Shown in pieces: positions 1 through 64,000 of a stretch of 64,000 nt of DNA (positions are counted from its first letter, which is position 1; each line of letters starts with the position of its first letter). This DNA comes from Leidyana gryllorum EB-2025a (taxonomy: Eukaryota; Protista; Apicomplexa). The translations under genes were made by a program, and so were the position numbers. The notes beneath the pieces were generated by a model that did no database searches, had not been told where the DNA came from, and was given only the letters and a program-made list of their open reading frames with translations. The stretch spans positions 744,001 to 808,000 of the forward strand of contig JBLWGC010000230.1 of NCBI GenBank assembly GCA_048772705.1, in the 5' to 3' direction.

Positions 1-1285
1 CACCTGCTTGCGAAGGAATTGCGCCGCACTTCCTTTTCCCTAGAAGGCGGAGTTTTGGCATCGTACAGATCATCAAAAAATGCAGCTAGCATTTGGTTGA
101 TGCGAGTATCAATTGGGACTGCCTGCATGGCCCTCAAGCCGTACAAACAGATACAATCGGCCACTTTGGGTCCAATGCCGCTGATGAATTGTGTCTTGAT
201 GGATGTCCCGGCGGGTATGTCTTACCGATATCGTTCGGAGAAGAAGAGAGCAGCTGTTTCATAGCTCAACAGATTCTGGGCGATGGCGTCGCGCATAATG
301 TCCAGAGCGTTGGTGCCAGAGCCGCTTTGTAACGAGTGATGCAGGGATGGGTAGGAGGCTAATTTGGTGAGGACATCGCTGGGAGAGTGCGTCGAGTGGC
401 TCTTGTCGCTGTGATGTTTGTGAAGGTCGTCCCCGATGGGCGACAGATCTGATTCTTCACTATTGGAGTCCTGTTGAGGCCAGGGGTCAAAGTTTTCGCC
501 TTCTGCGCAGGGTGAGGACATTGCAGCGGAGTTCGAATTAGCGAGAGCGTGGCGGGTGAACTCTGTATCCCGGTGAAGGAGTGTGATGGCCGCGATCAAA
601 TGCGAGCCTCGGTACCCAAAGTTGAGATTACGCAGGAAGTCCTCTGTGAAATGAGGGTTGGAGACAGTGTCTTGTAGATTGGGGAAGGTCGCTGGAGGGA
701 AGTCGGGTGGCCACTGTTGTGCTCGTGAGGGTGCGAGGTCAATGGGAGTGCCAAAGTGGCGCGCGAAGGCCAAGACCATGGCAGTGATCCGTTGTATATT
801 GCTATTTTGACTGCATATGAAGGAGACGAAGACCTCGAAGGCGTCCTGATTGAGGAAGCGCACTCCTTCTGAGAGCTCAATAACTTGATCAAATACATTT
901 GAGTGTGCGATCCAGCTGCGAGATTGGGTTGGAAGGGAGGTGGTAGTTGTTGGGGGGGGATATACCTGTTTCTGAATTTACTCAAGTCGATGTCATTGGG
1001 TCTTAAAGATAGATATGCAGCGAGATTGGATTCGCATTGCTCATTCGAGTGGCCATCGGAGAGACATTCCCATATTACATCATCGCCATCTTGTTGTAGT
1101 TGAAAGGCGCAGGTGCCCAGAACTCCGTGGAAGAGGTTATCATCAAGGGGTGATTGACGCCATCTGAAAGCCTGTCCTGCATGATGGGGGGTGATTGAGG
1201 CGTTTACGGGGGGTGGTGGGTAGTTACCGCTGCAAAGAGTGAGTTTAAGATTGCATTTGCGTTGGTGACGTTGAAGAATGGGCAT
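1..1285 (-). CDS. OGG1: 8-oxoguanine DNA glycosylase (HhH-GPD), spliced, 3' end runs off window
   Basis: Joining exons at GT-AG introns (~1178-1228, ~917-966, ~183-225) gives LTLCSGQAFRW, GVRFLNQDAFEVFVSFICSQNSNIQRI, NFGYR and GIGPKVADCICLYGL..AVPIDTR, which are OGG1 motifs with catalytic Lys and Asp. Confidence 0.93.
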
Positions 1286-1352
1286 TCCCTGCCACTCTTG
1301 GTTTTTGTGAGTGGGAACTTGACGGGTGGCGAAGGATAATTTTGTTTGAACG

Positions 1353-4300
1353 ATGTGGTGGAATCAATGCTTTCTGCTGTCAGTGCTGCTAGTTAGTCGA
1401 AGTGTATTGGGGTCGGCGCTTGGGCCTATACAGCTCATACGGCCCGGTCAGAACCACGCGTATCTTGAAACGGTGCCTGAATCACTGGCGAAGCTGAGAA
1501 ATATCAGACCACCTGTGGCAGTGATATCTGCTGTTGGTGCAGTGCATTCGGGAAAGTCTTTCTTGCTGAATCGTTTATGGGATGCCCAAAGCAATGCTGC
1601 CGGATTTGCGGTTGGATATACAGTGAAGCCAGAGACGAGCGGGTTATGGATGTGGGAAAATCCACAACGTCGAGGTGGCACTGCCATAATATATCTTGAC
1701 ACGGAAGGCTTCTTCTCACCCAATGTCACTGAGACCTATGACGCTAAACTCTTTGCGATATCCACCCTTCTCTCCAGCGAAGTTATCTATAACACTGTCA
1801 AGTTTATCGGTACGTAACTAACGTGCCGCCCTCTCAACGTCCGTCTCTTTCAGACAACCATCACTTGGAATTGCTCGAGCTTTTGATTCGTCGAACAAAT
1901 CTGTTTGGTCTGAGGGCTTATGCCCGCCACAATCGGGCTGTTGCTGGGAACAACAGCACCAGCGGGGCCCCCATATCCAACCTGGCCAGCTTTCTACGTG
2001 TATTGCTGCCTAACCAGCTCAGTTGGGTCATCCAGGACTTTGTCCAAGATCTCCGTGGCATCAGTCCGGAGGAGTGGCTCCAATCCCTCATTGACCTCAC
2101 GATGACTAAATCTGGAGATTCTGTTGGAGGTTTCTTCACCCATATTGACTGTGTACCATTGCCAGTGCCCGCGACTGATCCTGAGGTAAGTTTGCTGCTG
2201 CCGCCGCCGCGCGCATTGGCCCCTCTTCACTTCCTTTCCGCAGACATTGGGCAAGCTGGATCTGGTGGATCCGCGACTGTTGAATCCTGCGTACATAAGC
2301 GCCGTCAACGTTTTCCGCGAGCGGCTAATTGAGAGGGCCATCCAGCGACCGAAAGCCAAGGGAGGGACTCTGAGCAGTCAAGTCAATCAGCCTATGATGT
2401 CGGGGTCCGACTTGGCCGACTTGGTGCAGTTCCTCGTTGCTGCCGCCAATGGGGGGGATGAGGGGTCCATAGCCTCTGCGGAGGGCGAGCCTTTCCCCGA
2501 AGTGCCTTCAATTAATCAGCAGTTCAGTTCATTGCAGCTGCGACTGATGAAGTCTGACATTATAGCCATTGCGGAACGCGACCTCACCCACGCCATTGAG
2601 AAGGCTTACAGCCACAAACAGCCATTGGCTCATTATCCCTTCGAAAAGGAGCGCACGTCGGCCGAGAAACAGGCGCGTATTCTGTGGGAGTAAGCGTTGA
2701 GTTGAATTGAATTGAGACATTCCTTTGCAGCTCTTCTGTGCGCGGATTAGTGCGAAGCGACGGTCTCGCTGACGAAGTCAAGAAGGCTTGTCAGGTAACG
2801 TTGTATGGAGTTTGGTGGATCGGTGTTGACGGGTACTGTTGTCTCGCGCAGGAGTTTGACGAGGGGCTGCTGGAGGCGTTTGACCGCGCTGCGGTCCACA
2901 ACTGCGAGCTGATCGATACGTGGTGTACGGATTATGCGGGTGAGCTGCGGAGTGAGCATCAGGAATTGGCCAACAAGTTGGTAAGAGGGGGAGCGAAGAA
3001 AGGTGGGAGACTGCTGTCGTCAACTCAGGGGCTGACACCCAAGAATCCTGATGAATTAATGCAACAGCTGCAAGACAGTGCCGACAGACTATGTGGACTG
3101 TGGGTCGCGAGTTCGGCCAAGGAACGAGGCGGATGGGATATCGGGGGTCATTCCTGTTGCAAAGGGCTCGGGGAGACCGAGTTTCGCTCGTCTCTCCAGG
3201 AGATCACCAAACAGGCGAATGCTGCGAATGATAAACTGATCGTTGACACGTTGGACAAAATTCTGCGAGAGGTTCTGACGTCGGCTCAAAACAATCTGAA
3301 CGACGCTGCGGGCCAACAACTGTTCGTCAACAGTCCCGAAAAGAAGATTGCCGAGTTCTTTGTAGATCTGAAGCAAAGATGTTACAAATCGTTCGAAGAT
3401 CTCACACTCCCGTATCAAAATCTGGGTGTCTATAAGGCCAAACACAAGGAACTCGAGAAAGCACTCCTCAAACACCATCAGGATGTCATGACCCACTGGA
3501 CACGCCGGTGCACAGATGTGGCAGAGGTGAGCATTTCATGAATAATAATACTATTCTTCTTCCCACGTCTCGTAGGACTTCCTCAAAACCAGTTCCATCC
3601 GGTTCCCCTACACGCTCAGACGTGCCGTCTCCTTACCGACGGACGAACCCGTCCTCCACAGTGTCATTGAGAGACAAACCACTGAACTACGCAAACAGTT
3701 CGAAAAAGTCGTGTTCTGTCATCAAAGTCAGCACGGGAGACCGTTTGTCAGACGACTGGAGCAACAGGTCAAGGAGGCCTCAGAGGCTCTGGTGCAACAG
3801 AACGTCAATGCAATCAAAGAGATATCGGGCCGACCACTCAGAGACCTCAAGGAGACGCTAATGAAGGAGGCTCAGAGCTATTATAACCCCTCTCGTTTCC
3901 AGACTGACGCACACCGCCGCACACTCGAAGCTCTGAGACTCGCACTCACAGACTACGACGCGGGCAGTGGAGACAAGGATGAACAGACACTCTCAATGTC
4001 CCACGCCCTGCTGAACAGAGTTGCAACTGCCTTCGTGGAGGAAGACCTCAAGCAGGCGCGCTCCCATATCATGTGTGGCATCTGGGTGATTGGTGGTTTG
4101 ACCTTCGGCACATTCTTCGCTGGTTACAGTCTCTTGAAGTCGGTGGACGCCGGCCACTACAGCTCCGCCGCCTTTTGGCTCGTCGGCGGCGTGGGGACGT
4201 TCTGCTGCTTAGTGATGGATTCACCCAAGAAGCTGGCTCGGGATTTCTTGAGCGCGTGGTCGGGGCGAGGCGTCGGGGTGTTGATCACAAGCGTCTTACT

Positions 4301-4625
4301 CATAATAGGAGTGGCGTGGTACAGAAAAGCCTCATACCGCTACGACCCCTATCTGGTGGACTCTATCCCCAATTCTGTGCATCCGAGCACTATCCCTACA
4401 ATGACGAACACCCCCATCGGGGGCCAACCACGGTACTCCACCACGCCTCAGAAGCATCAGACTATCCGAGCAAGTCTGGCAACCGACAGTCAACGGCGTA
4501 TGGGTGGCTTCCACTCCCAGATGGGATCTGATTCGCGATCGCAAGTGGCCAGTACTCAGTATATGCCGAGTGAGTACCGGAATCCGGAGAGTCAGCAGCG
4601 AGCGTTTGGGCCTTATCCCCGATGA
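1353..4625 (+). CDS. Guanylate-binding protein/atlastin-like large GTPase with signal peptide and 3 C-terminal TM segments (multi-exon)
   Basis: G1 GAVHSGKS, G2 PETSGLWMW, G3 LDTEG, YDAKLFAISTLLSS, WVIQDF; ORFs 1353/1823/2247/2738/3711 joined by short introns (e.g. 1810-1853); helical stalk; hydrophobic segments at ~4070-4325. Confidence 0.88.
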
Positions 4626-4668
4626 TTGTGTGAAGACAGGGAGCAGGAGGGATTGTCTTGGTCGATTC

Positions 4669-4740
4669 TGTGTGTGTGTGTGTGTGCGCGTGTGCGTGTG
4701 CGTGTGTTGGTCGATCCTGTGTGTGTGTGTTTGTTTGTTT
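4669..4740. repeat. Imperfect (TG)n microsatellite
   Basis: tgtgtgtg tracts between two convergent 3' ends. Confidence 0.85.
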
Positions 4741-4783
4741 GACGGACGGACGGATATCGCAGGGCCACAAAAAGGGGTTTGTA

Positions 4784-7066
4784 TTATATGTCATCAGGAG
4801 AGATGTGTTTGATGGTGTGGTATATCAGTTCACAGTCGCTCTCAAACTCTCTGATGAAGCAGTCCACTTTGTTGAGATACGTCTCGCCACCGAGAGAGGG
4901 CGGGACCAAAGGAACGTTATTGGCCACGAGCAGTTCCAGAGTGGCTGTGTCACCCCGCAACTGTGGGATTTCTGATAGATGCACTCCATGTTCATCACTC
5001 AACAGTGTGGAGGCATCCTGTTGGGAGGCAAGTAGAAGTCGAAGGGTGGGTGCTACAGCTATAACCTGACGACAGCAAACAGTGATATGGAGGGTGGATC
5101 CGAATCGAGGAGAGGGGATCAGCGGAGAGACACGCAGCTTATTGAGATATTCCGAAACCTTTTGTGTATGCCCCATCAGACAAGCTAAGTGAAGACGATT
5201 CACACCTAAACACTCGAAGATTGCTTCACATCTCTGACGGGGTACATAAGTATCAACAGCGTCCAAATACATGTTGTACGTATGACAAGCTGCTGCTCTC
5301 TGTAACAGCCAATCGAAGCCTCCCGAGTCCTTCCAGTACTTTGTCGCCTCTTGCTCCACCTTGGTCAAAGTGCTCAACACCACACTCGCTACCTTGTCGT
5401 CGCCAACAACTTCTGTCGCCAACAGCTGCTGACCCACGCGAATCAATTCCACCTTCCGCTCCTCCACGATCCCACTTGTACTCAACGTCACTGCTTGCCA
5501 TCCGATTGTGTGTGTTTCAGCTGCAGCGCTGAGAGTGACAGTCTGAGTTTCAACATAAATCTTCTTCAATTCCTTGACACGACGGATATATCTTCCCGCC
5601 GCTGCCGGTTGGGGCCGCAGACACCCCGCAGCACCATACCGCCGTAACAGCGATAACACTTCTTCATCTTGTATAGCTTGTGCAATGTGAGCAGGACTTA
5701 CACGGTCCACTGGAGTCAACATCTTCAGAATCTTCCGCCGCCGACACCGTCGCAACCAACCACCTTCTCTGGCGAGCAGAGCCGTCAAAAATGGTCTGCC
5801 CGCCCCCGCCGCAATGGCAACGTGATAAGCGCTACCGAATGAACCAAACTCCTCTTTGACGTCCCAATCTGCGGCCTCCACAGCATTCAGGGCCGACAAA
5901 TCTCCCATCAAGCACGCAGCAAATAAGGGATTGACCCAAGCGGCTGCCTCGTAGGCCTCAAGACCTCTGCGTAGCCAGCGAAGGGCGTGGATACTTCGCA
6001 GCTGACGATCGGGTTCAGCAGCAGCTGACTCGAGGATGTCCTCAAAGTCTATATCATTGAAACGCGACAGAATAGCGACTCGTTGCCGTCGTGTTAGAGG
6101 CTTCAAGAGCTCATTGGCCGCTTTTGACTGATTTCGACAGAACAAAACCTGCACTCGTTTGGATAGTGCCCGCAACTCCTCCTTCCTGCGACTGATCTGG
6201 TCTGGCGAAAGCAGTCTGGTAGTCTCTTGGACCAATATTTGGGCTGGAAGAGTGTTGCGGGGGGAGGATGCCGATGACTGACGCGACCGGCCCTTTCGTA
6301 GAGTCATCTGAAGCTCAGTGGCTTTGTTGAGTATCTCATTAACGTCGACAGTATACGCACGCACATATCTGCGGCAGGCGATAGCTGAGCCTCTGTTGGT
6401 CGGATCAGCTCCATACTGGAGGAGTTTGGCCAAAGAGAGCGGTTTCAGACAGAACTCGGCCAGACCGATGGCAGTGACACCACCTTTGAAGACGTAATCG
6501 ATCAGCCGTAATCGATCTGAAGCCGATAGTGATCCCAGAATCTCTTCTATCATTGCACAGGAGAGATTGTCTGACCATTTGCCAACCAACGCCAACAAAA
6601 TTGTTGTCCCGAATTGTGGAGAGATCAGCCGGGGATCTCCGCCAACATCAATAGCGTACTTGAGCGCCCCAAGGGATCCTCGCCAACACGTGCCGTGAAC
6701 ACACGTACCGAAACTGGTCATCAGGTTCATGGCATACGCTCCGTGCTCTTGCAGCTCGGCGGTAGAAAGCTCGCGCCAGGGCGCCTGAGCAGCGAGTCTC
6801 ATGAAACGTTCGCACCGCTCATTGTTCTCCAGAAACATATTGACGGCCGCAAACTCTCGAGGGCTCGTCATGCTTTGAAGCTCATGCTGGAAGTGCTCTT
6901 CATCCTCCTCGGCTCCAGCAGCGAGCCCAGCACTCTGCCTTGCGATCAGATGCCGTAGCCGATTGTACCTTTCTTCTCGCCGCCGCCGCAGTATCTCATC
7001 ACAAAGGAGCTCATTCAACTTGTTCGCATTCACAAGCTCCGAGAACCAGCTGGTTTCACCCTCCAT
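4784..7066 (-). CDS. Ankyrin-repeat protein, 760 aa, intronless ORF
   Basis: ANK-like units: GVTAIGLAEF..LLQYGADP, VNPLFAACLMGD, FGSAYHVAIAAG, VNRLHLACLMGH, FGSTLHITVCC. Confidence 0.75.
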   Translation of the reverse strand: MEGETSWFSELVNANKLNELLCDEILRRRREERYNRLRHLIARQSAGLAAGAEEDEEHFQHELQSMTSPREFAAVNMFLENNERCERFMRLAAQAPWRELSTAELQEHGAYAMNLMTSFGTCVHGTCWRGSLGALKYAIDVGGDPRLISPQFGTTILLALVGKWSDNLSCAMIEEILGSLSASDRLRLIDYVFKGGVTAIGLAEFCLKPLSLAKLLQYGADPTNRGSAIACRRYVRAYTVDVNEILNKATELQMTLRKGRSRQSSASSPRNTLPAQILVQETTRLLSPDQISRRKEELRALSKRVQVLFCRNQSKAANELLKPLTRRQRVAILSRFNDIDFEDILESAAAEPDRQLRSIHALRWLRRGLEAYEAAAWVNPLFAACLMGDLSALNAVEAADWDVKEEFGSFGSAYHVAIAAGAGRPFLTALLAREGGWLRRCRRRKILKMLTPVDRVSPAHIAQAIQDEEVLSLLRRYGAAGCLRPQPAAAGRYIRRVKELKKIYVETQTVTLSAAAETHTIGWQAVTLSTSGIVEERKVELIRVGQQLLATEVVGDDKVASVVLSTLTKVEQEATKYWKDSGGFDWLLQRAAACHTYNMYLDAVDTYVPRQRCEAIFECLGVNRLHLACLMGHTQKVSEYLNKLRVSPLIPSPRFGSTLHITVCCRQVIAVAPTLRLLLASQQDASTLLSDEHGVHLSEIPQLRGDTATLELLVANNVPLVPPSLGGETYLNKVDCFIREFESDCELIYHTIKHISPDDI

Positions 7067-7204
7067 TTGACATAGCTACCTACCTTGCCTGCCCAACAGA
7101 GAGCCACAAATATTAAACTTCTCTCACTCGTCTTCTCTCAATAGATTATACACAAAGCGGCAGGCCAATCTCTCTATTCTCTAAAAGCCACTAAAACTCA
7201 TTCG

Positions 7205-9047
7205 TCAGCATTCCTTGTCGTCCAACCCGCCAGACTCTTCTGGATCCCGCTGTCTCGTATATATCATTACGTCTCGCACGGCCAACAGAACACACACTGC
7301 AGTCCAGCCGACTTGAACGTAATCAGAAATCCTCAAGATCTGCACACCATCAACACCCATCTCCAATATCACCCACCTCAGCTTGACGTTCCAAATCTTC
7401 CTTGTACGCAATCAATGCTGCACAAACGCCGACGCTCTGTAAAGAAGACCACAAGGCCAGCCAAGCAAATAAGAGGTCGGACCTGAGACAACCACTCATC
7501 ATTCAAACATCGAGACCCTAACTCACAAAATAGATTGTAGTTCCTTGGCTTCCTGCATCAGCCATATGCCCCAACTGTTCAAGAGCCCTCGGCATGCAGA
7601 AGCCACAATAGATATTCCCAGCGTTGTCATCGCTGGCGCATAATAACCTTCAATGTCTTCTCCGGGCGTCGCCGCTCTGATTCCCGTTATTGCCAGAGAA
7701 AGCGTCAAAGTGGCAGAGAGAAACTTGAAAATGGCCTGCCACATTATACATCGCTTTTCTCGTAACTGTAACGTCTTGCACATCTCAGTTCCTACTGTAT
7801 CTTCGGGCAGAGCATACTTTCCAGCGAACCGCCATAATAAACAACACGACGAACACGAATTCAGTAACATTTGAGTTCCATACACAATCCAACTCTCTAC
7901 CGAGTACCTGCAACAGAACAAGCCGTCTCACTACCACACGAATGGAACCAAGGACGCTCCAAGTTACATCCAAGCAACCACTTCACGTGACAAGCGCACA
8001 AGGCCGCCGGCTGCGACCTCATAGATATGGAGCGGGCGGGTGGGTGATGAAGCAGAGCAGGCAGACTCATACGCCGGGTTGCCTATTCCCGCGTGCAAAC
8101 GCCGCACACGGAGACATGGATCAGTCAATACTTTGCGTTCAGTACCACAAGCACACACGTGTGTCTCCCAATACTGAGCGGCATGCTGCTACGGCCGCTG
8201 GCGTGAAAACGAGCGAATTGGGTACCGAAAGGCATCTGTTCGTTCTAGCCATTGGCTAAAGTACGAACAATCGAAGACTTATTGATCACATCCCTCAGCA
8301 AGTACCATATACACCGATAGTCGCGAATGCCAGCATCAGAATTGACAACAATGCAACGGAATGGAACACACAAGGATGCCATACTGTACCGGCATTGTAC
8401 AAATCATCACATCGGGTGAGCGCAAGGATATCCCAGTCCGGTTAGCGTGGATACATTACGTACCTGAATCCCAGGTAATTAGCGATGACTAGCTCTAGTA
8501 TTCTCAATAAGAGCCCTAGACGAATGTTGAGTTTCAGACGGTCCATGGTCTTTAATCGCGTGTTCCGCTTCTGTTCGACGACGACTCGCTGGGCTGCAGT
8601 GAGTTGTTGGTGGACAAAGCCCTCAGTGTCGTCGTTATGAGCTTGAGCGGCTTGTTTTTCCGCACGTTGACGAGCCGTTCGATTTCGTTGTCGTCGATGG
8701 AACCGCGATTCACCACAGGGATTGAATTTGAAGTCGTCTTCGGAGTCATCGTCCACAGGAAAATTGGTATCGCTGCTCAGGTCATCCGGAGATATGGGGG
8801 CTCTAGCGTGTGTAGCAGCAGTCTGTAGCCATATACTCTGTTGACGAAGTATAAAATCACGTGTATCATCGCCCATGTAGATGCCGGCGTCTGATAATGC
8901 AAAGGGGGACAGAGTAGAATGCCCACTGGGTGTAGACAAGAGTTGCAAGGTAGGAGTGGGACGAGGAGGTGTGGCCTCGAGAGGTACATCGGAGAGGAGA
9001 TGGTTCAATTGCTGGTGGCGGTGTTGGTGCGGGGGAGGCGTCGCCAT
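7205..9047 (-). CDS. TMEM163/cation-efflux (CDF)-like multi-pass membrane protein, multi-exon
   Basis: Exon join GFR|YSVESW across intron 7908-8463; SSCCLLWRF...REKRC pattern resembles TMEM163 SSAIVLWRY...REYIA; about 6 hydrophobic helices after a disordered N-terminus. Confidence 0.6.
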
Positions 9048-9090
9048 AGTGTACTATTGAATTCGAAAAAGAGTTAAGGAGAATATAAGA

Positions 9091-9378
9091 ATGGGTTGGT
9101 GTGGGAGCAGCAGTGAAAAAGCGCAGCTGAAGAAGGCCAACGCGGACCAACGAAAAGAGATCGATGCGTTGAAGGCCCGGCAAGCACGATTGGAGCTAGA
9201 ACTGAAGAATCTCCGAGAAGCCAGCGGAATTCAATTCAACCCATTAGGGGTTGCGGAAGGAAAAAGAAGCGTGGAAGACATTGAATACCCCTACGTCGCG
9301 ATGCCTAGCGCCTACAACTCACTCTGCGGAGGAACCTTTCATCATTACCACTATCGGTGTAGGTGCCAGCACTTTTGA
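9091..9378 (+). CDS. Short coiled-coil ORF with MGxC acylation-type N-terminus; probably the first exon of the downstream gene
   Basis: MGWCGSSS followed by heptad-rich KEIDALKARQARLELELKNL; splice to 9402 not resolved. Confidence 0.5.
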   Translation: MGWCGSSSEKAQLKKANADQRKEIDALKARQARLELELKNLREASGIQFNPLGVAEGKRSVEDIEYPYVAMPSAYNSLCGGTFHHYHYRCRCQHF

Positions 9379-9401
9379 GTAGACTAAAATTTGCCTGACT
9401 A

Positions 9402-12400
9402 ATGAGCGCTCCGGCGCAACAACAACAACAGAGGCCTGTGCTGCATCTGGAACTGAGGAAACTGGGGGCTCGCACAGAGAGCTTGGGTGGTGGACATGAG
9501 ACACCAAAGTCCACGCGCCGCACCGTCAGCTCGAAGCTAAGTCGCTATGTCAACTTCTTTGAGCGCTCCGCCTTTGTAAAAGCTACCACACTGGACGATC
9601 TTGAGGCTCGACCGTCCTCCGAAGATAATGATCACGACAATGCCCCAATTGCCACACAAACCGCTCGAGCCACCCTCACCACCGTCAAGGTCTCCCCACG
9701 ACCCTCGGCCTTGGACTCGGCAGACTCGGGCGGCACCTCAGCTGCCGACAGACTCGCCAGTGTCCGAGAAATGATCAAACGCTTCGACTCCACCACGGTA
9801 CTCGAGCGTAGAGACTCCGGACCTCTCTCCCACCGCTCGCTACGACGCGGAAGCTCCTCTTCCATCGTCCCAGCCCCTTCAGCACATGCTCCCCCACAAC
9901 GGTCTGCTACATTACAACCAGTTCCAAGTACTACGAGTGCCCCTGGCGCCCCATCTGTCATAGTCAAATGGCAACAGGTGGAGAAAAAGGTCGCTGGGGC
10001 TGTTGTTGGCAAAGTCTGGAGAAGATGTGAAACAGAAATTCCGCATACCAATGTTAATTCGCCCCGGGGCGCTCTATCCGAGAATTCCTATGAATCAGAA
10101 CCGCCCGTCAAGGCGGATACATCATTTGCGCCAATCGGAGAAGGAAATGAGGAAGACTCTGTCGAGTCCGCCTCGTCACAAGCTTCTAGCCGGGGAGGAG
10201 TGCCTACCCGGGCTGACCCACTCCCACGCAAGATGCCAAAGGCCGACAATGCCTCTAAAACTAAACGAGCATCTCATTTTGTCGCGATACGGATTGATGA
10301 CTCGGAAGTTGTAGAGGCTGTCAGAAGGTTCCAGTCAGAACTGACGAATTCTGCTCCGTTCCTGGATCACTGTCGCAGTAACTGCAATAAGCTGCATCTG
10401 AGTGAGACGACGCCTAATCTGTCCTGCGAACCACTTTCACTTCCGCAGCCCTCCTTGTCCTCAGTCTGGGCACCGCAGAGATAGAGAGAGCGAAAACAGC
10501 ACTCGTGACAGGTACGTCTCCTGTGCGGAAAGTGTGTGCGAACACACTCGTTCACAGGTGTGCGGCGATTCATGACTGCTAAGGCGGCCATGTTGGCAGG
10601 CTTGAAACAGGGTGAGAACATTACGGGTACGCCCAATAAGCCTCGGCGGTCGAATGGTGCTACGATGTACAACTATGACTACAATAATTCCCGTTATTAT
10701 GGACAACCGTCTGGCTCGGCCAGCGAAAGCGATCAACACACTTCGCACCTTGCGTCTACGGATGCGGAGGTCTCACCACAAGACAGCGCCTTTGACTTGG
10801 ATTTCCGCACTATAGGCGCGTTCGGTACTCGCGTCCTTTTCTGTAAGTTACCGGAGGTGCTCGGATTTTATCTTGTGGAACTCCTCCTTTGCATCATCTA
10901 CTTTGTGGACCAGACTCTGAGTCCAGTCTAGTGAATGACGTGTATTGGCCTACTACTACCACTACTTCTTCTACTTCTTGACCATGGATGCTGAAGAACT
11001 TGGTGTCGATCGGTTGGACAGCGCCCCTCTTACGGACAGCTTGGTGAGAGAAGTGGAGTGTATGGTAACTGCAGACAGTGCCCTAAACGCCATTTCTTCC
11101 GAGTTTCTATGTATCTGAAGTGCTTGTCGGCCGCCGCTTGGTGATTCTGAAATTCCAAAGTGGAGAAGACAGCACGTGTCCCCATTTTTCGAGGTACTGG
11201 GGGCATATATGCGTCACTTGTCAGCCATGTTGGAGCGTAGAGGTTACAGCTAAGGTTGAGGGCTTCGTGCTCCGGGCGCTGGAGTTCTCGAAATCTCCGC
11301 TGAGGCTTAATCTTACCAAACTACGACACGGGCGCTGTCCCTCCAGCGACAATGTGCTCTTCTGCTTCTTCTCTGTCTCTTTCTCGTGCTCTCCAACTAC
11401 CTCCTCGTGGAGTATTATCTCTTTTACTCGTTGCGCTCTTCGCTTTGACTCTCTTCTCATCACTCACTTATCGCCAATTGATCCTTGCCATTTGTTTATG
11501 ACGTCGGGCTGCCTCCCGGGCACAATGATCGGCCTAACATCGTAGCCCGTGTCAGTCCTGCACTGCTTCCTCCCCCACCCCGCCGCCTGTTGCCCTCCGT
11601 CGAGTGTTTGATGAGTTCCTGGTGTGGTCGCTTCTGTGGTCCCACGTCATATGTGCCTTGTTGCAGTGTCCCCGCCCTTGCGCCAACGGCTTCTCTTGCA
11701 ATGTTTCCACGTTGAGTTGGCCCGAGCTTTTGGCGATCAAGGTATACCTATAGTCGGAGCGGGCAGTGGATGGAACTCTGCCATGGAAATCCAGAAACAG
11801 GTTCGTGGGGAATGCGCGCCGGCAGAAGCTCCGCCGCCACCGCCGCCGCCACCTCCACTCCCTCCTCTTTCGACTCAACCAACTCGCTTACAATCACCAG
11901 TTCAGTGTTCGGTGGCGCCGAGGGCAGTTCCCCCAACCATGTCAGAGAGTAACAGCCGACCATCTTCGTCAGCAGCCCAATCGGCTCCTCCGTTGCGCGA
12001 GTCGGAACCTTCCCCGACACCACCCGCCGTCAAATCTTCCAAGGCGCAGTTGCCCACTCCTCCTCCCCCGACTCCTCCGCCGCCAGCCGCTCTCATGGCG
12101 GCCAGCGGACCCTACCCTGAAGTTGCTACAGCCCTCGACAAAGCTCTTATCCGCCAGTACGACTTGTCCAGTGCCCGTACTACTCTATACATTCCTCAAA
12201 TTACCCTCTTTAAAATATCCAAAGCAGCGAAGAGAAGCAAGACTAAGGGAGCCCAGGCTCCAACCGTCGTGCCAAAGTAAGTCCACCGCACCTTTGGGCG
12301 GCTTAACTCCTGAGTATGCTGTGTGTACAACTATTTACATGTGTGTAAATATGTGTGTGTGAGGGAGACGGCGATATTCCTCTTGGTCAAAACCTTTGTT

Positions 12401-13476
12401 GCGCTGTTGCACTATCGTTGCCTCCCGAGTGTCTGATTCGTTTTGGCAGATTAAAGCTGTTTCCGCGGTTGTATCACAACCTGGTTCAGAGGGTATTGCA
12501 GAATGGGTTACCCCCCCCACGGCCAGCCCGGCGGGAGGTGCCTCCCCCGGTAGCTCAGCAGCAGCAATGTTCCGCGCCTGCGATAGCCTTTCAACCTCCA
12601 GGTACTTACAGCGCGGACGCTTCTGCGAGCAGCAATGATTTCCACCATCACGCAACGACAGGAAGAGGTTCGACAGCGCTTCATTGTTACGCCGCCCCGC
12701 CCACGAGTCCCGGTGCTCCGGGTGCTGACTCACTCTACGCGGTGCCTCAACATCTTTACGTATATCAATTACCCCCACAATCAACTGACTGGTCGGCGAT
12801 GAGCAAATATCACCCTCAAGAGGCGGCGGCGGCCTACATGTCAGTGATGCCTCAGCATCTGTACTCGGTGGCAGATGGGTCTGGTCTTTATGCCCGTTCA
12901 TCTTCGGTCGATCAGCCAGTGCCTGCGCCCGCGACCCCACAATGGGTTGCCCCCAATACGTCCAAGTACTCGGATTACGCTGCAGCCTCTGTGGCTTCGG
13001 AGACCGGAAATCCGTCCTATCAAAGCCCGACCAAGACACAACAATACTACAGTCCAGGGAAGCGCGGGCAGACCCAGCAGTACCCCGCAACAGCTCCCCC
13101 TGCTGGCCGCTATGTGAGCAGCTCCTACGCTGGAAGCGGTGGTGGGTCTGTGATGAATGGGCCGTCTCAAGGGCGGCGTATGGCGAACAACACCCCGCCA
13201 CCACCGACTCACCATCGTCGGTTGAAGATAGACAAGATCATAACGACGAGCCAATTGCCTAAGCCGCCGTTCGGGTCTCAGCCATGCTGCTTCGTAGAGC
13301 TCCTGGAAATGTCGCAGATGGATCCGGACGGGTACTACAGACGCATCTGTCGAGTCAAGTTGAGTCATCAAGCCGAGATTCTTGAGGAGATCTCGTTTCA
13401 GCCAGCCGTGAACAAACAACAGGACGAGGATACCACTGTTGCAACGGAAGTTAGCCCAACAGTAGACTTTGTGTAG
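9402..13476 (+). CDS. AKAP7/ASCC1-type 2H phosphoesterase protein with large low-complexity insertions, multi-exon
   Basis: Ordered motifs: SHFVAIRI..RFQSEL; KLHL|TLLVL (HxT completed by the intron at ~10402-10448); FRTIGAFGTRVLF; YIPQITLFKISK; KLFPRLY; FGSQPCCFVELLEM..DGYYR. Confidence 0.8.
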
Positions 13477-13554
13477 CCAGTGGGCTTTGACTTCTTCATC
13501 AATCGCCAAGTTTGATCGACGGCCCAAAAACCAAATTCTTTCTTACCTTCGACA

Positions 13555-14575
13555 ATGGGCGACCACCTGTCTGAGGACAGAATCGCTGACTTCAAGGAGG
13601 CCTTTAACCTCTTCGATAAGGATGGAGATGGCAGTAAGCTTAATCGTGCAAGCTCATCCGCCAGCCTCTGAACATAGTGATTACCGCCGAGGAACTAGGA
13701 ACTGTGATGAAGAACTTGGGACAGAATCCGACAGACTCTGAACTCCAAGACATGCTCAACGAAGTCGATGCAGATGGCAACGGTGAGTACCTTCAATAAC
13801 TCTGCGACTGATGAGTTGGGGGTCCACACACACTGCGCGGTCGAGTCTGAATATGTATGGCGATATGTCGAATACTCAGGCACCATCGATTTCCCGGAGT
13901 TCCTGAGTGTTATGGCAAAGAAAGTGAAGGATTCTGACCACGCTGAGGAGCTTGCCGCTGCCTTTAGAGTCTTTGACCGCAATGGAGACGGTAAGATTCC
14001 GTGCTCAGTAATTTGAAACACTTTCCTTAATCAATGTACTTCCCCTCATGCTGTGTGATCTACCATGACACATCATCGGGACTGTACCTTGAAAGCGACT
14101 GGCTGTGTCAAACACCAATTGAAGTGTTGGCATCCGCCGCTGGATACTGGCACTCGTCATAAGTACCGAGTGACAGAACGCCTCGGGTGTTTCGCGTCCC
14201 TCATGTTCCAGCCGCACAAGCGTGCGCCCCCGTGTTTGTGTTTGTGTGTTTGTGTCCGTGTCTCCCTCTGCTGATTATAGAACGACTTTTTTCCGTGCCC
14301 GTGCCTCCCCCCCGTCGGCGGATGCTCAGCGTTGTGTGTCCGGTCCGGATGGTTAATGCTGCAATCAACCGGATGCTTTTGTGGCTTGAATGATGATGTG
14401 GTGGATGGCAGGTTTTATATCGGCAGAAGAGCTGCGTGAAGTGTTAGGAAAGCTCGGCGAACGGCTGGAGGACGACGAGTTGGAGGAGATGCTGCGGGAG
14501 GCGAGATGCAGCGTGACGGACGATAGGTTGATTGACTATCAGGGGTTTGTGCGAATGCTCAATCGAAAGTTCTGA
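13555..14575 (+). CDS. Calmodulin-like protein, 4 exons
   Basis: [33 protein letters not shown]...[15 protein letters not shown]...[14 protein letters not shown]; introns 13634-13677, ~13783-13880, 13991-14411; EF4 degenerate. Confidence 0.92.
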
Positions 14576-14693
14576 CCGATGATGGCGACGACCGATTATC
14601 ACGCGATATAATCAAGCGGGAGCGAGGTAGCGCGCGCGCTGTTCTTTGGCATACACTAATTGGTATATACTAAAAGATAACGCTCATAGACGG

Positions 14694-15557
14694 CTACTTA
14701 TGTTGATGAAAATGTTCAACGGCAAGGTCTGAGACAGAGCACAGGGGGTCAAGATCCCGAAATCGCTCGTTGTAGTCCATGCCATATCCAACTATGAACT
14801 TGGGCGGCAGGTCAAATCCGACAAAGTCGGGTTCGAAACCGCACCAGTTAGTAACCCTGGAAAGAACATATCATTTGGCAACCCTGTAAAGTGTAGAACT
14901 CGTACCGTTTCGAGAACAGACACACACAACGAACCGATTTTGCACCGGCATCATGACACATCTGGCTCAAGACACTAAGGGTCTTGCCGGTGTCAACCAA
15001 ATCCTCTACTAGCAATACATCCTTATTTTCGCAAATGGACCTCAACTGATCCACAGTTTTGCTCGTTCGCACGGTGCCCGTGCTGCTCGAGTTGACATAC
15101 GACGATGCCTCAATGTAATGTTCATAGTACACCGATCGTTCGAGGCCTTCGGGAGCCAGTCTGCGGAACAGCAAACGTGTGCACACCCAGTGGGGGGTGG
15201 CTTGAGTAGTTCACCTGTCAATGGTGCGCAATGATTTGATTAATTCGCCATAGAACCTGTTGGCTCCTTTCAAGCAACAGATCAGTTGCAGGCTGTCGAC
15301 CTGTTGGTAGAACTTATAAATCTCTTTCGCCAGTTTCTCAATTCTGTCCCTCAGGAACCCGGCTGGCAAAAGTACTTCTTTGACGTAGGGCTACGTTGAC
15401 GACAATAATTGTGTGCAAGAACGTGAGGGTGGAAACGCGATACCTGATAGTACGATTGAATGCATACAGCATCAATGGGATAGATGTGATTCTCGGAAAT
15501 GTAAATCCCAGGCACAACTCTGCCCCGAGCAACGACGCCAGAGTGGGAATCACTCAT
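14694..15557 (-). CDS. HPRT: Hypoxanthine-guanine(-xanthine) phosphoribosyltransferase
   Basis: RIEKLAKEI, CCLKGA, SSY, VLLVEDLVDTGKTL (PRPP motif), FIVGYGMDYNERFRDL; short GT-AG introns. Confidence 0.95.
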
Positions 15558-15799
15558 CGCTGATGTCTTGGGCACTTTTTTTGCGCTGATAACAGCGGAC
15601 GTTTTGGCGCGGTGTACTCAGGTCCAATTTTCTCCTAAGATTAAGTTGTGCCAGATCAACAACGAAGTTTTTGAGTGAAGAATCGGGTAGAACTGTCGTG
15701 AGCTCCCAGCCACTCATGTCAGCTCCCATAGCCCTAGGAAGCCCAAATTTTTAGCACAGATGTGGTCGCATCAAGGACGGTGCAAGTTGTCTGGGCACA

Positions 15800-16430
15800 C
15801 TCGTGTGCTAACTGTTGAACTTGTCAATTTCGAATGGTCACGCCGCACAGAATTTCCGGGTTTTGTTTCAAGGCGGAGCTTGACCGTCCCATTTTCTCCG
15901 ATCCATCACTTCCCTCCAGTCGGTGACCTCTGCCGGAGGACTTTATATCACAGTTCCAACCTTCGCGTTCGAAACTTGGAGGTCAGTCACTGCCGCATAA
16001 CGACTTCAAAGGACACTTCCGATTTCGCCCATCAAGTGTTAAACTTGATCATCTCGATGGGGAATGTTTCAGGATGACCCACCGCTTTCGGGTTTGCGCC
16101 CGCCACATCTCGGGTCCCGCCTCGAACTGCCTCCGTTCATATGCCAGCCAAGCGTTGAGTGCAGTAGTATCCCATCGGCCTCAAAAATAGACCACAATTG
16201 AACTAACAGCTGACTCAGATATCGAACAACAGCATCGCGCAGCTCTCACAGTCTCTCACAGTACCTCTCAGCCACACAACAGGCAGCTTCTCCAAGTACG
16301 AAGCTGGATGGGGAGGCACCATTGATCAGTGCCAGTGAGATCGCACTCAGAATTGTCGTCACCTCAACAGGACTCTGACGCTCAAAGCTCGCGATCGGTG
16401 TCAAATTGGCATCCCGGTCACATCGAGTCG
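15800..16430 (-). pseudogene. Decayed paralog of the 2-TM coiled-coil partner gene
   Basis: Minus strand reads ELRDAVVRYLSQL|gttagttcaattgtg (cf. ELCDSLVGFLSQL|gtgagtt) and VTDLQVSNAKV, with in-frame stops. Confidence 0.55.
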
Positions 16431-16496
16431 ATAATACATGAAGCCAAAGTTTTCCACATCACATCATCAATGTCGCTATGATCAATCAATACACTC

Positions 16497-18481
16497 TCAT
16501 ACAGTCTCGAAGTGATCCTTTTCCACTTCGGGAAATACTTCTTCGCGTAAACTTGGAGGGCAGACAGTTGGTAACCAAATAGGAGCATTCAAATACTCCA
16601 ATTCCCGAATCCTTTGATCCATCAGCATGCGACCGAACCACCATTCGTCGGTAGAAAGGACGCCAACCGGCTCAAATAGTCCGCCAACAGAAGTTTGAGC
16701 CTCGTCAACTGTCGCTCGCAACATCTCCGAATACCATTTGCTGACGAATAGCTTCGGAACTGCAATGGAATGAGTGTATGGGGAGAGAACGGACTCCGCT
16801 TGAGCACTCTTCTCACGCAGTGGTGGCCACTCTTCGCTGTCGTCAGCAGATTGACCCATCATGACTTTATCCATCTGTTCAGCCGAGCACCCTAAGTATT
16901 TGACCACAGCTCGGAGAGTGGCGTCCGTGTAGAGCCCCGAGACGAGTTCTAATTGGACCTTCGGCCACGGGTACTCCAGAAGCGCTGCAGCTCGAAGGCC
17001 AAACCGAATACGGAGGCCTTTCCGCCGCCAAATAGAGTGACCAACCAGAAACCAGTCTGTCAATTTTGTGATACTCAAAGGTATTCCGGTGACACCGACA
17101 TAATGGATGTCACATTTCTCCATTAAGCGCCGAATCGCCTCCGGTGAGTCCTCTCGCGTGGTGTGAAGACACAGCACACGCACACAATCGGGACGCCAAC
17201 GTAGCGGGGCTGCGTCTTCAGACAGCGCTGCGACGAGCTCCCAGCCCTGCAGAGGTAATTCGATGCGCTCCAAATTTCCAAACGGCAGAGTCCCCATTGA
17301 CTCTTCCGACAGAGTTGGAGTGCAATCGTTGTTGATATAGAGAAGCCGCGTCACCTCTGACCAGCTCGCTGAGTGCAGCTGGCCGGTGGCGCTTAGATAG
17401 GCTGTCTGATCGCTCACCAACCCAATGTATGTCGGAGGGAACACAGCGGGCGGTCCGGTTAGTGGGAGTGCTTCCCACCTGACAGGGGGGGACTCCAGAT
17501 CCTGAGTTCGCGCTAACTGGAACCATGTCAGGTTCGCACGCGCCCGCGTAGCCACAACTCCGTTCCTTTGAGTCTCGTTGACTATCCGTTGGGGAAGTAG
17601 CCTTCCCAAACACGACCTCGAATATAGAAAGTTCCGGCACAGCGGATGCATATTGCGCTCTCGATCGGTCCATTCTCTCTTGAGATAGTCCAACAACCGT
17701 TTCGACCCCCTGCGCTATGCATCACTGAAGGCTGCAACATCGCTCACCTTGCGCAAATTGGCCACGTGAATCCGATTTCATTGTGCCATTCGATTGAATC
17801 GCTGGTCCAATCGCGTGCTATTGGCAAAGATTGCACCAGAGTGGAGGACGTCTTCCAGCCTCCCTCTATCACAGAAGCGGGAACGTCACCATATTTGAAA
17901 ATCCAATACTTGAAGTGAGGTTTCGTCACCGAGACAATGAGGTCATTGGGGCCGTCGCCCACAGCCTGATGCAGAGCCACCGCCATATCATGGCGAATAA
18001 AGGGAAGGTGGTGCCTTCTGACAGCCAGAAACTCCAACATCGGAGCATCAATTTGCAGAGGCCCTCCAGACAGGACGGAATAATTTAAGTCCAAATACTT
18101 CAGTGTGGGAAAACAGAAAGTATATGACTGCCACGACCCCCCACTCGGGAAAGTCACGCCTATGGTCGCCTTCGTCAGCTTGGGCACACCCCATTGGCAC
18201 ATCTTCTGCAGTAGATTAACGACGATGAGATCCATATCATGCATTCCAATCCAGTAGAGCGATTCCAGATGTGGGCACGATCTATGCAGCCATTCTTGGA
18301 ACCAAGAGGCGCGGTGTACCCAGGCCCACTGTCTTGAGGTGAGATGCAATTGATGCGAGCCCAACAACGAACTTTCTGAGTGAAGAACATTGTAGATCTG
18401 TTTGGAGATTGCAGCCACTCTTGTCAGTTCCCATAGCGGCAGGAAGCCCAGAATTTGCGCCCAAATGTGGTCACAGAGCAT
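16497..18481 (-). CDS. F-box/LRR-like protein copy 1 (~650 aa, 2 exons)
   Basis: N-terminal MLCDHIWAQILGFLPLWELTRVAAISKQI is F-box-like; LRR-like CPHLESL, FPTLKYLDL, IDAPMLEFL; 38-nt intron 17710-17747 joins ICAR|GSKRLLDYLK. Confidence 0.8.
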
Positions 18482-19500
18482 TCTTCAGCACTGAAATCCG
18501 CAGGAATTGTCCGCGCACACTCGTGTGCTGACTGAGTGAACTTGCGGGGCGATGTCTTCTGGTCATGCCGCACAGAGTTCCCGCGCATTCTTCCAGCGTG
18601 CAGCTCAAACGAAGCACCGCGTTCCATGTCTCCTTTGTAGAACCCGTCCAGGATCTCGTACTGCTCGGTTTTTGCACGAAGACTGATGTTCTGTTTCCCG
18701 AATGTTTATCAGATCGTTCGTCAGTTCTTTTCAACATATCAGCGGGCAACGTGAAAGATACATTTGTGTAGGGAGGACTGCTTGGGGCTGAACAGCAACG
18801 CAGGAGGTGTGTGCAGATTTGCTTTCAACCAACAGCATAGTGCACGCGGGCTCTTACCAAGTATGGAGCAGAGCTCAGCGGAAATTGTCCTGAGTACGAG
18901 GGAATATCGTACTCTTCTAAAGGGGCACTCCAGATGCTTTTTACAATATAAAGGCCAAACATGATGTTCTGTGCAGTACGGGCCATAAATGATGTCGAAG
19001 ATAAAGTTCTGGTCCCCGTCCCGAGGAATACTAAGCAGACAAAAGTTATTCAATCGCTTGACAATATCTCAATATGATCATCTCATGACAGTTCACTGCA
19101 CTTGCAGTCTCATGAACTAAGTCTGTCACTTGGGCGACTTCAAATCTATGAAAGAAAGCTATTGCGGCCGCGAACTTTGTCGCTTCTCCCAGATCTACTG
19201 ACTATATCACCGCCCTCGCAGTGCTCGGTCGCGGGTGATCGCATCGGGTAATACTCAATGAGGCATCGTGTATATTGCTGTCAACAAGACGCATACGTGG
19301 AGCGGCCGTAGTTGATTGACTGTCTGGCTGCAAAGCCGTTGAGTTGATGGACCCGAGTCATTCGCATCTCCTAACTCCTGCTCGGTCGGCACAACACTCC
19401 TTCTCGCAGCTGGAGCCAGCGCGATCCCACTCGAGGTCTCCGCCGGCCGATCTCCGAACTTTCAGGAGGGACGTTACAGTCGAAGGTCTTCGGGAGGAGG

Positions 19501-20056
19501 TCACTCACCTCCAACCTGTAAACGCGGATGCCCGGACTGTGTTTGCAGATCAGTAACCTCGTCCCGAAGAGCTTGAAGGGTAGTCGTTACCTCCATCTTG
19601 AAATCTAGAAGGCCAGGTACCGACGCCCTAAGAAGTCCATCTGCAGTGGTGTCATCAGTTCGGATATTAGCCACTGCCACTCCAACATTGCGAACGTCAT
19701 TGTCGACGAGCTCGAATCGTTGATGGATCTCATCCCTATGTACTGGGTCTCTGTCAGGACCACCCTCTTGTACCCCGCTTCCACTTCCAGCGCTGTGTTG
19801 CCCCAATTGATGCACTGAGCCAACCGTAAAAAAGACCAATCTGTAAGCCTTAAGGCAATTCGAAGCACAATTGAACTCACGGCAGGCTCAGAGGTCCAAA
19901 CAGATAATCGCGCAAAGCGGCTGCCGCCTCTCTCCGTGACGAAGGCACCACAGATAGTATGTTGACAACACCGATCGATACCACTACGCCAGCAGTAAGG
20001 ATAGTGGCCGCTAGAAATGGGTTTTGCATCCAAAGGCTCGACTGATCCCTTTCCAT
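19501..20056 (-). CDS. 2-TM coiled-coil partner gene, C-terminus truncated by an inversion
   Basis: MERDQSSLWMQNPFLAATILTAGVVV...LSLP|LVFFTVG spliced via gtgagt...ttacag; premature stop inside the inverted segment. Confidence 0.65.
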
Positions 20057-20192
20057 TGGTGTGAAACCGTAGCCGCGATATAACTTTTAAGGAGAAGGAT
20101 TTTGCTTGTCTGCCCGGTCGCATCGAGTCGATAATACATAAAGCCTAAGTTTTCCACATCACATCATCAATGTCGCTATCATCAATACACTC

Positions 20193-22177
20193 TCATACAG
20201 TCTCGAAGCCATCCTTTTCCACTTCGGGAAATATTTCTTCGCGTAAACTCGGAGGACAGACAGTCGGTAACCAAATAGGAGCATTCAAATACTCCAATTC
20301 CCGAATCCTTTGATCCAGCAGCATGCGGCCGAACCACCATTCGTCGGTAGAAAGGACGCCAATCGCCTCGAATAGTCCGCCAACAGAAGTTTGAGCCTCG
20401 TCCAATGTCGCTCCCAACATCTCCGAATACCATTTGCTGACGAATACTTTTGGAACTGCGATGGAATGAGTGTTTGGGGAGAGAATAGACTCCGCTTGAG
20501 CACACTTCTCACGCAGTGGTGGCCACTCTTCGCTGTCGTCAGCAGATTGACCCATCATGACTTTATCGATCTGTTCAGCCGAGCACCCTATGTATTTGAC
20601 CACAGCTCGGAGAGTGGCGTCCGTGTAGAGACCCGAGACGAGTTCTAATTGGACCCTCGGCCACGGGTACTCCAAAAGCGCTGCAGCTCGAAGGCCAAAC
20701 CGAATACGGAGGCCTTTCCGCCGCCAAATAGAGTGACCAACCAGAAACCAGTCTGTCAATTTTGTGATACTCAAAGGTACTCCGGTGACACCGACATAAT
20801 GGATGTCACATTTCTCCATTAAGCGCCGAATCGCGTCCGGTGAGTCCTCTCGCTTGGTGTGAAGACACAGCACACGCACACAATCGGGACGCCAACGCAC
20901 CGGGGCTGCGTCTTCAGACAGCGCTGCGACGAGCTCCCAGCCCTGCAGAGGTAATTCGATGCGCTCCAAATTTCCAAACGGCAGAGTCTCCATTGACTCT
21001 TCCGACAGAGTTGGAGTGCAATCGTTGTTGATATAGAGAAGCCGCGTCACCTCTGACCAGCTCGCTGAGTGCAGCTGGCCGGTGGCGCTTAGATAGGCTG
21101 TGTGATCGGTCACCAACCCAATGTATGTCGGAGGGAACACAGCGGGCGGTCCGGTTAGTGGGAGTGCTCTCCACTTGACAGGGGAGGACTCCAGATCCTG
21201 AGTTCGCGCTAACTGGAACCATGTCAGGTTCGCACGCGCCCGCGTAGCCACAACTCCGTTCCTTTGAGTCTCGTTGACTATCCGTTGCGGATATAGCCAT
21301 CCCACACACGAAGTCGAAGATAGAAAGTTCCGGCACAGCGGATGCATACTGCGCTCTCGATCGGTCCATTCTCTCTTGAGATAGTCCAACAACCGTTTTG
21401 ACCCCCTGCGCTATGCATCATTGAAGGCTGCAACATTGCTCACCTCGCGCAAATTGGCCACGTGAATCCGATTTCATTGTGCCATTCGATTGAATCGCTG
21501 GTCCAATCGCGTGCTATTGGCAAAAATTGCACCAGAGTGGAGGACGTCTTCCAGCCTCCCTCTATCACAGAAGCAGGAACGTCACCATTTTTGAAAATCC
21601 AATACTTGAAATGAGGTTTCGTCACCGAGACAATGAGGTCATTGGGGCCGTCGCCCACTGCCTGATGCAGAGCCACCGCCATATCATGGCGAATAAAGGG
21701 AAGGTGGTGCCTTCTGACAGCCAGAAACTCCAACATCGGAGCATCGATTTGCAGAGGCCCTCCAGACAGGACAGAATCAATTAAGTCCAAATACTTCAGT
21801 GTGGGAAAACAGAAAGTATATGACTGCCACGACCCCCCACTCGGAAAAGTCACGCCTATGGTCGCCTTCGTCAGGTTGGGCACACCCCATTGGCACATCT
21901 TCTGCAGTGCATCAACGACGATGTGATCCTTGTCACTCAGTCCGATCCAATAGAGCGATTCCAGATGTGGGCACGATCTGTGCAGCCATTCTTGGAACCA
22001 AGAGGCGCGGTGTACCCAGGCCCACTGCCTTGAGGTGAGATGCAATTGATGCGAGCCCAACAACGAACTTTCTGAGTGAAGAACATTGTAGATCTGTTTG
22101 GAGATTGCAGCCACTCTTGTCAGCTCCCACAGCGGCAGGAAGCCCAGAATTTGCGCCCAAATGTGGTCACAGAGCAT
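20193..22177 (-). CDS. F-box/LRR-like protein copy 2
   Basis: Near-identical to copy 1, same intron. Confidence 0.8.
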
Positions 22178-23004
22178 TCTTCAGCACTGAAGACCGCAGG
22201 AATTGTCCATGCACACTCGTGTGCTGACTGAGTGAACTTGCGGGGTGATGTCTACTGGTCATGCCGCACAGAGTTCCCGGGCATTCTTCCAGCGTGCAGC
22301 TCAACCGAGGCACTGCGTTCCATGTCTCCTTTGTAGAACCCGTCCAGGATCTCGTACTGCTCGGTTTTTGCACGAAGACTGATGTTCTGCTTCCCGGATG
22401 TTTATCAGATCGTTCGTCAGTTCTTTTCAACATATCAGCGGGCAACGTGAAAGATACATTTGTGTAGGGACGACTGCTTGCGGCTGAACAGCAACGCAGG
22501 AGGTGTGTGCAGATTTGCTTTCATCCAACAGCATAGTGCACGCGGGCTCTTACCAAGGATTGAGCAGAGTCCACAGGCAATTGTCCTGAGTACGAGGGGA
22601 TATCGTACTCTTCTAAAGGGGCATTCCAGATACTTTTTACAATATAAAGGCCAAACATGATGTTCTGTGCAGTACGGGCCATAAATGATGTCGAAGATAA
22701 AGTTCTGGTCCCCGTCCCGGGGAATACTAAGCAGACGAAAGTTATTCAATCGATTGACAATATCTCAATCTGACCACCTCATGACAGTCCACTGCACTTG
22801 CAGTCTCACGAACTAAGTCTGTCAGTTGGGCGACTTCAAATCTATGAAAGCTATTGCCGCCGCGAACTTTGTCGCTTCTCCCAGATGCACTTAGCTACTG
22901 ACTATATCACCGCCCTCGGAGTCCTCGGTCGCCGGTGATCGCATCAGGCAATACTCAATGAGGCATCGTGTACATTGCTCTCAAGAATCTACATTTACTC
23001 GGCG

Positions 23005-23782
23005 CTAGGAGTCATCGATGACTGGACCCGAGTCATTCGCATCTCCTAACTCCTGCTCAGTCGGCACAACACTCCTTCTCGCAGCTGGAGCCATCGCTAT
23101 CCCACTGGAGCCCTCCGTCGGCCGATCTTCAAACACAGTCCGGGCATTCGCGTTTAAAGTTCGGAGATCAGTCACCTCGTCTCGAAGTGCTTGAAGGGTA
23201 CCCGTAACATCCCTCCTGAAAGTTCGGAGATCAATCACCTCATCCCGAAGAGCTTGAAGGGTACCCGTAACATCCCTCCTGAAAGTTTGCAGATCAGTCA
23301 CCTCGTCCCGAAGAGCTTGAAGGGTAGCCGTAACATCCCTCCTGAAATCTAAAAGGCCAGTTACCGACGCCCTAAGAAGTCCATCTGCAGTGGTGTTATC
23401 AGTTCGGATATTAGCCACTGCCACTCCAACATTGCGAACGTCATTCTCGACGCGCTCGAATCGTTGATGGATCTCATCCCTATTCACTGGGTCTCTTTCA
23501 GGGCCTCCTCTTCCAGCGCTTTGCTGCCCCGATTGATGCACTGAGCCAACCGTAAGAAAGACCAATCTATAAGCCTTAAGTCAATTCGAAGCACAACCGA
23601 ACTCACAGCTGACTCAGAAATCCAACAAGAGAATCGCACAGCTCGGCTGCCACCTCTCTCCGTGACGAAGGCTCCACAGATAGTATGTTGACAACATTGA
23701 TCAATACCACTACGCCAGCAGTAGGGATAGCGGCCGCTAGAAATGGGTTTTGCATCCAAAGGCTCGACTGATCCCTTTCCAT
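23005..23782 (-). CDS. 2-TM coiled-coil partner gene, intact (~245 aa) with 20-aa repeats
   Basis: Exon 1 MERDQ...LVGFLSQL, intron gtgagt...ttatag (~23567-23606), exon 2 with (FRRDVTGTLQALRDEVTDLRT)-type repeats. Confidence 0.72.
23160..23350 (-). repeat. 60-nt coding tandem repeat x3
   Basis: cgtaacatccctcctgaaa recurs at 60-nt spacing. Confidence 0.9.
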
Positions 23783-23922
23783 TGGTGTGAAACCGTAGCC
23801 GCGATATAACTTTTCAGGAAAAGGATTCCCCCTGTCTCCCCGGTCACATCGAGTCGACAACACATAAAGCCAAAGTTTTCCACATCACATCATCAATGTC
23901 GCTATGATCAATCAATACACTC

Positions 23923-25907
23923 TCATACAGTTTCGAAGCCATCCTTTTTCATTTCGGGAAATACTTCTTCGCGTAAACTCGGCGGACAGATAGTCGGTAA
24001 CCAGATACGAGCATTAAAATACTCCAATTCCCGAATCCTTTGATCCAGCAGCATGCGACCGAACCACCATTCGTCGGTAGAAAAGAGGCCAACCGGCTCG
24101 AATAGTCCGCCAACAGAAGTTTGAGCCTCGTCCAATGTCGCTCCCAACATCTCCGAATACCATTGGCTGACGAATAGCTTTGGAACTGCAATGGAATGAG
24201 TGGCTGGGGAGAGAACGGACTCCGCTTGAGCACTTTTCTCACGCAGTGGTGGCCATTCCTCGCTGTCGTCAGCAGATTGACCCATCATGACTTTATCGAT
24301 CTGTTCAGCCGAGTACCCTATGTATTTGACCACAGCTCGGAGAGTGGCGTCGGTGTAGAGGCCCGAGACGAGTTCTAATTGGACCCTCGGCCACGGGTAC
24401 TCCAGAAGCGCAGCAGCTCGAAGGCCAAACCGAATACGGAGGCCTTTCCGCCGCCAAATAGAGTGACCAACCAGAAACCAGTCTGTCAATTTTGTAATAC
24501 TCAAAGGTACGCCGGTGACACCGACATAATGGATGTCACATTTCTCCATTAAGCGCCGAATCGCCTCCGGGGAGTCCTCTCGCTTGGTGTGAAGACACAG
24601 CACACGCACACAATCGGGGCGCCAACGTAGCGGGGCTGCGTCTTCAGACAGCGCTGCGACGAGCTCCCAGCCCTGCAGAGGTAATTCGATGCGCTCCAAA
24701 TTTCCAAACGGCAGAGTCCCCATTGACTCTTCCGACAGAGTTGGAGTGCAATCGTTGTTGATATAGAGAAGCCGCGTCACCTCTGACCAGCTCGCTGAGT
24801 GCAGCTGGCCGGTGGCGCTTAAATAGGCTGTGTGATCGGTCACCAACCCAATATATGTTGGAGGGAACACAGCGGGCGGTCCGGTTAGTGGGAGTGCTTT
24901 CCACCTGACAGGGGAGGACTCCAGATCCTGAGTGTGCGCTAACTGGAACCATGTCAGGTTCGCACGCGCCCGCGTAGCCATAACTCCGTTCCTTTGAGTC
25001 TCGTTGACTATCCGTTGAGGATATAGCCATCCCAAACACGACCTCGAATATAGAAAGTTCCGGCACAGCGGATGCATATTGCGTTCTCGATCGGTCCATT
25101 CTCTCTTGAGATAGTCCAACAACCGTTTCGACCCCCTGCGCTATGCATCACTGAAGGCTGCAACATCGCTCACCTCGCGCAAATTGGCCACGTGAATCCG
25201 ATTTCATTGTGCCATTCGATTGAATCGCTGGTCCAATCGCGTGCTATTGGCAAAGATCGCACCAGAGTGGAGGACGTCTTCCAGCCTCCCTCTATCACAG
25301 AAGCGGGAACGTCACCATTTTTGAAAATCCAATACTCAAAATGAGGTTTCGTCACCGAGACAATGAGGTCATTGGGGCCGTCGCCCACAGCCTGATGCAG
25401 AGCCACCGCCATGTCATGCCGAATAAAGGGAAGGTGGTGCCTTCTGACAGCCAGAAACTCCAACATCGGAGCATCGATTTGCAGAGGCCCTCCAGACAGG
25501 ACGGAATGATCTAAGTCCAAATACTTCAGTGTGGGGAAACAGAAAGTATGTGACTGCCACGACCCCCCACTCGGAAATGTCACACTTAAGGTCGCCTTCG
25601 TCAGTTTGGGCACACCCCATTGGCACATCTTCTGCAGTAGATCAACGACGATGCGATCCTTGTCCCTCAGTCCGATCCAGTAGAGCGATTCCAGATGTGG
25701 GCACGATCTGTGCAGCCATTCTTGGAACCAAGAGGCGCGGTATACCCAGGCCCACTGCTTTGAGGTGAGATGCAATTGATGCGAGCCCAACAACGAACTT
25801 TCTGAGTGAAGAACATTGTAGATCTGTTTGGAGATTGCAGCCACTCTTGTCAGCTCCCATAGCGGCAGGAAGCCCAGAATTTGCGCCCAAATGTGGTCAA
25901 TGAGCAT
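23923..25907 (-). CDS. F-box/LRR-like protein copy 3
   Basis: Near-identical to copy 1 (starts MLIDHIW), same intron. Confidence 0.8.
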
Positions 25908-26699
25908 TCTTCAGCACCGAAGACCGCAGGAATTGTCCATGCACACTCGTGTGCTGACTGAGTGAACTTGCGGGGCGATGTCTTCTGGTCATGCCGCACG
26001 GAGTTCCCGCGCATTCTTCCAGCGTGCAGCTCAACCGAAGCACTGCGTTCTATGTCTCCATCGTATAACCCGTCCAAGATCTCGTACTGCTCGGTTTTTG
26101 CACGAAGACTGATGTTCTGCTTCCCGAATGTTTATGAGTTCGTTCGTCAGTTCTTTCCAACATATCAGTGGGCAACGTGACAAGATACATTTGTGTAGGG
26201 ACGATTGCTTGGAGCTGAATAGCAGGGCGGGAGTGTGTGCAGATTTGCCTTCATCCAACAGCAGCAGATTTGATACAACAGGATAGTGCACACGGGCCAG
26301 TATTGAGCAGAGCTCAGCGGAAATTTGTCCTGAGTACGATGGGATGTCGTACTCTCCTAGTTAGGCACTCCAGATACTTTAACAATATGTAAGCCAAACA
26401 TGATGTTCTGTGCAGCACGACACTAAGCAGACGAAACTCTCTAATCGGTATTTCAACCTGACCATATGTGTCCCCTATTCGAATGACTGTGGACTGCACT
26501 TGCAGTGCTCCAAACTGAGTTAGTCCTCGAGGCCGGTCTGCCGAAAGCTTTAGTTGACTCGCTACCTCTGTCGAGATTTGCCAGGTAAGGTTATTCAATT
26601 ATTATATCACTGCCCTAAGAGTTCTGTAACACTTGTTGACGCAGAGTGTAAATTGCTCTCAACCCTCTTCTTTATCAATGTAGGCTCATCTGCACATTC

Positions 26700-27340
26700 A
26701 TGTGTGTTCTGCCCCAAAAAGTCGTTGATCCTGATGGATGTCCGACATCCCCCTCTGCTCGGCTCCATTGGATTTCGGCTCCCTTCGGTCCCCGGATCAC
26801 TGCTTTTGGCACCGGGGTCAGGCTGGAAGTGGAGGCCTCCGCCCCAGAACGCTGAGGCGTGACATTCGCGTTCGATGGGGGAGTTCAGTCACCTCCGTGC
26901 AAAGAGTCCGAACTGTAGTCTTGAGGTTCCAGTGTCCCTCTTGAGGATCACCCGCTGCGCCCGGGGAACTTCGAACGATAGGGTCAACGTTCTCGCATCG
27001 ACTGTTGAACTCAAGCTTCTTAATTGGCCAGTTCTCGTCCGCTAGACCTCGAGCCCCGCCGCCTCTCCCAGCCCCGTGCTGCCCTTACTCACCAATGCAG
27101 CCAAGTGTTGCGTACTGACTTTCATTAAACTTAATTCCGCATCCCGCGGCTCAAATATGACCTCAGAGACACCCAGCCGGCAGCTTCTCCAAGTACGAAG
27201 CTGGATGGGGAGGCACCGTTGATCAGTGCCAGTGAGATTGCACTCAGAATTGTTGTCACCTCAACGAGATTCTGACGCTCAAAGCTCCGTATCGGTGTCA
27301 AATTCTCATCCCAGTCACATCGGGTTAACAACACATGAAG
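26700..27340 (-). pseudogene. Decayed paralog of the partner gene
   Basis: Matches 16270-16430 at nucleotide level; TVRTLCTEVTEL..SNANV relic of the coiled-coil repeat, with frameshifts and stops. Confidence 0.55.
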
Positions 27341-27381
27341 CCAAACACCACATCATCAATGTCGCTATCATCAATACACTC

Positions 27382-29365
27382 TCATACAGTCTCGAAGCCA
27401 TCCTTTTCCACTTCGGGAAATACTTCTTCGCGTAAACTTGGAGGACAGACAGTCGGTAACCAAATAGGAGCATTCAAATACTCCAGTTCTCGAATCCTTT
27501 GATCCATCAGCATGCGACCGAACCACCATTCGTCGGTAGAAAAGAGGCCAATGGGCTCAATAGTCCGCCAACAGAAGTTTGAGCCTCGTCCAATGTCGCT
27601 CCCAACATCTCCGAATACCATCTACTGACGAATACCTTTGGAACTGCAATGGAATGAGTGTTTGGGGAGAGAATGGACTCCGCTTGAGCACTCTTCTCAC
27701 GCAGTGGTGGCCACTCTTCGCTGTCGTCAGCAGATTGACCCATCATGACTTTATCGATCTGTTCAGCCGAGTACCCTATGTATTTGACCACAGCTCGGAG
27801 AGTGGCGTCCGTGTAGAGGCCCGAAACGAGTTCTAATTGGACCTTCGGCCACGGGTACTCCAGAAGCGCTGCAGCTCGAAGGCCAAACCGAATACGGAGG
27901 CCTTTCCGCCGCCAAATAGAGTGACCAACCAGAAACCAGTCTGTCAATTTTGTGATACTCAGAGGTACTCCGGTGACACCGACATAATGGATATCACATT
28001 TCTCCATTGAGCGCCGAATCGCCTCCGGTGAGTCCTCTCGCGTGGTGTGAAGACACAGCACACGCACACAATCGGGACGCCAACGTAGCGGGGCTGCGTC
28101 TTCAGACAGCGCTGCGACGAGCTCCCAGCCCTGCAGAGGTAATTCGATGCGCTCCAAATTTCCAAACGGCAGAGTCCCCATTGACTCTTCCGACAGAGTT
28201 GGAGTGCAATCGTTGTTGATATAGAGAAGCCGCGTCACCTCTGACCAGCTCGCTGAGTGCAGCTGGCCGGTGGCGCTTAAATAGGCTGTGTGATCGGTCA
28301 CCAACCCAATGTATGTTGGAGGGAACACAGCGGGCGGTCCGGTTAGTGGGAGTGCTTTCCACCTGACAGGGGGGGACTCCGGATCCTGAGTCCGCGCTAA
28401 CTGGAACCATGTCAGGTTCGCACGCGCCCGCGTAGCCACAACTCCGTTCCTTTGAGTCTCGTTGACTATCCGTTGGGGAAATAGACTTCCCAAACACGAC
28501 CTCGAATATAGAAAGTTCCGGCACAGCGGATGCAGATTGCGCTCTCGATCGGTCCATTCTCTCTTGAGATAGTCCAACAACCGTTTCGACCCCCTGCGCT
28601 ATGCATCATTGAAGGCTGCAACATTGCTCACCTCGCGCAAATTGGCCACGTGAATCCGATCTCATTGTGCCATTCGATTGAATCGCTGGTCCAATCGCGT
28701 GCTATTGGCAAAGATTCCGCCAGAGTGGAGGACGTCTTCCAGCCTCCCTCTATCACAGAAGCGGGAAGGTCATGAATTTTGAAAATCCAATATTTAAATT
28801 GGGGTTTCATCACCGAGACAATGAGGTCATTGGGGCCGTCGCCCACAGCCTGATGCAGAGCCACCGCCATATCATGGCGAATAAAGGGAAGGTGGTGCCT
28901 TCTGACAGCCAGAAACTCCAACATCGGAGCATCAATTTGCAGAGGCCCTCCAGACAGGACGGAATAATTTAAGTCCAAATACTTCAGTGTGGGGAAAGTG
29001 AAAGTATATGACTGCCACGGCCCCCCACTCGGAAAAGTCACGCCTATGGTAGCCGTCGTCAGTTTGGGCACACCCCATTGGCACATCTTCTGCAGTAGAT
29101 CAACAACGATGCGATCCTTGTCACTCAGTCCGATCCAATAGAGCGATTCCAGATGTGGGCACGATCTGTGCAGCCACTCTTGGAACCAAGAGGCGCGGTG
29201 TACCCAGGCCCACTGCCTTGAGGTGAGATGCAATTGATGCGAGCCTAACAACGAACTTTCTGAGTGAAGAACATTGTAGATCTGCTTGGAGATTGCAGCC
29301 ACTCTTGTCAGCTCCCATAGCGGCAGGAAGCCCAGAATTTGCGCCCAAATGTGGTCACAGAGCAT
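27382..29365 (-). pseudogene. F-box/LRR-like protein copy 4 with a 1-nt frameshift near the C-terminus (pseudogene or sequencing error)
   Basis: + strand reads gctcaatagt at ~27558 versus ctcaaatagt/ctcgaatagt in copies 1-3; the C-terminal ~60 aa are in another frame. Confidence 0.7.
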
Positions 29366-29999
29366 TCTTCAGCACTGAAATCCGCAGGAATTGTCCGCGC
29401 ACACTCGTGTGCTGACTGAGTGAACTTGCGGGCCGATGTCTTCTGGTCATGCCGCACAGAGTTCCCGCGTATTGTTCCAGTGTGCAGCTCAAACGAAGCA
29501 TCGCGTTCCATGTCTCCCTAGTGGAACCCGTCCAAATTATCGTACTCATCGGTTTCAGCACGATAAGTGACGGGCTGCTCAAAGATATAGTGACTCAATA
29601 TCAGTGAAAGCATGATAGTTTTGTGATTTGCTGAGGCACATTCGAGTAGCGAAATCAGCTGAGGAGCCATAAGGGTCCCTTTTCAGCATTGTTCCTCACC
29701 TTTGGTAGCACGTCTTGTCCATCAATGAATTGCAACTGGTGGCGGGTTCAGCTCATGGAAGACCAACGAAGCCGAGAAGACTTTTCTGATGCATCACGAT
29801 TTCGTACTCTGTCAATTGCGCCGTCCATGGCACCGAACTCCGTTGCTTCGCCTCAGATACGGATCTTCAGTGATTATATAAGTGCGCTCGGAGTTCTCGG
29901 TCGCGGGTAGTGATGGCACCAGTTAAAACTCAACGAGGTGGACTGTACATTACTCTCACTTCTGGTTGGCCTGCGTTTCTTGCTCACATTCTGCTTGTG

Positions 30000-30300
30000 T
30001 CATTGATTGACCTTCAGGGTAAAAAGTTGTTCTGGTGGTGATGGATCGGCGTCAGCTCCCTCTTGACCTCTTCGCAGTCCCCACATTAGCGCTCGCGGAA
30101 TCGACCACCTCTTCGCTGAGCCACTCCGTCTCCGGCCGCAGATCGGAAATTCGGAAATGACAGTCACGCGTTGCGGGTTGGATATTTGAAGGCTAGGTAC
30201 TGCCGCGTGACAAGTTCCGAGGACAGCTGCTGCACCAAGATTGAAATTCAATCCACTGGACGGGGAGTGTCTCGGGACAACTCACGACTGCAAAAGCTCA
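30000..30300 (-). pseudogene. Highly diverged partner-gene relic closing the array
   Basis: VPSLQISNPQRVTV resembles VTDLQVSNAKVGTV; follows a spacer block homologous to 19170-19280. Confidence 0.4.
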
Positions 30301-30643
30301 GTCGAAGGCATCTGTGTCAATTTAGGAGTGCGAAAGAAGGGGTGATTGGATGCGACGCCACGCCACGCCAGGCGGATTGCCTCGGCCTTGAGCTTCATTC
30401 ATCATGCAACGTTGTGGTGCGTACGGTTGTTCAGACCCGGAGAGTTGGGTCGAGATCAACACATATCGGTCGACATCGTGGACTCGGTGTGTAGCGGCCG
30501 AAGTGCTCTAGGCAGAGAAAATGCTTACCTCTGAGCGGTAAAAACTTGAAACTCCCGGTTGAGGAATGGCTTTTTGCTCTGCAATGACCATATCCAACTT
30601 TGAGGGTGAGTGAAGTGATAATTGAATGTTTGTGGCACATAAA

Positions 30644-31721
30644 TCATTCCAACTTGGCAAAAGCGGGCATGATCGCCTTGGCATAAGGCTTGATGGGTCC
30701 GGTTTCACTACGTTCGCTGCGTTTGCCTTGCGTTTTAACCCGTAGTTCGTGCTGGCGTTTGTGGGAAAGCCCGAGATTGCGTCTGACTTGAGCCCGCATG
30801 GCGGTGGGTGAGAGGTAATATCCATTTTTCCATAGCGTCTTGCCTCCGAAAGATTGATCAAAGATTCTGATGGGGTCGAGGACTAGTCTGGGGCCGACCT
30901 CCACGAGGGTTTGTTTGTCAATGGTTGAGACGAATTTATCGCTGAAGATTTGATAATGTCTGAACCAAATCTTGTTGTCTGCCCAGAAGAAGGACATGAC
31001 GTGATCGTGGAAGGGTTTGGCTTTGGGATGGCAGCGAGGGGTGCCCCAGCTTTGGATGAACATCTCTTTGAGAAGCCGAAGGGGAGCAAACTCGTGGAAG
31101 TGAGAGTCAAAGAGGAGCAGCGGTCGGCTGTACATAATGTGGTTCCCCCGAAAGTTCATCTCTCCCATTGTATGGACTGAAAGGAGGGGAGCATTGATTG
31201 TAGGGCGGCTCGCAGATTGAACTCACTGTTCAGAACTTGAAATTTGACAGAAGGCCCCTCTGGAGCTTTCGCCATCCACAGGTACAAATCAGTTCCCTTC
31301 TTCGCCTCAAAGTAAAGGACGTTATTACAGCTGCGCAGCGAAAGACGCGGAAATGAATTGAGGATCGTTGAGAGGAACTGACTCACTTGGCTAATTCGGC
31401 CATTTCATTGATCTCATCTAACGACTGACTCTTCTCCCATTTGGCTTCAGTTTTGTGATGAGGCAGCATTTTCTTGAAGTCCTCCAATAGGTGACGATGG
31501 GCCGCATTAATACCTCGACTCGCAAAGACGAGAGTTCGTTGTTTATTGGTCCAACGTGTTGCCGGATGCCCAGCTTCATACTCCTTATCATTCAGGAGAT
31601 ATGGATCCGCTAACGTTGGGTCCTCCTCGTCCTCTGCCATAGTCTCCTCCACCACTTTTTCAGCCTCCTTCTCCTCCGCTACTGCGCCACCAGTCTTCTT
31701 CGCTTTGGTACCCTTCCCCAT
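30644..31721 (-). CDS. BRX1: Ribosome biogenesis Brix-domain protein, 3 exons
   Basis: WTNKQRTLVFASRGI..RHLLED...LPHHK, LYFEAKK.DLYLW..GPSVKF, SRPLLLFD, KPFHDHV, IWFRHYQI, LVEVGPRLVLDPIRIF..SFGG. Confidence 0.95.
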
Positions 31722-31739
31722 TGTCAAAAAAAAAGACTA

Positions 31740-32411
31740 ATGATACCGCCCAGCATTAGAAGTACTGAGGAATATCTCAGTGTCGTTTCGGGCCTCCTCA
31801 CCCGCCAACTCGCACTTATGCTCGATTTGGATCGGAGAGCCACCGAGATAGGTGTCGAACTTGAACGAATTAGACAGCCCTACCTGAACCGTCTCCAAAG
31901 CCATTTGGGCCCAGCTGAGGAACCAACCTCGCCGGGAAGCGAGGCATCAGGACGAGCACCCCGGCGACGTCGCAAAAGAACAGCTCCCAGCGATCCGTAT
32001 GCTGATGAGCAAAATGATACCGAATTACAACATATTCTCGCTTTGCAGCGAACCCAATGCCAATTATTCAAAGAAAAGGTTCTCGTCGGCAAACAGTGCC
32101 TCTCAATGATTGAACATGTGCGAACCACTGTCGGCGATACCGCGCACGAAGTTACTCGCACACTGCAGGCCAGCAACGCCCTCAACGCAAGTTTGGTGCC
32201 CTCTACGGCCGCGGGTCCCTCCCGAGCCTCCGTACGACCGGCTGCATTGGCGGCTTCCCAAGCCCTACATCAACATTTGTGCTCTCCGGAGAATGGAGAC
32301 CCCGGAATGCCCTCCAGATCGACCTCATTCGGCCCAATGGATGCCCCCTCAAGCGGTGTCAGCCGCACGAAAAAGCGCAAAGCGCGATCAGTAATTGAAC
32401 GAAGCGCTTGA
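31740..32411 (+). CDS. ING-family N-terminal helical domain protein without a PHD finger
   Basis: EEYL...LTRQLALMLDLD...QLFKEKVLVGKQCLSMIE resembles ING-N; basic NLS-like runs; no Cys/His finger. Confidence 0.6.
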   Translation: MIPPSIRSTEEYLSVVSGLLTRQLALMLDLDRRATEIGVELERIRQPYLNRLQSHLGPAEEPTSPGSEASGRAPRRRRKRTAPSDPYADEQNDTELQHILALQRTQCQLFKEKVLVGKQCLSMIEHVRTTVGDTAHEVTRTLQASNALNASLVPSTAAGPSRASVRPAALAASQALHQHLCSPENGDPGMPSRSTSFGPMDAPSSGVSRTKKRKARSVIERSA

Positions 32412-32519
32412 ACAGAGCGTAGCAGTTAATTAGAGTTATTGAAGGAGAAGAGCTATTCGGTCAGTCAGTCAGTATCAGCAATGTTGTTGTAGCCGCGACA
32501 AAGAGCCATTTATTGACTA

Positions 32520-33604
32520 CTAATCGGCAAAGGCACCTTCCTTGTTGTCGACTGCCTGCTCCCTCTCGATCTCGGCTTCCATGCCCGAAGTCTGTGCCTC
32601 AAAATTGGCGTCCAACGGGGTCGCGCTGTCTCTGCGGTAGAGGACGGCACCTGCCACGCCCATTACCACCAGAGCGGCACCAGCGGCAGCCATGCCGATG
32701 GTCATCCCGCCCACCCCCGAATCGTCCTCACCGGTGGGAGGTGCTGTGGTGGTGGACTGAGTGGTCGACGTTCCTGTGGTGGTGGGAACCCCTGGCGCCT
32801 GGGTAGTGGAAGAAGACAGCACTCCTGGACCCCCAGTCGAGGTGAAGGTACCGCCGCCGGGTCCCTCGGGGGTCTCGCTACTGTCGACCCATTTGCACAC
32901 GTCCATGGGTTCTGAGGAGAAGTGTGCGGAAAAGGAAGAGTCTTACCGCATCCTTTCCATCCAGTGATGTGATTGTCAGACCGCCATACACATCGGACTG
33001 CTTCATCCACACAGGGACGGCACTCGTAAAAGTTGTTGGGGCACACTTGGGGCATCTCGGAATTGCACCAGGCGGTATTGATCGTGGCTCCAGTGTCGGT
33101 GGACTGGAACATGGCTTCCTGTAACTGAGTGACACTCTTGAGAAAACACTGCTTGTAGGCAGGTCGTGTCTCGCTGACCCATGCCCAATTGACGCAGGTA
33201 GAGTCTTCTTGACATGCGGTTTGACACAATGCTGGGGTCTCAACTTCGAAAATAACTTTGTTGTACGCGGCTTCGCCGCTGGGATCACTGTAGCCGAAGA
33301 TCCAGTTGGAGAAACAATCATTGTCTGGACGAACGCCCTGAGAGTGAGGGACATAATGCTCGAAACGGCAGTTTCTGGCAAAGTCGCTATCGGCTTCAAC
33401 TTGAGATTGTGACTTCCCCGAGCCTCGAAGTGATTCACATAATTCCATACACTTCCAGTTCGTGCTGGCTGGGTAGTTGAATGCAATCACTCGGGAGCAC
33501 TCGCTGTGAGCGATGCTCGGGAGAGGTGGAGGCGGGCTCACCGCGGCCGACCCTTGGCCCGACACTGTGGCAACACTTAATAACAGTGCACAGAAGATCT
33601 TCAT
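32520..33604 (-). CDS. Adhesin 1: signal peptide, PAN variant, Thr/Pro stalk, TM, acidic tail
   Basis: TPALCQTACQEDSTCVNW..CFLKS..ITGWKGC; intron 32912-32946; tail DANF...GAFAD. Confidence 0.85.
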
Positions 33605-33685
33605 GTTTAATGTCATATACGAGCTTGGCCATGCACGAGCTTGGCACTACACACACTTCGTTCCTTTATTACGCATGTAACATGA

Positions 33686-34826
33686 TCATCCAGCAAAATC
33701 TTCCTCTGCATTCTGACCGTACAGCTCTTGCTGATTGGTGGTGCCGGGAGCGCCGGGATCTTCAGTGAACTCGGCTTCGATTGGACGCGGGGGACCGCTC
33801 AGCGCATTGTATGCCAAGGCCGCCGCGCCCATCACTACCAAAGCGCCAGCAGCCGCGGTACCAATGTACACGGGTGTGTTATCTACAGAGTTTTCTGTGT
33901 GTAACAAACGAAATCTTTCTCTCACCTTTGGAGCCTTTGGTAGTGGTGACGCGTTGCGTCGTGGTACTGGTGGTAGTATCCGTGGTGCCAGGGAGACCCA
34001 CAACTGTGGTGGTCGACGGGTTGACAACTGGCAGAGTACTGGTTCCAGCGGTGGTGGCAACAGTAGGTCTGGGCGTGGGAGGTCGGGTGGTTGTGGGTTC
34101 CGTGGTGGGCAGAATATCTCCACCAGGTCCTCCTGGCACTTCAACACTACCAACCCAATCGCAAACGTTAAGTGCGACGCACCCCTTCCAGCCTGCGATA
34201 TGCAGATCTGATCTCCAGACGCATCTAAACTCGTCGTCAATGCAGGGACGGCATTCGTAATGGAAGTTGGGGCAAACTCCGTCCATAACCGAGTTACACC
34301 ACTCAAAGTCAATCTTGGCACCTTCACCGGTGTACTGATTCATAGCGTACCGCATCTGCTCTTCGGACTTGAGGAAGCACATATGTTTGTTCTCTCCCTT
34401 GAACTCTGTCACCCACACCCAGTTGGCACACATGACGTCCTCTTGACAAGCCATCTGGCAGAGGGCCGGGGAGTCAGATCGGAAGATCACCCGGTTGTAC
34501 GCTCCGTAGGCACTGGGATCACTGTACCCGAAGATCCAGTTCGAATAGCATTTCCCATCAGGACGAGCTTGGCCTCCGTTCACCATGTTGACGGTGTAAT
34601 GCTCGAAGTGGCACTGAGTGCCAAAACGGCTGTCAGCTGCAATCTGGGGTTGAGACATCCCACTGTTCGCCAAGCTTTGACATAGCTCCATACACTCGCG
34701 ATTGGTGCTCTCAGGGAAGTTTGACGCCATGGAGGTCTTGCAGAAGGCCGTACTGATTGCCGGCCATACCGGCTCTTGCGCAACAGCGACACCCAAAACT
34801 GCGGAAACTGTAACCAACTTGTGCAT
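33686..34826 (-). CDS. Adhesin 2: PAN variant with mucin stalk
   Basis: MHKLVTVSAVLG signal peptide; SPALCQMACQEDVMC; intron ending ~33925; tail IEAEF...EEDFAG. Confidence 0.85.
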
Positions 34827-34926
34827 GGCGAACCTTAATGTGCTACACGTGCAGTTCATTATGCTTGCAATCACATATCATATCGCAACAATATCTTCTC
34901 CATCAGCACATGTCTCAAATTCCTCC

Positions 34927-36163
34927 TCATTCGTAATTGGGATTACCCCCGTAATCGTCAGTGTCATCAAACTCGGCATCAATAGATGTGGGATCAGCTG
35001 TCGCCCGCTTAACTAACATTGCGATCCCACCGAGAGCGGCCGCTCCACCGCCTGCAGCCGCCAATGCTACAACCAATGGTCCATTATCAACAGGCTCCTT
35101 GGTACCGGCGGGGGGCAGTTCTCCCTCAGAACTGCTGCCGCCTCCAGAAGGCTGAGTTGCATCAGTGACCTCCGGCCACGTCGTAGACACTGTGCTGGAA
35201 CTGCTCGATCCACCAACGCTTGTAGACGAAGATGACTCGGTCGGAGCCTCAGTGGGGGCCTCAGTGGGGGCCTCAGTGGGAGCCTCAGTGGGAGCCTCAG
35301 TGGGAGCCTCAGTGGGAGCTTCGGTGGGAGCCTCAGTGGGGGCCTCAGTAGTAGTTGTGGTGGTGGCTTTGGTGGTGGTGGTAGTAGCCTGAGTGGGGGG
35401 CCTGGTGGTGGTGGTGGTGGTCAATATTCCGGCTCCCGGGCCGTCGGGTTCCTCGGAACTACCGACAGTGGAGCACATATCCATTGCCTCTGGAGGGAAA
35501 TTGACATTGGGAATGGGCACATGACTTACGACATCCTTTCCATCCGGACAAGTGAATGTAACTCATCCAGACGCATCTCTTTTTCTTGTCCACACACGGA
35601 CTGCAGCGGTATCCGGCATTGCAGACGACAGACATTTGGGGACTGCACCAAGTTCCGGTGACCGATGATCCAGACTCCGTCGACTGGTTGATAGCCCCGA
35701 CGAGTTGGGCCTCGGATTTGAGGAAGCAGTCGAAAGCCGTCTCGTCCTTCATGTGGGTTACCCACGTCCAGTTAGCGCACTCGGGATCCTCCTGGCAGGC
35801 CAACTGACAGAGGGCAGGCGTACTTGCCTTGAACACTACTCCATTGTAAGCGCCCGCTGTTCCCGGGTCACTGTACCCGAAGATCCAATTTGAGAAACAC
35901 TCGCCATCTGGTCTTGCGCTCCCCGTCGTTCCGGTGGTCGGCGTGTAGTGCTCGAACCGGCAGTTAGCCGCGAACTTGGAATTTGCGGCTACAGTGGCTT
36001 CCGATCCTCCGATGTCATCACAGTCGCTCATACATTGTCTGTTGGTGTAGTTGGGGAAGTCGAAGGCTACCGCCTTGGCGCAGAATGAGTTTCTGGGAGA
36101 GGGCAGACTGGGTGCCGCGAGAAGGCCTCCCGCGAACAATGCGATCAATTCCCAGCGAAACAT
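34927..36163 (-). CDS. Adhesin 3: PAN variant with EAPT-repeat stalk
   Basis: MFRWELIALFAGG signal peptide; intron after GWKGC, same position as adhesin 1; tail IDAEF. Confidence 0.85.
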
Positions 36164-36168
36164 GACCT

Positions 36169-36856
36169 CTATGTGCACGCCGTAATGAATTGGCACATTT
36201 GATCTATCGACTTGGGGCACACACAAATTGTCGTCACAAGGCCGACGACGCTGACTCCTCCGCCGTCTCGGCACTGTAAACCGCACTTGAGCTCGTCGTT
36301 GGGGGTTCCGGTGTACTCGCCGACCAGGCACCATTTAGAGTGGCATAGGCCTTCAACAGCCCGTGTCCCAGTGGACTGGTGGTATCGAGGGCCGCCTCCC
36401 GTCTCGAGATGATTCGCTGGAGACATAACCAGAATCTGCAGTGTGGCCGCTGACTGCTGTCTCACCTCTCGGCACTTATTCCACGCCCGGCTGCACTGTT
36501 CCACTTTGATCTCCAGATCGATACGGATTAGATTGATGGCATCGCACAACTGCTCTCCTCCCGTCTCCCTCACTGTCGCCACCAGTCGCTCCTGGCGAGC
36601 CTTTCCCTCCCCCGAGACGCCAATGGAAGCCGCTCCGATAATTTCTTGCAACTGGGCGTACGCCGCTTCGAAACGCTCACAAAGGTCACTTATCTGCTCA
36701 AAGATCGACATCGCTATCATCAAATCGCGCCTCTTCTTCACTTACCTGAGACGTTAGGCTCACAATATCCCCCAAAGCCTGCCGGACTCCCTCTGAGTGC
36801 TCCCAATTCGCGGCTTCCAACCTTTCCTGCAGCGATTTGATGGCAACCAGTGGCAT
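36169..36856 (-). CDS. Hypothetical helical/coiled-coil protein inside the adhesin cluster
   Basis: MPLVAIKSLQERLE...LTSQ|ISDLCERFEAAY spliced in phase via gtaagt...gagcag. Confidence 0.55.
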
Positions 36857-37023
36857 GCTGTCTCCTCAAATCACCCGTGGGCTTACTGTTACACCGCATG
36901 TAATTTGCGGAATATCAACTTTCTCATACTTATCGGACGTGTTGAGCTTCAAACGCACTAAAGTGCACACCCATGCAAACGTTATCACCAGTTACGTCCC
37001 TCACATCAACAAACCGACTTTCT

Positions 37024-38760
37024 CTAGTAATCCATACCGCCAGCAAAGTGCTCATCGGTCACTGGCTGCTGCTGTTCACGAGCCTCGGTCTCCGGTGGGA
37101 CCTCAACGTCATCCAAGAACTCGGCATCCACCGCCTCGCCACCGCCTCCGTATTGAGAGTACGCAGCCGCTCCAGCTGCTCCCACACCAACAACTCCAGC
37201 TGCTGCAGCTCCGATCACCACCGTCTGGTTCCAACCCTCCTCAGTAGTGGTGGTAGTCGTCGCCTCAGTGGTAGTCGGCTCTGTGATAGGCGGCTTTGTC
37301 ACAGGTGGTTGTGTGGTCGGTGCCACAGTCGGTGCCACAGTCGGTGCTACAGACGGAGCCACAGTCGGTGCAGTAGTAGGAGCCACTGTGGGTACCGGGG
37401 TACCCTCAATTGGAACTGTCACCACGCCTTGTGTGGTAGTTGTGGTGGTGGTCGGAGTTGTTGTGGTCGTCGGAGTTGTTGTGGTGGTCGGAGTTGTGGT
37501 GGTTGTTGGAGTCGTAGTGGTGGTTGGGGTCGTCGTGGTGGTCGGAGTTGTTGTGGTGGTCGGAGTTGTTGTGGTGGTCGGAGTCGTCGTTGTTGTTGGA
37601 GTCGTGGTGGTCGTCGCAGTCGTGGTGGTCGGAGTTGTGGTGGTCGGAGTTGTGGTGGTCGTCGGAGTCGTGGTGGTCGTCGGAGTCGTGGTGGTCGTCG
37701 GAGTTGTTGTGGTGGTCGGAGTCGTCGTTGTTGTTGGAGTCGTGGTGGTCGTCGGAGTCGTGGTGGTCGTCGGAGTTGTTGTGGTTGTTGGAGTCGTAGT
37801 GGTGGTTGGGGTCGTCGTGGTGGTCGGAGTTGTGGTGGTTGTGGTGGTCGTCGTGGTGGTTGTGGTCGTAGTGGTAGTTGTGGTGGTCGTTGTGGTCGTT
37901 GTTGTTGGAGTTGTGGTCGGCTTGACAGTGGTGGTTTCCTCGAATGCGCCCGTATCCGGCTCACACACATCATAGTTGTGAGTACAGTACTTGGGACCGG
38001 CAAGATGAAGATGAGATTCCCAGACACAGGACTTGTCGTGACCCTTGCAGGGACGGCAGTTGTAGTAGCCGGGGGTATTGCAGGTATATGTCATCCCAAT
38101 GTTACACCAGTTGGCATTGATGCTGACACCGGGCATAGTGCTCTGGGCGGCGGCATTGTTGAGATGGTCGCGTGTCTTGAGCGCGCACTCTTTAGTCGCG
38201 ATCTTCCAGAAGAAACCAGCGCACTTATCATTCTTTTGGCACTCAGTCTGGCAGGCTGCCGCGCTGTCGGTGATGACAAACTCATCATCAATGCCAAATC
38301 GTCGATCTTCAACATATCCGTGAATCCATCCACTGAAACATTCACCCTTCCCTTCCTGGACCAAACAATTGGTTTCAAACTCCGCAACCAAATCGCTGGG
38401 GGCGCTTTGACCTTTATCACGCCACTCCTGGCACAACGATTGGCACTCCTTGTTGTCCTTTCCAAGTCCACGTGAGACCACATGTTGACAGCGCGGTGCG
38501 GGACTGCTGCCGTCGTCCGAGTTCTCCATACAGAATCGTCTCTCGGACGTATCCTTAGTACCTGCGAGCCTGTTGCAGCAGGTATCGATCGTTGGTTGGC
38601 AGAGATGTTCGGTCCAACCGATCAAACAAGCACTCGCGTTCCAGCTGGGGTGAGTCGTGCAAACACTGCAGATCCTGTTATCATTTGGGTCAGGAGCCAG
38701 ACATATATCGGTCTGCGCGGCCGAATAGCCCAATATCACTGCGATTGTCGCCAACTTCAT
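37024..38760 (-). CDS. Adhesin 4: 8-Cys module, PAN variant, PTTTTT mucin, TM, tail
   Basis: 578 aa ORF with signal peptide; SAAACQTECQKNDKCAGFFW; tail VDAEF...EHFAGGMDY. Confidence 0.9.
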   Translation of the reverse strand: MKLATIAVILGYSAAQTDICLAPDPNDNRICSVCTTHPSWNASACLIGWTEHLCQPTIDTCCNRLAGTKDTSERRFCMENSDDGSSPAPRCQHVVSRGLGKDNKECQSLCQEWRDKGQSAPSDLVAEFETNCLVQEGKGECFSGWIHGYVEDRRFGIDDEFVITDSAAACQTECQKNDKCAGFFWKIATKECALKTRDHLNNAAAQSTMPGVSINANWCNIGMTYTCNTPGYYNCRPCKGHDKSCVWESHLHLAGPKYCTHNYDVCEPDTGAFEETTTVKPTTTPTTTTTTTTTTTTTTTTTTTTTTTTTTPTTTTTPTTTTTPTTTTTPTTTTTPTTTTTPTTTTTPTTTTTPTTTTTPTTTTTPTTTTTPTTTTPTTTTATTTTTPTTTTTPTTTTTPTTTTTPTTTTTPTTTTTPTTTTTPTTTTTPTTTTTPTTTTTTTQGVVTVPIEGTPVPTVAPTTAPTVAPSVAPTVAPTVAPTTQPPVTKPPITEPTTTEATTTTTTEEGWNQTVVIGAAAAGVVGVGAAGAAAYSQYGGGGEAVDAEFLDDVEVPPETEAREQQQPVTDEHFAGGMDY

Positions 38761-38898
38761 TGATTCGCTCCTGGTTCAAGTGCTCAGAATTGGATGCGTT
38801 CTGGAAAATCCAAGTTGCACATTTCGTGCAGTAGTACGTGCAAGTGTGTCATTAGATTGCTACTCTGCACAGAGTAACCGCATGCCACCTATCGCAAA

Positions 38899-40260
38899 TC
38901 AGTCGTTTGAACTCGATAGGTCTCGACTCCGCGATAATAGCGCTTCTCGGCTGCTGTGTGGCGATAGTGCATGGGGGGCCAGCGATTCAACTGGTCGAGC
39001 GATCGGAATAGCCTGATGAGCCAGCACCTGATGCTCTCCGGTCTCCATATCTGAGAAGCCCGTCTTGAAAAACTCTGCTCTCACGGGTTCCGGTACATCT
39101 TCTTCCTCCTGTAGTTTCTTCAGATAGACCCAAACCAATAGCCCAATAGCCACACACGCCAGTATGGCCAAGGGAACGCCCACAGCCAGACCAATACTGC
39201 TCTTCTTCTCTGTCTCCTCAGTAGTCGTTGACTCGTCCTCGGTACTGTAATAACTCGATGAACTCTCGGTGGCCCCGGTCGAAGGCCAATCGGTCGAAGG
39301 CCAAGTCGTCGGGAGAACTGTTGACGACCAACCCGTCGAAGACGACGACGACGACAAAGCTGTTGAAGACGACGAGGGCAAAGCTGTTGAAGACGACGAC
39401 GACAAAGCTGTTGAAGACGACGACGACAAAGCTGTTGAAGACGACGAGGGCAATCCCGTGCCGGGCTCCGTCGAAGACGAGGGATGGAGGGTCCCAATGT
39501 CTTCGGGCTCGCAGTAGTCGAAAGGTTCGGCACAATTGCGGGGTCCCGTGATGGCGTTAAGAGATTTCCAGATGCATCTCTGCCGACCGTCACAGCTCAT
39601 ACAGGTGGTCGTAGCACAACGTTCACGAATGTCCTCGGGACACCACTCTGTGTCGATCACAGAGTCAGCGAGAACTTCCTGTTCTTTGGCATTCACCAGT
39701 GCCTCCACAGACCGGAGCCAACATTCTCCATTTTCGTATCTGAATCCACCGCAGTCTCCGAACTGACAGTGAGCTTGGCATGCCGCCGCAGATTTGGCCG
39801 GATAAGGGCTTCCGTGATACGAATCGTTTGGAGGTGTGTCTCGTCCGTGAACGAACCGACTGAAACACTCATTGTCCCGGTCGCCGTACTCCCGGCAATT
39901 CGTTTTGTACAGCGCCACCGTCGCGGGATTCGGCTCATAACTGGCCACAAGTTGCTCACACAGCAGCTCGCACTGATAGTTTGTGTAATCGCTCAAGATC
40001 GACACTGCATCCATACAACTGTACAGCGGCTCATAGTCATCATCCCGCGTTCGGAGACAACCTGAATGACCCTCAAACTCTGTCTCGCAACATATTGACG
40101 CTCTCTCATAACAAGTCTTTATGACACCAGCCCCAAGAACGCAGCTATCCAAATGGTGTGCCGACGCAGGACAAGAAATGCAAACTCTCAGATCGTTGTC
40201 GGGGACATAACAGTCACCCAAGACACACGCAATCAGCAAGACTGCCCACCGCAACTCCAT
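38899..40260 (-). CDS. Adhesin 5: PAN variant with Ser-rich stalk
   Basis: 453 aa ORF; SAAACQAHCQFGDC; strong TM; tail RAEFF. Confidence 0.88.
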   Translation of the reverse strand: MELRWAVLLIACVLGDCYVPDNDLRVCISCPASAHHLDSCVLGAGVIKTCYERASICCETEFEGHSGCLRTRDDDYEPLYSCMDAVSILSDYTNYQCELLCEQLVASYEPNPATVALYKTNCREYGDRDNECFSRFVHGRDTPPNDSYHGSPYPAKSAAACQAHCQFGDCGGFRYENGECWLRSVEALVNAKEQEVLADSVIDTEWCPEDIRERCATTTCMSCDGRQRCIWKSLNAITGPRNCAEPFDYCEPEDIGTLHPSSSTEPGTGLPSSSSTALSSSSSTALSSSSSTALPSSSSTALSSSSSSTGWSSTVLPTTWPSTDWPSTGATESSSSYYSTEDESTTTEETEKKSSIGLAVGVPLAILACVAIGLLVWVYLKKLQEEEDVPEPVRAEFFKTGFSDMETGEHQVLAHQAIPIARPVESLAPHALSPHSSREALLSRSRDLSSSND

Positions 40261-40436
40261 TCAACTAATGTGCACATGCAGACGCTTTCAGCTAAGACAC
40301 TGTGTGGTGATGCCGACACTGCCATACGCGGCCACAATCAAACCTGCTGCCACCACAGCAACACCTCAACCTTTCAACGTTCACCATTCCAATCACAATC
40401 ATCACTTCAACTTGTGTAATCTCAGCCTTCACACAA

Positions 40437-42086
40437 TCATCGAACCTCAAAGGTACCATCGGCATTCGGACTCAACGGGGCCGTGTCCTCCAAATCAGTC
40501 AGTTGAGTCCGGAAAAACTCACTCTCCAAACCCGCATCCTCCGCTTGACTCACTCTTCTGTACCCATACACCGCTCCAGCTCCACAAAGCAACGCCCCCA
40601 CCACAATCGCTGCACCCGCTATCGCTCCCAATTCATTCTTCTCCGCCTTGGTGCTCAACGACAGTGTCATATCTGTGGTCGTTCGTGTCTCTGTGCTACT
40701 CGACTCTGAAGTGCTCTCTGTGCTGCTTGCCGTCACAGGCTCAGTCGGTGGCAGAGTCGGGGGGACACCACTGCCCTCAGTCGTCGTCCCATCGGTAGAG
40801 CTGCTGGCAGTCGAAGTCTCTTCGGTAGAACTATCCTCAGACGATGTCTCTTCAGTGGATGTCTCCTCGGTTGAGGTGTCTTCAGTTGAGGTCTCCTCAC
40901 TGGATGTCTCCTCACTGGATGTCTCCTCACTTGAGGTCTCCTCACTCGATGTCTCCTCACTCGATGTCTCCTCACTCGAGGTCTCTTCACTCGAGGTTTC
41001 CTCACTCGACGTCTCCTCACTCGAGGTCTCTTCACTCGAGGTCTCTTCACTCGAGGTTTCCTCACTCGACGTCTCCTCACTCGACGTCTCTTCAGTTGAG
41101 GTCTCCTCACTGGAGGTCTCCTCACTGGAGGTCTCCTCACTGGAGGTCTCCTCACTTGAGGTCTCCTCAGACGATGTCTCTTCAGTTGAGGTCTCCTCAG
41201 ACGATGTCTCTTCAGTCGATGTCTCTTCAGTCGATGTCTCTTCAGTCGATGTCTCTTCAGACGATGTCTCCTCAGTTGAGGTCTCTTCAGTTGATGTCTC
41301 TTCAGTCGAAATCGGCGGTTCGGGTGTTGTGACTGGCTCTATTGGTCGGCAATAATCGAAGGGGTGGGCACAATGTCGGGGTCCCGAGACACTAAGTCCA
41401 GTGCTTGGTCGCCAGATACATCTTTGAGTACCTTCGCAGTGCATACACTCTCCAGTTGCACATACACTTTTGATGTCATCCCGACACCAGTCTTTGTTGA
41501 AAGTGTTGGCGTTGCCGATGATTTGTTCAGCGGCTTCTTGGAGCATTGTGACAGATTTGAGGTAACAGAATCTTTCTTCATAGTAGAAGGCCTCGCAGCC
41601 TGGGTATGATTGGCAATCTGCTTGGCAGGCGACGGGAGAGAGAGAAGCATAGCCAATCTCGGCAACACTGCAGTTTCCGGGTTTATTTCGTCCGTGTGCG
41701 AAGGGACTGAAGCACTCCGTGTCAGTTGCATCCAGCTCCTTGCAGTTATTGAGGTACTCTGCAAATTTGTCGGTGGAGGCTGAGGCCGCGAGCACCAATT
41801 GTGTGCACAACTGTTGACAATCTTTGTTCGTCCATCCATCAGCGACAGCCGCACTTATAGAGCAGTTCATGTCTTCCGGAGTGTACACGAGATCTCCCAA
41901 GGAGGGGGAGTTCCGACAGCTCGTGACGCTTGAGAAACATTGCTGTGTGTCACCCGTCGCCAATTGGCAGCGGCCATCCGGGAGGACATTACCGCAACGG
42001 GTACAGTCACTCCCACTTTTGACATAACAATGTTTCCTGGCGAGACATCCTACAACCCATAACGGTAAGGACCATACGGTTCTCAT
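40437..42086 (-). CDS. Adhesin 6: PAN variant with (SSEET)n stalk
   Basis: 549 aa ORF; SPVACQADCQSYPGC; 15-nt repeat stalk; tail ESEFFRTQLTD. Confidence 0.88.
   Translation of the reverse strand: MRTVWSLPLWVVGCLARKHCYVKSGSDCTRCGNVLPDGRCQLATGDTQQCFSSVTSCRNSPSLGDLVYTPEDMNCSISAAVADGWTNKDCQQLCTQLVLAASASTDKFAEYLNNCKELDATDTECFSPFAHGRNKPGNCSVAEIGYASLSPVACQADCQSYPGCEAFYYEERFCYLKSVTMLQEAAEQIIGNANTFNKDWCRDDIKSVCATGECMHCEGTQRCIWRPSTGLSVSGPRHCAHPFDYCRPIEPVTTPEPPISTEETSTEETSTEETSSEETSTEETSTEETSTEETSSEETSTEETSSEETSSEETSSEETSSEETSSEETSTEETSSEETSSEETSSEETSSEETSSEETSSEETSSEETSSEETSSEETSSEETSSEETSSEETSSEETSTEDTSTEETSTEETSSEDSSTEETSTASSSTDGTTTEGSGVPPTLPPTEPVTASSTESTSESSSTETRTTTDMTLSLSTKAEKNELGAIAGAAIVVGALLCGAGAVYGYRRVSQAEDAGLESEFFRTQLTDLEDTAPLSPNADGTFEVR
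40815..41310 (-). repeat. 15-nt coding repeat (S[ST]EET)n
   Basis: gtctcctcactcgag-type units. Confidence 0.95.
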
Positions 42087-42447
42087 CCAGCAAATGTGTT
42101 AGTACACATGCACACCTCGGAGAGACGTCGAGCGCGCGTTGTGTGACACCCACCAATGACAGTGTTCATCGATTGTGTGGTGACTTGTCGCGGTTCGCGG
42201 TCCGCGGGCGGTCGGATTCCTTCGGGTGAGAGCGTATGATCTTTTTGCATACACCACATGCATTGGGGGAGAAAAAAGTTTACTCTCGCCAGACGATAGT
42301 TCAGCGACCGGGAATGGGATAAATGGTAAGCAAGAAATTGTTGAGGACCGGACGTGGGACAGATAGATCGGCGCTCAGTAGTGTACGTGGCCCTCTCTCC
42401 TCCCGGTCTCAGGAACACACACATTAGATTGATCAATAAAACATATT

Positions 42448-43512
42448 TCACGCACTGTACGTTCCGCGCAATCGACTGGTCATCTCGTCCTCCACATCAG
42501 TGTCATGCGAGCGGATATACTCGTTATCCAAAGATCCGATGCCCGGATCGTTGGCTGCACGTAATCCGAAATATACACTGACCACCAATCCCACTCCCAC
42601 CACCACCACAGCAGCACTGACGAGTGCCATATTATTTTGAATCCTTCGTTTCTTATTCGACTCATTCTTGTCGTCCGTAGCGCCCGTCTCCGAGTCTGTA
42701 GTGGAAGAGGGGTTGGTGGTGTTTGGAACGGTGGTGGTGTCCGCGGAAGTGGTTTCCTTTGTCGTGGTGGTGTCCGTTGTATCCGTGGGTGCCTCCGTGG
42801 TTGACGATGGCTCAGAAAAACAGTATGCCACGGTTCCCTGGGCACAGTGCGAACGGCCTGAGACTCCTGATGGTGGTGCCCACACACAGCGTATTGATCC
42901 TTCACAGTCCAAACATGTGTCGGTCTCGCAAGTTTGGGCCATAGCTGCCATACACCACTCTGGATTGATTGCAATGTCTCCGCCAACTTGCTGATTCAGT
43001 GCTTCTTGGTACATTTGGAAGGTTTTCAGATAGCACACCCCCCCTATCCAGTTCCACACATAGCACCCCGACGTCTCTTGACACGACGTTTGACACGTGG
43101 CTGGGCTTCCTGTCGTATGCGGTATCATGTTGATGCTGGTGTTCGGCGGAGACGTCCGCCCGAATACCCAGGGACTGAAACACGAGCGATCGTCCACACC
43201 CTTTAGTCTACATGTCGCCTCGAAACTCTCATACCTCCCCGGCTCCGACTTGAACATCAGGTCGCACAGCTCAAAACACTCAGCGTTGGTGACATCAGCG
43301 TCGATTGAGACTGCGTCAACGCATTGCAGAGGAGCAGATTGGGTCTCGTTGCAAGTTGGGTCGCAAGGGTACCGAAGACCCTCATGAATGACACACACGT
43401 TCTCTTCCGAATCTACTACTCCGCTCGGGCAATGTATACACCTCGATCCGTCCAGTTTGACACCGCACTCAGCCAGGACACCAATGGGAATAGCCATCAA
43501 CCATAGCTTCAT
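42448..43512 (-). CDS. Adhesin 7: PAN variant with short Thr stalk
   Basis: 354 aa ORF; SPATCQTSCQETSGC; TM; tail DNEY. Confidence 0.88.
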   Translation of the reverse strand: MKLWLMAIPIGVLAECGVKLDGSRCIHCPSGVVDSEENVCVIHEGLRYPCDPTCNETQSAPLQCVDAVSIDADVTNAECFELCDLMFKSEPGRYESFEATCRLKGVDDRSCFSPWVFGRTSPPNTSINMIPHTTGSPATCQTSCQETSGCYVWNWIGGVCYLKTFQMYQEALNQQVGGDIAINPEWCMAAMAQTCETDTCLDCEGSIRCVWAPPSGVSGRSHCAQGTVAYCFSEPSSTTEAPTDTTDTTTTKETTSADTTTVPNTTNPSSTTDSETGATDDKNESNKKRRIQNNMALVSAAVVVVGVGLVVSVYFGLRAANDPGIGSLDNEYIRSHDTDVEDEMTSRLRGTYSA

Positions 43513-43558
43513 TCAAAAATGTGTACATGCATGCTGAATAATAATACACTCTTCCTCA

Positions 43559-44746
43559 TTAGCCCCGAGGGGATACACTTCCTGATCGGTGTCCTCCTAA
43601 TCGTTGTTGTTCCTCAATATCTGTCAGTTGGGTCCGAAAGAATTCAGTGTCAATCTCTCCCGTGCCGCTGTCTCGAGCCCGTCTCAATCCGTAAAAGGCT
43701 CCCCCTCCCACCACAATGGCTCCCACAGCAATCGCGGCACTCGCGACCCCATTCTTCTCTCCGCTCTCCGCTCCAGCAGTAATCGAAGCTGTGAAGGTTG
43801 TTGAGGTTCCGGGCATCAATGAAGTCGAAGACTCTTCAAGAGATCCTGAATCCTCCGTCGACGGCAGAGTTGGGGGGGCCGGCGGTAAAAGCGTGCCACC
43901 GGTACTGCCGTCTCCATCCGAAGGAGGTACTTCACCGTCAGAAGAAGACGATTCATCAGTGACAGCCGGCGGGACTGTGGAGTCATCAGTGACAGACGGC
44001 GGGGCTGTTGGGGGTTCAGGAGAGGGTGAGGTGCCGGAGGCATCAGAAGGACTGTCTGCATAGCAATACCCCATCGGTGCGAAGGCACAGTGTCGGGGCC
44101 CAGAGACAGCCTCGGGGAGTGACCAAATGCATCTTTCAGAGCCATCGCACTCCAAACATCCGTAATCTTCACACAATTGACTGAGATTAGCCTCACACCA
44201 GTTGGTGTCCATCGGCTGCCCTACGATTTGATCCAAAGCTTTGGTGAACATTTCAGAGTCCTTGAGATAGCAGACTTCATCGATCCACATCCACACTGCA
44301 CATTCGGCGTAATTCTGACACGCCGCCTGACATAGAGCCGGAGTCTCTGTCACGTGGGCCACAGCCAGGATACTTGTGTTCGGTACCGAGGTGCGTCCAA
44401 AAACCCAAGGACCAAAACACTCTCGATCAGAGACGTCCATCAACCTGCAGTTCACCTCATATTCACTTTTATACGCTGCGTCTCCGAGGATAAGCTTCTC
44501 GCACAGCTCTCGACAGCGCTGATTGTTTACCGTCGAGACGATGGAAGTGGCATCGCGGCACTGAAGAACTTCGGAACGTCCTCGGGAACAGTTCCGTTCA
44601 CATCGACGCCTCGAACCCCCATCTAAGACACATTCCTCCATTTCATCATCAACTTGGCCAGGGCACTCGATGCATTTGGTCAACTCGTCGCGAATGGGGC
44701 AGTCAGCCAGAATGCCGAGTGGGAGTGTCAGTTGCCATATCTTCAT
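43559..44746 (-). CDS. Adhesin 8: PAN variant with Ser/Pro stalk
   Basis: 395 aa ORF; TPALCQAACQNYAEC; tail DTEFFRTQLTDIEE. Confidence 0.88.
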   Translation of the reverse strand: MKIWQLTLPLGILADCPIRDELTKCIECPGQVDDEMEECVLDGGSRRRCERNCSRGRSEVLQCRDATSIVSTVNNQRCRELCEKLILGDAAYKSEYEVNCRLMDVSDRECFGPWVFGRTSVPNTSILAVAHVTETPALCQAACQNYAECAVWMWIDEVCYLKDSEMFTKALDQIVGQPMDTNWCEANLSQLCEDYGCLECDGSERCIWSLPEAVSGPRHCAFAPMGYCYADSPSDASGTSPSPEPPTAPPSVTDDSTVPPAVTDESSSSDGEVPPSDGDGSTGGTLLPPAPPTLPSTEDSGSLEESSTSLMPGTSTTFTASITAGAESGEKNGVASAAIAVGAIVVGGGAFYGLRRARDSGTGEIDTEFFRTQLTDIEEQQRLGGHRSGSVSPRG

Positions 44747-45081
44747 TCAAATGTGCACGCATGTCACCCTTAGAAGAGGATAGAGAATGGATGTGTAGAA
44801 ACTGCAATGATCGGACATCAGTTATAGTGGATGGATCTGTGCACCATGTGACAAGTAGATCTATTGGTCGATCATCAATATATCGATCGATCGATCGATT
44901 GAAACCTTAAAACACGAAGGACTCTCGGCAACTAAGTTGAGGTCTCAGGCCTGTGTGCTTCCTTTTTCCCCCCAAACGCCTTCCGTCATACAAAGGTGAC
45001 GTGGTTTGCTCAGAAGGCGATGGGCCATTGCCAAAGCTGCACACAAAATAGGTACGAAATGAGGTATCTGTCCCAACTTTA

Positions 45082-46526
45082 TCATCTCGCTCTCGGGGAA
45101 TCGACATCATAGCCGCCTGTCTCCTGCTCCAGACGCGCCTGTTCTTCGATATCGGTCAATTGAGTCCGGAAAAACTCTGTATCCATTTCGCCCGTTCTGC
45201 TGTCATGCGCCTTCTTGGCGCCATACAATGCTCCACCGCCAATCAACACCGCCCCAACTGCTATAGCCGCACTCGATAGCTTACTGTCCTTCTCATCCCG
45301 TTTTGTTGTCAACGACACAGTGAACTCTGTCGTCGTTGTTGTCGTCGAAGACGTCGACGACGAAAAAGTTGACTCGTCCGGCTCGGTGGAAGGCGGCAAC
45401 GGGGGCAACGGCGGACCCACAGTCGACTCTTCCGTCGTGGTTGTGGTCGGAGTCGTCGTTGTTGTTGGGGTCGTGGTGGTGGTCGGAGTCGTCGTTGTTG
45501 TTGGGGTCGTGGTGGTGGTCGGAGTCGTCGTTGTTGTTGGGGTCGTGGTTGTGGTCGGAGTCGTCGTTGTTGTTGGGGTCGTGGTGGTGGTCGGAGTCGT
45601 TGTGGTGGTCGGAGTTGTTGTCGTCGAGGTAGTCGTCGTGGTCGGAGTCGTTGTGGTCGGAGTGGTGGTGGTGGTGCTTGAAGTCAAGTTAGGGACAAAC
45701 TCGTCCGGATTACACCAGTTTGGCCTCCCGCTATCTACGAGGGGTCCTTAAAAGACAGAGTGGAGGGGGAAAGCAGCTTACCGGGACAGTAGCGTGGCCC
45801 GCTTATGGCGGTTGGGCGGGACCAAAAACAGGGGCGATGCCCCGAACAGTTGACAGCGTTTGAAGTTCCCGCTGCGTAGTGCTCGCACCAGTCTTGGTCA
45901 AAGGTGGAGCTGTCAGATAGGTCGATGGACCAGGCTTTCTGGAACATGTCATTAGACTTGAGATAGCAAACTTGATTCTCCCAGGTGAAAGCCACACAGT
46001 CAGCCACCTTCTGGCATTCCAATTGGCAATCAGCAATACTGCTGGTGAAAAAGTACCCATCCATAGAGTGATTTGGCCAACTCCGACGCCCGATTATATA
46101 CTGACCCGACACACAGGGAGATCCCCAAGCGATCTCCATGCAGTTATTTCGGTATGTGGTCTGGTCGGCTGCAGTCTCGGGGGGACATATGTCTCGACAT
46201 TGCTGGTTTGTCAAGCCTTTGTTCCGTGATACCACATCCGAGCAACTCCAGACTATCCGTGTTTCCTGAGTGCGATTGAGGGAGTCTGAGAGCACTCGAG
46301 CGAGACATCGCTTCGGTTTTGAGGTTTTCGCGCAGCACTCCAGATAGCTCGCGTAGCAATCCTCCGGGGTCAAACCCAATTCGTCTTTGGAAGAAATCTT
46401 TGTATCACTCCGTGCGCAACGACTATCTTCATATGATTCGACTACGTAACACGTATCCGATGAACGATCACTGGCACCCTGGGCAATGGCCCAAAATGCC
46501 AAACCAACGGCCCAAAGTCGGCCCAT
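45082..46526 (-). CDS. Adhesin 9: PAN variant with PTTTTT stalk, 2 exons
   Basis: SIADCQLECQKVADC; intron ~45747-45781 joins RYCP|GPLVDSG; tail DTEFFRTQLTDIEE. Confidence 0.85.
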
Positions 46527-46548
46527 GCAAGCATTCACCTTGGCACAT

Positions 46549-48841
46549 TTAGTGGGGCTCCACCATCACTTCTCGATCAGAGTGATCTATACCGGCATCC
46601 AGATAGTGCTCGGTGCCCACCACCCCCTCTTCTTCATCGGGTGTCAACTTGTACGCTATCGCCCCAATCATCAGTCCCGCAACCACAACTCCAGCAGCTG
46701 CCGGCCCGATCACAATCGGAATCTCTCTTTTCCCTAAAAGCAACAAACGTAATTCACACAAATCAACTCACATCTCTCAACTCACTTGTTGTCTGCGTAG
46801 TGGTAGTCTTAACTTGAGTCGCATTCCAGGGGTTCGTACTATCAGTCACCACACTGTCCGTCTCAGACGTCGTACTCTGTGGTGTAACCGAGGACGTCTT
46901 CGTTGTCGGCGTCGTCGTCGTCGTTGTTGTTGGAGTCGTGGTGGTCGTCGGAGTTGTGGTCGTCGTCGGAGTTGTTGTGGTTGTTGGAGTCGTCGTTGTT
47001 GTTGGAGTTGTTGTGGTTGTTGGAGTCGTCGTTGTTGTTGGAGTTGTTGTGGTGGTCGGAGTCGTCGTTGTTGTTGGGGTCGTGGTGGTGGTCGGAGTCG
47101 TCGTTGTTGTTGGGGTCGTGGTGGTGGTCGGAGTCGTCGTTGTTGTTGGGGTCGTGGTTGTGGTCGGAGTCGTCGTTGTTGTTGGGGTCGTGGTGGTCGT
47201 CGGAGTCGTCGTTGTTGTTGGAGTCGTGGTGGTCGTCGGAGTTGTTGTGGTTGTTGGAGTCGTCGTTGTTGTTGGAGTTGTTGTGGTGGTCGGAGTTGTT
47301 GTTGTTGGAGTTGTTGTGGTCGTCGGAGTTGTTGTGGTCGTCGGAGTTGTTGTGGTCGTCGGAGTTGTTGTGGTTGTTGGAGTCGTGGTGGTCGTCGGAG
47401 TTGTTGTGGTCGTCGGAGTCGTCGTTGTTGTTGGAGTTGTGGTGGTTGTTGGAGTCGTGGTGGTTGTTGGGGTCGTGGTGGTCGTCGGAGTTGTTGTGGT
47501 CGTCGGAGTTGTTGTGGTTGTTGGAGTTGTTGTGGTTGTTGGAGTCGTCGTTGTTGTTGGAGTCGTGGTGGTCGTCGGAGTTGTTGTGGTCGTCGGAGTT
47601 GTTGTGGTTGTTGGAGTTGTTGTGGTTGTTGGAGTCGTCGTTGTTGTTGGAGTTGTTGTGGTGGTCGGAGTCGTCGTTGTTGTTGGGGTCGTGGTGGTGG
47701 TCGGAGTCGTCGTTGTTGTTGGGGTCGTGGTGGTGGTCGGAGTCGTCGTTGTTGTTGGGGTCGTGGTTGTGGTCGGAGTCGTCGTTGTTGTTGGGGTCGT
47801 GGTGGTCGTCGGAGTCGTCGTTGTTGTTGGAGTCGTGGTGGTCGTCGGAGTTGTTGTGGTTGTTGGAGTCGTCGTTGTTGTTGGAGTTGTTGTAGTGGTC
47901 GGAGTTGTTGTTGTTGGAGTTGTTGTGGTGGTCGGAGTTGTTGTGGTGGTCGGAGTTGTTGTGGTTGTTGGAGTCGTCGTTGTTGTTGGAGTCGTGGTGG
48001 TCGTCGGAGTTGTTGTGGTCGGAGTTGTTGTTGTTGGGGTCGTGGTGGTCGTCGGAGTTGTTGTGGTGGTCGGAGTCGTCGTTGTTGTTGGAGTTGTGGT
48101 GGTCGTCGGAGTTGTTGTGGTCGGAGTCGTGGTGGTCGTCGGAGTTGTTGTTGTTGGAGTTGTTGTGGTCGTCGGAGTTGTTGTGGTCGTCGGAGTCGTC
48201 GTTGTTGTTGGAGTCGTGGTGGTCGTCGGAGTTGTTGTGGTCGTCGGAGTTGTTGTGGTTGTTGGAGTCGTCGTTGTTGTTGGAGTCGTGGTGGTCGTCG
48301 GAGTTGTTGTGGTGGTCGGAGTTGTTGTGGTGGTCGGAGTCGTCGTTGTTGTTGGAGTCGTGGTGGTGGTCGCCACGTTGTTCAAGTAGTCCAAGAAACA
48401 AGCCTCGGCCGCACTGCCGGCCCATTTGGTACAGCAGTCGATGGCAGTCTCGCAAGGATACTGCTGCCAGCCAATCAGACAGGTATTGGCATCCCATGAG
48501 GCTGTGGTAGTGCAAACTCTGCATGTCTGGACATTGTCGGCCGCTGGTGCTACGCATCCGGGTGAAGCGGATGGGTATATATCACTTTGTTGACTGGTCT
48601 TCAGACACGCTGAGCGGTCTTTGACGGTCGGAGCTTTCTCGCAGCAGTCTGCTATAGTGGGATAGCAAGGGTCCGCGTTCCATCCTCGTCCGCATTGTGA
48701 TGAAGGGGGGTTCCATTGGGTGACTCGCTCGCAGGGATAGCAGTAATCAGGCAGATAAGGATGTGCAGAGAAACATTCTGAGGCTTTCACAGTGCCAATG
48801 ATTAGAATGGCGCTTGAGATGACTGATAGCCAATTCAGCAT
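46549..48841 (-). CDS. Adhesin 10: two 8-Cys modules, very long PTTTTT mucin, TM (no PAN)
   Basis: 692 aa exon plus an intron at ~46734-46771 joining ELRD|GKREIPIVIG to the TM exon. Confidence 0.88.
46905..48375 (-). repeat. 18-nt coding repeat (PTTTTT)n, about 80 units
   Basis: Continuous gtt/gtg/gtc/gga array. Confidence 0.95.
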
Positions 48842-49172
48842 TGCTCAGAAATATGTGTGATCGGGCACGCCTCACATTTCTCGGTGATGGGTCGCGTCCC
48901 CGCCGCCGATCTGATTTGATGACATGAGACCACTGTAAGATGATATTCGACACGTCAATCTCTGATCTCATCTACGATCGATCTCCGTTACCTCTCCATC
49001 GGAGAAGACCCAAAGTGGAGATCTCACATTGCAGATTACTGCCACGCCACTCTGCACTTTTATCCTCATATGAAAATTACTCATCAAGTCTCGTGTTGAT
49101 TTGCTCTCTTTTATGAGAGCCGTAAGCAAATAGCTATGCATATGTACACTTTTCAATGAACGAGTCAGGATT

Positions 49173-52100
49173 CTAAGCATATGAAGTCTCAACGGGCACC
49201 TCGTAAGTTTCGTAATCCCCTGCGGGCTCAGCTCCGGCATTCTCAACCCACTCAGCTTCAGCTTCCGGACCAGGAGCGCCACCACCGAGACTCTTGTAAC
49301 CCATAGCCGCAGCTCCAATGGCAGCTGCACCCGCTCCGGCGCTACCAACAATCACCGCAGTACTCGGACCTCCACCGCCTCCTGTGGTGGTGGTAGTCGT
49401 CGCTTCAGTCACTAGAGGCTCGGTTTCGGCCGGTAACGAGGGCTTCACGGTCTCAGATGCTCCCACAGTCGTTGATGCCACTGGAGGAACCGTGACAGCT
49501 GCTTTGGTGGTGGGTTGCGTAGCCTCAATCGGGACGGTAGCGATCCCTTGAGTTGTGGTGGTCGGCATAGTCGCCTCAATAGGAGCAGTAGCAATACCCT
49601 GAGTAGTGGTTGGCATAGTGGCCTCGATCGGGACAGTAGCCAGGCCCTGGGTGGTTGTAGTGGGCATAGTGGCCTCAATGGGGACAGTAGCCATACCCTG
49701 AGTAGTGGTCGTCGGCATAGTCGCCTCAATAGGAGCAGTAGCAATACCCTGGGTGGTGGTCGGCATAGTGGCTTCGATCGGGACGGTAGCGATTCCTTGA
49801 GTAGTGGTGGTGGGCATAGTCGCCTCAATAGGAGCAGTAGCAATACCCTGAGTAGTGGTGGTGGGCATTGTGGCCTCGATCGGAACAGTAGCGATGCCCT
49901 GGGTGGTGGTGGGCTCAGTGTGCTCAGCGGTCAGAGTCATCAGGCCCTGAGTGGTAGTGGTGGGCATAGTCGCCTCAATAGGAACGGTAGCGATACCCTG
50001 AGTAGTGGTGGTGGGCATTGTGGCCTCGATCGGAACAGTAGCGATGCCCTGAGTGGTGGTCGGCATAGTCGCCTCAATAGGAACGGTAGCGATACCCTGA
50101 GTAGTGGTGGTGGGCATTGTGGCCTCGATCGGAACAGTAGCGATGCCCTGAGTGGTGGTCGGCATAGTGGCCTCAATAGGAACGGTAGCGATACCCTGAG
50201 TAGTGGTGGTGGGCATTGTGGCCTCGATCGGAACAGTAGCGATGCCCTGGGTGGTGGTGGGCTCAGTGTGCTCAGCGGTCAGAGTCATCAGGCCCTGAGT
50301 GGTAGTGGTGGGCATAGTCGCCTCAATAGGAACGGTAGCGATGCCCTGAGTGGTAGTGGGCTCAGTGTGCTCAGCGGTTAGGGTCATCAGGCCCTGAGTG
50401 GTAGTGGTGGGCATTGTGGCCTCAATCGGGACGGTAGCAACACCCTGAGTAGTGGTGGGCTCAGTGTGCTCGGCCGTGAGGGTCATCAGGCCCTGAGTGG
50501 TAGTGGTGGGCATTGTGGCCTCAATCGGCACTGTAGCGATGCCCTGAGTGGTAGTGGGCTCAGTGTGCTCAGCGGTTAGGGTCATCAGGCCCTGGGTGGT
50601 AGTGGTGGGCATAGTCGCCTCAATCGGGACGGTAGCGATACCCTGAGTAGTGGTGGGCATAGTGGCCTCAATTGGAAGGGTCACGACGCCTTGTGTGGTG
50701 GTGGTCGTGGTGGTCGTCGTAGTGGTGGTGGTCGTCGTAGTGGTGGTGGTCGTAGTGGTTGGAATTGTTGTGGTGGTTGCCTCAGTGGTGGTCTTGGGGG
50801 ACGGAGTGGTGCCTCCCTCTGCCAAACAGCGATCGACATCAGCGCTATGTTTGAGACAGCAGTTGACTATGGTAGCGGAGCAGACCTTAGGGTCCCAGCC
50901 GATTTGACAGTAGTCCCAGTCCCAAGCGGTGAATTCCTGGCAGGGTCCACAAAGGTTGGTGTCCTCAGGGAGCGGTGCATAGCAAGGCGGGTTGGGTTCC
51001 GGCGTGATATCGGGATCACTGGTGTCGAGACAGTACTGCTTGTTGGAGATGGACCAGTTGGAGCAGCATTTCTCGAGGGAGTCGTTACACTCAAAGTTGG
51101 TTAGACCAATCTGGCAGCTTCGGGAGCTCCAGCTGGTTCGTTCGTCACAGTGAGAGCAGACATCCTTGAGGACTGGGTGAGGTGCAAAGCAGACGTCAGT
51201 GGGTTGAGTACTCTTTGGTGCCTCGGCGGTGGTCGATCCGCTGCTCTCTTCCTCGTCGATACTGTTGTCGAGACAGTGTTGTTTGTTGCCAGAGACATGT
51301 TTGGAGCAGCAGTTGGCGGGGGTGTTGGAGCAGATGAAGTTGTCGTATCCGTTCATACAGTAATTGGAATCCCAGGGTGCCCGTTCCTGGCAGGGACCAC
51401 AGATGGATCGATCTCCGACGACGGGGGCGTAGCAGACGGCGCCTCCTTCATTCGAGTTGGTGGTAGTGGCTTCAGTAGTGGTGGTGGGAGCAGTTGTTGT
51501 GGTGGTGGGAGCAGTGGTAGTTGCGGGCGCCTTAGTGACGAGCGTAGAGGTGACGGAGCACTTGTTATCCGAGGCGGCGAGACCACAGTGTTGGGCTCCA
51601 CTGACGTGGAGGGCCGATTCCCAGACGCATACTTTGGTGTTATCGCAGGTGAGACAGTTGTATCCCCCGGCCTGACAGACAGCGGGCATACCGACATTGC
51701 AGTAAGTAGCGTCAGAGACGCGAGAGCCCGACGCGGTGGATTGGGCAATAGCCTTTTCGACCTGAGTAGCGCTCTTGAGTCCGCACTCTCCGATAGTGGG
51801 GCTCCAGAAGAAGTTGACACAGCCCTCAGTTTGTTGGCAGATGGTCTGACATTCGGCGGCTGAAGCAGTTCGGCGGACAGCATTGTCCATAGTAGACAAC
51901 TTGGTGGGCTCGACATAGCCGTAGATGTATTTGTGGAAACAGGCTTCCCCCGGATTGTTTGCCTCCTGGCATTTCTTCTGGAACTCAGTCGAGTCAGGGC
52001 TCTTGGAGCAGAGGTCGTGACATTGAACGTTGGTCAAAGTCGAGTCGATCGAGATGACGTGATCGCAGTTGGGTCCAGAAGCGCTGGCGGCCGCCGAGCT

Positions 52101-52334
52101 GCTAAGACATTGCGCTTGATTCGAAATAGTCCAGTGCTTGCAGCAATCTTCAATCGTAGACGAGCATTCCGCCTCGTTGCCATTCATCACCATGCACCAG
52201 CTGTTGCTCCAGCCAGTGAAAGTCTGGCACGGCTCACATTTGTTGGGCGTAGTCGCAGACGGGGCGATGCAGGTCGCTCCTGCGAAGGTCTGCAGAAGAG
52301 CTCCAGCGAAACAAGCTCCTATGCTAAGTCTCAT
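49173..52334 (-). CDS. Adhesin 11: four 8-Cys modules, PAN variant, (TQGIATVPIEATMPTT)n stalk, TM, tail
   Basis: ~1050 aa ORF; MRLSIGACFAG signal peptide; SAAECQTICQQTEGC; tail AEAEW...ETSYA. Confidence 0.9.
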   Translation of the reverse strand: MRLSIGACFAGALLQTFAGATCIAPSATTPNKCEPCQTFTGWSNSWCMVMNGNEAECSSTIEDCCKHWTISNQAQCLSSSAAASASGPNCDHVISIDSTLTNVQCHDLCSKSPDSTEFQKKCQEANNPGEACFHKYIYGYVEPTKLSTMDNAVRRTASAAECQTICQQTEGCVNFFWSPTIGECGLKSATQVEKAIAQSTASGSRVSDATYCNVGMPAVCQAGGYNCLTCDNTKVCVWESALHVSGAQHCGLAASDNKCSVTSTLVTKAPATTTAPTTTTTAPTTTTEATTTNSNEGGAVCYAPVVGDRSICGPCQERAPWDSNYCMNGYDNFICSNTPANCCSKHVSGNKQHCLDNSIDEEESSGSTTAEAPKSTQPTDVCFAPHPVLKDVCSHCDERTSWSSRSCQIGLTNFECNDSLEKCCSNWSISNKQYCLDTSDPDITPEPNPPCYAPLPEDTNLCGPCQEFTAWDWDYCQIGWDPKVCSATIVNCCLKHSADVDRCLAEGGTTPSPKTTTEATTTTIPTTTTTTTTTTTTTTTTTTTTTTQGVVTLPIEATMPTTTQGIATVPIEATMPTTTTQGLMTLTAEHTEPTTTQGIATVPIEATMPTTTTQGLMTLTAEHTEPTTTQGVATVPIEATMPTTTTQGLMTLTAEHTEPTTTQGIATVPIEATMPTTTTQGLMTLTAEHTEPTTTQGIATVPIEATMPTTTTQGIATVPIEATMPTTTQGIATVPIEATMPTTTTQGIATVPIEATMPTTTQGIATVPIEATMPTTTTQGIATVPIEATMPTTTTQGLMTLTAEHTEPTTTQGIATVPIEATMPTTTTQGIATAPIEATMPTTTTQGIATVPIEATMPTTTQGIATAPIEATMPTTTTQGMATVPIEATMPTTTTQGLATVPIEATMPTTTQGIATAPIEATMPTTTTQGIATVPIEATQPTTKAAVTVPPVASTTVGASETVKPSLPAETEPLVTEATTTTTTGGGGGPSTAVIVGSAGAGAAAIGAAAMGYKSLGGGAPGPEAEAEWVENAGAEPAGDYETYEVPVETSYA

Positions 52335-52552
52335 GCTGCACAGTGACTGCAAGGGATGAGGCTAATGTGTTATTACGATCAACTTTGCATGCCGTCAAGT
52401 TGGCATTAATGTGCAATGAACTCAGTCTCCACCACGTCCCTTGATACTCAAGTGACGAATAACATTGCATGCCGCGAAAAATCGGTATTGCTCATCCACA
52501 GTCTCGAATGTCACTATCAAAGGATGCTGCTTCTCACTGCTCGTCTCAAAGA

Positions 52553-53360
52553 CTACGCCACATAGATGGGCAGCGGCAGCCTCCGCAGGCAGTGGAGACG
52601 AATTCTTCTCGAATTTAGAGATACTCGAAACCTGAATGTGTGTGTGTGAGTGGAGTGGGGAGTGAGGAGTGGGGGAGGGGGAATTGTGTGTGTGTGGGGG
52701 GGGGGAGGGGGAATTGTGTGTGTGTGGGGGGGGGGAGGGGGAAGTGTGTGTGTGTGAGTGTGTGTGTGTGTGTGAGTGGCACTGACCTGGCTGAGGTCAT
52801 ATATATAGATATTGTCTGCCTCGCCAACTGGTGTGACATTGATATCCTGTGATCGAGAGATTTCACATTCAAGTCGTTCTCGGATGCCGCTTCTTACCCT
52901 CAATCGCTTGTCTAATCTAAAGTGCCCCGCTCGAATTTGGCGCGACTCATCATCGTAGTAGGCAACGGGGAACCCCTCTTGTGCATCCTGTTTGGTAGAA
53001 GGGGGTGTGTGATGATTGAATTTCAATGAATCTCAAAGCCCAGCACGGGCGTCTCACTCACTCATACACTTACTCGTATAAACTCCTTGACTAGGCGCTT
53101 GAGAGCAACTTTTTGTGACTCCTAAGTTGCAATGGTGGGTTAGATCGTTGGCAAAGAGCTCACCTTGGTGGAGACGTCAGTCCCGAGGGAACCGGTCTGG
53201 CGGGGATAACTGTTGGCCCCTCCTGTTGGTATGTTCTCACCTGTTTCTCTGCCGAGGAGTAGGATCCCTTCTTACCTGTGAAGGGTTCGAGCTCGTCACG
53301 ATCGACGTCTTTGTCTCGGCAGCATCCACATTTCTGAAATAAGGATATGGCAAAGTTCAT
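52553..53360 (-). CDS. Hypothetical multi-exon protein with Cys-cluster N-terminus (possible palmitoylation)
   Basis: MNFAISLFQKCGCC; GT-AG introns link to the QEGFPVAYYDDESRQIR exon; exact structure uncertain. Confidence 0.45.
52636..52776. repeat. (TG)n and G-run minisatellite (30-nt unit), probably intronic
   Basis: gaattgtgtgtgtgtggggggggggagggg x2 plus TG tracts. Confidence 0.8.
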
Positions 53361-53620
53361 GGCCCCAAAAGCGGCAACTCCATGCGTTTCGAGCAGTGCA
53401 TGTTGTGTTCGAAAGCCATAAGCAAAACTGTCTAATGTGGAGATGGAGACCCCTCTCCTTCTATCTGTCTGCCGTAATCGAACCGCGGGGTGGGGTGGGA
53501 GGCTATAGCGTTTTGGTTACGATTGATTGCGATTGAATGTGATTGAGTTGAGTAGCGAGTGAATGATAGAGTTCGATGGTCTGTTTGCGAGAAAAGACGA
53601 TGGATGGAGACACACGCACT

Positions 53621-54097
53621 TTACTTCTTCATCTTAGCAAGATGAGCTTGGAGGCCGTATCTGCCGGTAGTCTTGGTGTGTTGACCACGAACGCGGAAGC
53701 CCCAGAAGTGACGGAGACCCTTGTTGCAACGGATCTTCTTGATACGTTCAAGATCGTCACGGAGGGCAATATCAACACCGTTGGCTACAACGTGTCTGTC
53801 TTGGCCGTCCTTGAAGTCTCTCTGTCTGTTGAGGAACCAGGTGGGCACCTTGAACTTTTGGGGAGCAGCAATGATGGCGGTAAGCTTCTCGACTTCCTCG
53901 TTGGAGAGTTCACCGGCGCGGCGGTTGATGTCAATGTCAGCCTTCTTGCAGATGAGGATGGCGAAGCGTCTGCCAATGCCACGAATAGCAGTCAGAGCGA
54001 CCCAAACCTTGCGTTTGCCCTCAACATTGGTGTTGAGAATACGCAGAATGTGCTGGAAGTCAGGGCACTGGAGGCCGGCAGGACTGGTGGATGCCAT
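53621..54097 (-). CDS. RPS18: 40S ribosomal protein S18 (uS13)
   Basis: [65 protein letters not shown]. Confidence 0.97.
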
Positions 54098-54220
54098 CTT
54101 CAACTCGCAAAAAAAACCACTCCACGGCAAACTTGCCCTATAATTTCTTTTCGCTCAGCGACACAACAATTTCTCTCTCGGAGGCTTTGAGAGAGAGTGT
54201 CCAATCAATACGCAACGCTA

Positions 54221-57200
54221 TCAGAGTGTGATTTCAAGAATGTCCCACGCAAGGAACCCTGTGTGTTGTCTGCCAGCTACCAGCTTGAACACCGAAGTGA
54301 GGCCAGCCGGCCGTTCAAAGGTGCACTTGAGCTCGGGGTACGAGTAGAACATTCCCTTTGGAGGGCCTTCGACTACTTTTGTCCTCGGGATCGCGCCAGC
54401 GCCTATGGGATTCGAGGCCAGGAACCACCAGCTGGTCTGCGGTGTCGGGGTGCGGCCAGCAGCGTAGTCCTCTCCTTGGATGCGAACCTTCGCGTGGCGC
54501 AGCTCAGCCATCGATCCGACCACAAAGATGGCCTGGGATCCCATGTGACGGCATTCGGGCGCGCTCAGCAGTTTCAGCCGTTTGTACGCCTCCGTCGAGG
54601 TCTCGGGGATGCCCTTCTCCGCCACTTCGTCCGCAATGTCGCCTCGCTGCAACAGATAAAAGGCAAACTTCTCCGCAATCAGTGAATCTGTCTTCATGGC
54701 AAACGTCTTCAGAGTGGCCAACGGCGATTTGTCCCAGGCTGAGTTCTGTGCGTTCCGACGAATGTGAAGTAACTGAGGCAGGTTCAACAAGGCCAGGTTC
54801 GAAGCAACGTCCGCACAATCTGTAGCTGTCAACGACTTGAGCTCAAGACTACCTTTGATCAGATTGTCAAAGATCCGCTTGTTGCGACCCACACGCAGTA
54901 AACCGTTAGGACGACGTTCGTATTCGTGCAGTAAGTACGGCACCGAGTCGAACTGTAAAATGATCTCCTTGAGCGCGCGGTTAATCAACATCGACTCGGA
55001 CGACTGAAACTGATCAATGCTTCCACTGAACCGCTCAGACACACGGGGTGGGGCCGCAACCGGACTCTTCGCAGGCGCACGGGTCAGACTACCCCCTGCC
55101 TTCCGTTCTGCAAGCAAACTATCCTGCCGTTCGATGACCAGGTCAACCCGAACCTTTCCAGGTTCGTTCTTTCCAGCTGACGCAATTGCACTTTCTTCTT
55201 TCTCACTGGCACCGATCTCAGGCGTAGTTTCGCCGCTGCCAGCATCTCTCTCACTGATGAGCTCGGGTGCCGCGGTTGACTCGCCAACTTTTTCCACCTC
55301 ACCCGCAATTCCGCCTTCAACTTGAGCACTCGCAGCAGGACCTTCTGCTGCTTCTTGTTCTTCTGCTGCTGCCGCTGGTGCCGCTGATGCCGTCTCCGGT
55401 GCCGCTGATGCCGTCTCCACTGCCGCTGACGCCGTCTCCGGTGCCGCTGGTGCCGTCTCCGGTGCCGCTGGTGCCGTCTCCGGTGCCGCTGGTGCCGTCT
55501 CCGGTGCCGCTGGTGCCGTCTCCGGTGCCGCTGGTGCCGTCTCCGGTGCCGCCTCCGCGTGAACTTTGTCTTTCTCGGCCACAGTTTCCTCTACCACGGC
55601 CGCCGGAGTCACGGGCACCTCCTCTATTGCGGGTTCAGTGATTTGAGCTGCCGTCTCCTCTTCGCCGCCTGCCGTCTCCCCTTCACCTTCTTGCTCCTTC
55701 TCCTCCTCCTCCTCCTCCTCCTCGGCAGTTTGGAGGATGTTTTCGTCTCCTTCTACTGGTTCGGCCTCGCCTTCGCCTTCGCCTGCGGCTTCCTCAGCCC
55801 AATATGCCGAGGCGTCATAATACTGCGGGATGAAGACGTGAGCTGAAGAGGGCGGCCACCATCACAAAGCGGTCTCACCTGGCCATCCTCCTGGTTCCAG
55901 ACCGGGATGGTCCCCTCATTGATGGCGGCTTGAGTCTCTTCGTCAATATAGACATACGACTCCTGTTCCCAGTCGTAGTAGTAGTACGCTGACCAATCGG
56001 GATCAAAGTAGAGCACATTGCCGTAATAATAGTATGTTTCTTGCCAGATGTCATAATACGTAGGCACTGCTTCGTCGTACTCTATGGGAGCGCCCCAATA
56101 CTCTTCTTCGCCCTCTCCTTCGCCCTCTCCTTCGCCCTCTCCTTCACCCTCCTCGCCAGCATCGACTTGTTCCTCTTCAGCTGCGGCCTCGGCCGCCTCT
56201 GCAGCAGTGTCCTCGTGATCTGCCGGGACGCCGCCTTCTTGAGTACTCTCCTTGGCTGTGTCCAGGGGCGACGGTGTGGCTGGCGCGGCCGTGTCGGGGG
56301 TGGCGGGCACCTCTTCTTGGTCGTCCGTAGCCTTGCCGGCATCTGCGTTCTGGGCGAGGGATGCCGCCTTGACTAAACCGGATATTTGCTGTCTGAAACG
56401 ACCACCGCCCGCCTTGGGGTGTTTCGAGACAACTTCGTTCTTGAACGACATACTGGCCCGCACGAGTTCGTCGATGCCCATTATTGGCTGACACGCGAGA
56501 ACATGCCAAGTCACGTGTTGACCAGCAGATGCATTGAAGGCTTCAGTGTCTCGCACTTCTCCGAGACAGTACACATAGCCGGGTTGAGGATCAGATCGCC
56601 TCCGAGTAAACACTTTGAGAGATGGGTACTCAAAGAACAGACCTCGAACCTCCTCAATGGTATCGGGAATCTTTGTACCACAAAATAGGAACCAATCCGA
56701 ATTCTCCACATTGAACGAGAATGAGACATTCGAATTCAATTGCCGCCGCAACGCTCCTACGTGCAGCAGCAACCTGCGGCCCAAAAACTTCCTTTCCGCG
56801 TTCGTGAATGCCTCAATCCTCTGCTGTTGTTGTTCATCCTCACTGTCCGAGTAATACAAATTCGATCGATGCAACAATGTTGACATCAACTTCTCGTTCA
56901 AAGCCTCCTCCATACAATTTGCAAAGTCTCGAATCTCCGGAATACCCGATCGCTGAAGATCGGAAGCTTCGCAGTGCTGACGAAGCATAATTAGCTGCGA
57001 CAAGTTCAGATAAGTCACATTCCCTGTCGCAGTGCGGATCGCTCCAATCGCCTGGTTCTTGATAGAATCCCCCTTAATCAACCGAGACAACAGAGCTTTC
57101 GAACTACCAACCACTAGCACTCCCGACGGACGACGCTCCCATTGGTCCAACTCCTCCTGAAGACCAAATTTCACATGAAAACCAACAACACATGCAACGG

Positions 57201-57704
57201 GCACTGAGGAAAAACAAAACACCGCCAGGACTGGACTCATCAGCCACCCATAGCGACACAACCAACAAAAGCCTCCGACAACGGCCTCCGACAAAGGCCT
57301 CAACACCCAGCACACACGTGTGCAACGTCAAACAACTGTGATGCCAAACAAGTGTGATTCAATACAAGCAACGCCAAACAAGTGTGATCCGAGCACCACC
57401 ACGCATTCTTGAGCTCTATGCCGACGTTGTGGCCTGATCGCAACGTTCGGGCCGTCTCCATGACAAATAGAACACGTCACGAGCTCTGGAGTGCTTGACT
57501 TACCAGGTTCACCAAATCTTCGTGATCCTTGATAAAGTCGTAGGCAGCGTTCTTGATTTCGTCTTCGGGGGCACGGAAAAGATCGATGATCATCTCCGCA
57601 AAGGGTGATCTCATGCGAGAGTGCTGACGCACGGGTGAGGGTGTCTCCAGACTGAGAGTGTGGTTGAGGTTCATAGGCATGGGTATGGTGGTTTCGAGGG
57701 ACAT
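54221..57704 (-). CDS. Large hypothetical protein: duplicated ~230-aa domain flanking an OCRE-like Tyr-rich segment and acidic APETAPA repeats (3 exons)
   Basis: Splices LVNL|EELDQW (~57157-57503) and DGQ|YYDAS (~55823-55878) join three ORFs in frame; the two halves share ERRP.G.L.VG..K....LIKG, LNL.QL, F..YP.LK..F.R. Confidence 0.7.
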
Positions 57705-57776
57705 GCCAAGACGGGGTGTGCACTCTTTTTTTGATAACGCTCCGATAGTTTTCACTTGTTGCGTTAATAAAGAATA

Positions 57777-59033
57777 ATGGTGTCCAAAGTAGCGTCCAAC
57801 ACCGAGTGTGTCCACGCTGGTGTGACGGTCGACAAGATCAGTGGAGCTGTTCTCACTCCCATCGTCCAGTCCACCACCTTCAAACAAGAGAGTGTCGAGA
57901 AGTATCTTGCCCTCGGATACAGCTACTCCCGATGTGGTAACCCCACCGTCACCGCATTGGAGGACAAAATTGCCCAACTGGAGAATGCCGCCCAACCCGC
58001 TGTTGCTTTTGCCACGGGAATGGCCGCTACGAACGCTTTGTTCGCCTCCTTCTTGAAAACTGGCGACCATGTCGTTATCACAAAGTGCTCCTACGGAGGC
58101 ACTAACCGCGCTGCTCGCGTCCTCTGGCAGAAGCAGTTCGGTATCGATTTTGATTTCGTCGACATGACCGACCTGGAGGCTGTCCGTAAAGCCATCATTC
58201 CAGGCCGGACTAAAATGATCCTCTCCGAAACTCCCTGCAACCCCACTCTCCAACTGGCAGATGTTCAGGCCATCAGCGACATCGCCAAGGAGTTCAGCGA
58301 AAAGAACCCCAAACCGCTCAACGAGAACCTTCAAGACGGTGATGGCCCCAGTTGGGAGTGCGTCAACGGGAGAATTCTGCACGTTTGCGACACCACCATG
58401 GCTACTCCCGTTGTTATGCGCGGATTAGACTTTGGTTGCGACTTGGTCATCATCAGCATCACCAAATTCTACTGTGGACACAATATGAACTTGGGAGGCG
58501 CTGTCTTGACCAATGAGAAAGCCCTTTATGAGCTTGTCCATTTCAAGCAAAATGTCATGGGCAGTATCATCGCCCCTCGCACTGCTTTCGATATCCTTCA
58601 AACTATGAAAACACTCAAGCTTCGCGTCGAACGCCAATCTCAAAATGCGATGACCATCGCTAAGTTCCTCGAACAACATCCCAAAGTTGAATCTGTCTGC
58701 TATCCAGGACTACCCTCCCATCCCCAACACCAAGTTGCCCTCAAGCAACACGCCGGAGGACTCCATGGAAGTATGATCGCCGTCGAGATCAAAGGCGGAT
58801 CTGATGCCGGAAAACGCGTCATGAACGCCTGTACTCATCCCTGGTGCCTTGCTGAGAACCTCGGCGCTACAGAATCCATCATGACCTGCCCTTCGGTCTT
58901 CACCCACGCAAATATGCCACGCGAAACCCGAATGGCCGTGGGGATTACTGATGGACTCATCCGTCTCTCCGTGGGTATCGAAGATATCGAAGATCTTATC
59001 GCTGGATTGGAAAAGGCGCTCAACGCCGCTTGA
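57777..59033 (+). CDS. Cystathionine gamma-lyase/gamma-synthase (Cys/Met metabolism PLP enzyme)
   Basis: PIVQSTTF, YSRCGNPT, FATGMAA, YGGT, ETPCNPT, SITKF (PLP Lys), YPGLPSHP, AENLG, LIRLSVGIE. Confidence 0.93.
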   Translation: MVSKVASNTECVHAGVTVDKISGAVLTPIVQSTTFKQESVEKYLALGYSYSRCGNPTVTALEDKIAQLENAAQPAVAFATGMAATNALFASFLKTGDHVVITKCSYGGTNRAARVLWQKQFGIDFDFVDMTDLEAVRKAIIPGRTKMILSETPCNPTLQLADVQAISDIAKEFSEKNPKPLNENLQDGDGPSWECVNGRILHVCDTTMATPVVMRGLDFGCDLVIISITKFYCGHNMNLGGAVLTNEKALYELVHFKQNVMGSIIAPRTAFDILQTMKTLKLRVERQSQNAMTIAKFLEQHPKVESVCYPGLPSHPQHQVALKQHAGGLHGSMIAVEIKGGSDAGKRVMNACTHPWCLAENLGATESIMTCPSVFTHANMPRETRMAVGITDGLIRLSVGIEDIEDLIAGLEKALNAA

Positions 59034-59096
59034 TTTGACTTTTTGTACGACTAACCATTGTTTATCGAACAAAATCATCGACATATATAAATGCAT

Positions 59097-62000
59097 TCAG
59101 CCTTGTCTCGCTTGACGTGAGCTTCCACTTAAGGCACCGAACGGGTCTTTCAGAACTCGCCATAATTCTTGACCTTTCCTTCTTAAAGTATCCGGATCAT
59201 CAAGATCCCCGACACCCGGTGCCCACAAACTAACACTGGGTATGCACTGCAGCTGCCGTTTCCATCGTAATATGTCTTGCAAAGAAGTTCCTGTGGTCGA
59301 CTTCGCAGGCGGTTGTGGTGGTGAACGCGGCCGAAGTTGATGTTGCCGTGAAGTCCGAGTCTCTTGTCGCGATCTAGTCTGTGCAGGATATGTGGGGTTA
59401 CTCCACATTTGACCGCCCTGGAATCGCTGTGGAGAGATCCTATTAGGCCCCCAACACACGGGTGATGGTGGGGGTGCCGCAGGTGGTGTCATTGACATCA
59501 TCATCCTCCGCTGTGTCTCTCTGTGTTCCAAAGAACATAAGCAAGGAGGCGAGGGCGTTGGGGTGAGCTGCCCACAGCATTCGTAGCTGACTGTATGGCT
59601 CCGTGGGTGTGGCGCTCCTTCAGACCACCTCCGATGTGGAGCACGAGCCAAAGAATCTTCGTCAGTCCATATGTCGGGCGGAGGTAACTGGAAGTTCCCA
59701 GGTGAGTGCGAGCCGTTCAACGAATGACATTGACCTGTCACAAAGGTGGTCGCGGTCGAGGACGATGGGTGAACGCCAAATGGCGGTGGCAGTGTACTAT
59801 GGGAGGGATAAAGATCCCGATCAAGATCGGGAGGGTATGGGGACTGGGGAGGATATGCATACGGGGACTGCACATGGTGAGGAGGTGCTAAGCGGGGCCC
59901 GGCCTCTTGATCGTACTCGCTGACGCAAGGTGACTGGCTACCAGGATATCGCAATGCGCTCCTCCGGGAATCAGTCGACGCTGACCGCCTGAACACTCTG
60001 GGTGGCATAGGAGGAGGAAGCGGCGGCAACGGGGTGCCAAGATCACTCGCCGAAGAAGGTTGACGACCACGCCGCAAAGATTGCATCGGTGACCTAGGGG
60101 GTCTGGGTGGGCGCTCAGCTAGCGGAATAGGGCTCGTAGATCTCAAGGTGGGGGATGGAACGTCAGCGAAACGTCCGGGTCTCTGACTTTTGCTCTGTGT
60201 CTTTCCCAGCAATGACGGGAACGGAGAGTTGGGGCGGTCAGCGGACGCGAGCGTTTCAGCAGAGGTGAGGACAAACGGCTTCACAGGCTCCATCCGTGCC
60301 ATCACTGGAGTGACCGGTGGCGCTGGAGGCGTCGGAGGGGTCGGAAGAAATACGGTATCTTTGTCGGCTGCTTCGACATCAAAAGCGGTTCCATCTTCGT
60401 TCCCGGAATGGCAGGCGCCGAGTGGTAAAGATTCCCTCGAAACTTCCTCCAGCCCTGAAGTGGGTGTCCAACTTAACAAACCTTGAACCCGTTGGGGCAA
60501 CTCCTGAGCGTTTTTGACAAGGTTGCGGAATCCGTTCTTCAACCGCTCAGCTGCATCATTCGAATTAGTATGAGGCAGTGATGACTGGGGTGATACGAGT
60601 GATCTGGATGTATCAGGTTGTGTGCCCTGTGGTGCTGCTGAATCGGTCTCAGGGCTGCCATCAGCATTCTTCTCGGATCGGTTATCCGTAATGCTCACAC
60701 AGTCTCCTTGTACACTTTCTGTTATCTCTTCAGCTACCAGAATCCCTACATCACAGCCCTCCTGTGTGGTGTGCTTCATGTCGGTTGTGACCGCGTCCTG
60801 CAGTGTGTCCTGACCTGTGCTGCTCTGCGATCTTGCTGTGTGAGCTTCCATGTCGCTCGGCGGGAACTCAAGCGTCGGGTAGTCTTTAGCCGTATTCTCA
60901 CTCATAGTCGTGGTCAGAACCCTGTCCGGCCGAAGCTCTTGTGAGTTGTCAAACATCATCGCTGAAGGCTCCCCTTCGTTACCGCTAGGGTAAGGAAGAC
61001 TGGTAGCATCCAAGAACTGTGAATCTACCGTGTGTGTGTCGCTGATGGTTGGTTCGTCGTCGGGAAATCCTCCATCTCTAGCCATTCCACTTTCAAGTGA
61101 CACAAAGGGAGGAGTTGGACCTCCATGGGATTCGGCTGAGTCCCCAAGAACGGTCTCTTCCACTGAAACTACCACGGACGCCATTTGTGGGGATCTGGCG
61201 CTTGATGAGTCACCATCATCTACTTGTCTTGCTCGAGGAGGGCTGCACGAGTCCGCATCACCACGTGGCATCATGTTGTGACGATTTGCCGGAGTCCAAC
61301 ACCCGTTTGACTTCCGAACATAGAGATCGGACGAGGGCTCGTCCACCGTCGAAGTAAATGGAGGAGGTCGAAGCTCTGTGATGCCTCCCGAACTCATGAC
61401 GGAGTTCGACGGCTCGCTGATGTCAAAGAGCCGCTCGGAACCCGACCCTGAGCTTCCACGAAGGTGGCGAGACGGGGGAAACCAAACACTGCTTTCCACC
61501 ACCGACTCTGTTAGGGTCACAGAGCGCTCAGTGGGGGCTCGTCGAATGTGGTGACCTGAAGCATGATCAATTGGTTGGAAAGCGAATAATGACTTGAAGC
61601 TGCTCCTGTGATACGGAAGATGCTCGGAAGAGTCGCCACCCAAATATAAAGAGCTTGAAGGTTCACTTCGGCGAGGTGCATCACCGGATAGTCGGATTCG
61701 CAACTTATATATGTCTCGGGCCATGGCTAGTTCTTTCCTGTGTTGCTGAATAACTAGATCAACTTCGCGCCTTAGCTGTGTTTCATGACTTAACCAATCC
61801 GAATACTCGGCCGGGGAACCACCCAGTAAGCGGGCAAGAAGCCTTTGGATACGGAAGGACTGTCGGGCGAACTTAGCTCGTAACTCGGGAAGATCGGAAG
61901 CCTTCGAAGTGTCAGGTCGATGACGAAAGCTTTGACCTGATAAGCTTTGTTGGATCAATTCGTGGATTTCATAACGAATGGCATGGGGGGATGGCGTCAT
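59097..62000 (-). CDS. Hypothetical Ser/Pro-rich, largely disordered protein with helical N-terminus
   Basis: 967 aa ATG-initiated ORF; no recognised motif. Confidence 0.65.
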   Translation of the reverse strand: MTPSPHAIRYEIHELIQQSLSGQSFRHRPDTSKASDLPELRAKFARQSFRIQRLLARLLGGSPAEYSDWLSHETQLRREVDLVIQQHRKELAMARDIYKLRIRLSGDAPRRSEPSSSLYLGGDSSEHLPYHRSSFKSLFAFQPIDHASGHHIRRAPTERSVTLTESVVESSVWFPPSRHLRGSSGSGSERLFDISEPSNSVMSSGGITELRPPPFTSTVDEPSSDLYVRKSNGCWTPANRHNMMPRGDADSCSPPRARQVDDGDSSSARSPQMASVVVSVEETVLGDSAESHGGPTPPFVSLESGMARDGGFPDDEPTISDTHTVDSQFLDATSLPYPSGNEGEPSAMMFDNSQELRPDRVLTTTMSENTAKDYPTLEFPPSDMEAHTARSQSSTGQDTLQDAVTTDMKHTTQEGCDVGILVAEEITESVQGDCVSITDNRSEKNADGSPETDSAAPQGTQPDTSRSLVSPQSSLPHTNSNDAAERLKNGFRNLVKNAQELPQRVQGLLSWTPTSGLEEVSRESLPLGACHSGNEDGTAFDVEAADKDTVFLPTPPTPPAPPVTPVMARMEPVKPFVLTSAETLASADRPNSPFPSLLGKTQSKSQRPGRFADVPSPTLRSTSPIPLAERPPRPPRSPMQSLRRGRQPSSASDLGTPLPPLPPPMPPRVFRRSASTDSRRSALRYPGSQSPCVSEYDQEAGPRLAPPHHVQSPYAYPPQSPYPPDLDRDLYPSHSTLPPPFGVHPSSSTATTFVTGQCHSLNGSHSPGNFQLPPPDIWTDEDSLARAPHRRWSEGAPHPRSHTVSYECCGQLTPTPSPPCLCSLEHRETQRRMMMSMTPPAAPPPSPVCWGPNRISPQRFQGGQMWSNPTYPAQTRSRQETRTSRQHQLRPRSPPQPPAKSTTGTSLQDILRWKRQLQCIPSVSLWAPGVGDLDDPDTLRRKGQELWRVLKDPFGALSGSSRQARQG

Positions 62001-62263
62001 AGTACGTCACTCAAGGCGCCGCACGCGTTTGCACACACTTAAATCTACTTGAATGTTAGATCATCTTGCCGGCACTGCACTACGCGCAGGCTTGACATTT
62101 CGCTTCCGATGCAGCCGGACCGCCGGAAGGCAGCGTTTCAAAAAGCTATCATCTTCGGGCTTCTTTCGGACACAGCTTTCGCAGCTGGGAAGTTTGTGGT
62201 CGGATGAAAGGTCGTGCGAACTATCGTCCTCTGATGAAGCACATGGCTTGGATCCTGCAGAAG

Positions 62264-64000
62264 TCAGTTCCAAGGGAAGAAAAATCGCCCACCTGCTGGT
62301 TATCACCAATAAGGCGAGGGTTGAAAGTGAATCTTACTTCCGGGTACTGGCGACACGTGATGTGATGGGCCGTGCAGGCTCGCCAGATGGGTGTGATGCG
62401 TATCGGTCCTCAAGAGCTTATTCACTTGAGGGGGCGGTGTGGTACCCGGCCCTGGGTTGTTGCCATCCAGGACGTAGTGGAAGGATGGAGCAACGGGGCG
62501 GCTGCTCTGTCGGTGATGGTGAGCGCTGATGCCGTCATAGTTATTTGAGGGTTGTCCTCGAATAGCTGATTCGAACATAGTGTCATCACGGTGCGAGCCG
62601 ACAAGAGCATGGAGCCCTGTGGGGTTGCTGAGGTCCTCCCGATGCTCTTCGTAAGTATAGGCTTGATGTGGTGACCGTGTGATCTTCTGAGAGGGCGTTT
62701 TGTTGGTTCTTGTATTTGAAATGGCCAGACAGTCCCCATCCGTTGTCATGGCGCCGCCCTTCTGAAAGAGGGATGCAAAGGGGAATCTCCGATTAGATGA
62801 CACGTTGTTGGGAGGGGACACATTAGCAGCAGCGGCCTACGTTCTTTTCACAAAGAAGGGGTAGAAGGACATACCGCAGGTTGCTGTTGTTTTATGGGTT
62901 TGGTATTTTGGTTGGGAAGAGCGGCAGCTGCTGCAGCTGCTGCGGGGTAGCCCAGCTTGCGCAGCCTTCTGGCCACCTCGGCTCGGCTCGAAATGACAGC
63001 TACCCAGTCGAGGGTGTAATCTGCCTAGCGTGGAAGTGTCATCATAACCAGGGCTTCCCAGGTCAACAGACTAACCGCAATGTGTTCATGGAGGCGCACG
63101 GAGGACAGTAGGCGTCGTAGATGGTCATAGTCCGGGCTGTCAGTGAATCTGAGCGCATGGCAGTAGCGGAGATATGCGGCAAACTCTCCTGCGATAGATC
63201 AAGCGGCTTCTACTTGTTGCTGATCGGCGGGGACTCACTGGGTTGATTCTGACACAAAACTTCGACAGGCGTGCTCAGCTTCTTCTCCATGATCAGCTTG
63301 TACTTCTCCTGCTTTTTGGAAGCTTTTAGACCTTGCCACGGCAGGATGCCTCCTCGTGCAAAATAGAGCATGACGTAGCCTGCTGCTTCTAGGTCGTCTC
63401 TCCGGCTTTGCTCTGACGATAGTATGCGCAATAATGTAGCGTCCTCACCGATTCCGAGATGAGCGTTGATCGAGGCATACCGAGCAGTGCCGGTTAGGGA
63501 CTTGTCTTCTCGGTACGGGATGTGTTCACCCGTGCGGGGATCGCAGTATCTTTTCGCCAGGCCATAGTCGATCATGAAGACCTGCAGTCTGTCGCGTGTT
63601 GTACAAGTAGGCCGACTTCCTCACCGTCCGAGCCTTATCTCCGCGTCCAATCAGGAAATTCTCCGGCTTGATATCGCGATGAATGAACAAGGACGAATGC
63701 AAGTACTCTATGCGTCGGATCTGTCAGGTAGGACCACGTGGAAGTCAGCTTGACGTGCAGGCGAACACGAATGAGCAGTCTTTATTGTCACATACACCCC
63801 GGCCATGTGTTCACGTTTGTGTGTGTGCGTGTGTGTGTGGTGTGAAGTGGTGTTTGCGGCAGCGAGACGGGAGTAGGGTTTGACGGAGGTGTAGACTGGT
63901 GATAACGCTGACCATCTCTTCCACGACATAGAGAATAGTATTTAAGCTGAACTTGCGATTGCACAGACTGAACAGATCCTCCAGAGTTGGTCCAAGTAGT
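62264..64000 (-). CDS. CK1: Casein kinase 1 family kinase, multi-exon, 5' end off window
   Basis: [67 protein letters not shown]; the C-terminal end is approximate. Confidence 0.93.

Follow-up and report, generated by a model that had tools for sequence, protein, structure and literature searches.

A tandem array of two-gene units

The DNA analysed here (the window) is a stretch of 64,000 nt of contig JBLWGC010000230.1 from one assembly of Leidyana gryllorum EB-2025a (GCA_048772705.1). From 16.2 to 29.6 kb it contains a head-to-tail array of four units, each of which carries one two-exon F-box/LRR-like gene on the minus strand (gene A). Start-to-start spacings are 3696, 3730 and 3458 nt (periods of 3.46–3.73 kb), and whole units, spacers included, are 93–95% identical at the nucleotide level; a constant period and high identity that extends through the spacers form the pattern of unequal crossing-over. 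At least 12 other arrays in the genome are organized likewise, as head-to-tail tandem units. An earlier note on this DNA had described a tandemly amplified two-gene cassette, and the comparison of units bears this out: gene A and a smaller gene (gene B, the partner) form one duplication unit, present four times. The alternating order that the note proposed, with five partners, stands for the four F-box units and for partner copies or their traces, but the fifth partner lacks coding sequence. Coordinates are collected in Table 1.

Table 1 Features of the array and its edges (positions in the window)
Feature	Position	Strand	Basis and remarks
Decayed N-terminal relic of a fifth F-box gene	15606-15770	-	57% identity, 3 stops
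Partner relic	16193-16245	-	Shortened spacer on the downstream side of unit 1; end of exon 1, donor site mutated
F-box unit 1	16497-18481	-	Exon 1 ORF 18481-17744, 38-nt intron, exon 2 ORF 17696-16497; weak F-box Pfam matches
Broken partner copy	19345-20056	-	Exon 1 open, 81% identical; exon 2 matches residues 1-95, then inversion, tail out of frame
Inverted segment, about 100 nt	19449-19551		Homologous to exon 2 repeat region 23124-23232
F-box unit 2	20193-22177	-	ORFs and family comparison
Conserved block directly upstream of F-box start codon	22178-22375	-	Equivalents at 18482-18679, 25908-26105 and 29366-29563
Partner exon 2	23005-23566	-	Predicted end of membrane helix 2, long helix and disordered acidic tail; stop 23005-23007
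Three tandem 63-nt (21-aa) repeats in partner exon 2	23156-23347	-	Repeat comparison
Partner intron	23567-23606	-	40 nt, GTGAGT..TAG, phase 2; position, phase and length homologous to C9 and C186 partner introns
Partner exon 1	23607-23782	-	ATG at 23782; predicted short N terminus, membrane helix 1 and first half of helix 2; codon-usage score best in this frame
F-box unit 3	23923-25907	-	Directly upstream of the intact partner
Start of 'type B' spacer downstream of unit 4	27160-27384	-	Resembles 16263-16499; partner start deleted, coding sequence replaced
F-box unit 4	27385-29365	-	1-nt deletion near 27558; last 56 codons frameshifted; ORF stop 27507

Gene A comprises a 245-aa ORF, a 38-nt GTGAG..CAG intron and a 399-aa ORF, and its predicted product is a lineage-specific F-box/LRR-like protein of about 650 amino acids. 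The F-box profile PF00646 matches residues 2–37 (E = 0.005; 17.1 bits, under the 20.5-bit cut-off), and all 19 of the 19 paralogues tested match it at the same place (best E = 2e-4), none of them reaching the cut-off; 8 of the 19 also show weak matches to PF24758 (LRR of plant F-box proteins). The 399-aa second exon matched no Pfam family and no protein in a word-based protein search, and a profile search of solved structures with the F-box first exon returned nothing meaningful. The family has at least 90 copies in this genome (roughly 90 in the fractions below). Within the window array, the F-box exons show dN/dS values of 0.26–0.77 at dS values of 0.05–0.12 and the proteins are 92–96% identical, so the description of these copies as almost identical was too strong.

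The block that precedes each F-box start codon shares 75–80% identity with the same position in two other arrays of the genome (C9 and C2), and is probably a promoter or 5′ untranslated region. On its downstream side, the array is bounded by the relic of a fifth F-box gene. Telomere repeats were looked for at the ends of array-bearing contigs, and none were found.

The partner gene in the window

Gene B starts 144 nt past the stop codon of gene A, on the same strand, and is predicted to encode a protein of about 245 amino acids with a two-helix membrane hairpin, a long helix that includes three 21-aa repeats, and a disordered acidic tail. The proposal that the partner becomes visible only after splicing, as a protein with two transmembrane segments and repeats, gains support from the intron, which lies within the second membrane helix, from hydropathy, which gives two hydrophobic segments, and from gene-like codon usage. 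AlphaFold2 predicted a single helix for residues 29–146 of exon 2 (about 118 residues; pLDDT 85–97), and the predicted succession of membrane helices and a long helix with a heptad-compatible repeat would place the product among long-helix membrane proteins; exon 2 of the C186 array was folded as helices with low confidence (pLDDT 45). Searches and folds were run exon by exon, and the spliced frame was read by a script for length and hydropathy only.

Pfam gave only sub-threshold coiled-coil matches for the partner exons of the window, C9 and C186. With partner exon 2, the word-based protein search returned no matches and the ESM Atlas only unrelated bacterial clusters, again sub-threshold; neither search found a homologue beyond this genome. 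Judged by its sequence, the partner at 23782-23005 is a plausible real gene. Its 40-nt intron is of the usual size in this genome (F-box introns are 38–39 nt), so only the phase and position of the intron carry weight in comparisons.

The partner lies on the same strand as the F-box gene, 140–200 nt past its stop codon, and its exons might instead be spliced to the F-box transcript as alternative 3′ exons. The product would be an F-box isoform with a membrane anchor, comparable to ZEEL-1, a fusion of membrane and adaptor domains which shows that such proteins exist (PMC3144186). We regard such an arrangement as very improbable: the partner starts with an ATG of its own, at a conserved distance, several stops separate the F-box stop codon from this ATG, and a non-exhaustive reading found no in-frame donor–acceptor pair that bypasses the F-box stop.

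One intact, one inverted and three decayed partner copies had been proposed for the window. The intact and inverted copies were recovered, the latter with indels besides its inversion, and a small relic persists downstream of unit 1; downstream of unit 4, the coding sequence has been deleted or replaced. A fifth copy, upstream of unit 4 (29563-30550), was rejected, as this interval holds no partner coding sequence; its sole remnant is a trace of the 3′ flank of the partner (29871-29958; 88 nt, 75% identity).

Partner genes in other arrays

Three further array lineages of this genome (C9/C33/C213, C2 and C186/C36) have the partner architecture downstream of their F-box genes, a co-occurrence that is new here. 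Every partner copy found lies 140–220 nt downstream of an F-box gene or relic, a tight linkage of the kind seen in toxin–antidote elements. Spliced models from the window, C9 and all four C186 units are 211–245 amino acids long, longer than every shuffled control (control maximum, 166 amino acids). Each has a 40-nt phase-2 intron in the second hydrophobic helix, with phase and position kept across the three lineages. In the C2 array, exon 2 is homologous and a phase-2 intron of 44 nt is placed tentatively; a phase-0 model for C2 from the automatic search was dropped in favour of the homologous phase-2 junction. Between arrays, the partner proteins are 21–33% identical, reported as no longer alignable, and partner-bearing arrays fall on both sides of the deepest split in the F-box tree. 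Because the two-gene unit recurs in these three lineages, its linkage is old rather than an accident of the window locus; the architecture common to these lineages makes the cassette ancestral to one F-box subfamily.

Intact partners account for 8 of the approximately 16 recognizable copies, including all four in C186; in C33 and at C36:72k, the F-box gene and the partner are both decayed. A partner is missing from at least 60 of the roughly 90 members of the F-box family, namely those in the short-spacer arrays, in the C204, C47 and C202 arrays and in every distant subfamily. No partner relic was found at E < 0.1 in the long spacers of C204, C47, C202 and C136 or in the short-spacer arrays, and in the distant subfamilies (C205, C35, C109, C177, C224, C33 and C51) the spacers are too short for a second gene. 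The earlier note had held that occurrence of the two families unlinked elsewhere in the genome would speak against a pairing; this applies to the F-box genes, most of which stand alone, but not to the partner, which was never found in this genome away from an F-box gene or relic. These comparisons establish the structure, linkage, age and pattern of decay of the cassette.

Among partner-bearing arrays, the F-box genes differ at silent sites by pS values of 0.42–0.60 and the spacers are unalignable, yet an open spliced frame with the same intron phase is found in three or four lineages. On the basis of the stop-codon frequency in neighbouring spacer DNA, 210 open codons are expected by chance at about 4e-5 per lineage. 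Scored by codon usage, partner exon 2 does best in the proposed frame in four lineages (0.10–0.24), in line with the F-box exons (0.04–0.14); control ORFs from spacers have negative scores. In C186, exon 1 shows five synonymous changes to one non-synonymous change, and in C2, exon 2 has accumulated 58 differing sites over 405 nt with no indel and no stop. Together these features make it unlikely that the partner is non-functional today, either as the decaying relic of a gene that chanced to lie within the ancestral duplication unit or as a chance ORF, with intact copies that are simply those not yet hit. Such a reading would nevertheless account for the dN/dS values of about 1 or higher in most exon 2 comparisons, which alone also fit a pseudogene, and for similar values between the C9 and C33 partners. 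It would also fit the breakage of about half of the copies, some at less than 10% divergence, and the orphan status of the partner, which belongs to no family.

Linkage of the two genes

On balance, and with some reserve, we favour the view that unequal crossing-over built this young tandem array from an old two-gene unit, that gene B is a real, fast-changing gene whose surplus copies decay, and that its linkage to gene A reflects descent. The unit would be ancestral to the F-box subfamily that comprises the window array and the C9/C33/C213, C2 and C186/C36 arrays, and gene B would have been lost from the remaining F-box arrays. It would change nearly as fast as silent sites do while keeping its frame, intron and architecture. 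Each array would retain one or more working copies, the surplus decaying, we propose, because one suffices, and the F-box copies would mostly be retained by selection. We infer both expression and a function for gene B. As the evidence stands, its linkage to gene A reflects co-duplication by descent rather than a demonstrated functional pairing.

Linkage this long and strict could also mean that genes A and B are functionally coupled. The F-box protein would then recognize the adjoining membrane protein, as SCF adaptor and substrate, as antidote and toxin, or as a self/non-self pair, and the two would duplicate as a unit and co-evolve fast. In favour of such coupling, the partner is never without an F-box gene or relic, the unit is older than the deepest subfamily split, and the partner evolves extremely fast yet stays open. 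In C2, no part of the spacer has diverged more than exon 2 (14%, indel-free, pN/pS of about 2); exon 1 differs by 2%. We nonetheless consider coupling improbable, as most members of the F-box family have no partner, the partner has no similarity to any known toxin (Pfam, word-based search and ESM Atlas), and decay follows no consistent pattern. The earlier suggestion that antidotes are kept and toxins decay is not general: C186 keeps all four partners, the F-box gene of window unit 4 is frameshifted, and in C33 and at C36:72k both genes are decayed. More doubtful still is a specific version, in which the cassette is a co-evolving recognition or toxin–antidote module that spreads by duplication, with a two-pass membrane protein whose hypervariable helical tail is curbed by the adjoining F-box adaptor.

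Precedents for coupling come from nematodes. In Caenorhabditis tropicalis, klmt-1/kss-1 and relatives comprise F-box antidotes linked to toxins that duplicate as a module; the neighbour of the F-box gene there is a paralogue of a tRNA synthetase, and experiments demonstrated toxicity, antidote action and binding to Skp1 (PMC12680543). As in the window, a fast-evolving, barely recognizable F-box protein of a large clustered family sits beside a second gene, and the pair duplicates together. The gene linked to it here, by contrast, encodes a predicted orphan membrane protein, and most F-box members are partnerless; no homology to KLMT or KSS was found (Pfam, word-based search and ESM Atlas). In Caenorhabditis elegans, PEEL-1 is a small membrane toxin with four membrane passes. 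Its antidote, ZEEL-1, is ZYG-11-like (a CUL-2 adaptor) and has its own six-pass membrane domain that provides the antidote activity; the element is single-copy and insertion/deletion polymorphic (PMC3144186). Both cases join a small novel membrane protein tightly to a ubiquitin-ligase substrate adaptor from an expanded family. In the window, however, the F-box-like adaptor has no membrane domain, the partner has two passes and a long helix, and the units form a tandem array. The parallel with peel-1/zeel-1 that had been drawn thus does not extend to sequence or family, for which Pfam, the word-based search and the ESM Atlas gave no link, or to architecture.

Nematode and plant F-box expansions, as represented in PMC12680543 (citing Thomas 2006), have a conserved N-terminal F-box and a variable remainder. 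To the extent covered there, these families resemble the one in this genome in being large, lineage-specific and arranged in tandem arrays, and they are not described with a co-duplicated small membrane-protein gene in each unit; the host here is a gregarine-type apicomplexan.

The plant S-locus, a recombination-suppressed haplotype, joins many S-locus F-box genes to the gene for a known cytotoxic RNase (S-RNase). A single product with the potential for harm thus stands beside several F-box genes, and the proportions in the window are similar, with one intact partner to three or four F-box genes; the cassette units are, by contrast, simple tandem repeats, and the partner is an orphan without known activity. 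The S-locus is also mentioned in the discussion of PMC12680543.

In one F-box subfamily, the repeat unit has included this small membrane-protein gene from a time before the arrays separated, and the sequence of the gene turns over almost completely around a constant frame, intron and architecture. If the two genes are coupled, the idea that F-box expansions give rise to linked toxin–antidote or recognition modules, so far based on nematodes and plants, would apply to apicomplexans too; the module would be the first of its kind in that phylum and might have driven the expansion to about 90 F-box genes. If they are uncoupled, the array is a clean case of genes retained unequally within a tandem duplication, with an orphan gene that is untraceable by sequence search even within one genome. 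For these adaptors, the pair also offers the first concrete candidate for what they target or work with. The genome has one Skp1 gene (C230:901522-901665; 92 bits, above the cut-off), which lies on the same contig as the window array.

The tandem array and its F-box/LRR-like genes

The genome searched was the 15.5-Mb eukaryotic assembly of 237 contigs, in which the window is C230:744001-808000. Four head-to-tail units (~16.2-29.6 kb; start-to-start spacing of 3696, 3730 and 3458 nt), 93-95% identical over their whole lengths, lie between two housekeeping genes (Table), and these neighbours and the tiny introns agree with a compact eukaryote. Each unit encodes, on the minus strand, a 245-aa open reading frame (ORF), a 38-nt intron (AG/GTGAGC...CGCAG/G) and a 399-aa ORF; the intron position is kept in every paralogous array examined. 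An F-box profile matches the first exon weakly (residues 2-37, E 0.005, under the Pfam cut-off), at the same place in 19 of 19 paralogues tested; 8 of these also weakly match a plant F-box LRR model. For the second exon, Pfam gave no family and a word-based protein search no relatives. We therefore name the gene 'F-box/LRR-like', family membership being probable from these profile matches. At least 36 close paralogues, spread over at least 12 tandem arrays, belong to the family, as do dozens of more distant members, and the single Skp1 gene of the genome is on the same contig as the array (C230).

The window copies are constrained, although not 'almost identical', as an earlier note had them: they differ at silent sites (dS 0.05-0.12), dN/dS is 0.26-0.49 for exon 1 and 0.35-0.77 for exon 2, and a 1-nt deletion near 27558 frameshifts the final 56 codons in unit 4. 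A fifth copy persists as a decayed N-terminal relic. The second exon of all four copies contains a 151-aa alternative-frame ORF, the codon-usage score of which is no better than off-frame; it is most likely a mere by-product of the conservation of its host gene. The best-conserved non-coding stretch of the unit is the ~200 nt just upstream of every F-box start. Identity with the corresponding stretch in the arrays of contigs C9 and C2 is 75-80%, both strands alike, and a promoter or 5'UTR common to the arrays is probable.

Table. Features of the window and of related loci on other contigs of the assembly
Feature	Position	Strand	Remark
Phosphoribosyltransferase	14848-15186		flanking housekeeping gene
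Fifth F-box gene	15606-15770		decayed N-terminal relic
Partner remnant in shortened spacers	16193-16245		exon 1 end and mutated donor
151-aa alternative-frame ORF	17218-17673, 20914-21369, 24644-25099, 28102-28557		inside second F-box exon
Conserved block 5' of F-box start	18482-18679, 22178-22375, 25908-26105, 29366-29563
Inverted segment, unit 2 partner	19449-19551		~100 nt
Partner exon 1	23782-23607	-
Partner intron	between 23607 and 23566		40 nt, GTGAGT...TAG, phase 2
Partner exon 2	23566-23005	-
Brix-domain gene	30644-31727		flanking housekeeping gene
Short-period tandem repeats	37429-37920, 40777-41309, 45434-45675, 46900-48372, 49505-50705, 55365-55552
Partner exon 2, two C2 units	C2:284077-284478, C2:291252-291650		68% protein identity, no indel
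Solitary unit	C33:125500-131500		outside arrays
Broken partner	C33:127442-128084		exon 1 stop; adjoins 5'-truncated F-box gene
Broken partner	C36:72961-73519		adjoins F-box pseudogene
Broken partner	C9 upstream copy		frameshift
Broken partner	C213		beside F-box gene or relic

A probable small spliced partner gene and its spread

The spacer after unit 3 holds the intact partner, a probable small gene on the same strand that starts 144 nt past the F-box stop codon. Its spliced frame is 245 codons long (maximum of 135 in 20 spacer shuffles; 68 on the opposite strand). That its exons serve the F-box gene before them as alternative 3' exons is a reading that we consider highly improbable. Hydropathy indicates two membrane-type segments, the second interrupted by the intron. 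Searches and folding were run exon by exon, unspliced; exon 2, which contains three 63-nt repeats, folds alone as one continuous helix (residues 29-146, pLDDT 85-97) with disorder on either side. After unit 2, exon 1 is open and exon 2 is lost past residue 95 through an inversion and indels; units 1 and 4 are each followed by a spacer of a second, shortened type, from which the partner start is deleted. The intact copy and the one broken by an inversion were correctly recognized in the earlier note, but no partner coding sequence was found upstream of unit 4, where it had placed another.

Genome protein searches with the window partner matched only the two local copies. When read, however, spacers of other F-box arrays hold the same small gene in the same place, unrecognisable by sequence. 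Models on C9 (212 aa) and C186 (211-240 aa, in 4 of 4 units) start 160-200 nt past the F-box stop codon and have a 40-nt phase-2 intron within the second hydrophobic segment, after which comes a helical exon; the introns of the window and C9 are visibly homologous. On C2, exon 2 is homologous and a phase-2 intron of 44 nt is tentative, with two of three copies open. The two-gene cassette proposed in the earlier note does exist, and its age exceeds what the window could reveal.

Searches with the C9, C186 and C2 versions found further copies, all broken and all adjoining F-box genes or relics; no search, including those with the window version, found a partner apart from an F-box gene or relic. 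No trace was found in C204, C47, C202 or C136, and the short-spacer clade (C36, C173, C133 and C121) and distant subfamilies have no room for one. The solitary C33 unit, in which residues 114-394 of F-box exon 2 precede a C9-type partner, suggests that the cassette was dispersed as well as amplified. Partner-bearing arrays fall on either side of the deepest split in a second-exon F-box tree (midpoint root only), for which a single partner origin and several losses would be the simplest history.

Selection on the partner and the basis of the linkage

Between the window, C9 and C186, F-box pS at silent sites is 0.42-0.60, and partner proteins are 21-33% identical (pN ~0.5). Stop codons make up 4.7% in neighbouring spacer DNA, and 210 open codons would therefore persist by chance with P ~4e-5 per lineage. 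Several broken copies are less than 10% diverged from an intact sister, showing that decay is quick once constraint is lost. On a codon-usage score trained on the window's other long ORFs, partner exon 2 is top in the proposed frame in four lineages (0.10-0.24; F-box exons 0.04-0.14; control spacer ORFs negative). Numbers are small for C186 exon 1 (5 synonymous versus 1 replacement change) and for exon 2 dN/dS (~0.6-1.8). We judge it likely that the partner is a real gene, selected for frame and architecture rather than sequence, and unlikely that it is a non-functional relic.

Exon 2 diverges more than any other part of the spacer in the C2 array (C2:283500-293499; 58/405 sites, no indel, pN/pS ~2), whereas exon 1 differs by 2%, a contrast that is statistically marginal and based on small numbers; the helical tail may be under diversifying selection. 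Between two C2 units, exon 2 has 68% protein identity, against 94-99% identity for exon 1 and for most of the spacer around it, which makes exon 2 a local hypervariable spot.

We modestly favour, as the best explanation, co-duplication by descent, in which a small, fast-evolving gene for a membrane protein would have been copied together with an F-box gene and the copies of both retained differentially. A functional F-box-target or toxin-antidote module, the inference of the earlier note, appears unlikely, and stays a candidate because the linkage is strict and one-way and the partner changes very fast. As precedents, toxin-linked F-box antidotes of C. tropicalis duplicate as modules (PMC12680543), and the membrane toxin PEEL-1 has an adaptor-like antidote linked to it (PMC3144186). 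No resemblance to PEEL-1/ZEEL-1 or to any toxin was found in Pfam, the word-based protein search or ESM Atlas. The families do occur apart in one direction, most F-box genes being without a partner. Nor are antidotes kept while toxins decay, as had been supposed: C186 retains 4 of 4 partners, F-box unit 4 is frameshifted in the window, and both genes are decayed at C33 and C36:72k. Functional pairing gained no computed support. New here are the homology of partners across arrays, their distribution over the F-box tree and a count of which copies are intact and which decayed.

Array ends and neighbouring repeats

Many F-box arrays reach contig ends (C9, C2, C186 (both), C204, C47 (both), C36, C173, C133 and C213). 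Because these ends lack telomere repeats, the assembly probably broke within arrays there, or a segment was duplicated in inverted orientation. C186 (92 kb) has two-unit arrays in opposite orientation at its two ends, and their copies pair across ends on the tree. In the window, long imperfect short-period tandem repeats, mutually similar across 37-51 kb, probably sit inside low-complexity, repeat-rich genes.

Follow-up and report, generated by a model that had tools for sequence, protein, structure and literature searches.

Eleven genes arranged head to tail in the apicomplexan Leidyana gryllorum EB-2025a encode modular proteins that are, on balance, probably type I membrane glycoproteins displayed on the gregarine surface as adhesins. 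Ten of them carry a PAN/apple head related to the microneme lectins of coccidian parasites, and all are anchored by a mucin-type stalk and a transmembrane (TM) helix.

An array of eleven genes with a common architecture

The array occupies positions 32520-52334 of the window, the 64,000-nucleotide stretch of contig JBLWGC010000230.1 analysed here, and lies on its minus strand, from the ATG of g11 at 52334 to the stop codon of g1 at 32520. It comprises exactly 11 co-oriented genes separated by intergenic gaps of 22-860 bp, and the minus-strand gene models recovered agree in number and position with the head-to-tail array of the original prediction. Scanning the six-frame translation with a local HMM revealed no additional family members elsewhere in the window. 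The genes are as follows.

g1, 32520..33616, minus strand: 16-Cys PAN head alone, 58-aa stalk, Ala/Gly-rich TM helix, acidic tail; predicted intron 32912-32946; PAN_4 34.4 bits
g2, 33686..34826, minus strand: PAN head alone, 84-aa stalk, TM helix, acidic tail; predicted intron 33895-33925; PAN_4 36.1 bits
g3, 34927..36163, minus strand: PAN head alone, 130-aa stalk with EAPT repeats, TM helix, acidic tail; predicted intron 35490-35529
g4, 37024..38760, minus strand: 8-Cys module and PAN head, 246-aa P-T5 stalk, TM helix, acidic tail; PAN_1 26.4 bits; head modelled by AlphaFold2
g5, 38899..40260, minus strand: 8-Cys module and PAN head, 103-aa SSSSTAL stalk, classical TM helix, 73-aa tail
g6, 40437..42086, minus strand: degenerate 6-Cys N-module and PAN head, 239-aa SSEET stalk, TM helix, acidic tail
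g7, 42448..43512, minus strand: degenerate 6-Cys N-module and PAN head, 63-aa stalk, TM helix, acidic tail
g8, 43559..44746, minus strand: degenerate 6-Cys N-module and PAN head, 104-aa stalk, TM helix, tail of net charge 0
g9, 45082..46526, minus strand: 6-Cys N-module and 14-Cys PAN head, 144-aa P-T5 stalk, TM helix, acidic tail; predicted intron 45747-45781; PAN_1 24.0 bits
g10, 46549..48841, minus strand: two 8-Cys modules, no PAN, 541-aa P-T5 stalk, TM helix, acidic tail; predicted intron 46734-46785
g11, 49173..52334, minus strand: 8-Cys module, PAN head and three further 8-Cys modules, 474-aa stalk built of 15-16-aa repeats, TM helix, acidic tail

All 11 proteins have a hydrophobic N-terminus and, close to the C-terminus, a TM helix; signal peptides were called on hydrophobicity only. 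The layout proposed for the family, with signal peptide, Cys-rich head, stalk and TM helix, is present in every gene. The acidic tail that completed it is found in 10 of the 11 (net charge -4 to -11), g8 being the exception. Six genes have a single exon. In each of the other five (g1, g2, g3, g9 and g10), a single phase-1 GT..AG intron of only 31-52 nt is predicted, which joins a head or stalk exon to the exon encoding the remaining stalk, the TM helix and the tail. These five were searched exon by exon, and the joined translations served only to locate TM helices and tails. In g2, the Met preceding the hydrophobic leader was taken as the start codon, and a second in-frame intron acceptor is possible 12 nt further on. 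In g10, the first of two GTGAGT donors was chosen because the TM helix stays in frame with that one only.

The array genes also share an upstream motif. RCACATT occurs in the 100 bp preceding the ATG in 9/11 array genes, as compared to 0/19 of the other ORFs in the window, which are crude first-ATG ORFs (Fisher p = 3.8e-6). Copies were placed as follows.

40267..40273, minus strand: RCACATT, 7 nt before the ATG of g5
34837 (g2), 36193 (g3), 38817 (g4), 44750 (g8), 46543 (g9) and 52408 (g11), minus strand: GCACATT copies upstream of the ATG
before g6 and g7: copies with one mismatch

The co-regulation originally suggested thereby gains indirect support. The short motif is missing upstream of the dispersed paralogs and of GNI_009570. 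A longer motif, CATGYRTRCACATT, showed no genome-wide enrichment (15 matches versus 11 for the reversed control).

Ten of the heads are built around a PAN/apple core

The head is the variable part of these proteins, as had been anticipated: PAN alone (g1-g3), an 8-Cys module with PAN (g4), a degenerate N-module of 6-8 Cys with PAN (g5-g9), two 8-Cys modules without PAN (g10), or an 8-Cys module, PAN and three further 8-Cys modules (g11). In 10/11 heads, we identified a conserved module of ~180 aa that has 16 Cys (14 in g9) and a PAN/apple core, and these ten heads align as a single family. Each module contains one PAN core inside the 16-Cys unit, flanked by a helical N-extension with 4 Cys and a C-extension with 6 Cys. 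In the head alignment, the six Cys of the core show little or no variation. Head HMM E-values of 1e-48 to 1e-62, together with this Cys framework, exclude chance.

Pfam matches above the gathering cut-offs (27 bits for PAN_4, 21.4 bits for PAN_1) were obtained for g1-g3 (PAN_4, 34-36 bits) and, with the PAN_1 scores listed above, for g4 and g9. The PAN matches of g7, g8 and g11 fall under the cut-off, and the Pfam scan gave no PAN match for g5 and g6. Searched against the PDB, the head profile retrieved factor XI apple domains (7.7e-11), TgMIC4 (5.3e-8) and SML-2 (2.8e-4). The AlphaFold2 model of the g4 head has a pLDDT of 91.1 and a pTM of 0.78. Its best structural match by VIA-align is Sarcocystis SML-2 (Z 7.5, rmsd 2.1 over 73 residues), and other matches include TgMIC4-A5 with lacto-N-biose (Z 7.4), plasma kallikrein (Z 6.6), AMA1 (Z 5.8) and the HGF N-domain (Z 5.7); almost all of the top matches are PAN/apple. 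A shape search of the ESM Atlas with the head returned generic PAN clusters only (TM score at most 0.38). Sequence (Pfam and PDB profile) and predicted fold thus agree on the PAN/apple assignment, and apicomplexan microneme lectins are the nearest solved structures. Since PAN domains bind many kinds of ligand, the head fold does not fix function.

The separate 8-Cys module is ~58 aa long and its model is confident (pLDDT 91.7). It found no match in Pfam scans of its carrier proteins or in the PDB profile search, Foldseek with the model returned nothing below E = 5, and a feature search of the ESM Atlas gave nothing usable (0.79). The module is predicted to fold confidently into a structure that matches no known fold. 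We considered a Kunitz/BPTI assignment and rejected it: the best VIA-align matches are Kunitz domains, but with Z of only 2.0-2.8, and the number and spacing of the Cys differ.

Stalks, transmembrane helices and tails

The stalks are Ser/Thr/Pro-rich (36-79% Ser+Thr) and tandemly repeated. Mucin-type stalks of graded length had been foreseen, and the measured range is 58-541 aa; all of the repeat units described were located, namely P-T5, EAPT, SSEET, SSSSTAL and the 15-16 aa TQGIATVPIEATMP. Genes whose heads are unrelated have exchanged stalk DNA. One dispersed paralog has a stalk of ~3000 aa. The genome also encodes genes combining Glycos_transf_2, Glyco_transf_7C and Ricin_B domains, which are of the GalNAc-transferase type. 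At the sequence level, the tandem Ser/Thr/Pro repeats and these enzymes together fit mucin-type O-glycoproteins.

Ala+Gly+Ser make up a fraction of 0.48-0.71 in 9/11 TM helices, g5 and g7 having ordinary ones, and AAG or AGA triplets are found in the outer half of the helix in 7/11 genes. At least three rhomboid genes are present in the genome. The tails are 27-73 aa long and carry a membrane-proximal [DE]-x-[DEN]-[FYW] motif. A subterminal Phe or Tyr is found in 7/11 tails, g5, g8, g9 and g10 having no aromatic within 4 residues of the end, and subterminal Trp is absent from all 11.

Stalks of this type could also build a protective coat. As a dense mucin glycocalyx, the proteins would then protect the trophozoite or gamont, which is large and extracellular, against digestive enzymes of the host and against abrasion, and the heads would cross-link the coat instead of binding the host. 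Long, varied and Thr-rich stalks, up to the very long one of the dispersed paralog, are consistent with such a coat, as are the GalNAc-transferase-type genes and the transcription of relatives in gut-stage cells (see below). On the other hand, an elaborate, conserved 16-Cys lectin-like head and conserved tail features exceed what a passive coat needs, and the stalks of three genes are shorter than 90 aa. We regard a coat as unlikely.

Relatives in other gregarines

An exhaustive profile search identified full-length heads in Gregarina niphandrodes, Gregarina sp. Poly, Blabericola, Porospora and Polyplicarium. Two GenBank entries among the relatives are named only hypothetical or uncharacterized, and the others have no informative name. 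A word-indexed protein search returned nothing with g7 and one protein with the 34-row head alignment. Transcriptomes of gregarine cells taken from cockroach guts are the source of the relatives' sequences (PMC8051059). In the five relatives with a TM helix, which come from another gregarine and from metagenomes, head, stalk, Ala/Gly-rich TM helix and acidic tail occur together, and 4/5 of these keep the subterminal aromatic. In one metagenomic relative (P0126), the head is fused to an integrin-beta-type vWA domain. The family, first described as lineage-specific, deserves that term at the gregarine level only: no fewer than five other gregarine taxa have full heads, and some relatives have the entire architecture.

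The heads of the array fall into three old groups (25-45% identity), and sequences from other species belong to two groups of the family. At least three old subfamilies meet in the array. The G. niphandrodes homologue lies at the end of a contig, and two Logan contigs each show a single copy beside housekeeping genes. A paralog of 3595 aa is located on the same contig as the array. Heads, stalks and tails have partly separate histories, which illustrates module shuffling.

Many paralogs with diversified heads would also fit recognition between parasites, the heads acting in gamont pairing (syzygy) or gamete adhesion; alternatively, they could anchor material of the gametocyst or oocyst wall. 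PAN-domain proteins have reportedly been found by proteomics in Toxoplasma oocyst material, which points in the same direction. However, a TM helix with a conserved cytoplasmic tail is unusual among wall proteins, and the nearest solved relatives are microneme lectins that bind host glycans, which makes either role improbable.

Comparison with known systems

The coccidian PAN microneme lectins (Toxoplasma MIC4, Sarcocystis SML-2, Eimeria MIC5) share the PAN/apple fold and the Cys framework with the array heads. Among parasite proteins, they match the heads best in both sequence profile and structure; they belong to the same phylum and are secreted adhesive proteins. However, they are soluble and have several tandem PAN domains and no TM helix of their own, MIC4 riding on the MIC1/MIC6 complex, whereas the array proteins combine a single PAN core with a mucin stalk and their own TM helix and tail.

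In the latter respect, the array proteins are reminiscent of TRAP/MIC2, with a type I topology, an adhesive ectodomain, a TM helix rich in small residues and a short acidic tail with aromatics. Their Ala/Gly/Ser-rich helix, with AAG or AGA, only resembles the canonical TRAP rhomboid motif, AGGIIGG (PMC3406075). Pfam scans found no TSP1 or vWA domain in the 11 proteins. In addition, the subterminal residue is Phe or Tyr (missing in four genes), in contrast to Trp in TRAP/MIC2. The features that define TRAP are therefore missing.

Among apicomplexan mucin-like glycoproteins, Cryptosporidium GP900 has Cys-rich domains, long Thr-rich mucin domains, a TM helix and a short tail; it is not known to carry a PAN domain. 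The 3595-aa paralog is of similar scale. No equivalent of GP900 or of a mucin was found in Porospora by Boisard et al.

A mechanosensor like fungal Wsc1, the cell-wall integrity sensor of yeast, in which a Cys-rich, PAN-like head on a spring-like, O-glycosylated stalk responds to stress at the surface and the tail passes the signal on, has the identical order of parts (Cys-rich PAN-fold head, Ser/Thr stalk, TM helix, tail) and Wsc1 is among the structural matches of the head model, but this reading is highly improbable: the match is weak (Z 3.6 as compared to 7.5 for SML-2), the array proteins have no Pfam WSC (PF01822) match, Wsc biology differs since gregarines in the trophic stage have no cell wall, and at least 11 paralogs with very different stalk lengths depart from the Wsc pattern.

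A possible role in attachment and gliding

PAN heads, mucin stalks and TRAP-like anchors together make the array proteins candidates for gregarine attachment and gliding adhesins. The best reading is that of O-glycosylated type I surface adhesins, possibly shed by rhomboid proteases. We infer glycosylation, surface location, ligand, shedding, a role in motility and co-expression. The signal peptide would direct the protein into the secretory pathway, and the Ser/Thr/Pro stalk would be O-glycosylated by the polypeptide GalNAc-transferase-type enzymes encoded in the genome. Once glycosylated, the stalk would be a stiff, protease-resistant spacer of gene-specific length that keeps the disulfide-locked head off the membrane. 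In the host gut, the head would bind a ligand that is most likely a glycan, by analogy with the PAN lectins TgMIC4 and SML-2. The Ala/Gly-rich TM helix, resembling the rhomboid-cleaved helices of the TRAP/MIC2 type, may allow shedding of the ectodomain, perhaps into the gliding mucous trail. Finally, the acidic tail may contribute to sorting, to coupling with the cortical motor, or to both.

Canonical adhesins are reported to be missing in gregarines, and Apple domains have been proposed as substitutes (PMC9250747). What the gliding mucus trail consists of is reported as not known (PMC3849649). A bolder proposal, which we put forward tentatively and hold to be rather doubtful as a whole, is that the PAN-head mucins are the missing gliding adhesins of eugregarines. 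On the epicytic folds, they would bind host-gut glycans at several heights, would be drawn rearwards through their acidic aromatic tails and would be clipped by rhomboids; the shed glycosylated ectodomains would be the mucus trail, and the 8-Cys module a new gregarine-specific binding domain.

Gregarines glide fast, yet have no recognisable orthologues of the Plasmodium and Toxoplasma gliding adhesins. A gregarine-wide family that combines a head of the microneme-lectin type, a mucin spacer and a TRAP-like anchor provides concrete adhesin candidates. The adhesin "chassis", a rhomboid-type TM helix followed by an acidic tail with aromatics, may predate any particular adhesive head.

Organization of the array

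Between window positions 32520 and 52334, ORF listing and three-frame translation identified 11 minus-strand genes (g1 to g11), whose models are predicted from sequence logic and from homology between paralogs. All 11 products begin with a hydrophobic N-terminus, followed by a Cys-rich head, a stalk of low complexity, one hydrophobic helix and a tail. They very probably form a family of gregarine membrane proteins that are secreted, mucin-like and PAN-headed and that span the membrane once. The original prediction of 11 co-oriented modular genes with this layout was accurate in every detail checked. Besides the ten PAN heads and g10, a local HMM scan of the six reading frames detected no family member in the window. 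The genome comprises 15.5 Mb in 237 contigs. The array occupies the middle of a 1.73 Mb contig, between a Brix-domain gene and a ribosomal S13/S18 gene; this position and these neighbours indicate an ordinary chromosomal context rather than a chromosome end. In the same window, a tandem two-ORF cassette occupies 16497-29365 (minus strand): three copies are full (384 aa + 245 aa), and in a fourth the first ORF has 224 aa. The two ORFs of the first copy have no Pfam match.

Six of the 11 genes are uninterrupted. In g1, g3 and g9, sequence and paralog homology predict a phase-1 GTAAG..AG intron of 35-40 nt, located after the 15th head cysteine in g1 and g3 and one codon later in g9.

Phase-1 introns in the heads
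32912-32946, minus strand, intron of g1
35490-35529, minus strand, intron of g3
45747-45781, minus strand, intron of g9

This near-identical position is shared across two head clades, that of g1 and g3 and that of g9; at the corresponding position, g2 reads through without an intron. The g2 intron (31 nt, or 43 nt with another possible acceptor 12 nt further) is within the stalk, and that of g10 (52 nt) links the stalk to the TM exon, the frame being kept only by the first of two adjacent GTGAGT donors.

Intergenic spacers range from 22 to 860 bp and are shorter than 70 bp in three cases, with stop-to-next-ATG gaps of just 22 bp (46527-46548), 46 bp (43513-43558) and 69 bp (33617-33685). Such gaps imply overlapping transcripts, or promoters and terminators inside neighbouring genes. 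The 100 bp that precede the ATG contain the motif RCACATT, in either orientation, in 9/11 array genes, often 4-30 nt from the start codon, versus 0/19 other long ORFs of the window (Fisher p = 3.8e-6, with crude control ORFs and a motif seen before the test). Exact GCACATT copies number 14 in the window, 7 of them in short array spacers. RCACATT is absent upstream of the dispersed paralogs and of the G. niphandrodes gene, and a longer version of the motif shows no genome-wide enrichment. The distribution of RCACATT lends indirect support to a common control of the array. A G-rich 30-bp unit containing a GT run occurs in 2.9 copies at 52671-52756, some 340 bp ahead of the g11 ATG.

A PAN core with two extensions

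The ten PAN heads align over ~180 residues, with 16 conserved cysteines, 16 invariant columns and pairwise identities of 24-43%, and the Pfam PAN_1/PAN_4 match spans only the central ~45 residues. Searched against the PDB, the family profile retrieved factor XI apple domains (7.7e-11), Toxoplasma MIC4 (5.3e-8) and Sarcocystis microneme antigen L2 (SML-2; 2.8e-4). An AlphaFold2 model of g4 residues 18-268, built from a 34-row alignment, reached a pLDDT of 91.1 and a pTM of 0.78, and the top matches in an exhaustive structural comparison were almost all PAN/apple domains.

Structural matches of the g4 head model
SML-2: Z 7.5, rmsd 2.1 over 73 residues
TgMIC4 apple-5 with lacto-N-biose: Z 7.4
Plasma kallikrein: Z 6.6
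AMA1: Z 5.8
HGF N-domain: Z 5.7
Eimeria MIC5: Z 5.0
Wsc1: Z 3.6

Profile and structure both support the predicted PAN-type heads. The head consists of a PAN core, with six cysteines assigned by position, preceded by a helical N-extension with four Cys and followed by a C-extension with six Cys; no match was found for either.

The ~58-aa 8-Cys module is present as a single copy in g4 and g5, as two copies in g10 and as four in g11; g6-g9 carry degenerate 6-Cys forms. Within the genome, the module is confined to members of the PAN-head mucin family. Modelled alone (pLDDT 91.7), it shows four short strands and two helices. Foldseek gave no match below E = 5, VIA-align gave Kunitz domains only (Z 2.0-2.8), and the PDB profile and ESM Atlas feature searches were blank. 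The module is probably a gregarine-specific domain without a known family, a weak structural match being no proof of a new fold.

Stalks, membrane anchors and tails

The stalks vary from 58 to 541 aa and from 36 to 79% Ser+Thr, and Tandem Repeats Finder detected their repeat units at the DNA level, which bears out the repetitive stalks of variable length foreseen earlier. The genome contains genes combining Glycos_transf_2, Glyco_transf_7C and Ricin_B lectin domains, the architecture typical of polypeptide GalNAc-transferases; these genes make O-glycosylation of the stalks plausible.

The TM helices contain 48-71% Ala+Gly+Ser in 9/11 products, and in 7 the outer half carries AAG or AGA; these helices resemble the rhomboid motif of TRAP, AGGIIGG (PMC3406075). 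The helices of g5 and g7 are ordinary. The genome contains at least three rhomboid genes. The tails (27-73 aa) have net charges of -4 to -11, except for g8 (0). Nine contain [DE]-x-[DEN]-[FYW] at positions 9-13, with variants in g5 and g10, and a Phe or Tyr lies within four residues of the C-terminus in 7 array tails and in 4/5 TM-bearing relatives from other species. These TM and tail traits match TRAP-like features listed by Boisard et al. (PMC9250747). The TRAP-defining TSP1/vWA domains and subterminal Trp are absent from the array proteins, and we therefore do not place the family under TRAP/MIC2.

Relatives in other gregarines

Searched exhaustively by profile, 1.84 billion representatives yielded 2111 matches, mostly generic multi-PAN proteins; in ~35 of the 2111, the match ran unbroken through the entire 16-Cys head. 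The closest relatives come from Gregarina, Blabericola, Porospora and Polyplicarium.

Full-head relatives
Gregarina sp. Poly and Blabericola migrator: EukProt transcriptomes
Gregarina niphandrodes GNI_009570: named 'hypothetical protein'
Porospora cf. gigantea B KVP17_001589: named 'hypothetical' or 'uncharacterized protein'
Polyplicarium translucidae
Metagenome and Logan contigs: without names

The complete architecture recurs in several of them: P0022 of Gregarina sp. Poly has a signal peptide, an 8-Cys module, a PAN head, a Pro/Ser/Thr stalk, an Ala/Gly-rich TM and an acidic tail with a subterminal Tyr, and P0025, P0032, P0042 and P0135 are alike. The predicted confinement to a lineage holds for gregarines as a whole only: the family is not species-specific, full heads being present in five or more further gregarine taxa. 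P0126, a 478-aa metagenome protein from JGI/IMG, joins a relative of the 16-Cys PAN head to an integrin-beta-type vWA domain (Pfam 6.4e-12). The vWA domain is itself adhesive, so that the PAN head has gained a second adhesive module. In P0027, P0051, P0081, P0086, P0097, P0100, P0117, P0142 and P0143, whose sources include Polyplicarium and a Logan contig, another conserved Cys-containing N-terminal module replaces the 8-Cys module before the PAN head. The EukProt Gregarina and Blabericola sequences were obtained from gregarine cells taken out of cockroach guts (PMC8051059), which indicates that these relatives are transcribed in the gut-dwelling stage.

Separate histories of heads and stalks

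In a maximum-likelihood tree of 34 heads, whose long branches make deeper nodes unreliable, g1-g3 (support 100/98) and g5-g9 (99/95) each form a clade, in agreement with physical order. Genes g4 and g11 cluster with a giant dispersed paralog and P0022 (90/72), and a second tandem pair with two other Gregarina sp. Poly proteins (97/96), not with window genes.

Dispersed paralogs
G000:C230:131387-142171, plus strand, one 3595-aa open frame with the family's signal peptide, 8-Cys module and PAN head, then Thr/Glu-rich repeats over ~3000 aa and an end rich in His and Pro, with no TM visible in this frame; alike in scale to GP900
G000:C104:1063750-1067210, minus strand, tandem pair with 8-Cys module, PAN head and Thr/Pro stalk

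These groupings indicate that the array is no recent species-specific burst: it combines three or more old subfamilies and local duplications.

Tail types track head clades, one type being common to g6, g8 and g9. As to the stalks, the P-T5 repeats of g4, g9 and g10 use identical synonymous spellings of their 18-nt units. Seven unit types are common to g4 and g10 (covering 14/18 and 61/74 units, respectively) and three to g9 and g10 (8/9 and 28/74). Since 4096 spellings are possible per unit and the three heads each belong to a different group, stalk DNA has been transferred among genes of the array; gene conversion or unequal exchange is the presumed mechanism. Judged from these sequences, stalk history differs from head history.

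A candidate adhesin family

In Apicomplexa, PAN adhesins are known, as are mucin stalks and rhomboid-type anchors. In the literature searched and the source names of the relatives, we found no description of their combination in one chain, nor of the 16-Cys head, the 8-Cys module or an 11-gene array with exchanged stalks; the family is already present, unnamed, in public gregarine data. That the array proteins act as host-gut adhesins, which rhomboids would shed in gliding or on detachment, is about as likely as not. Alternatively, they could form a protective glycocalyx, act in gamont pairing or the cyst wall, or serve Wsc-like sensing. Gregarines seem to lack canonical adhesins, for which Apple domains have been suggested to stand in (PMC9250747), and gliding Gregarina leave a mucus trail of unknown composition (PMC3849649). 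Together, the missing adhesins and the unexplained trail make the host-gut adhesin reading worth testing.
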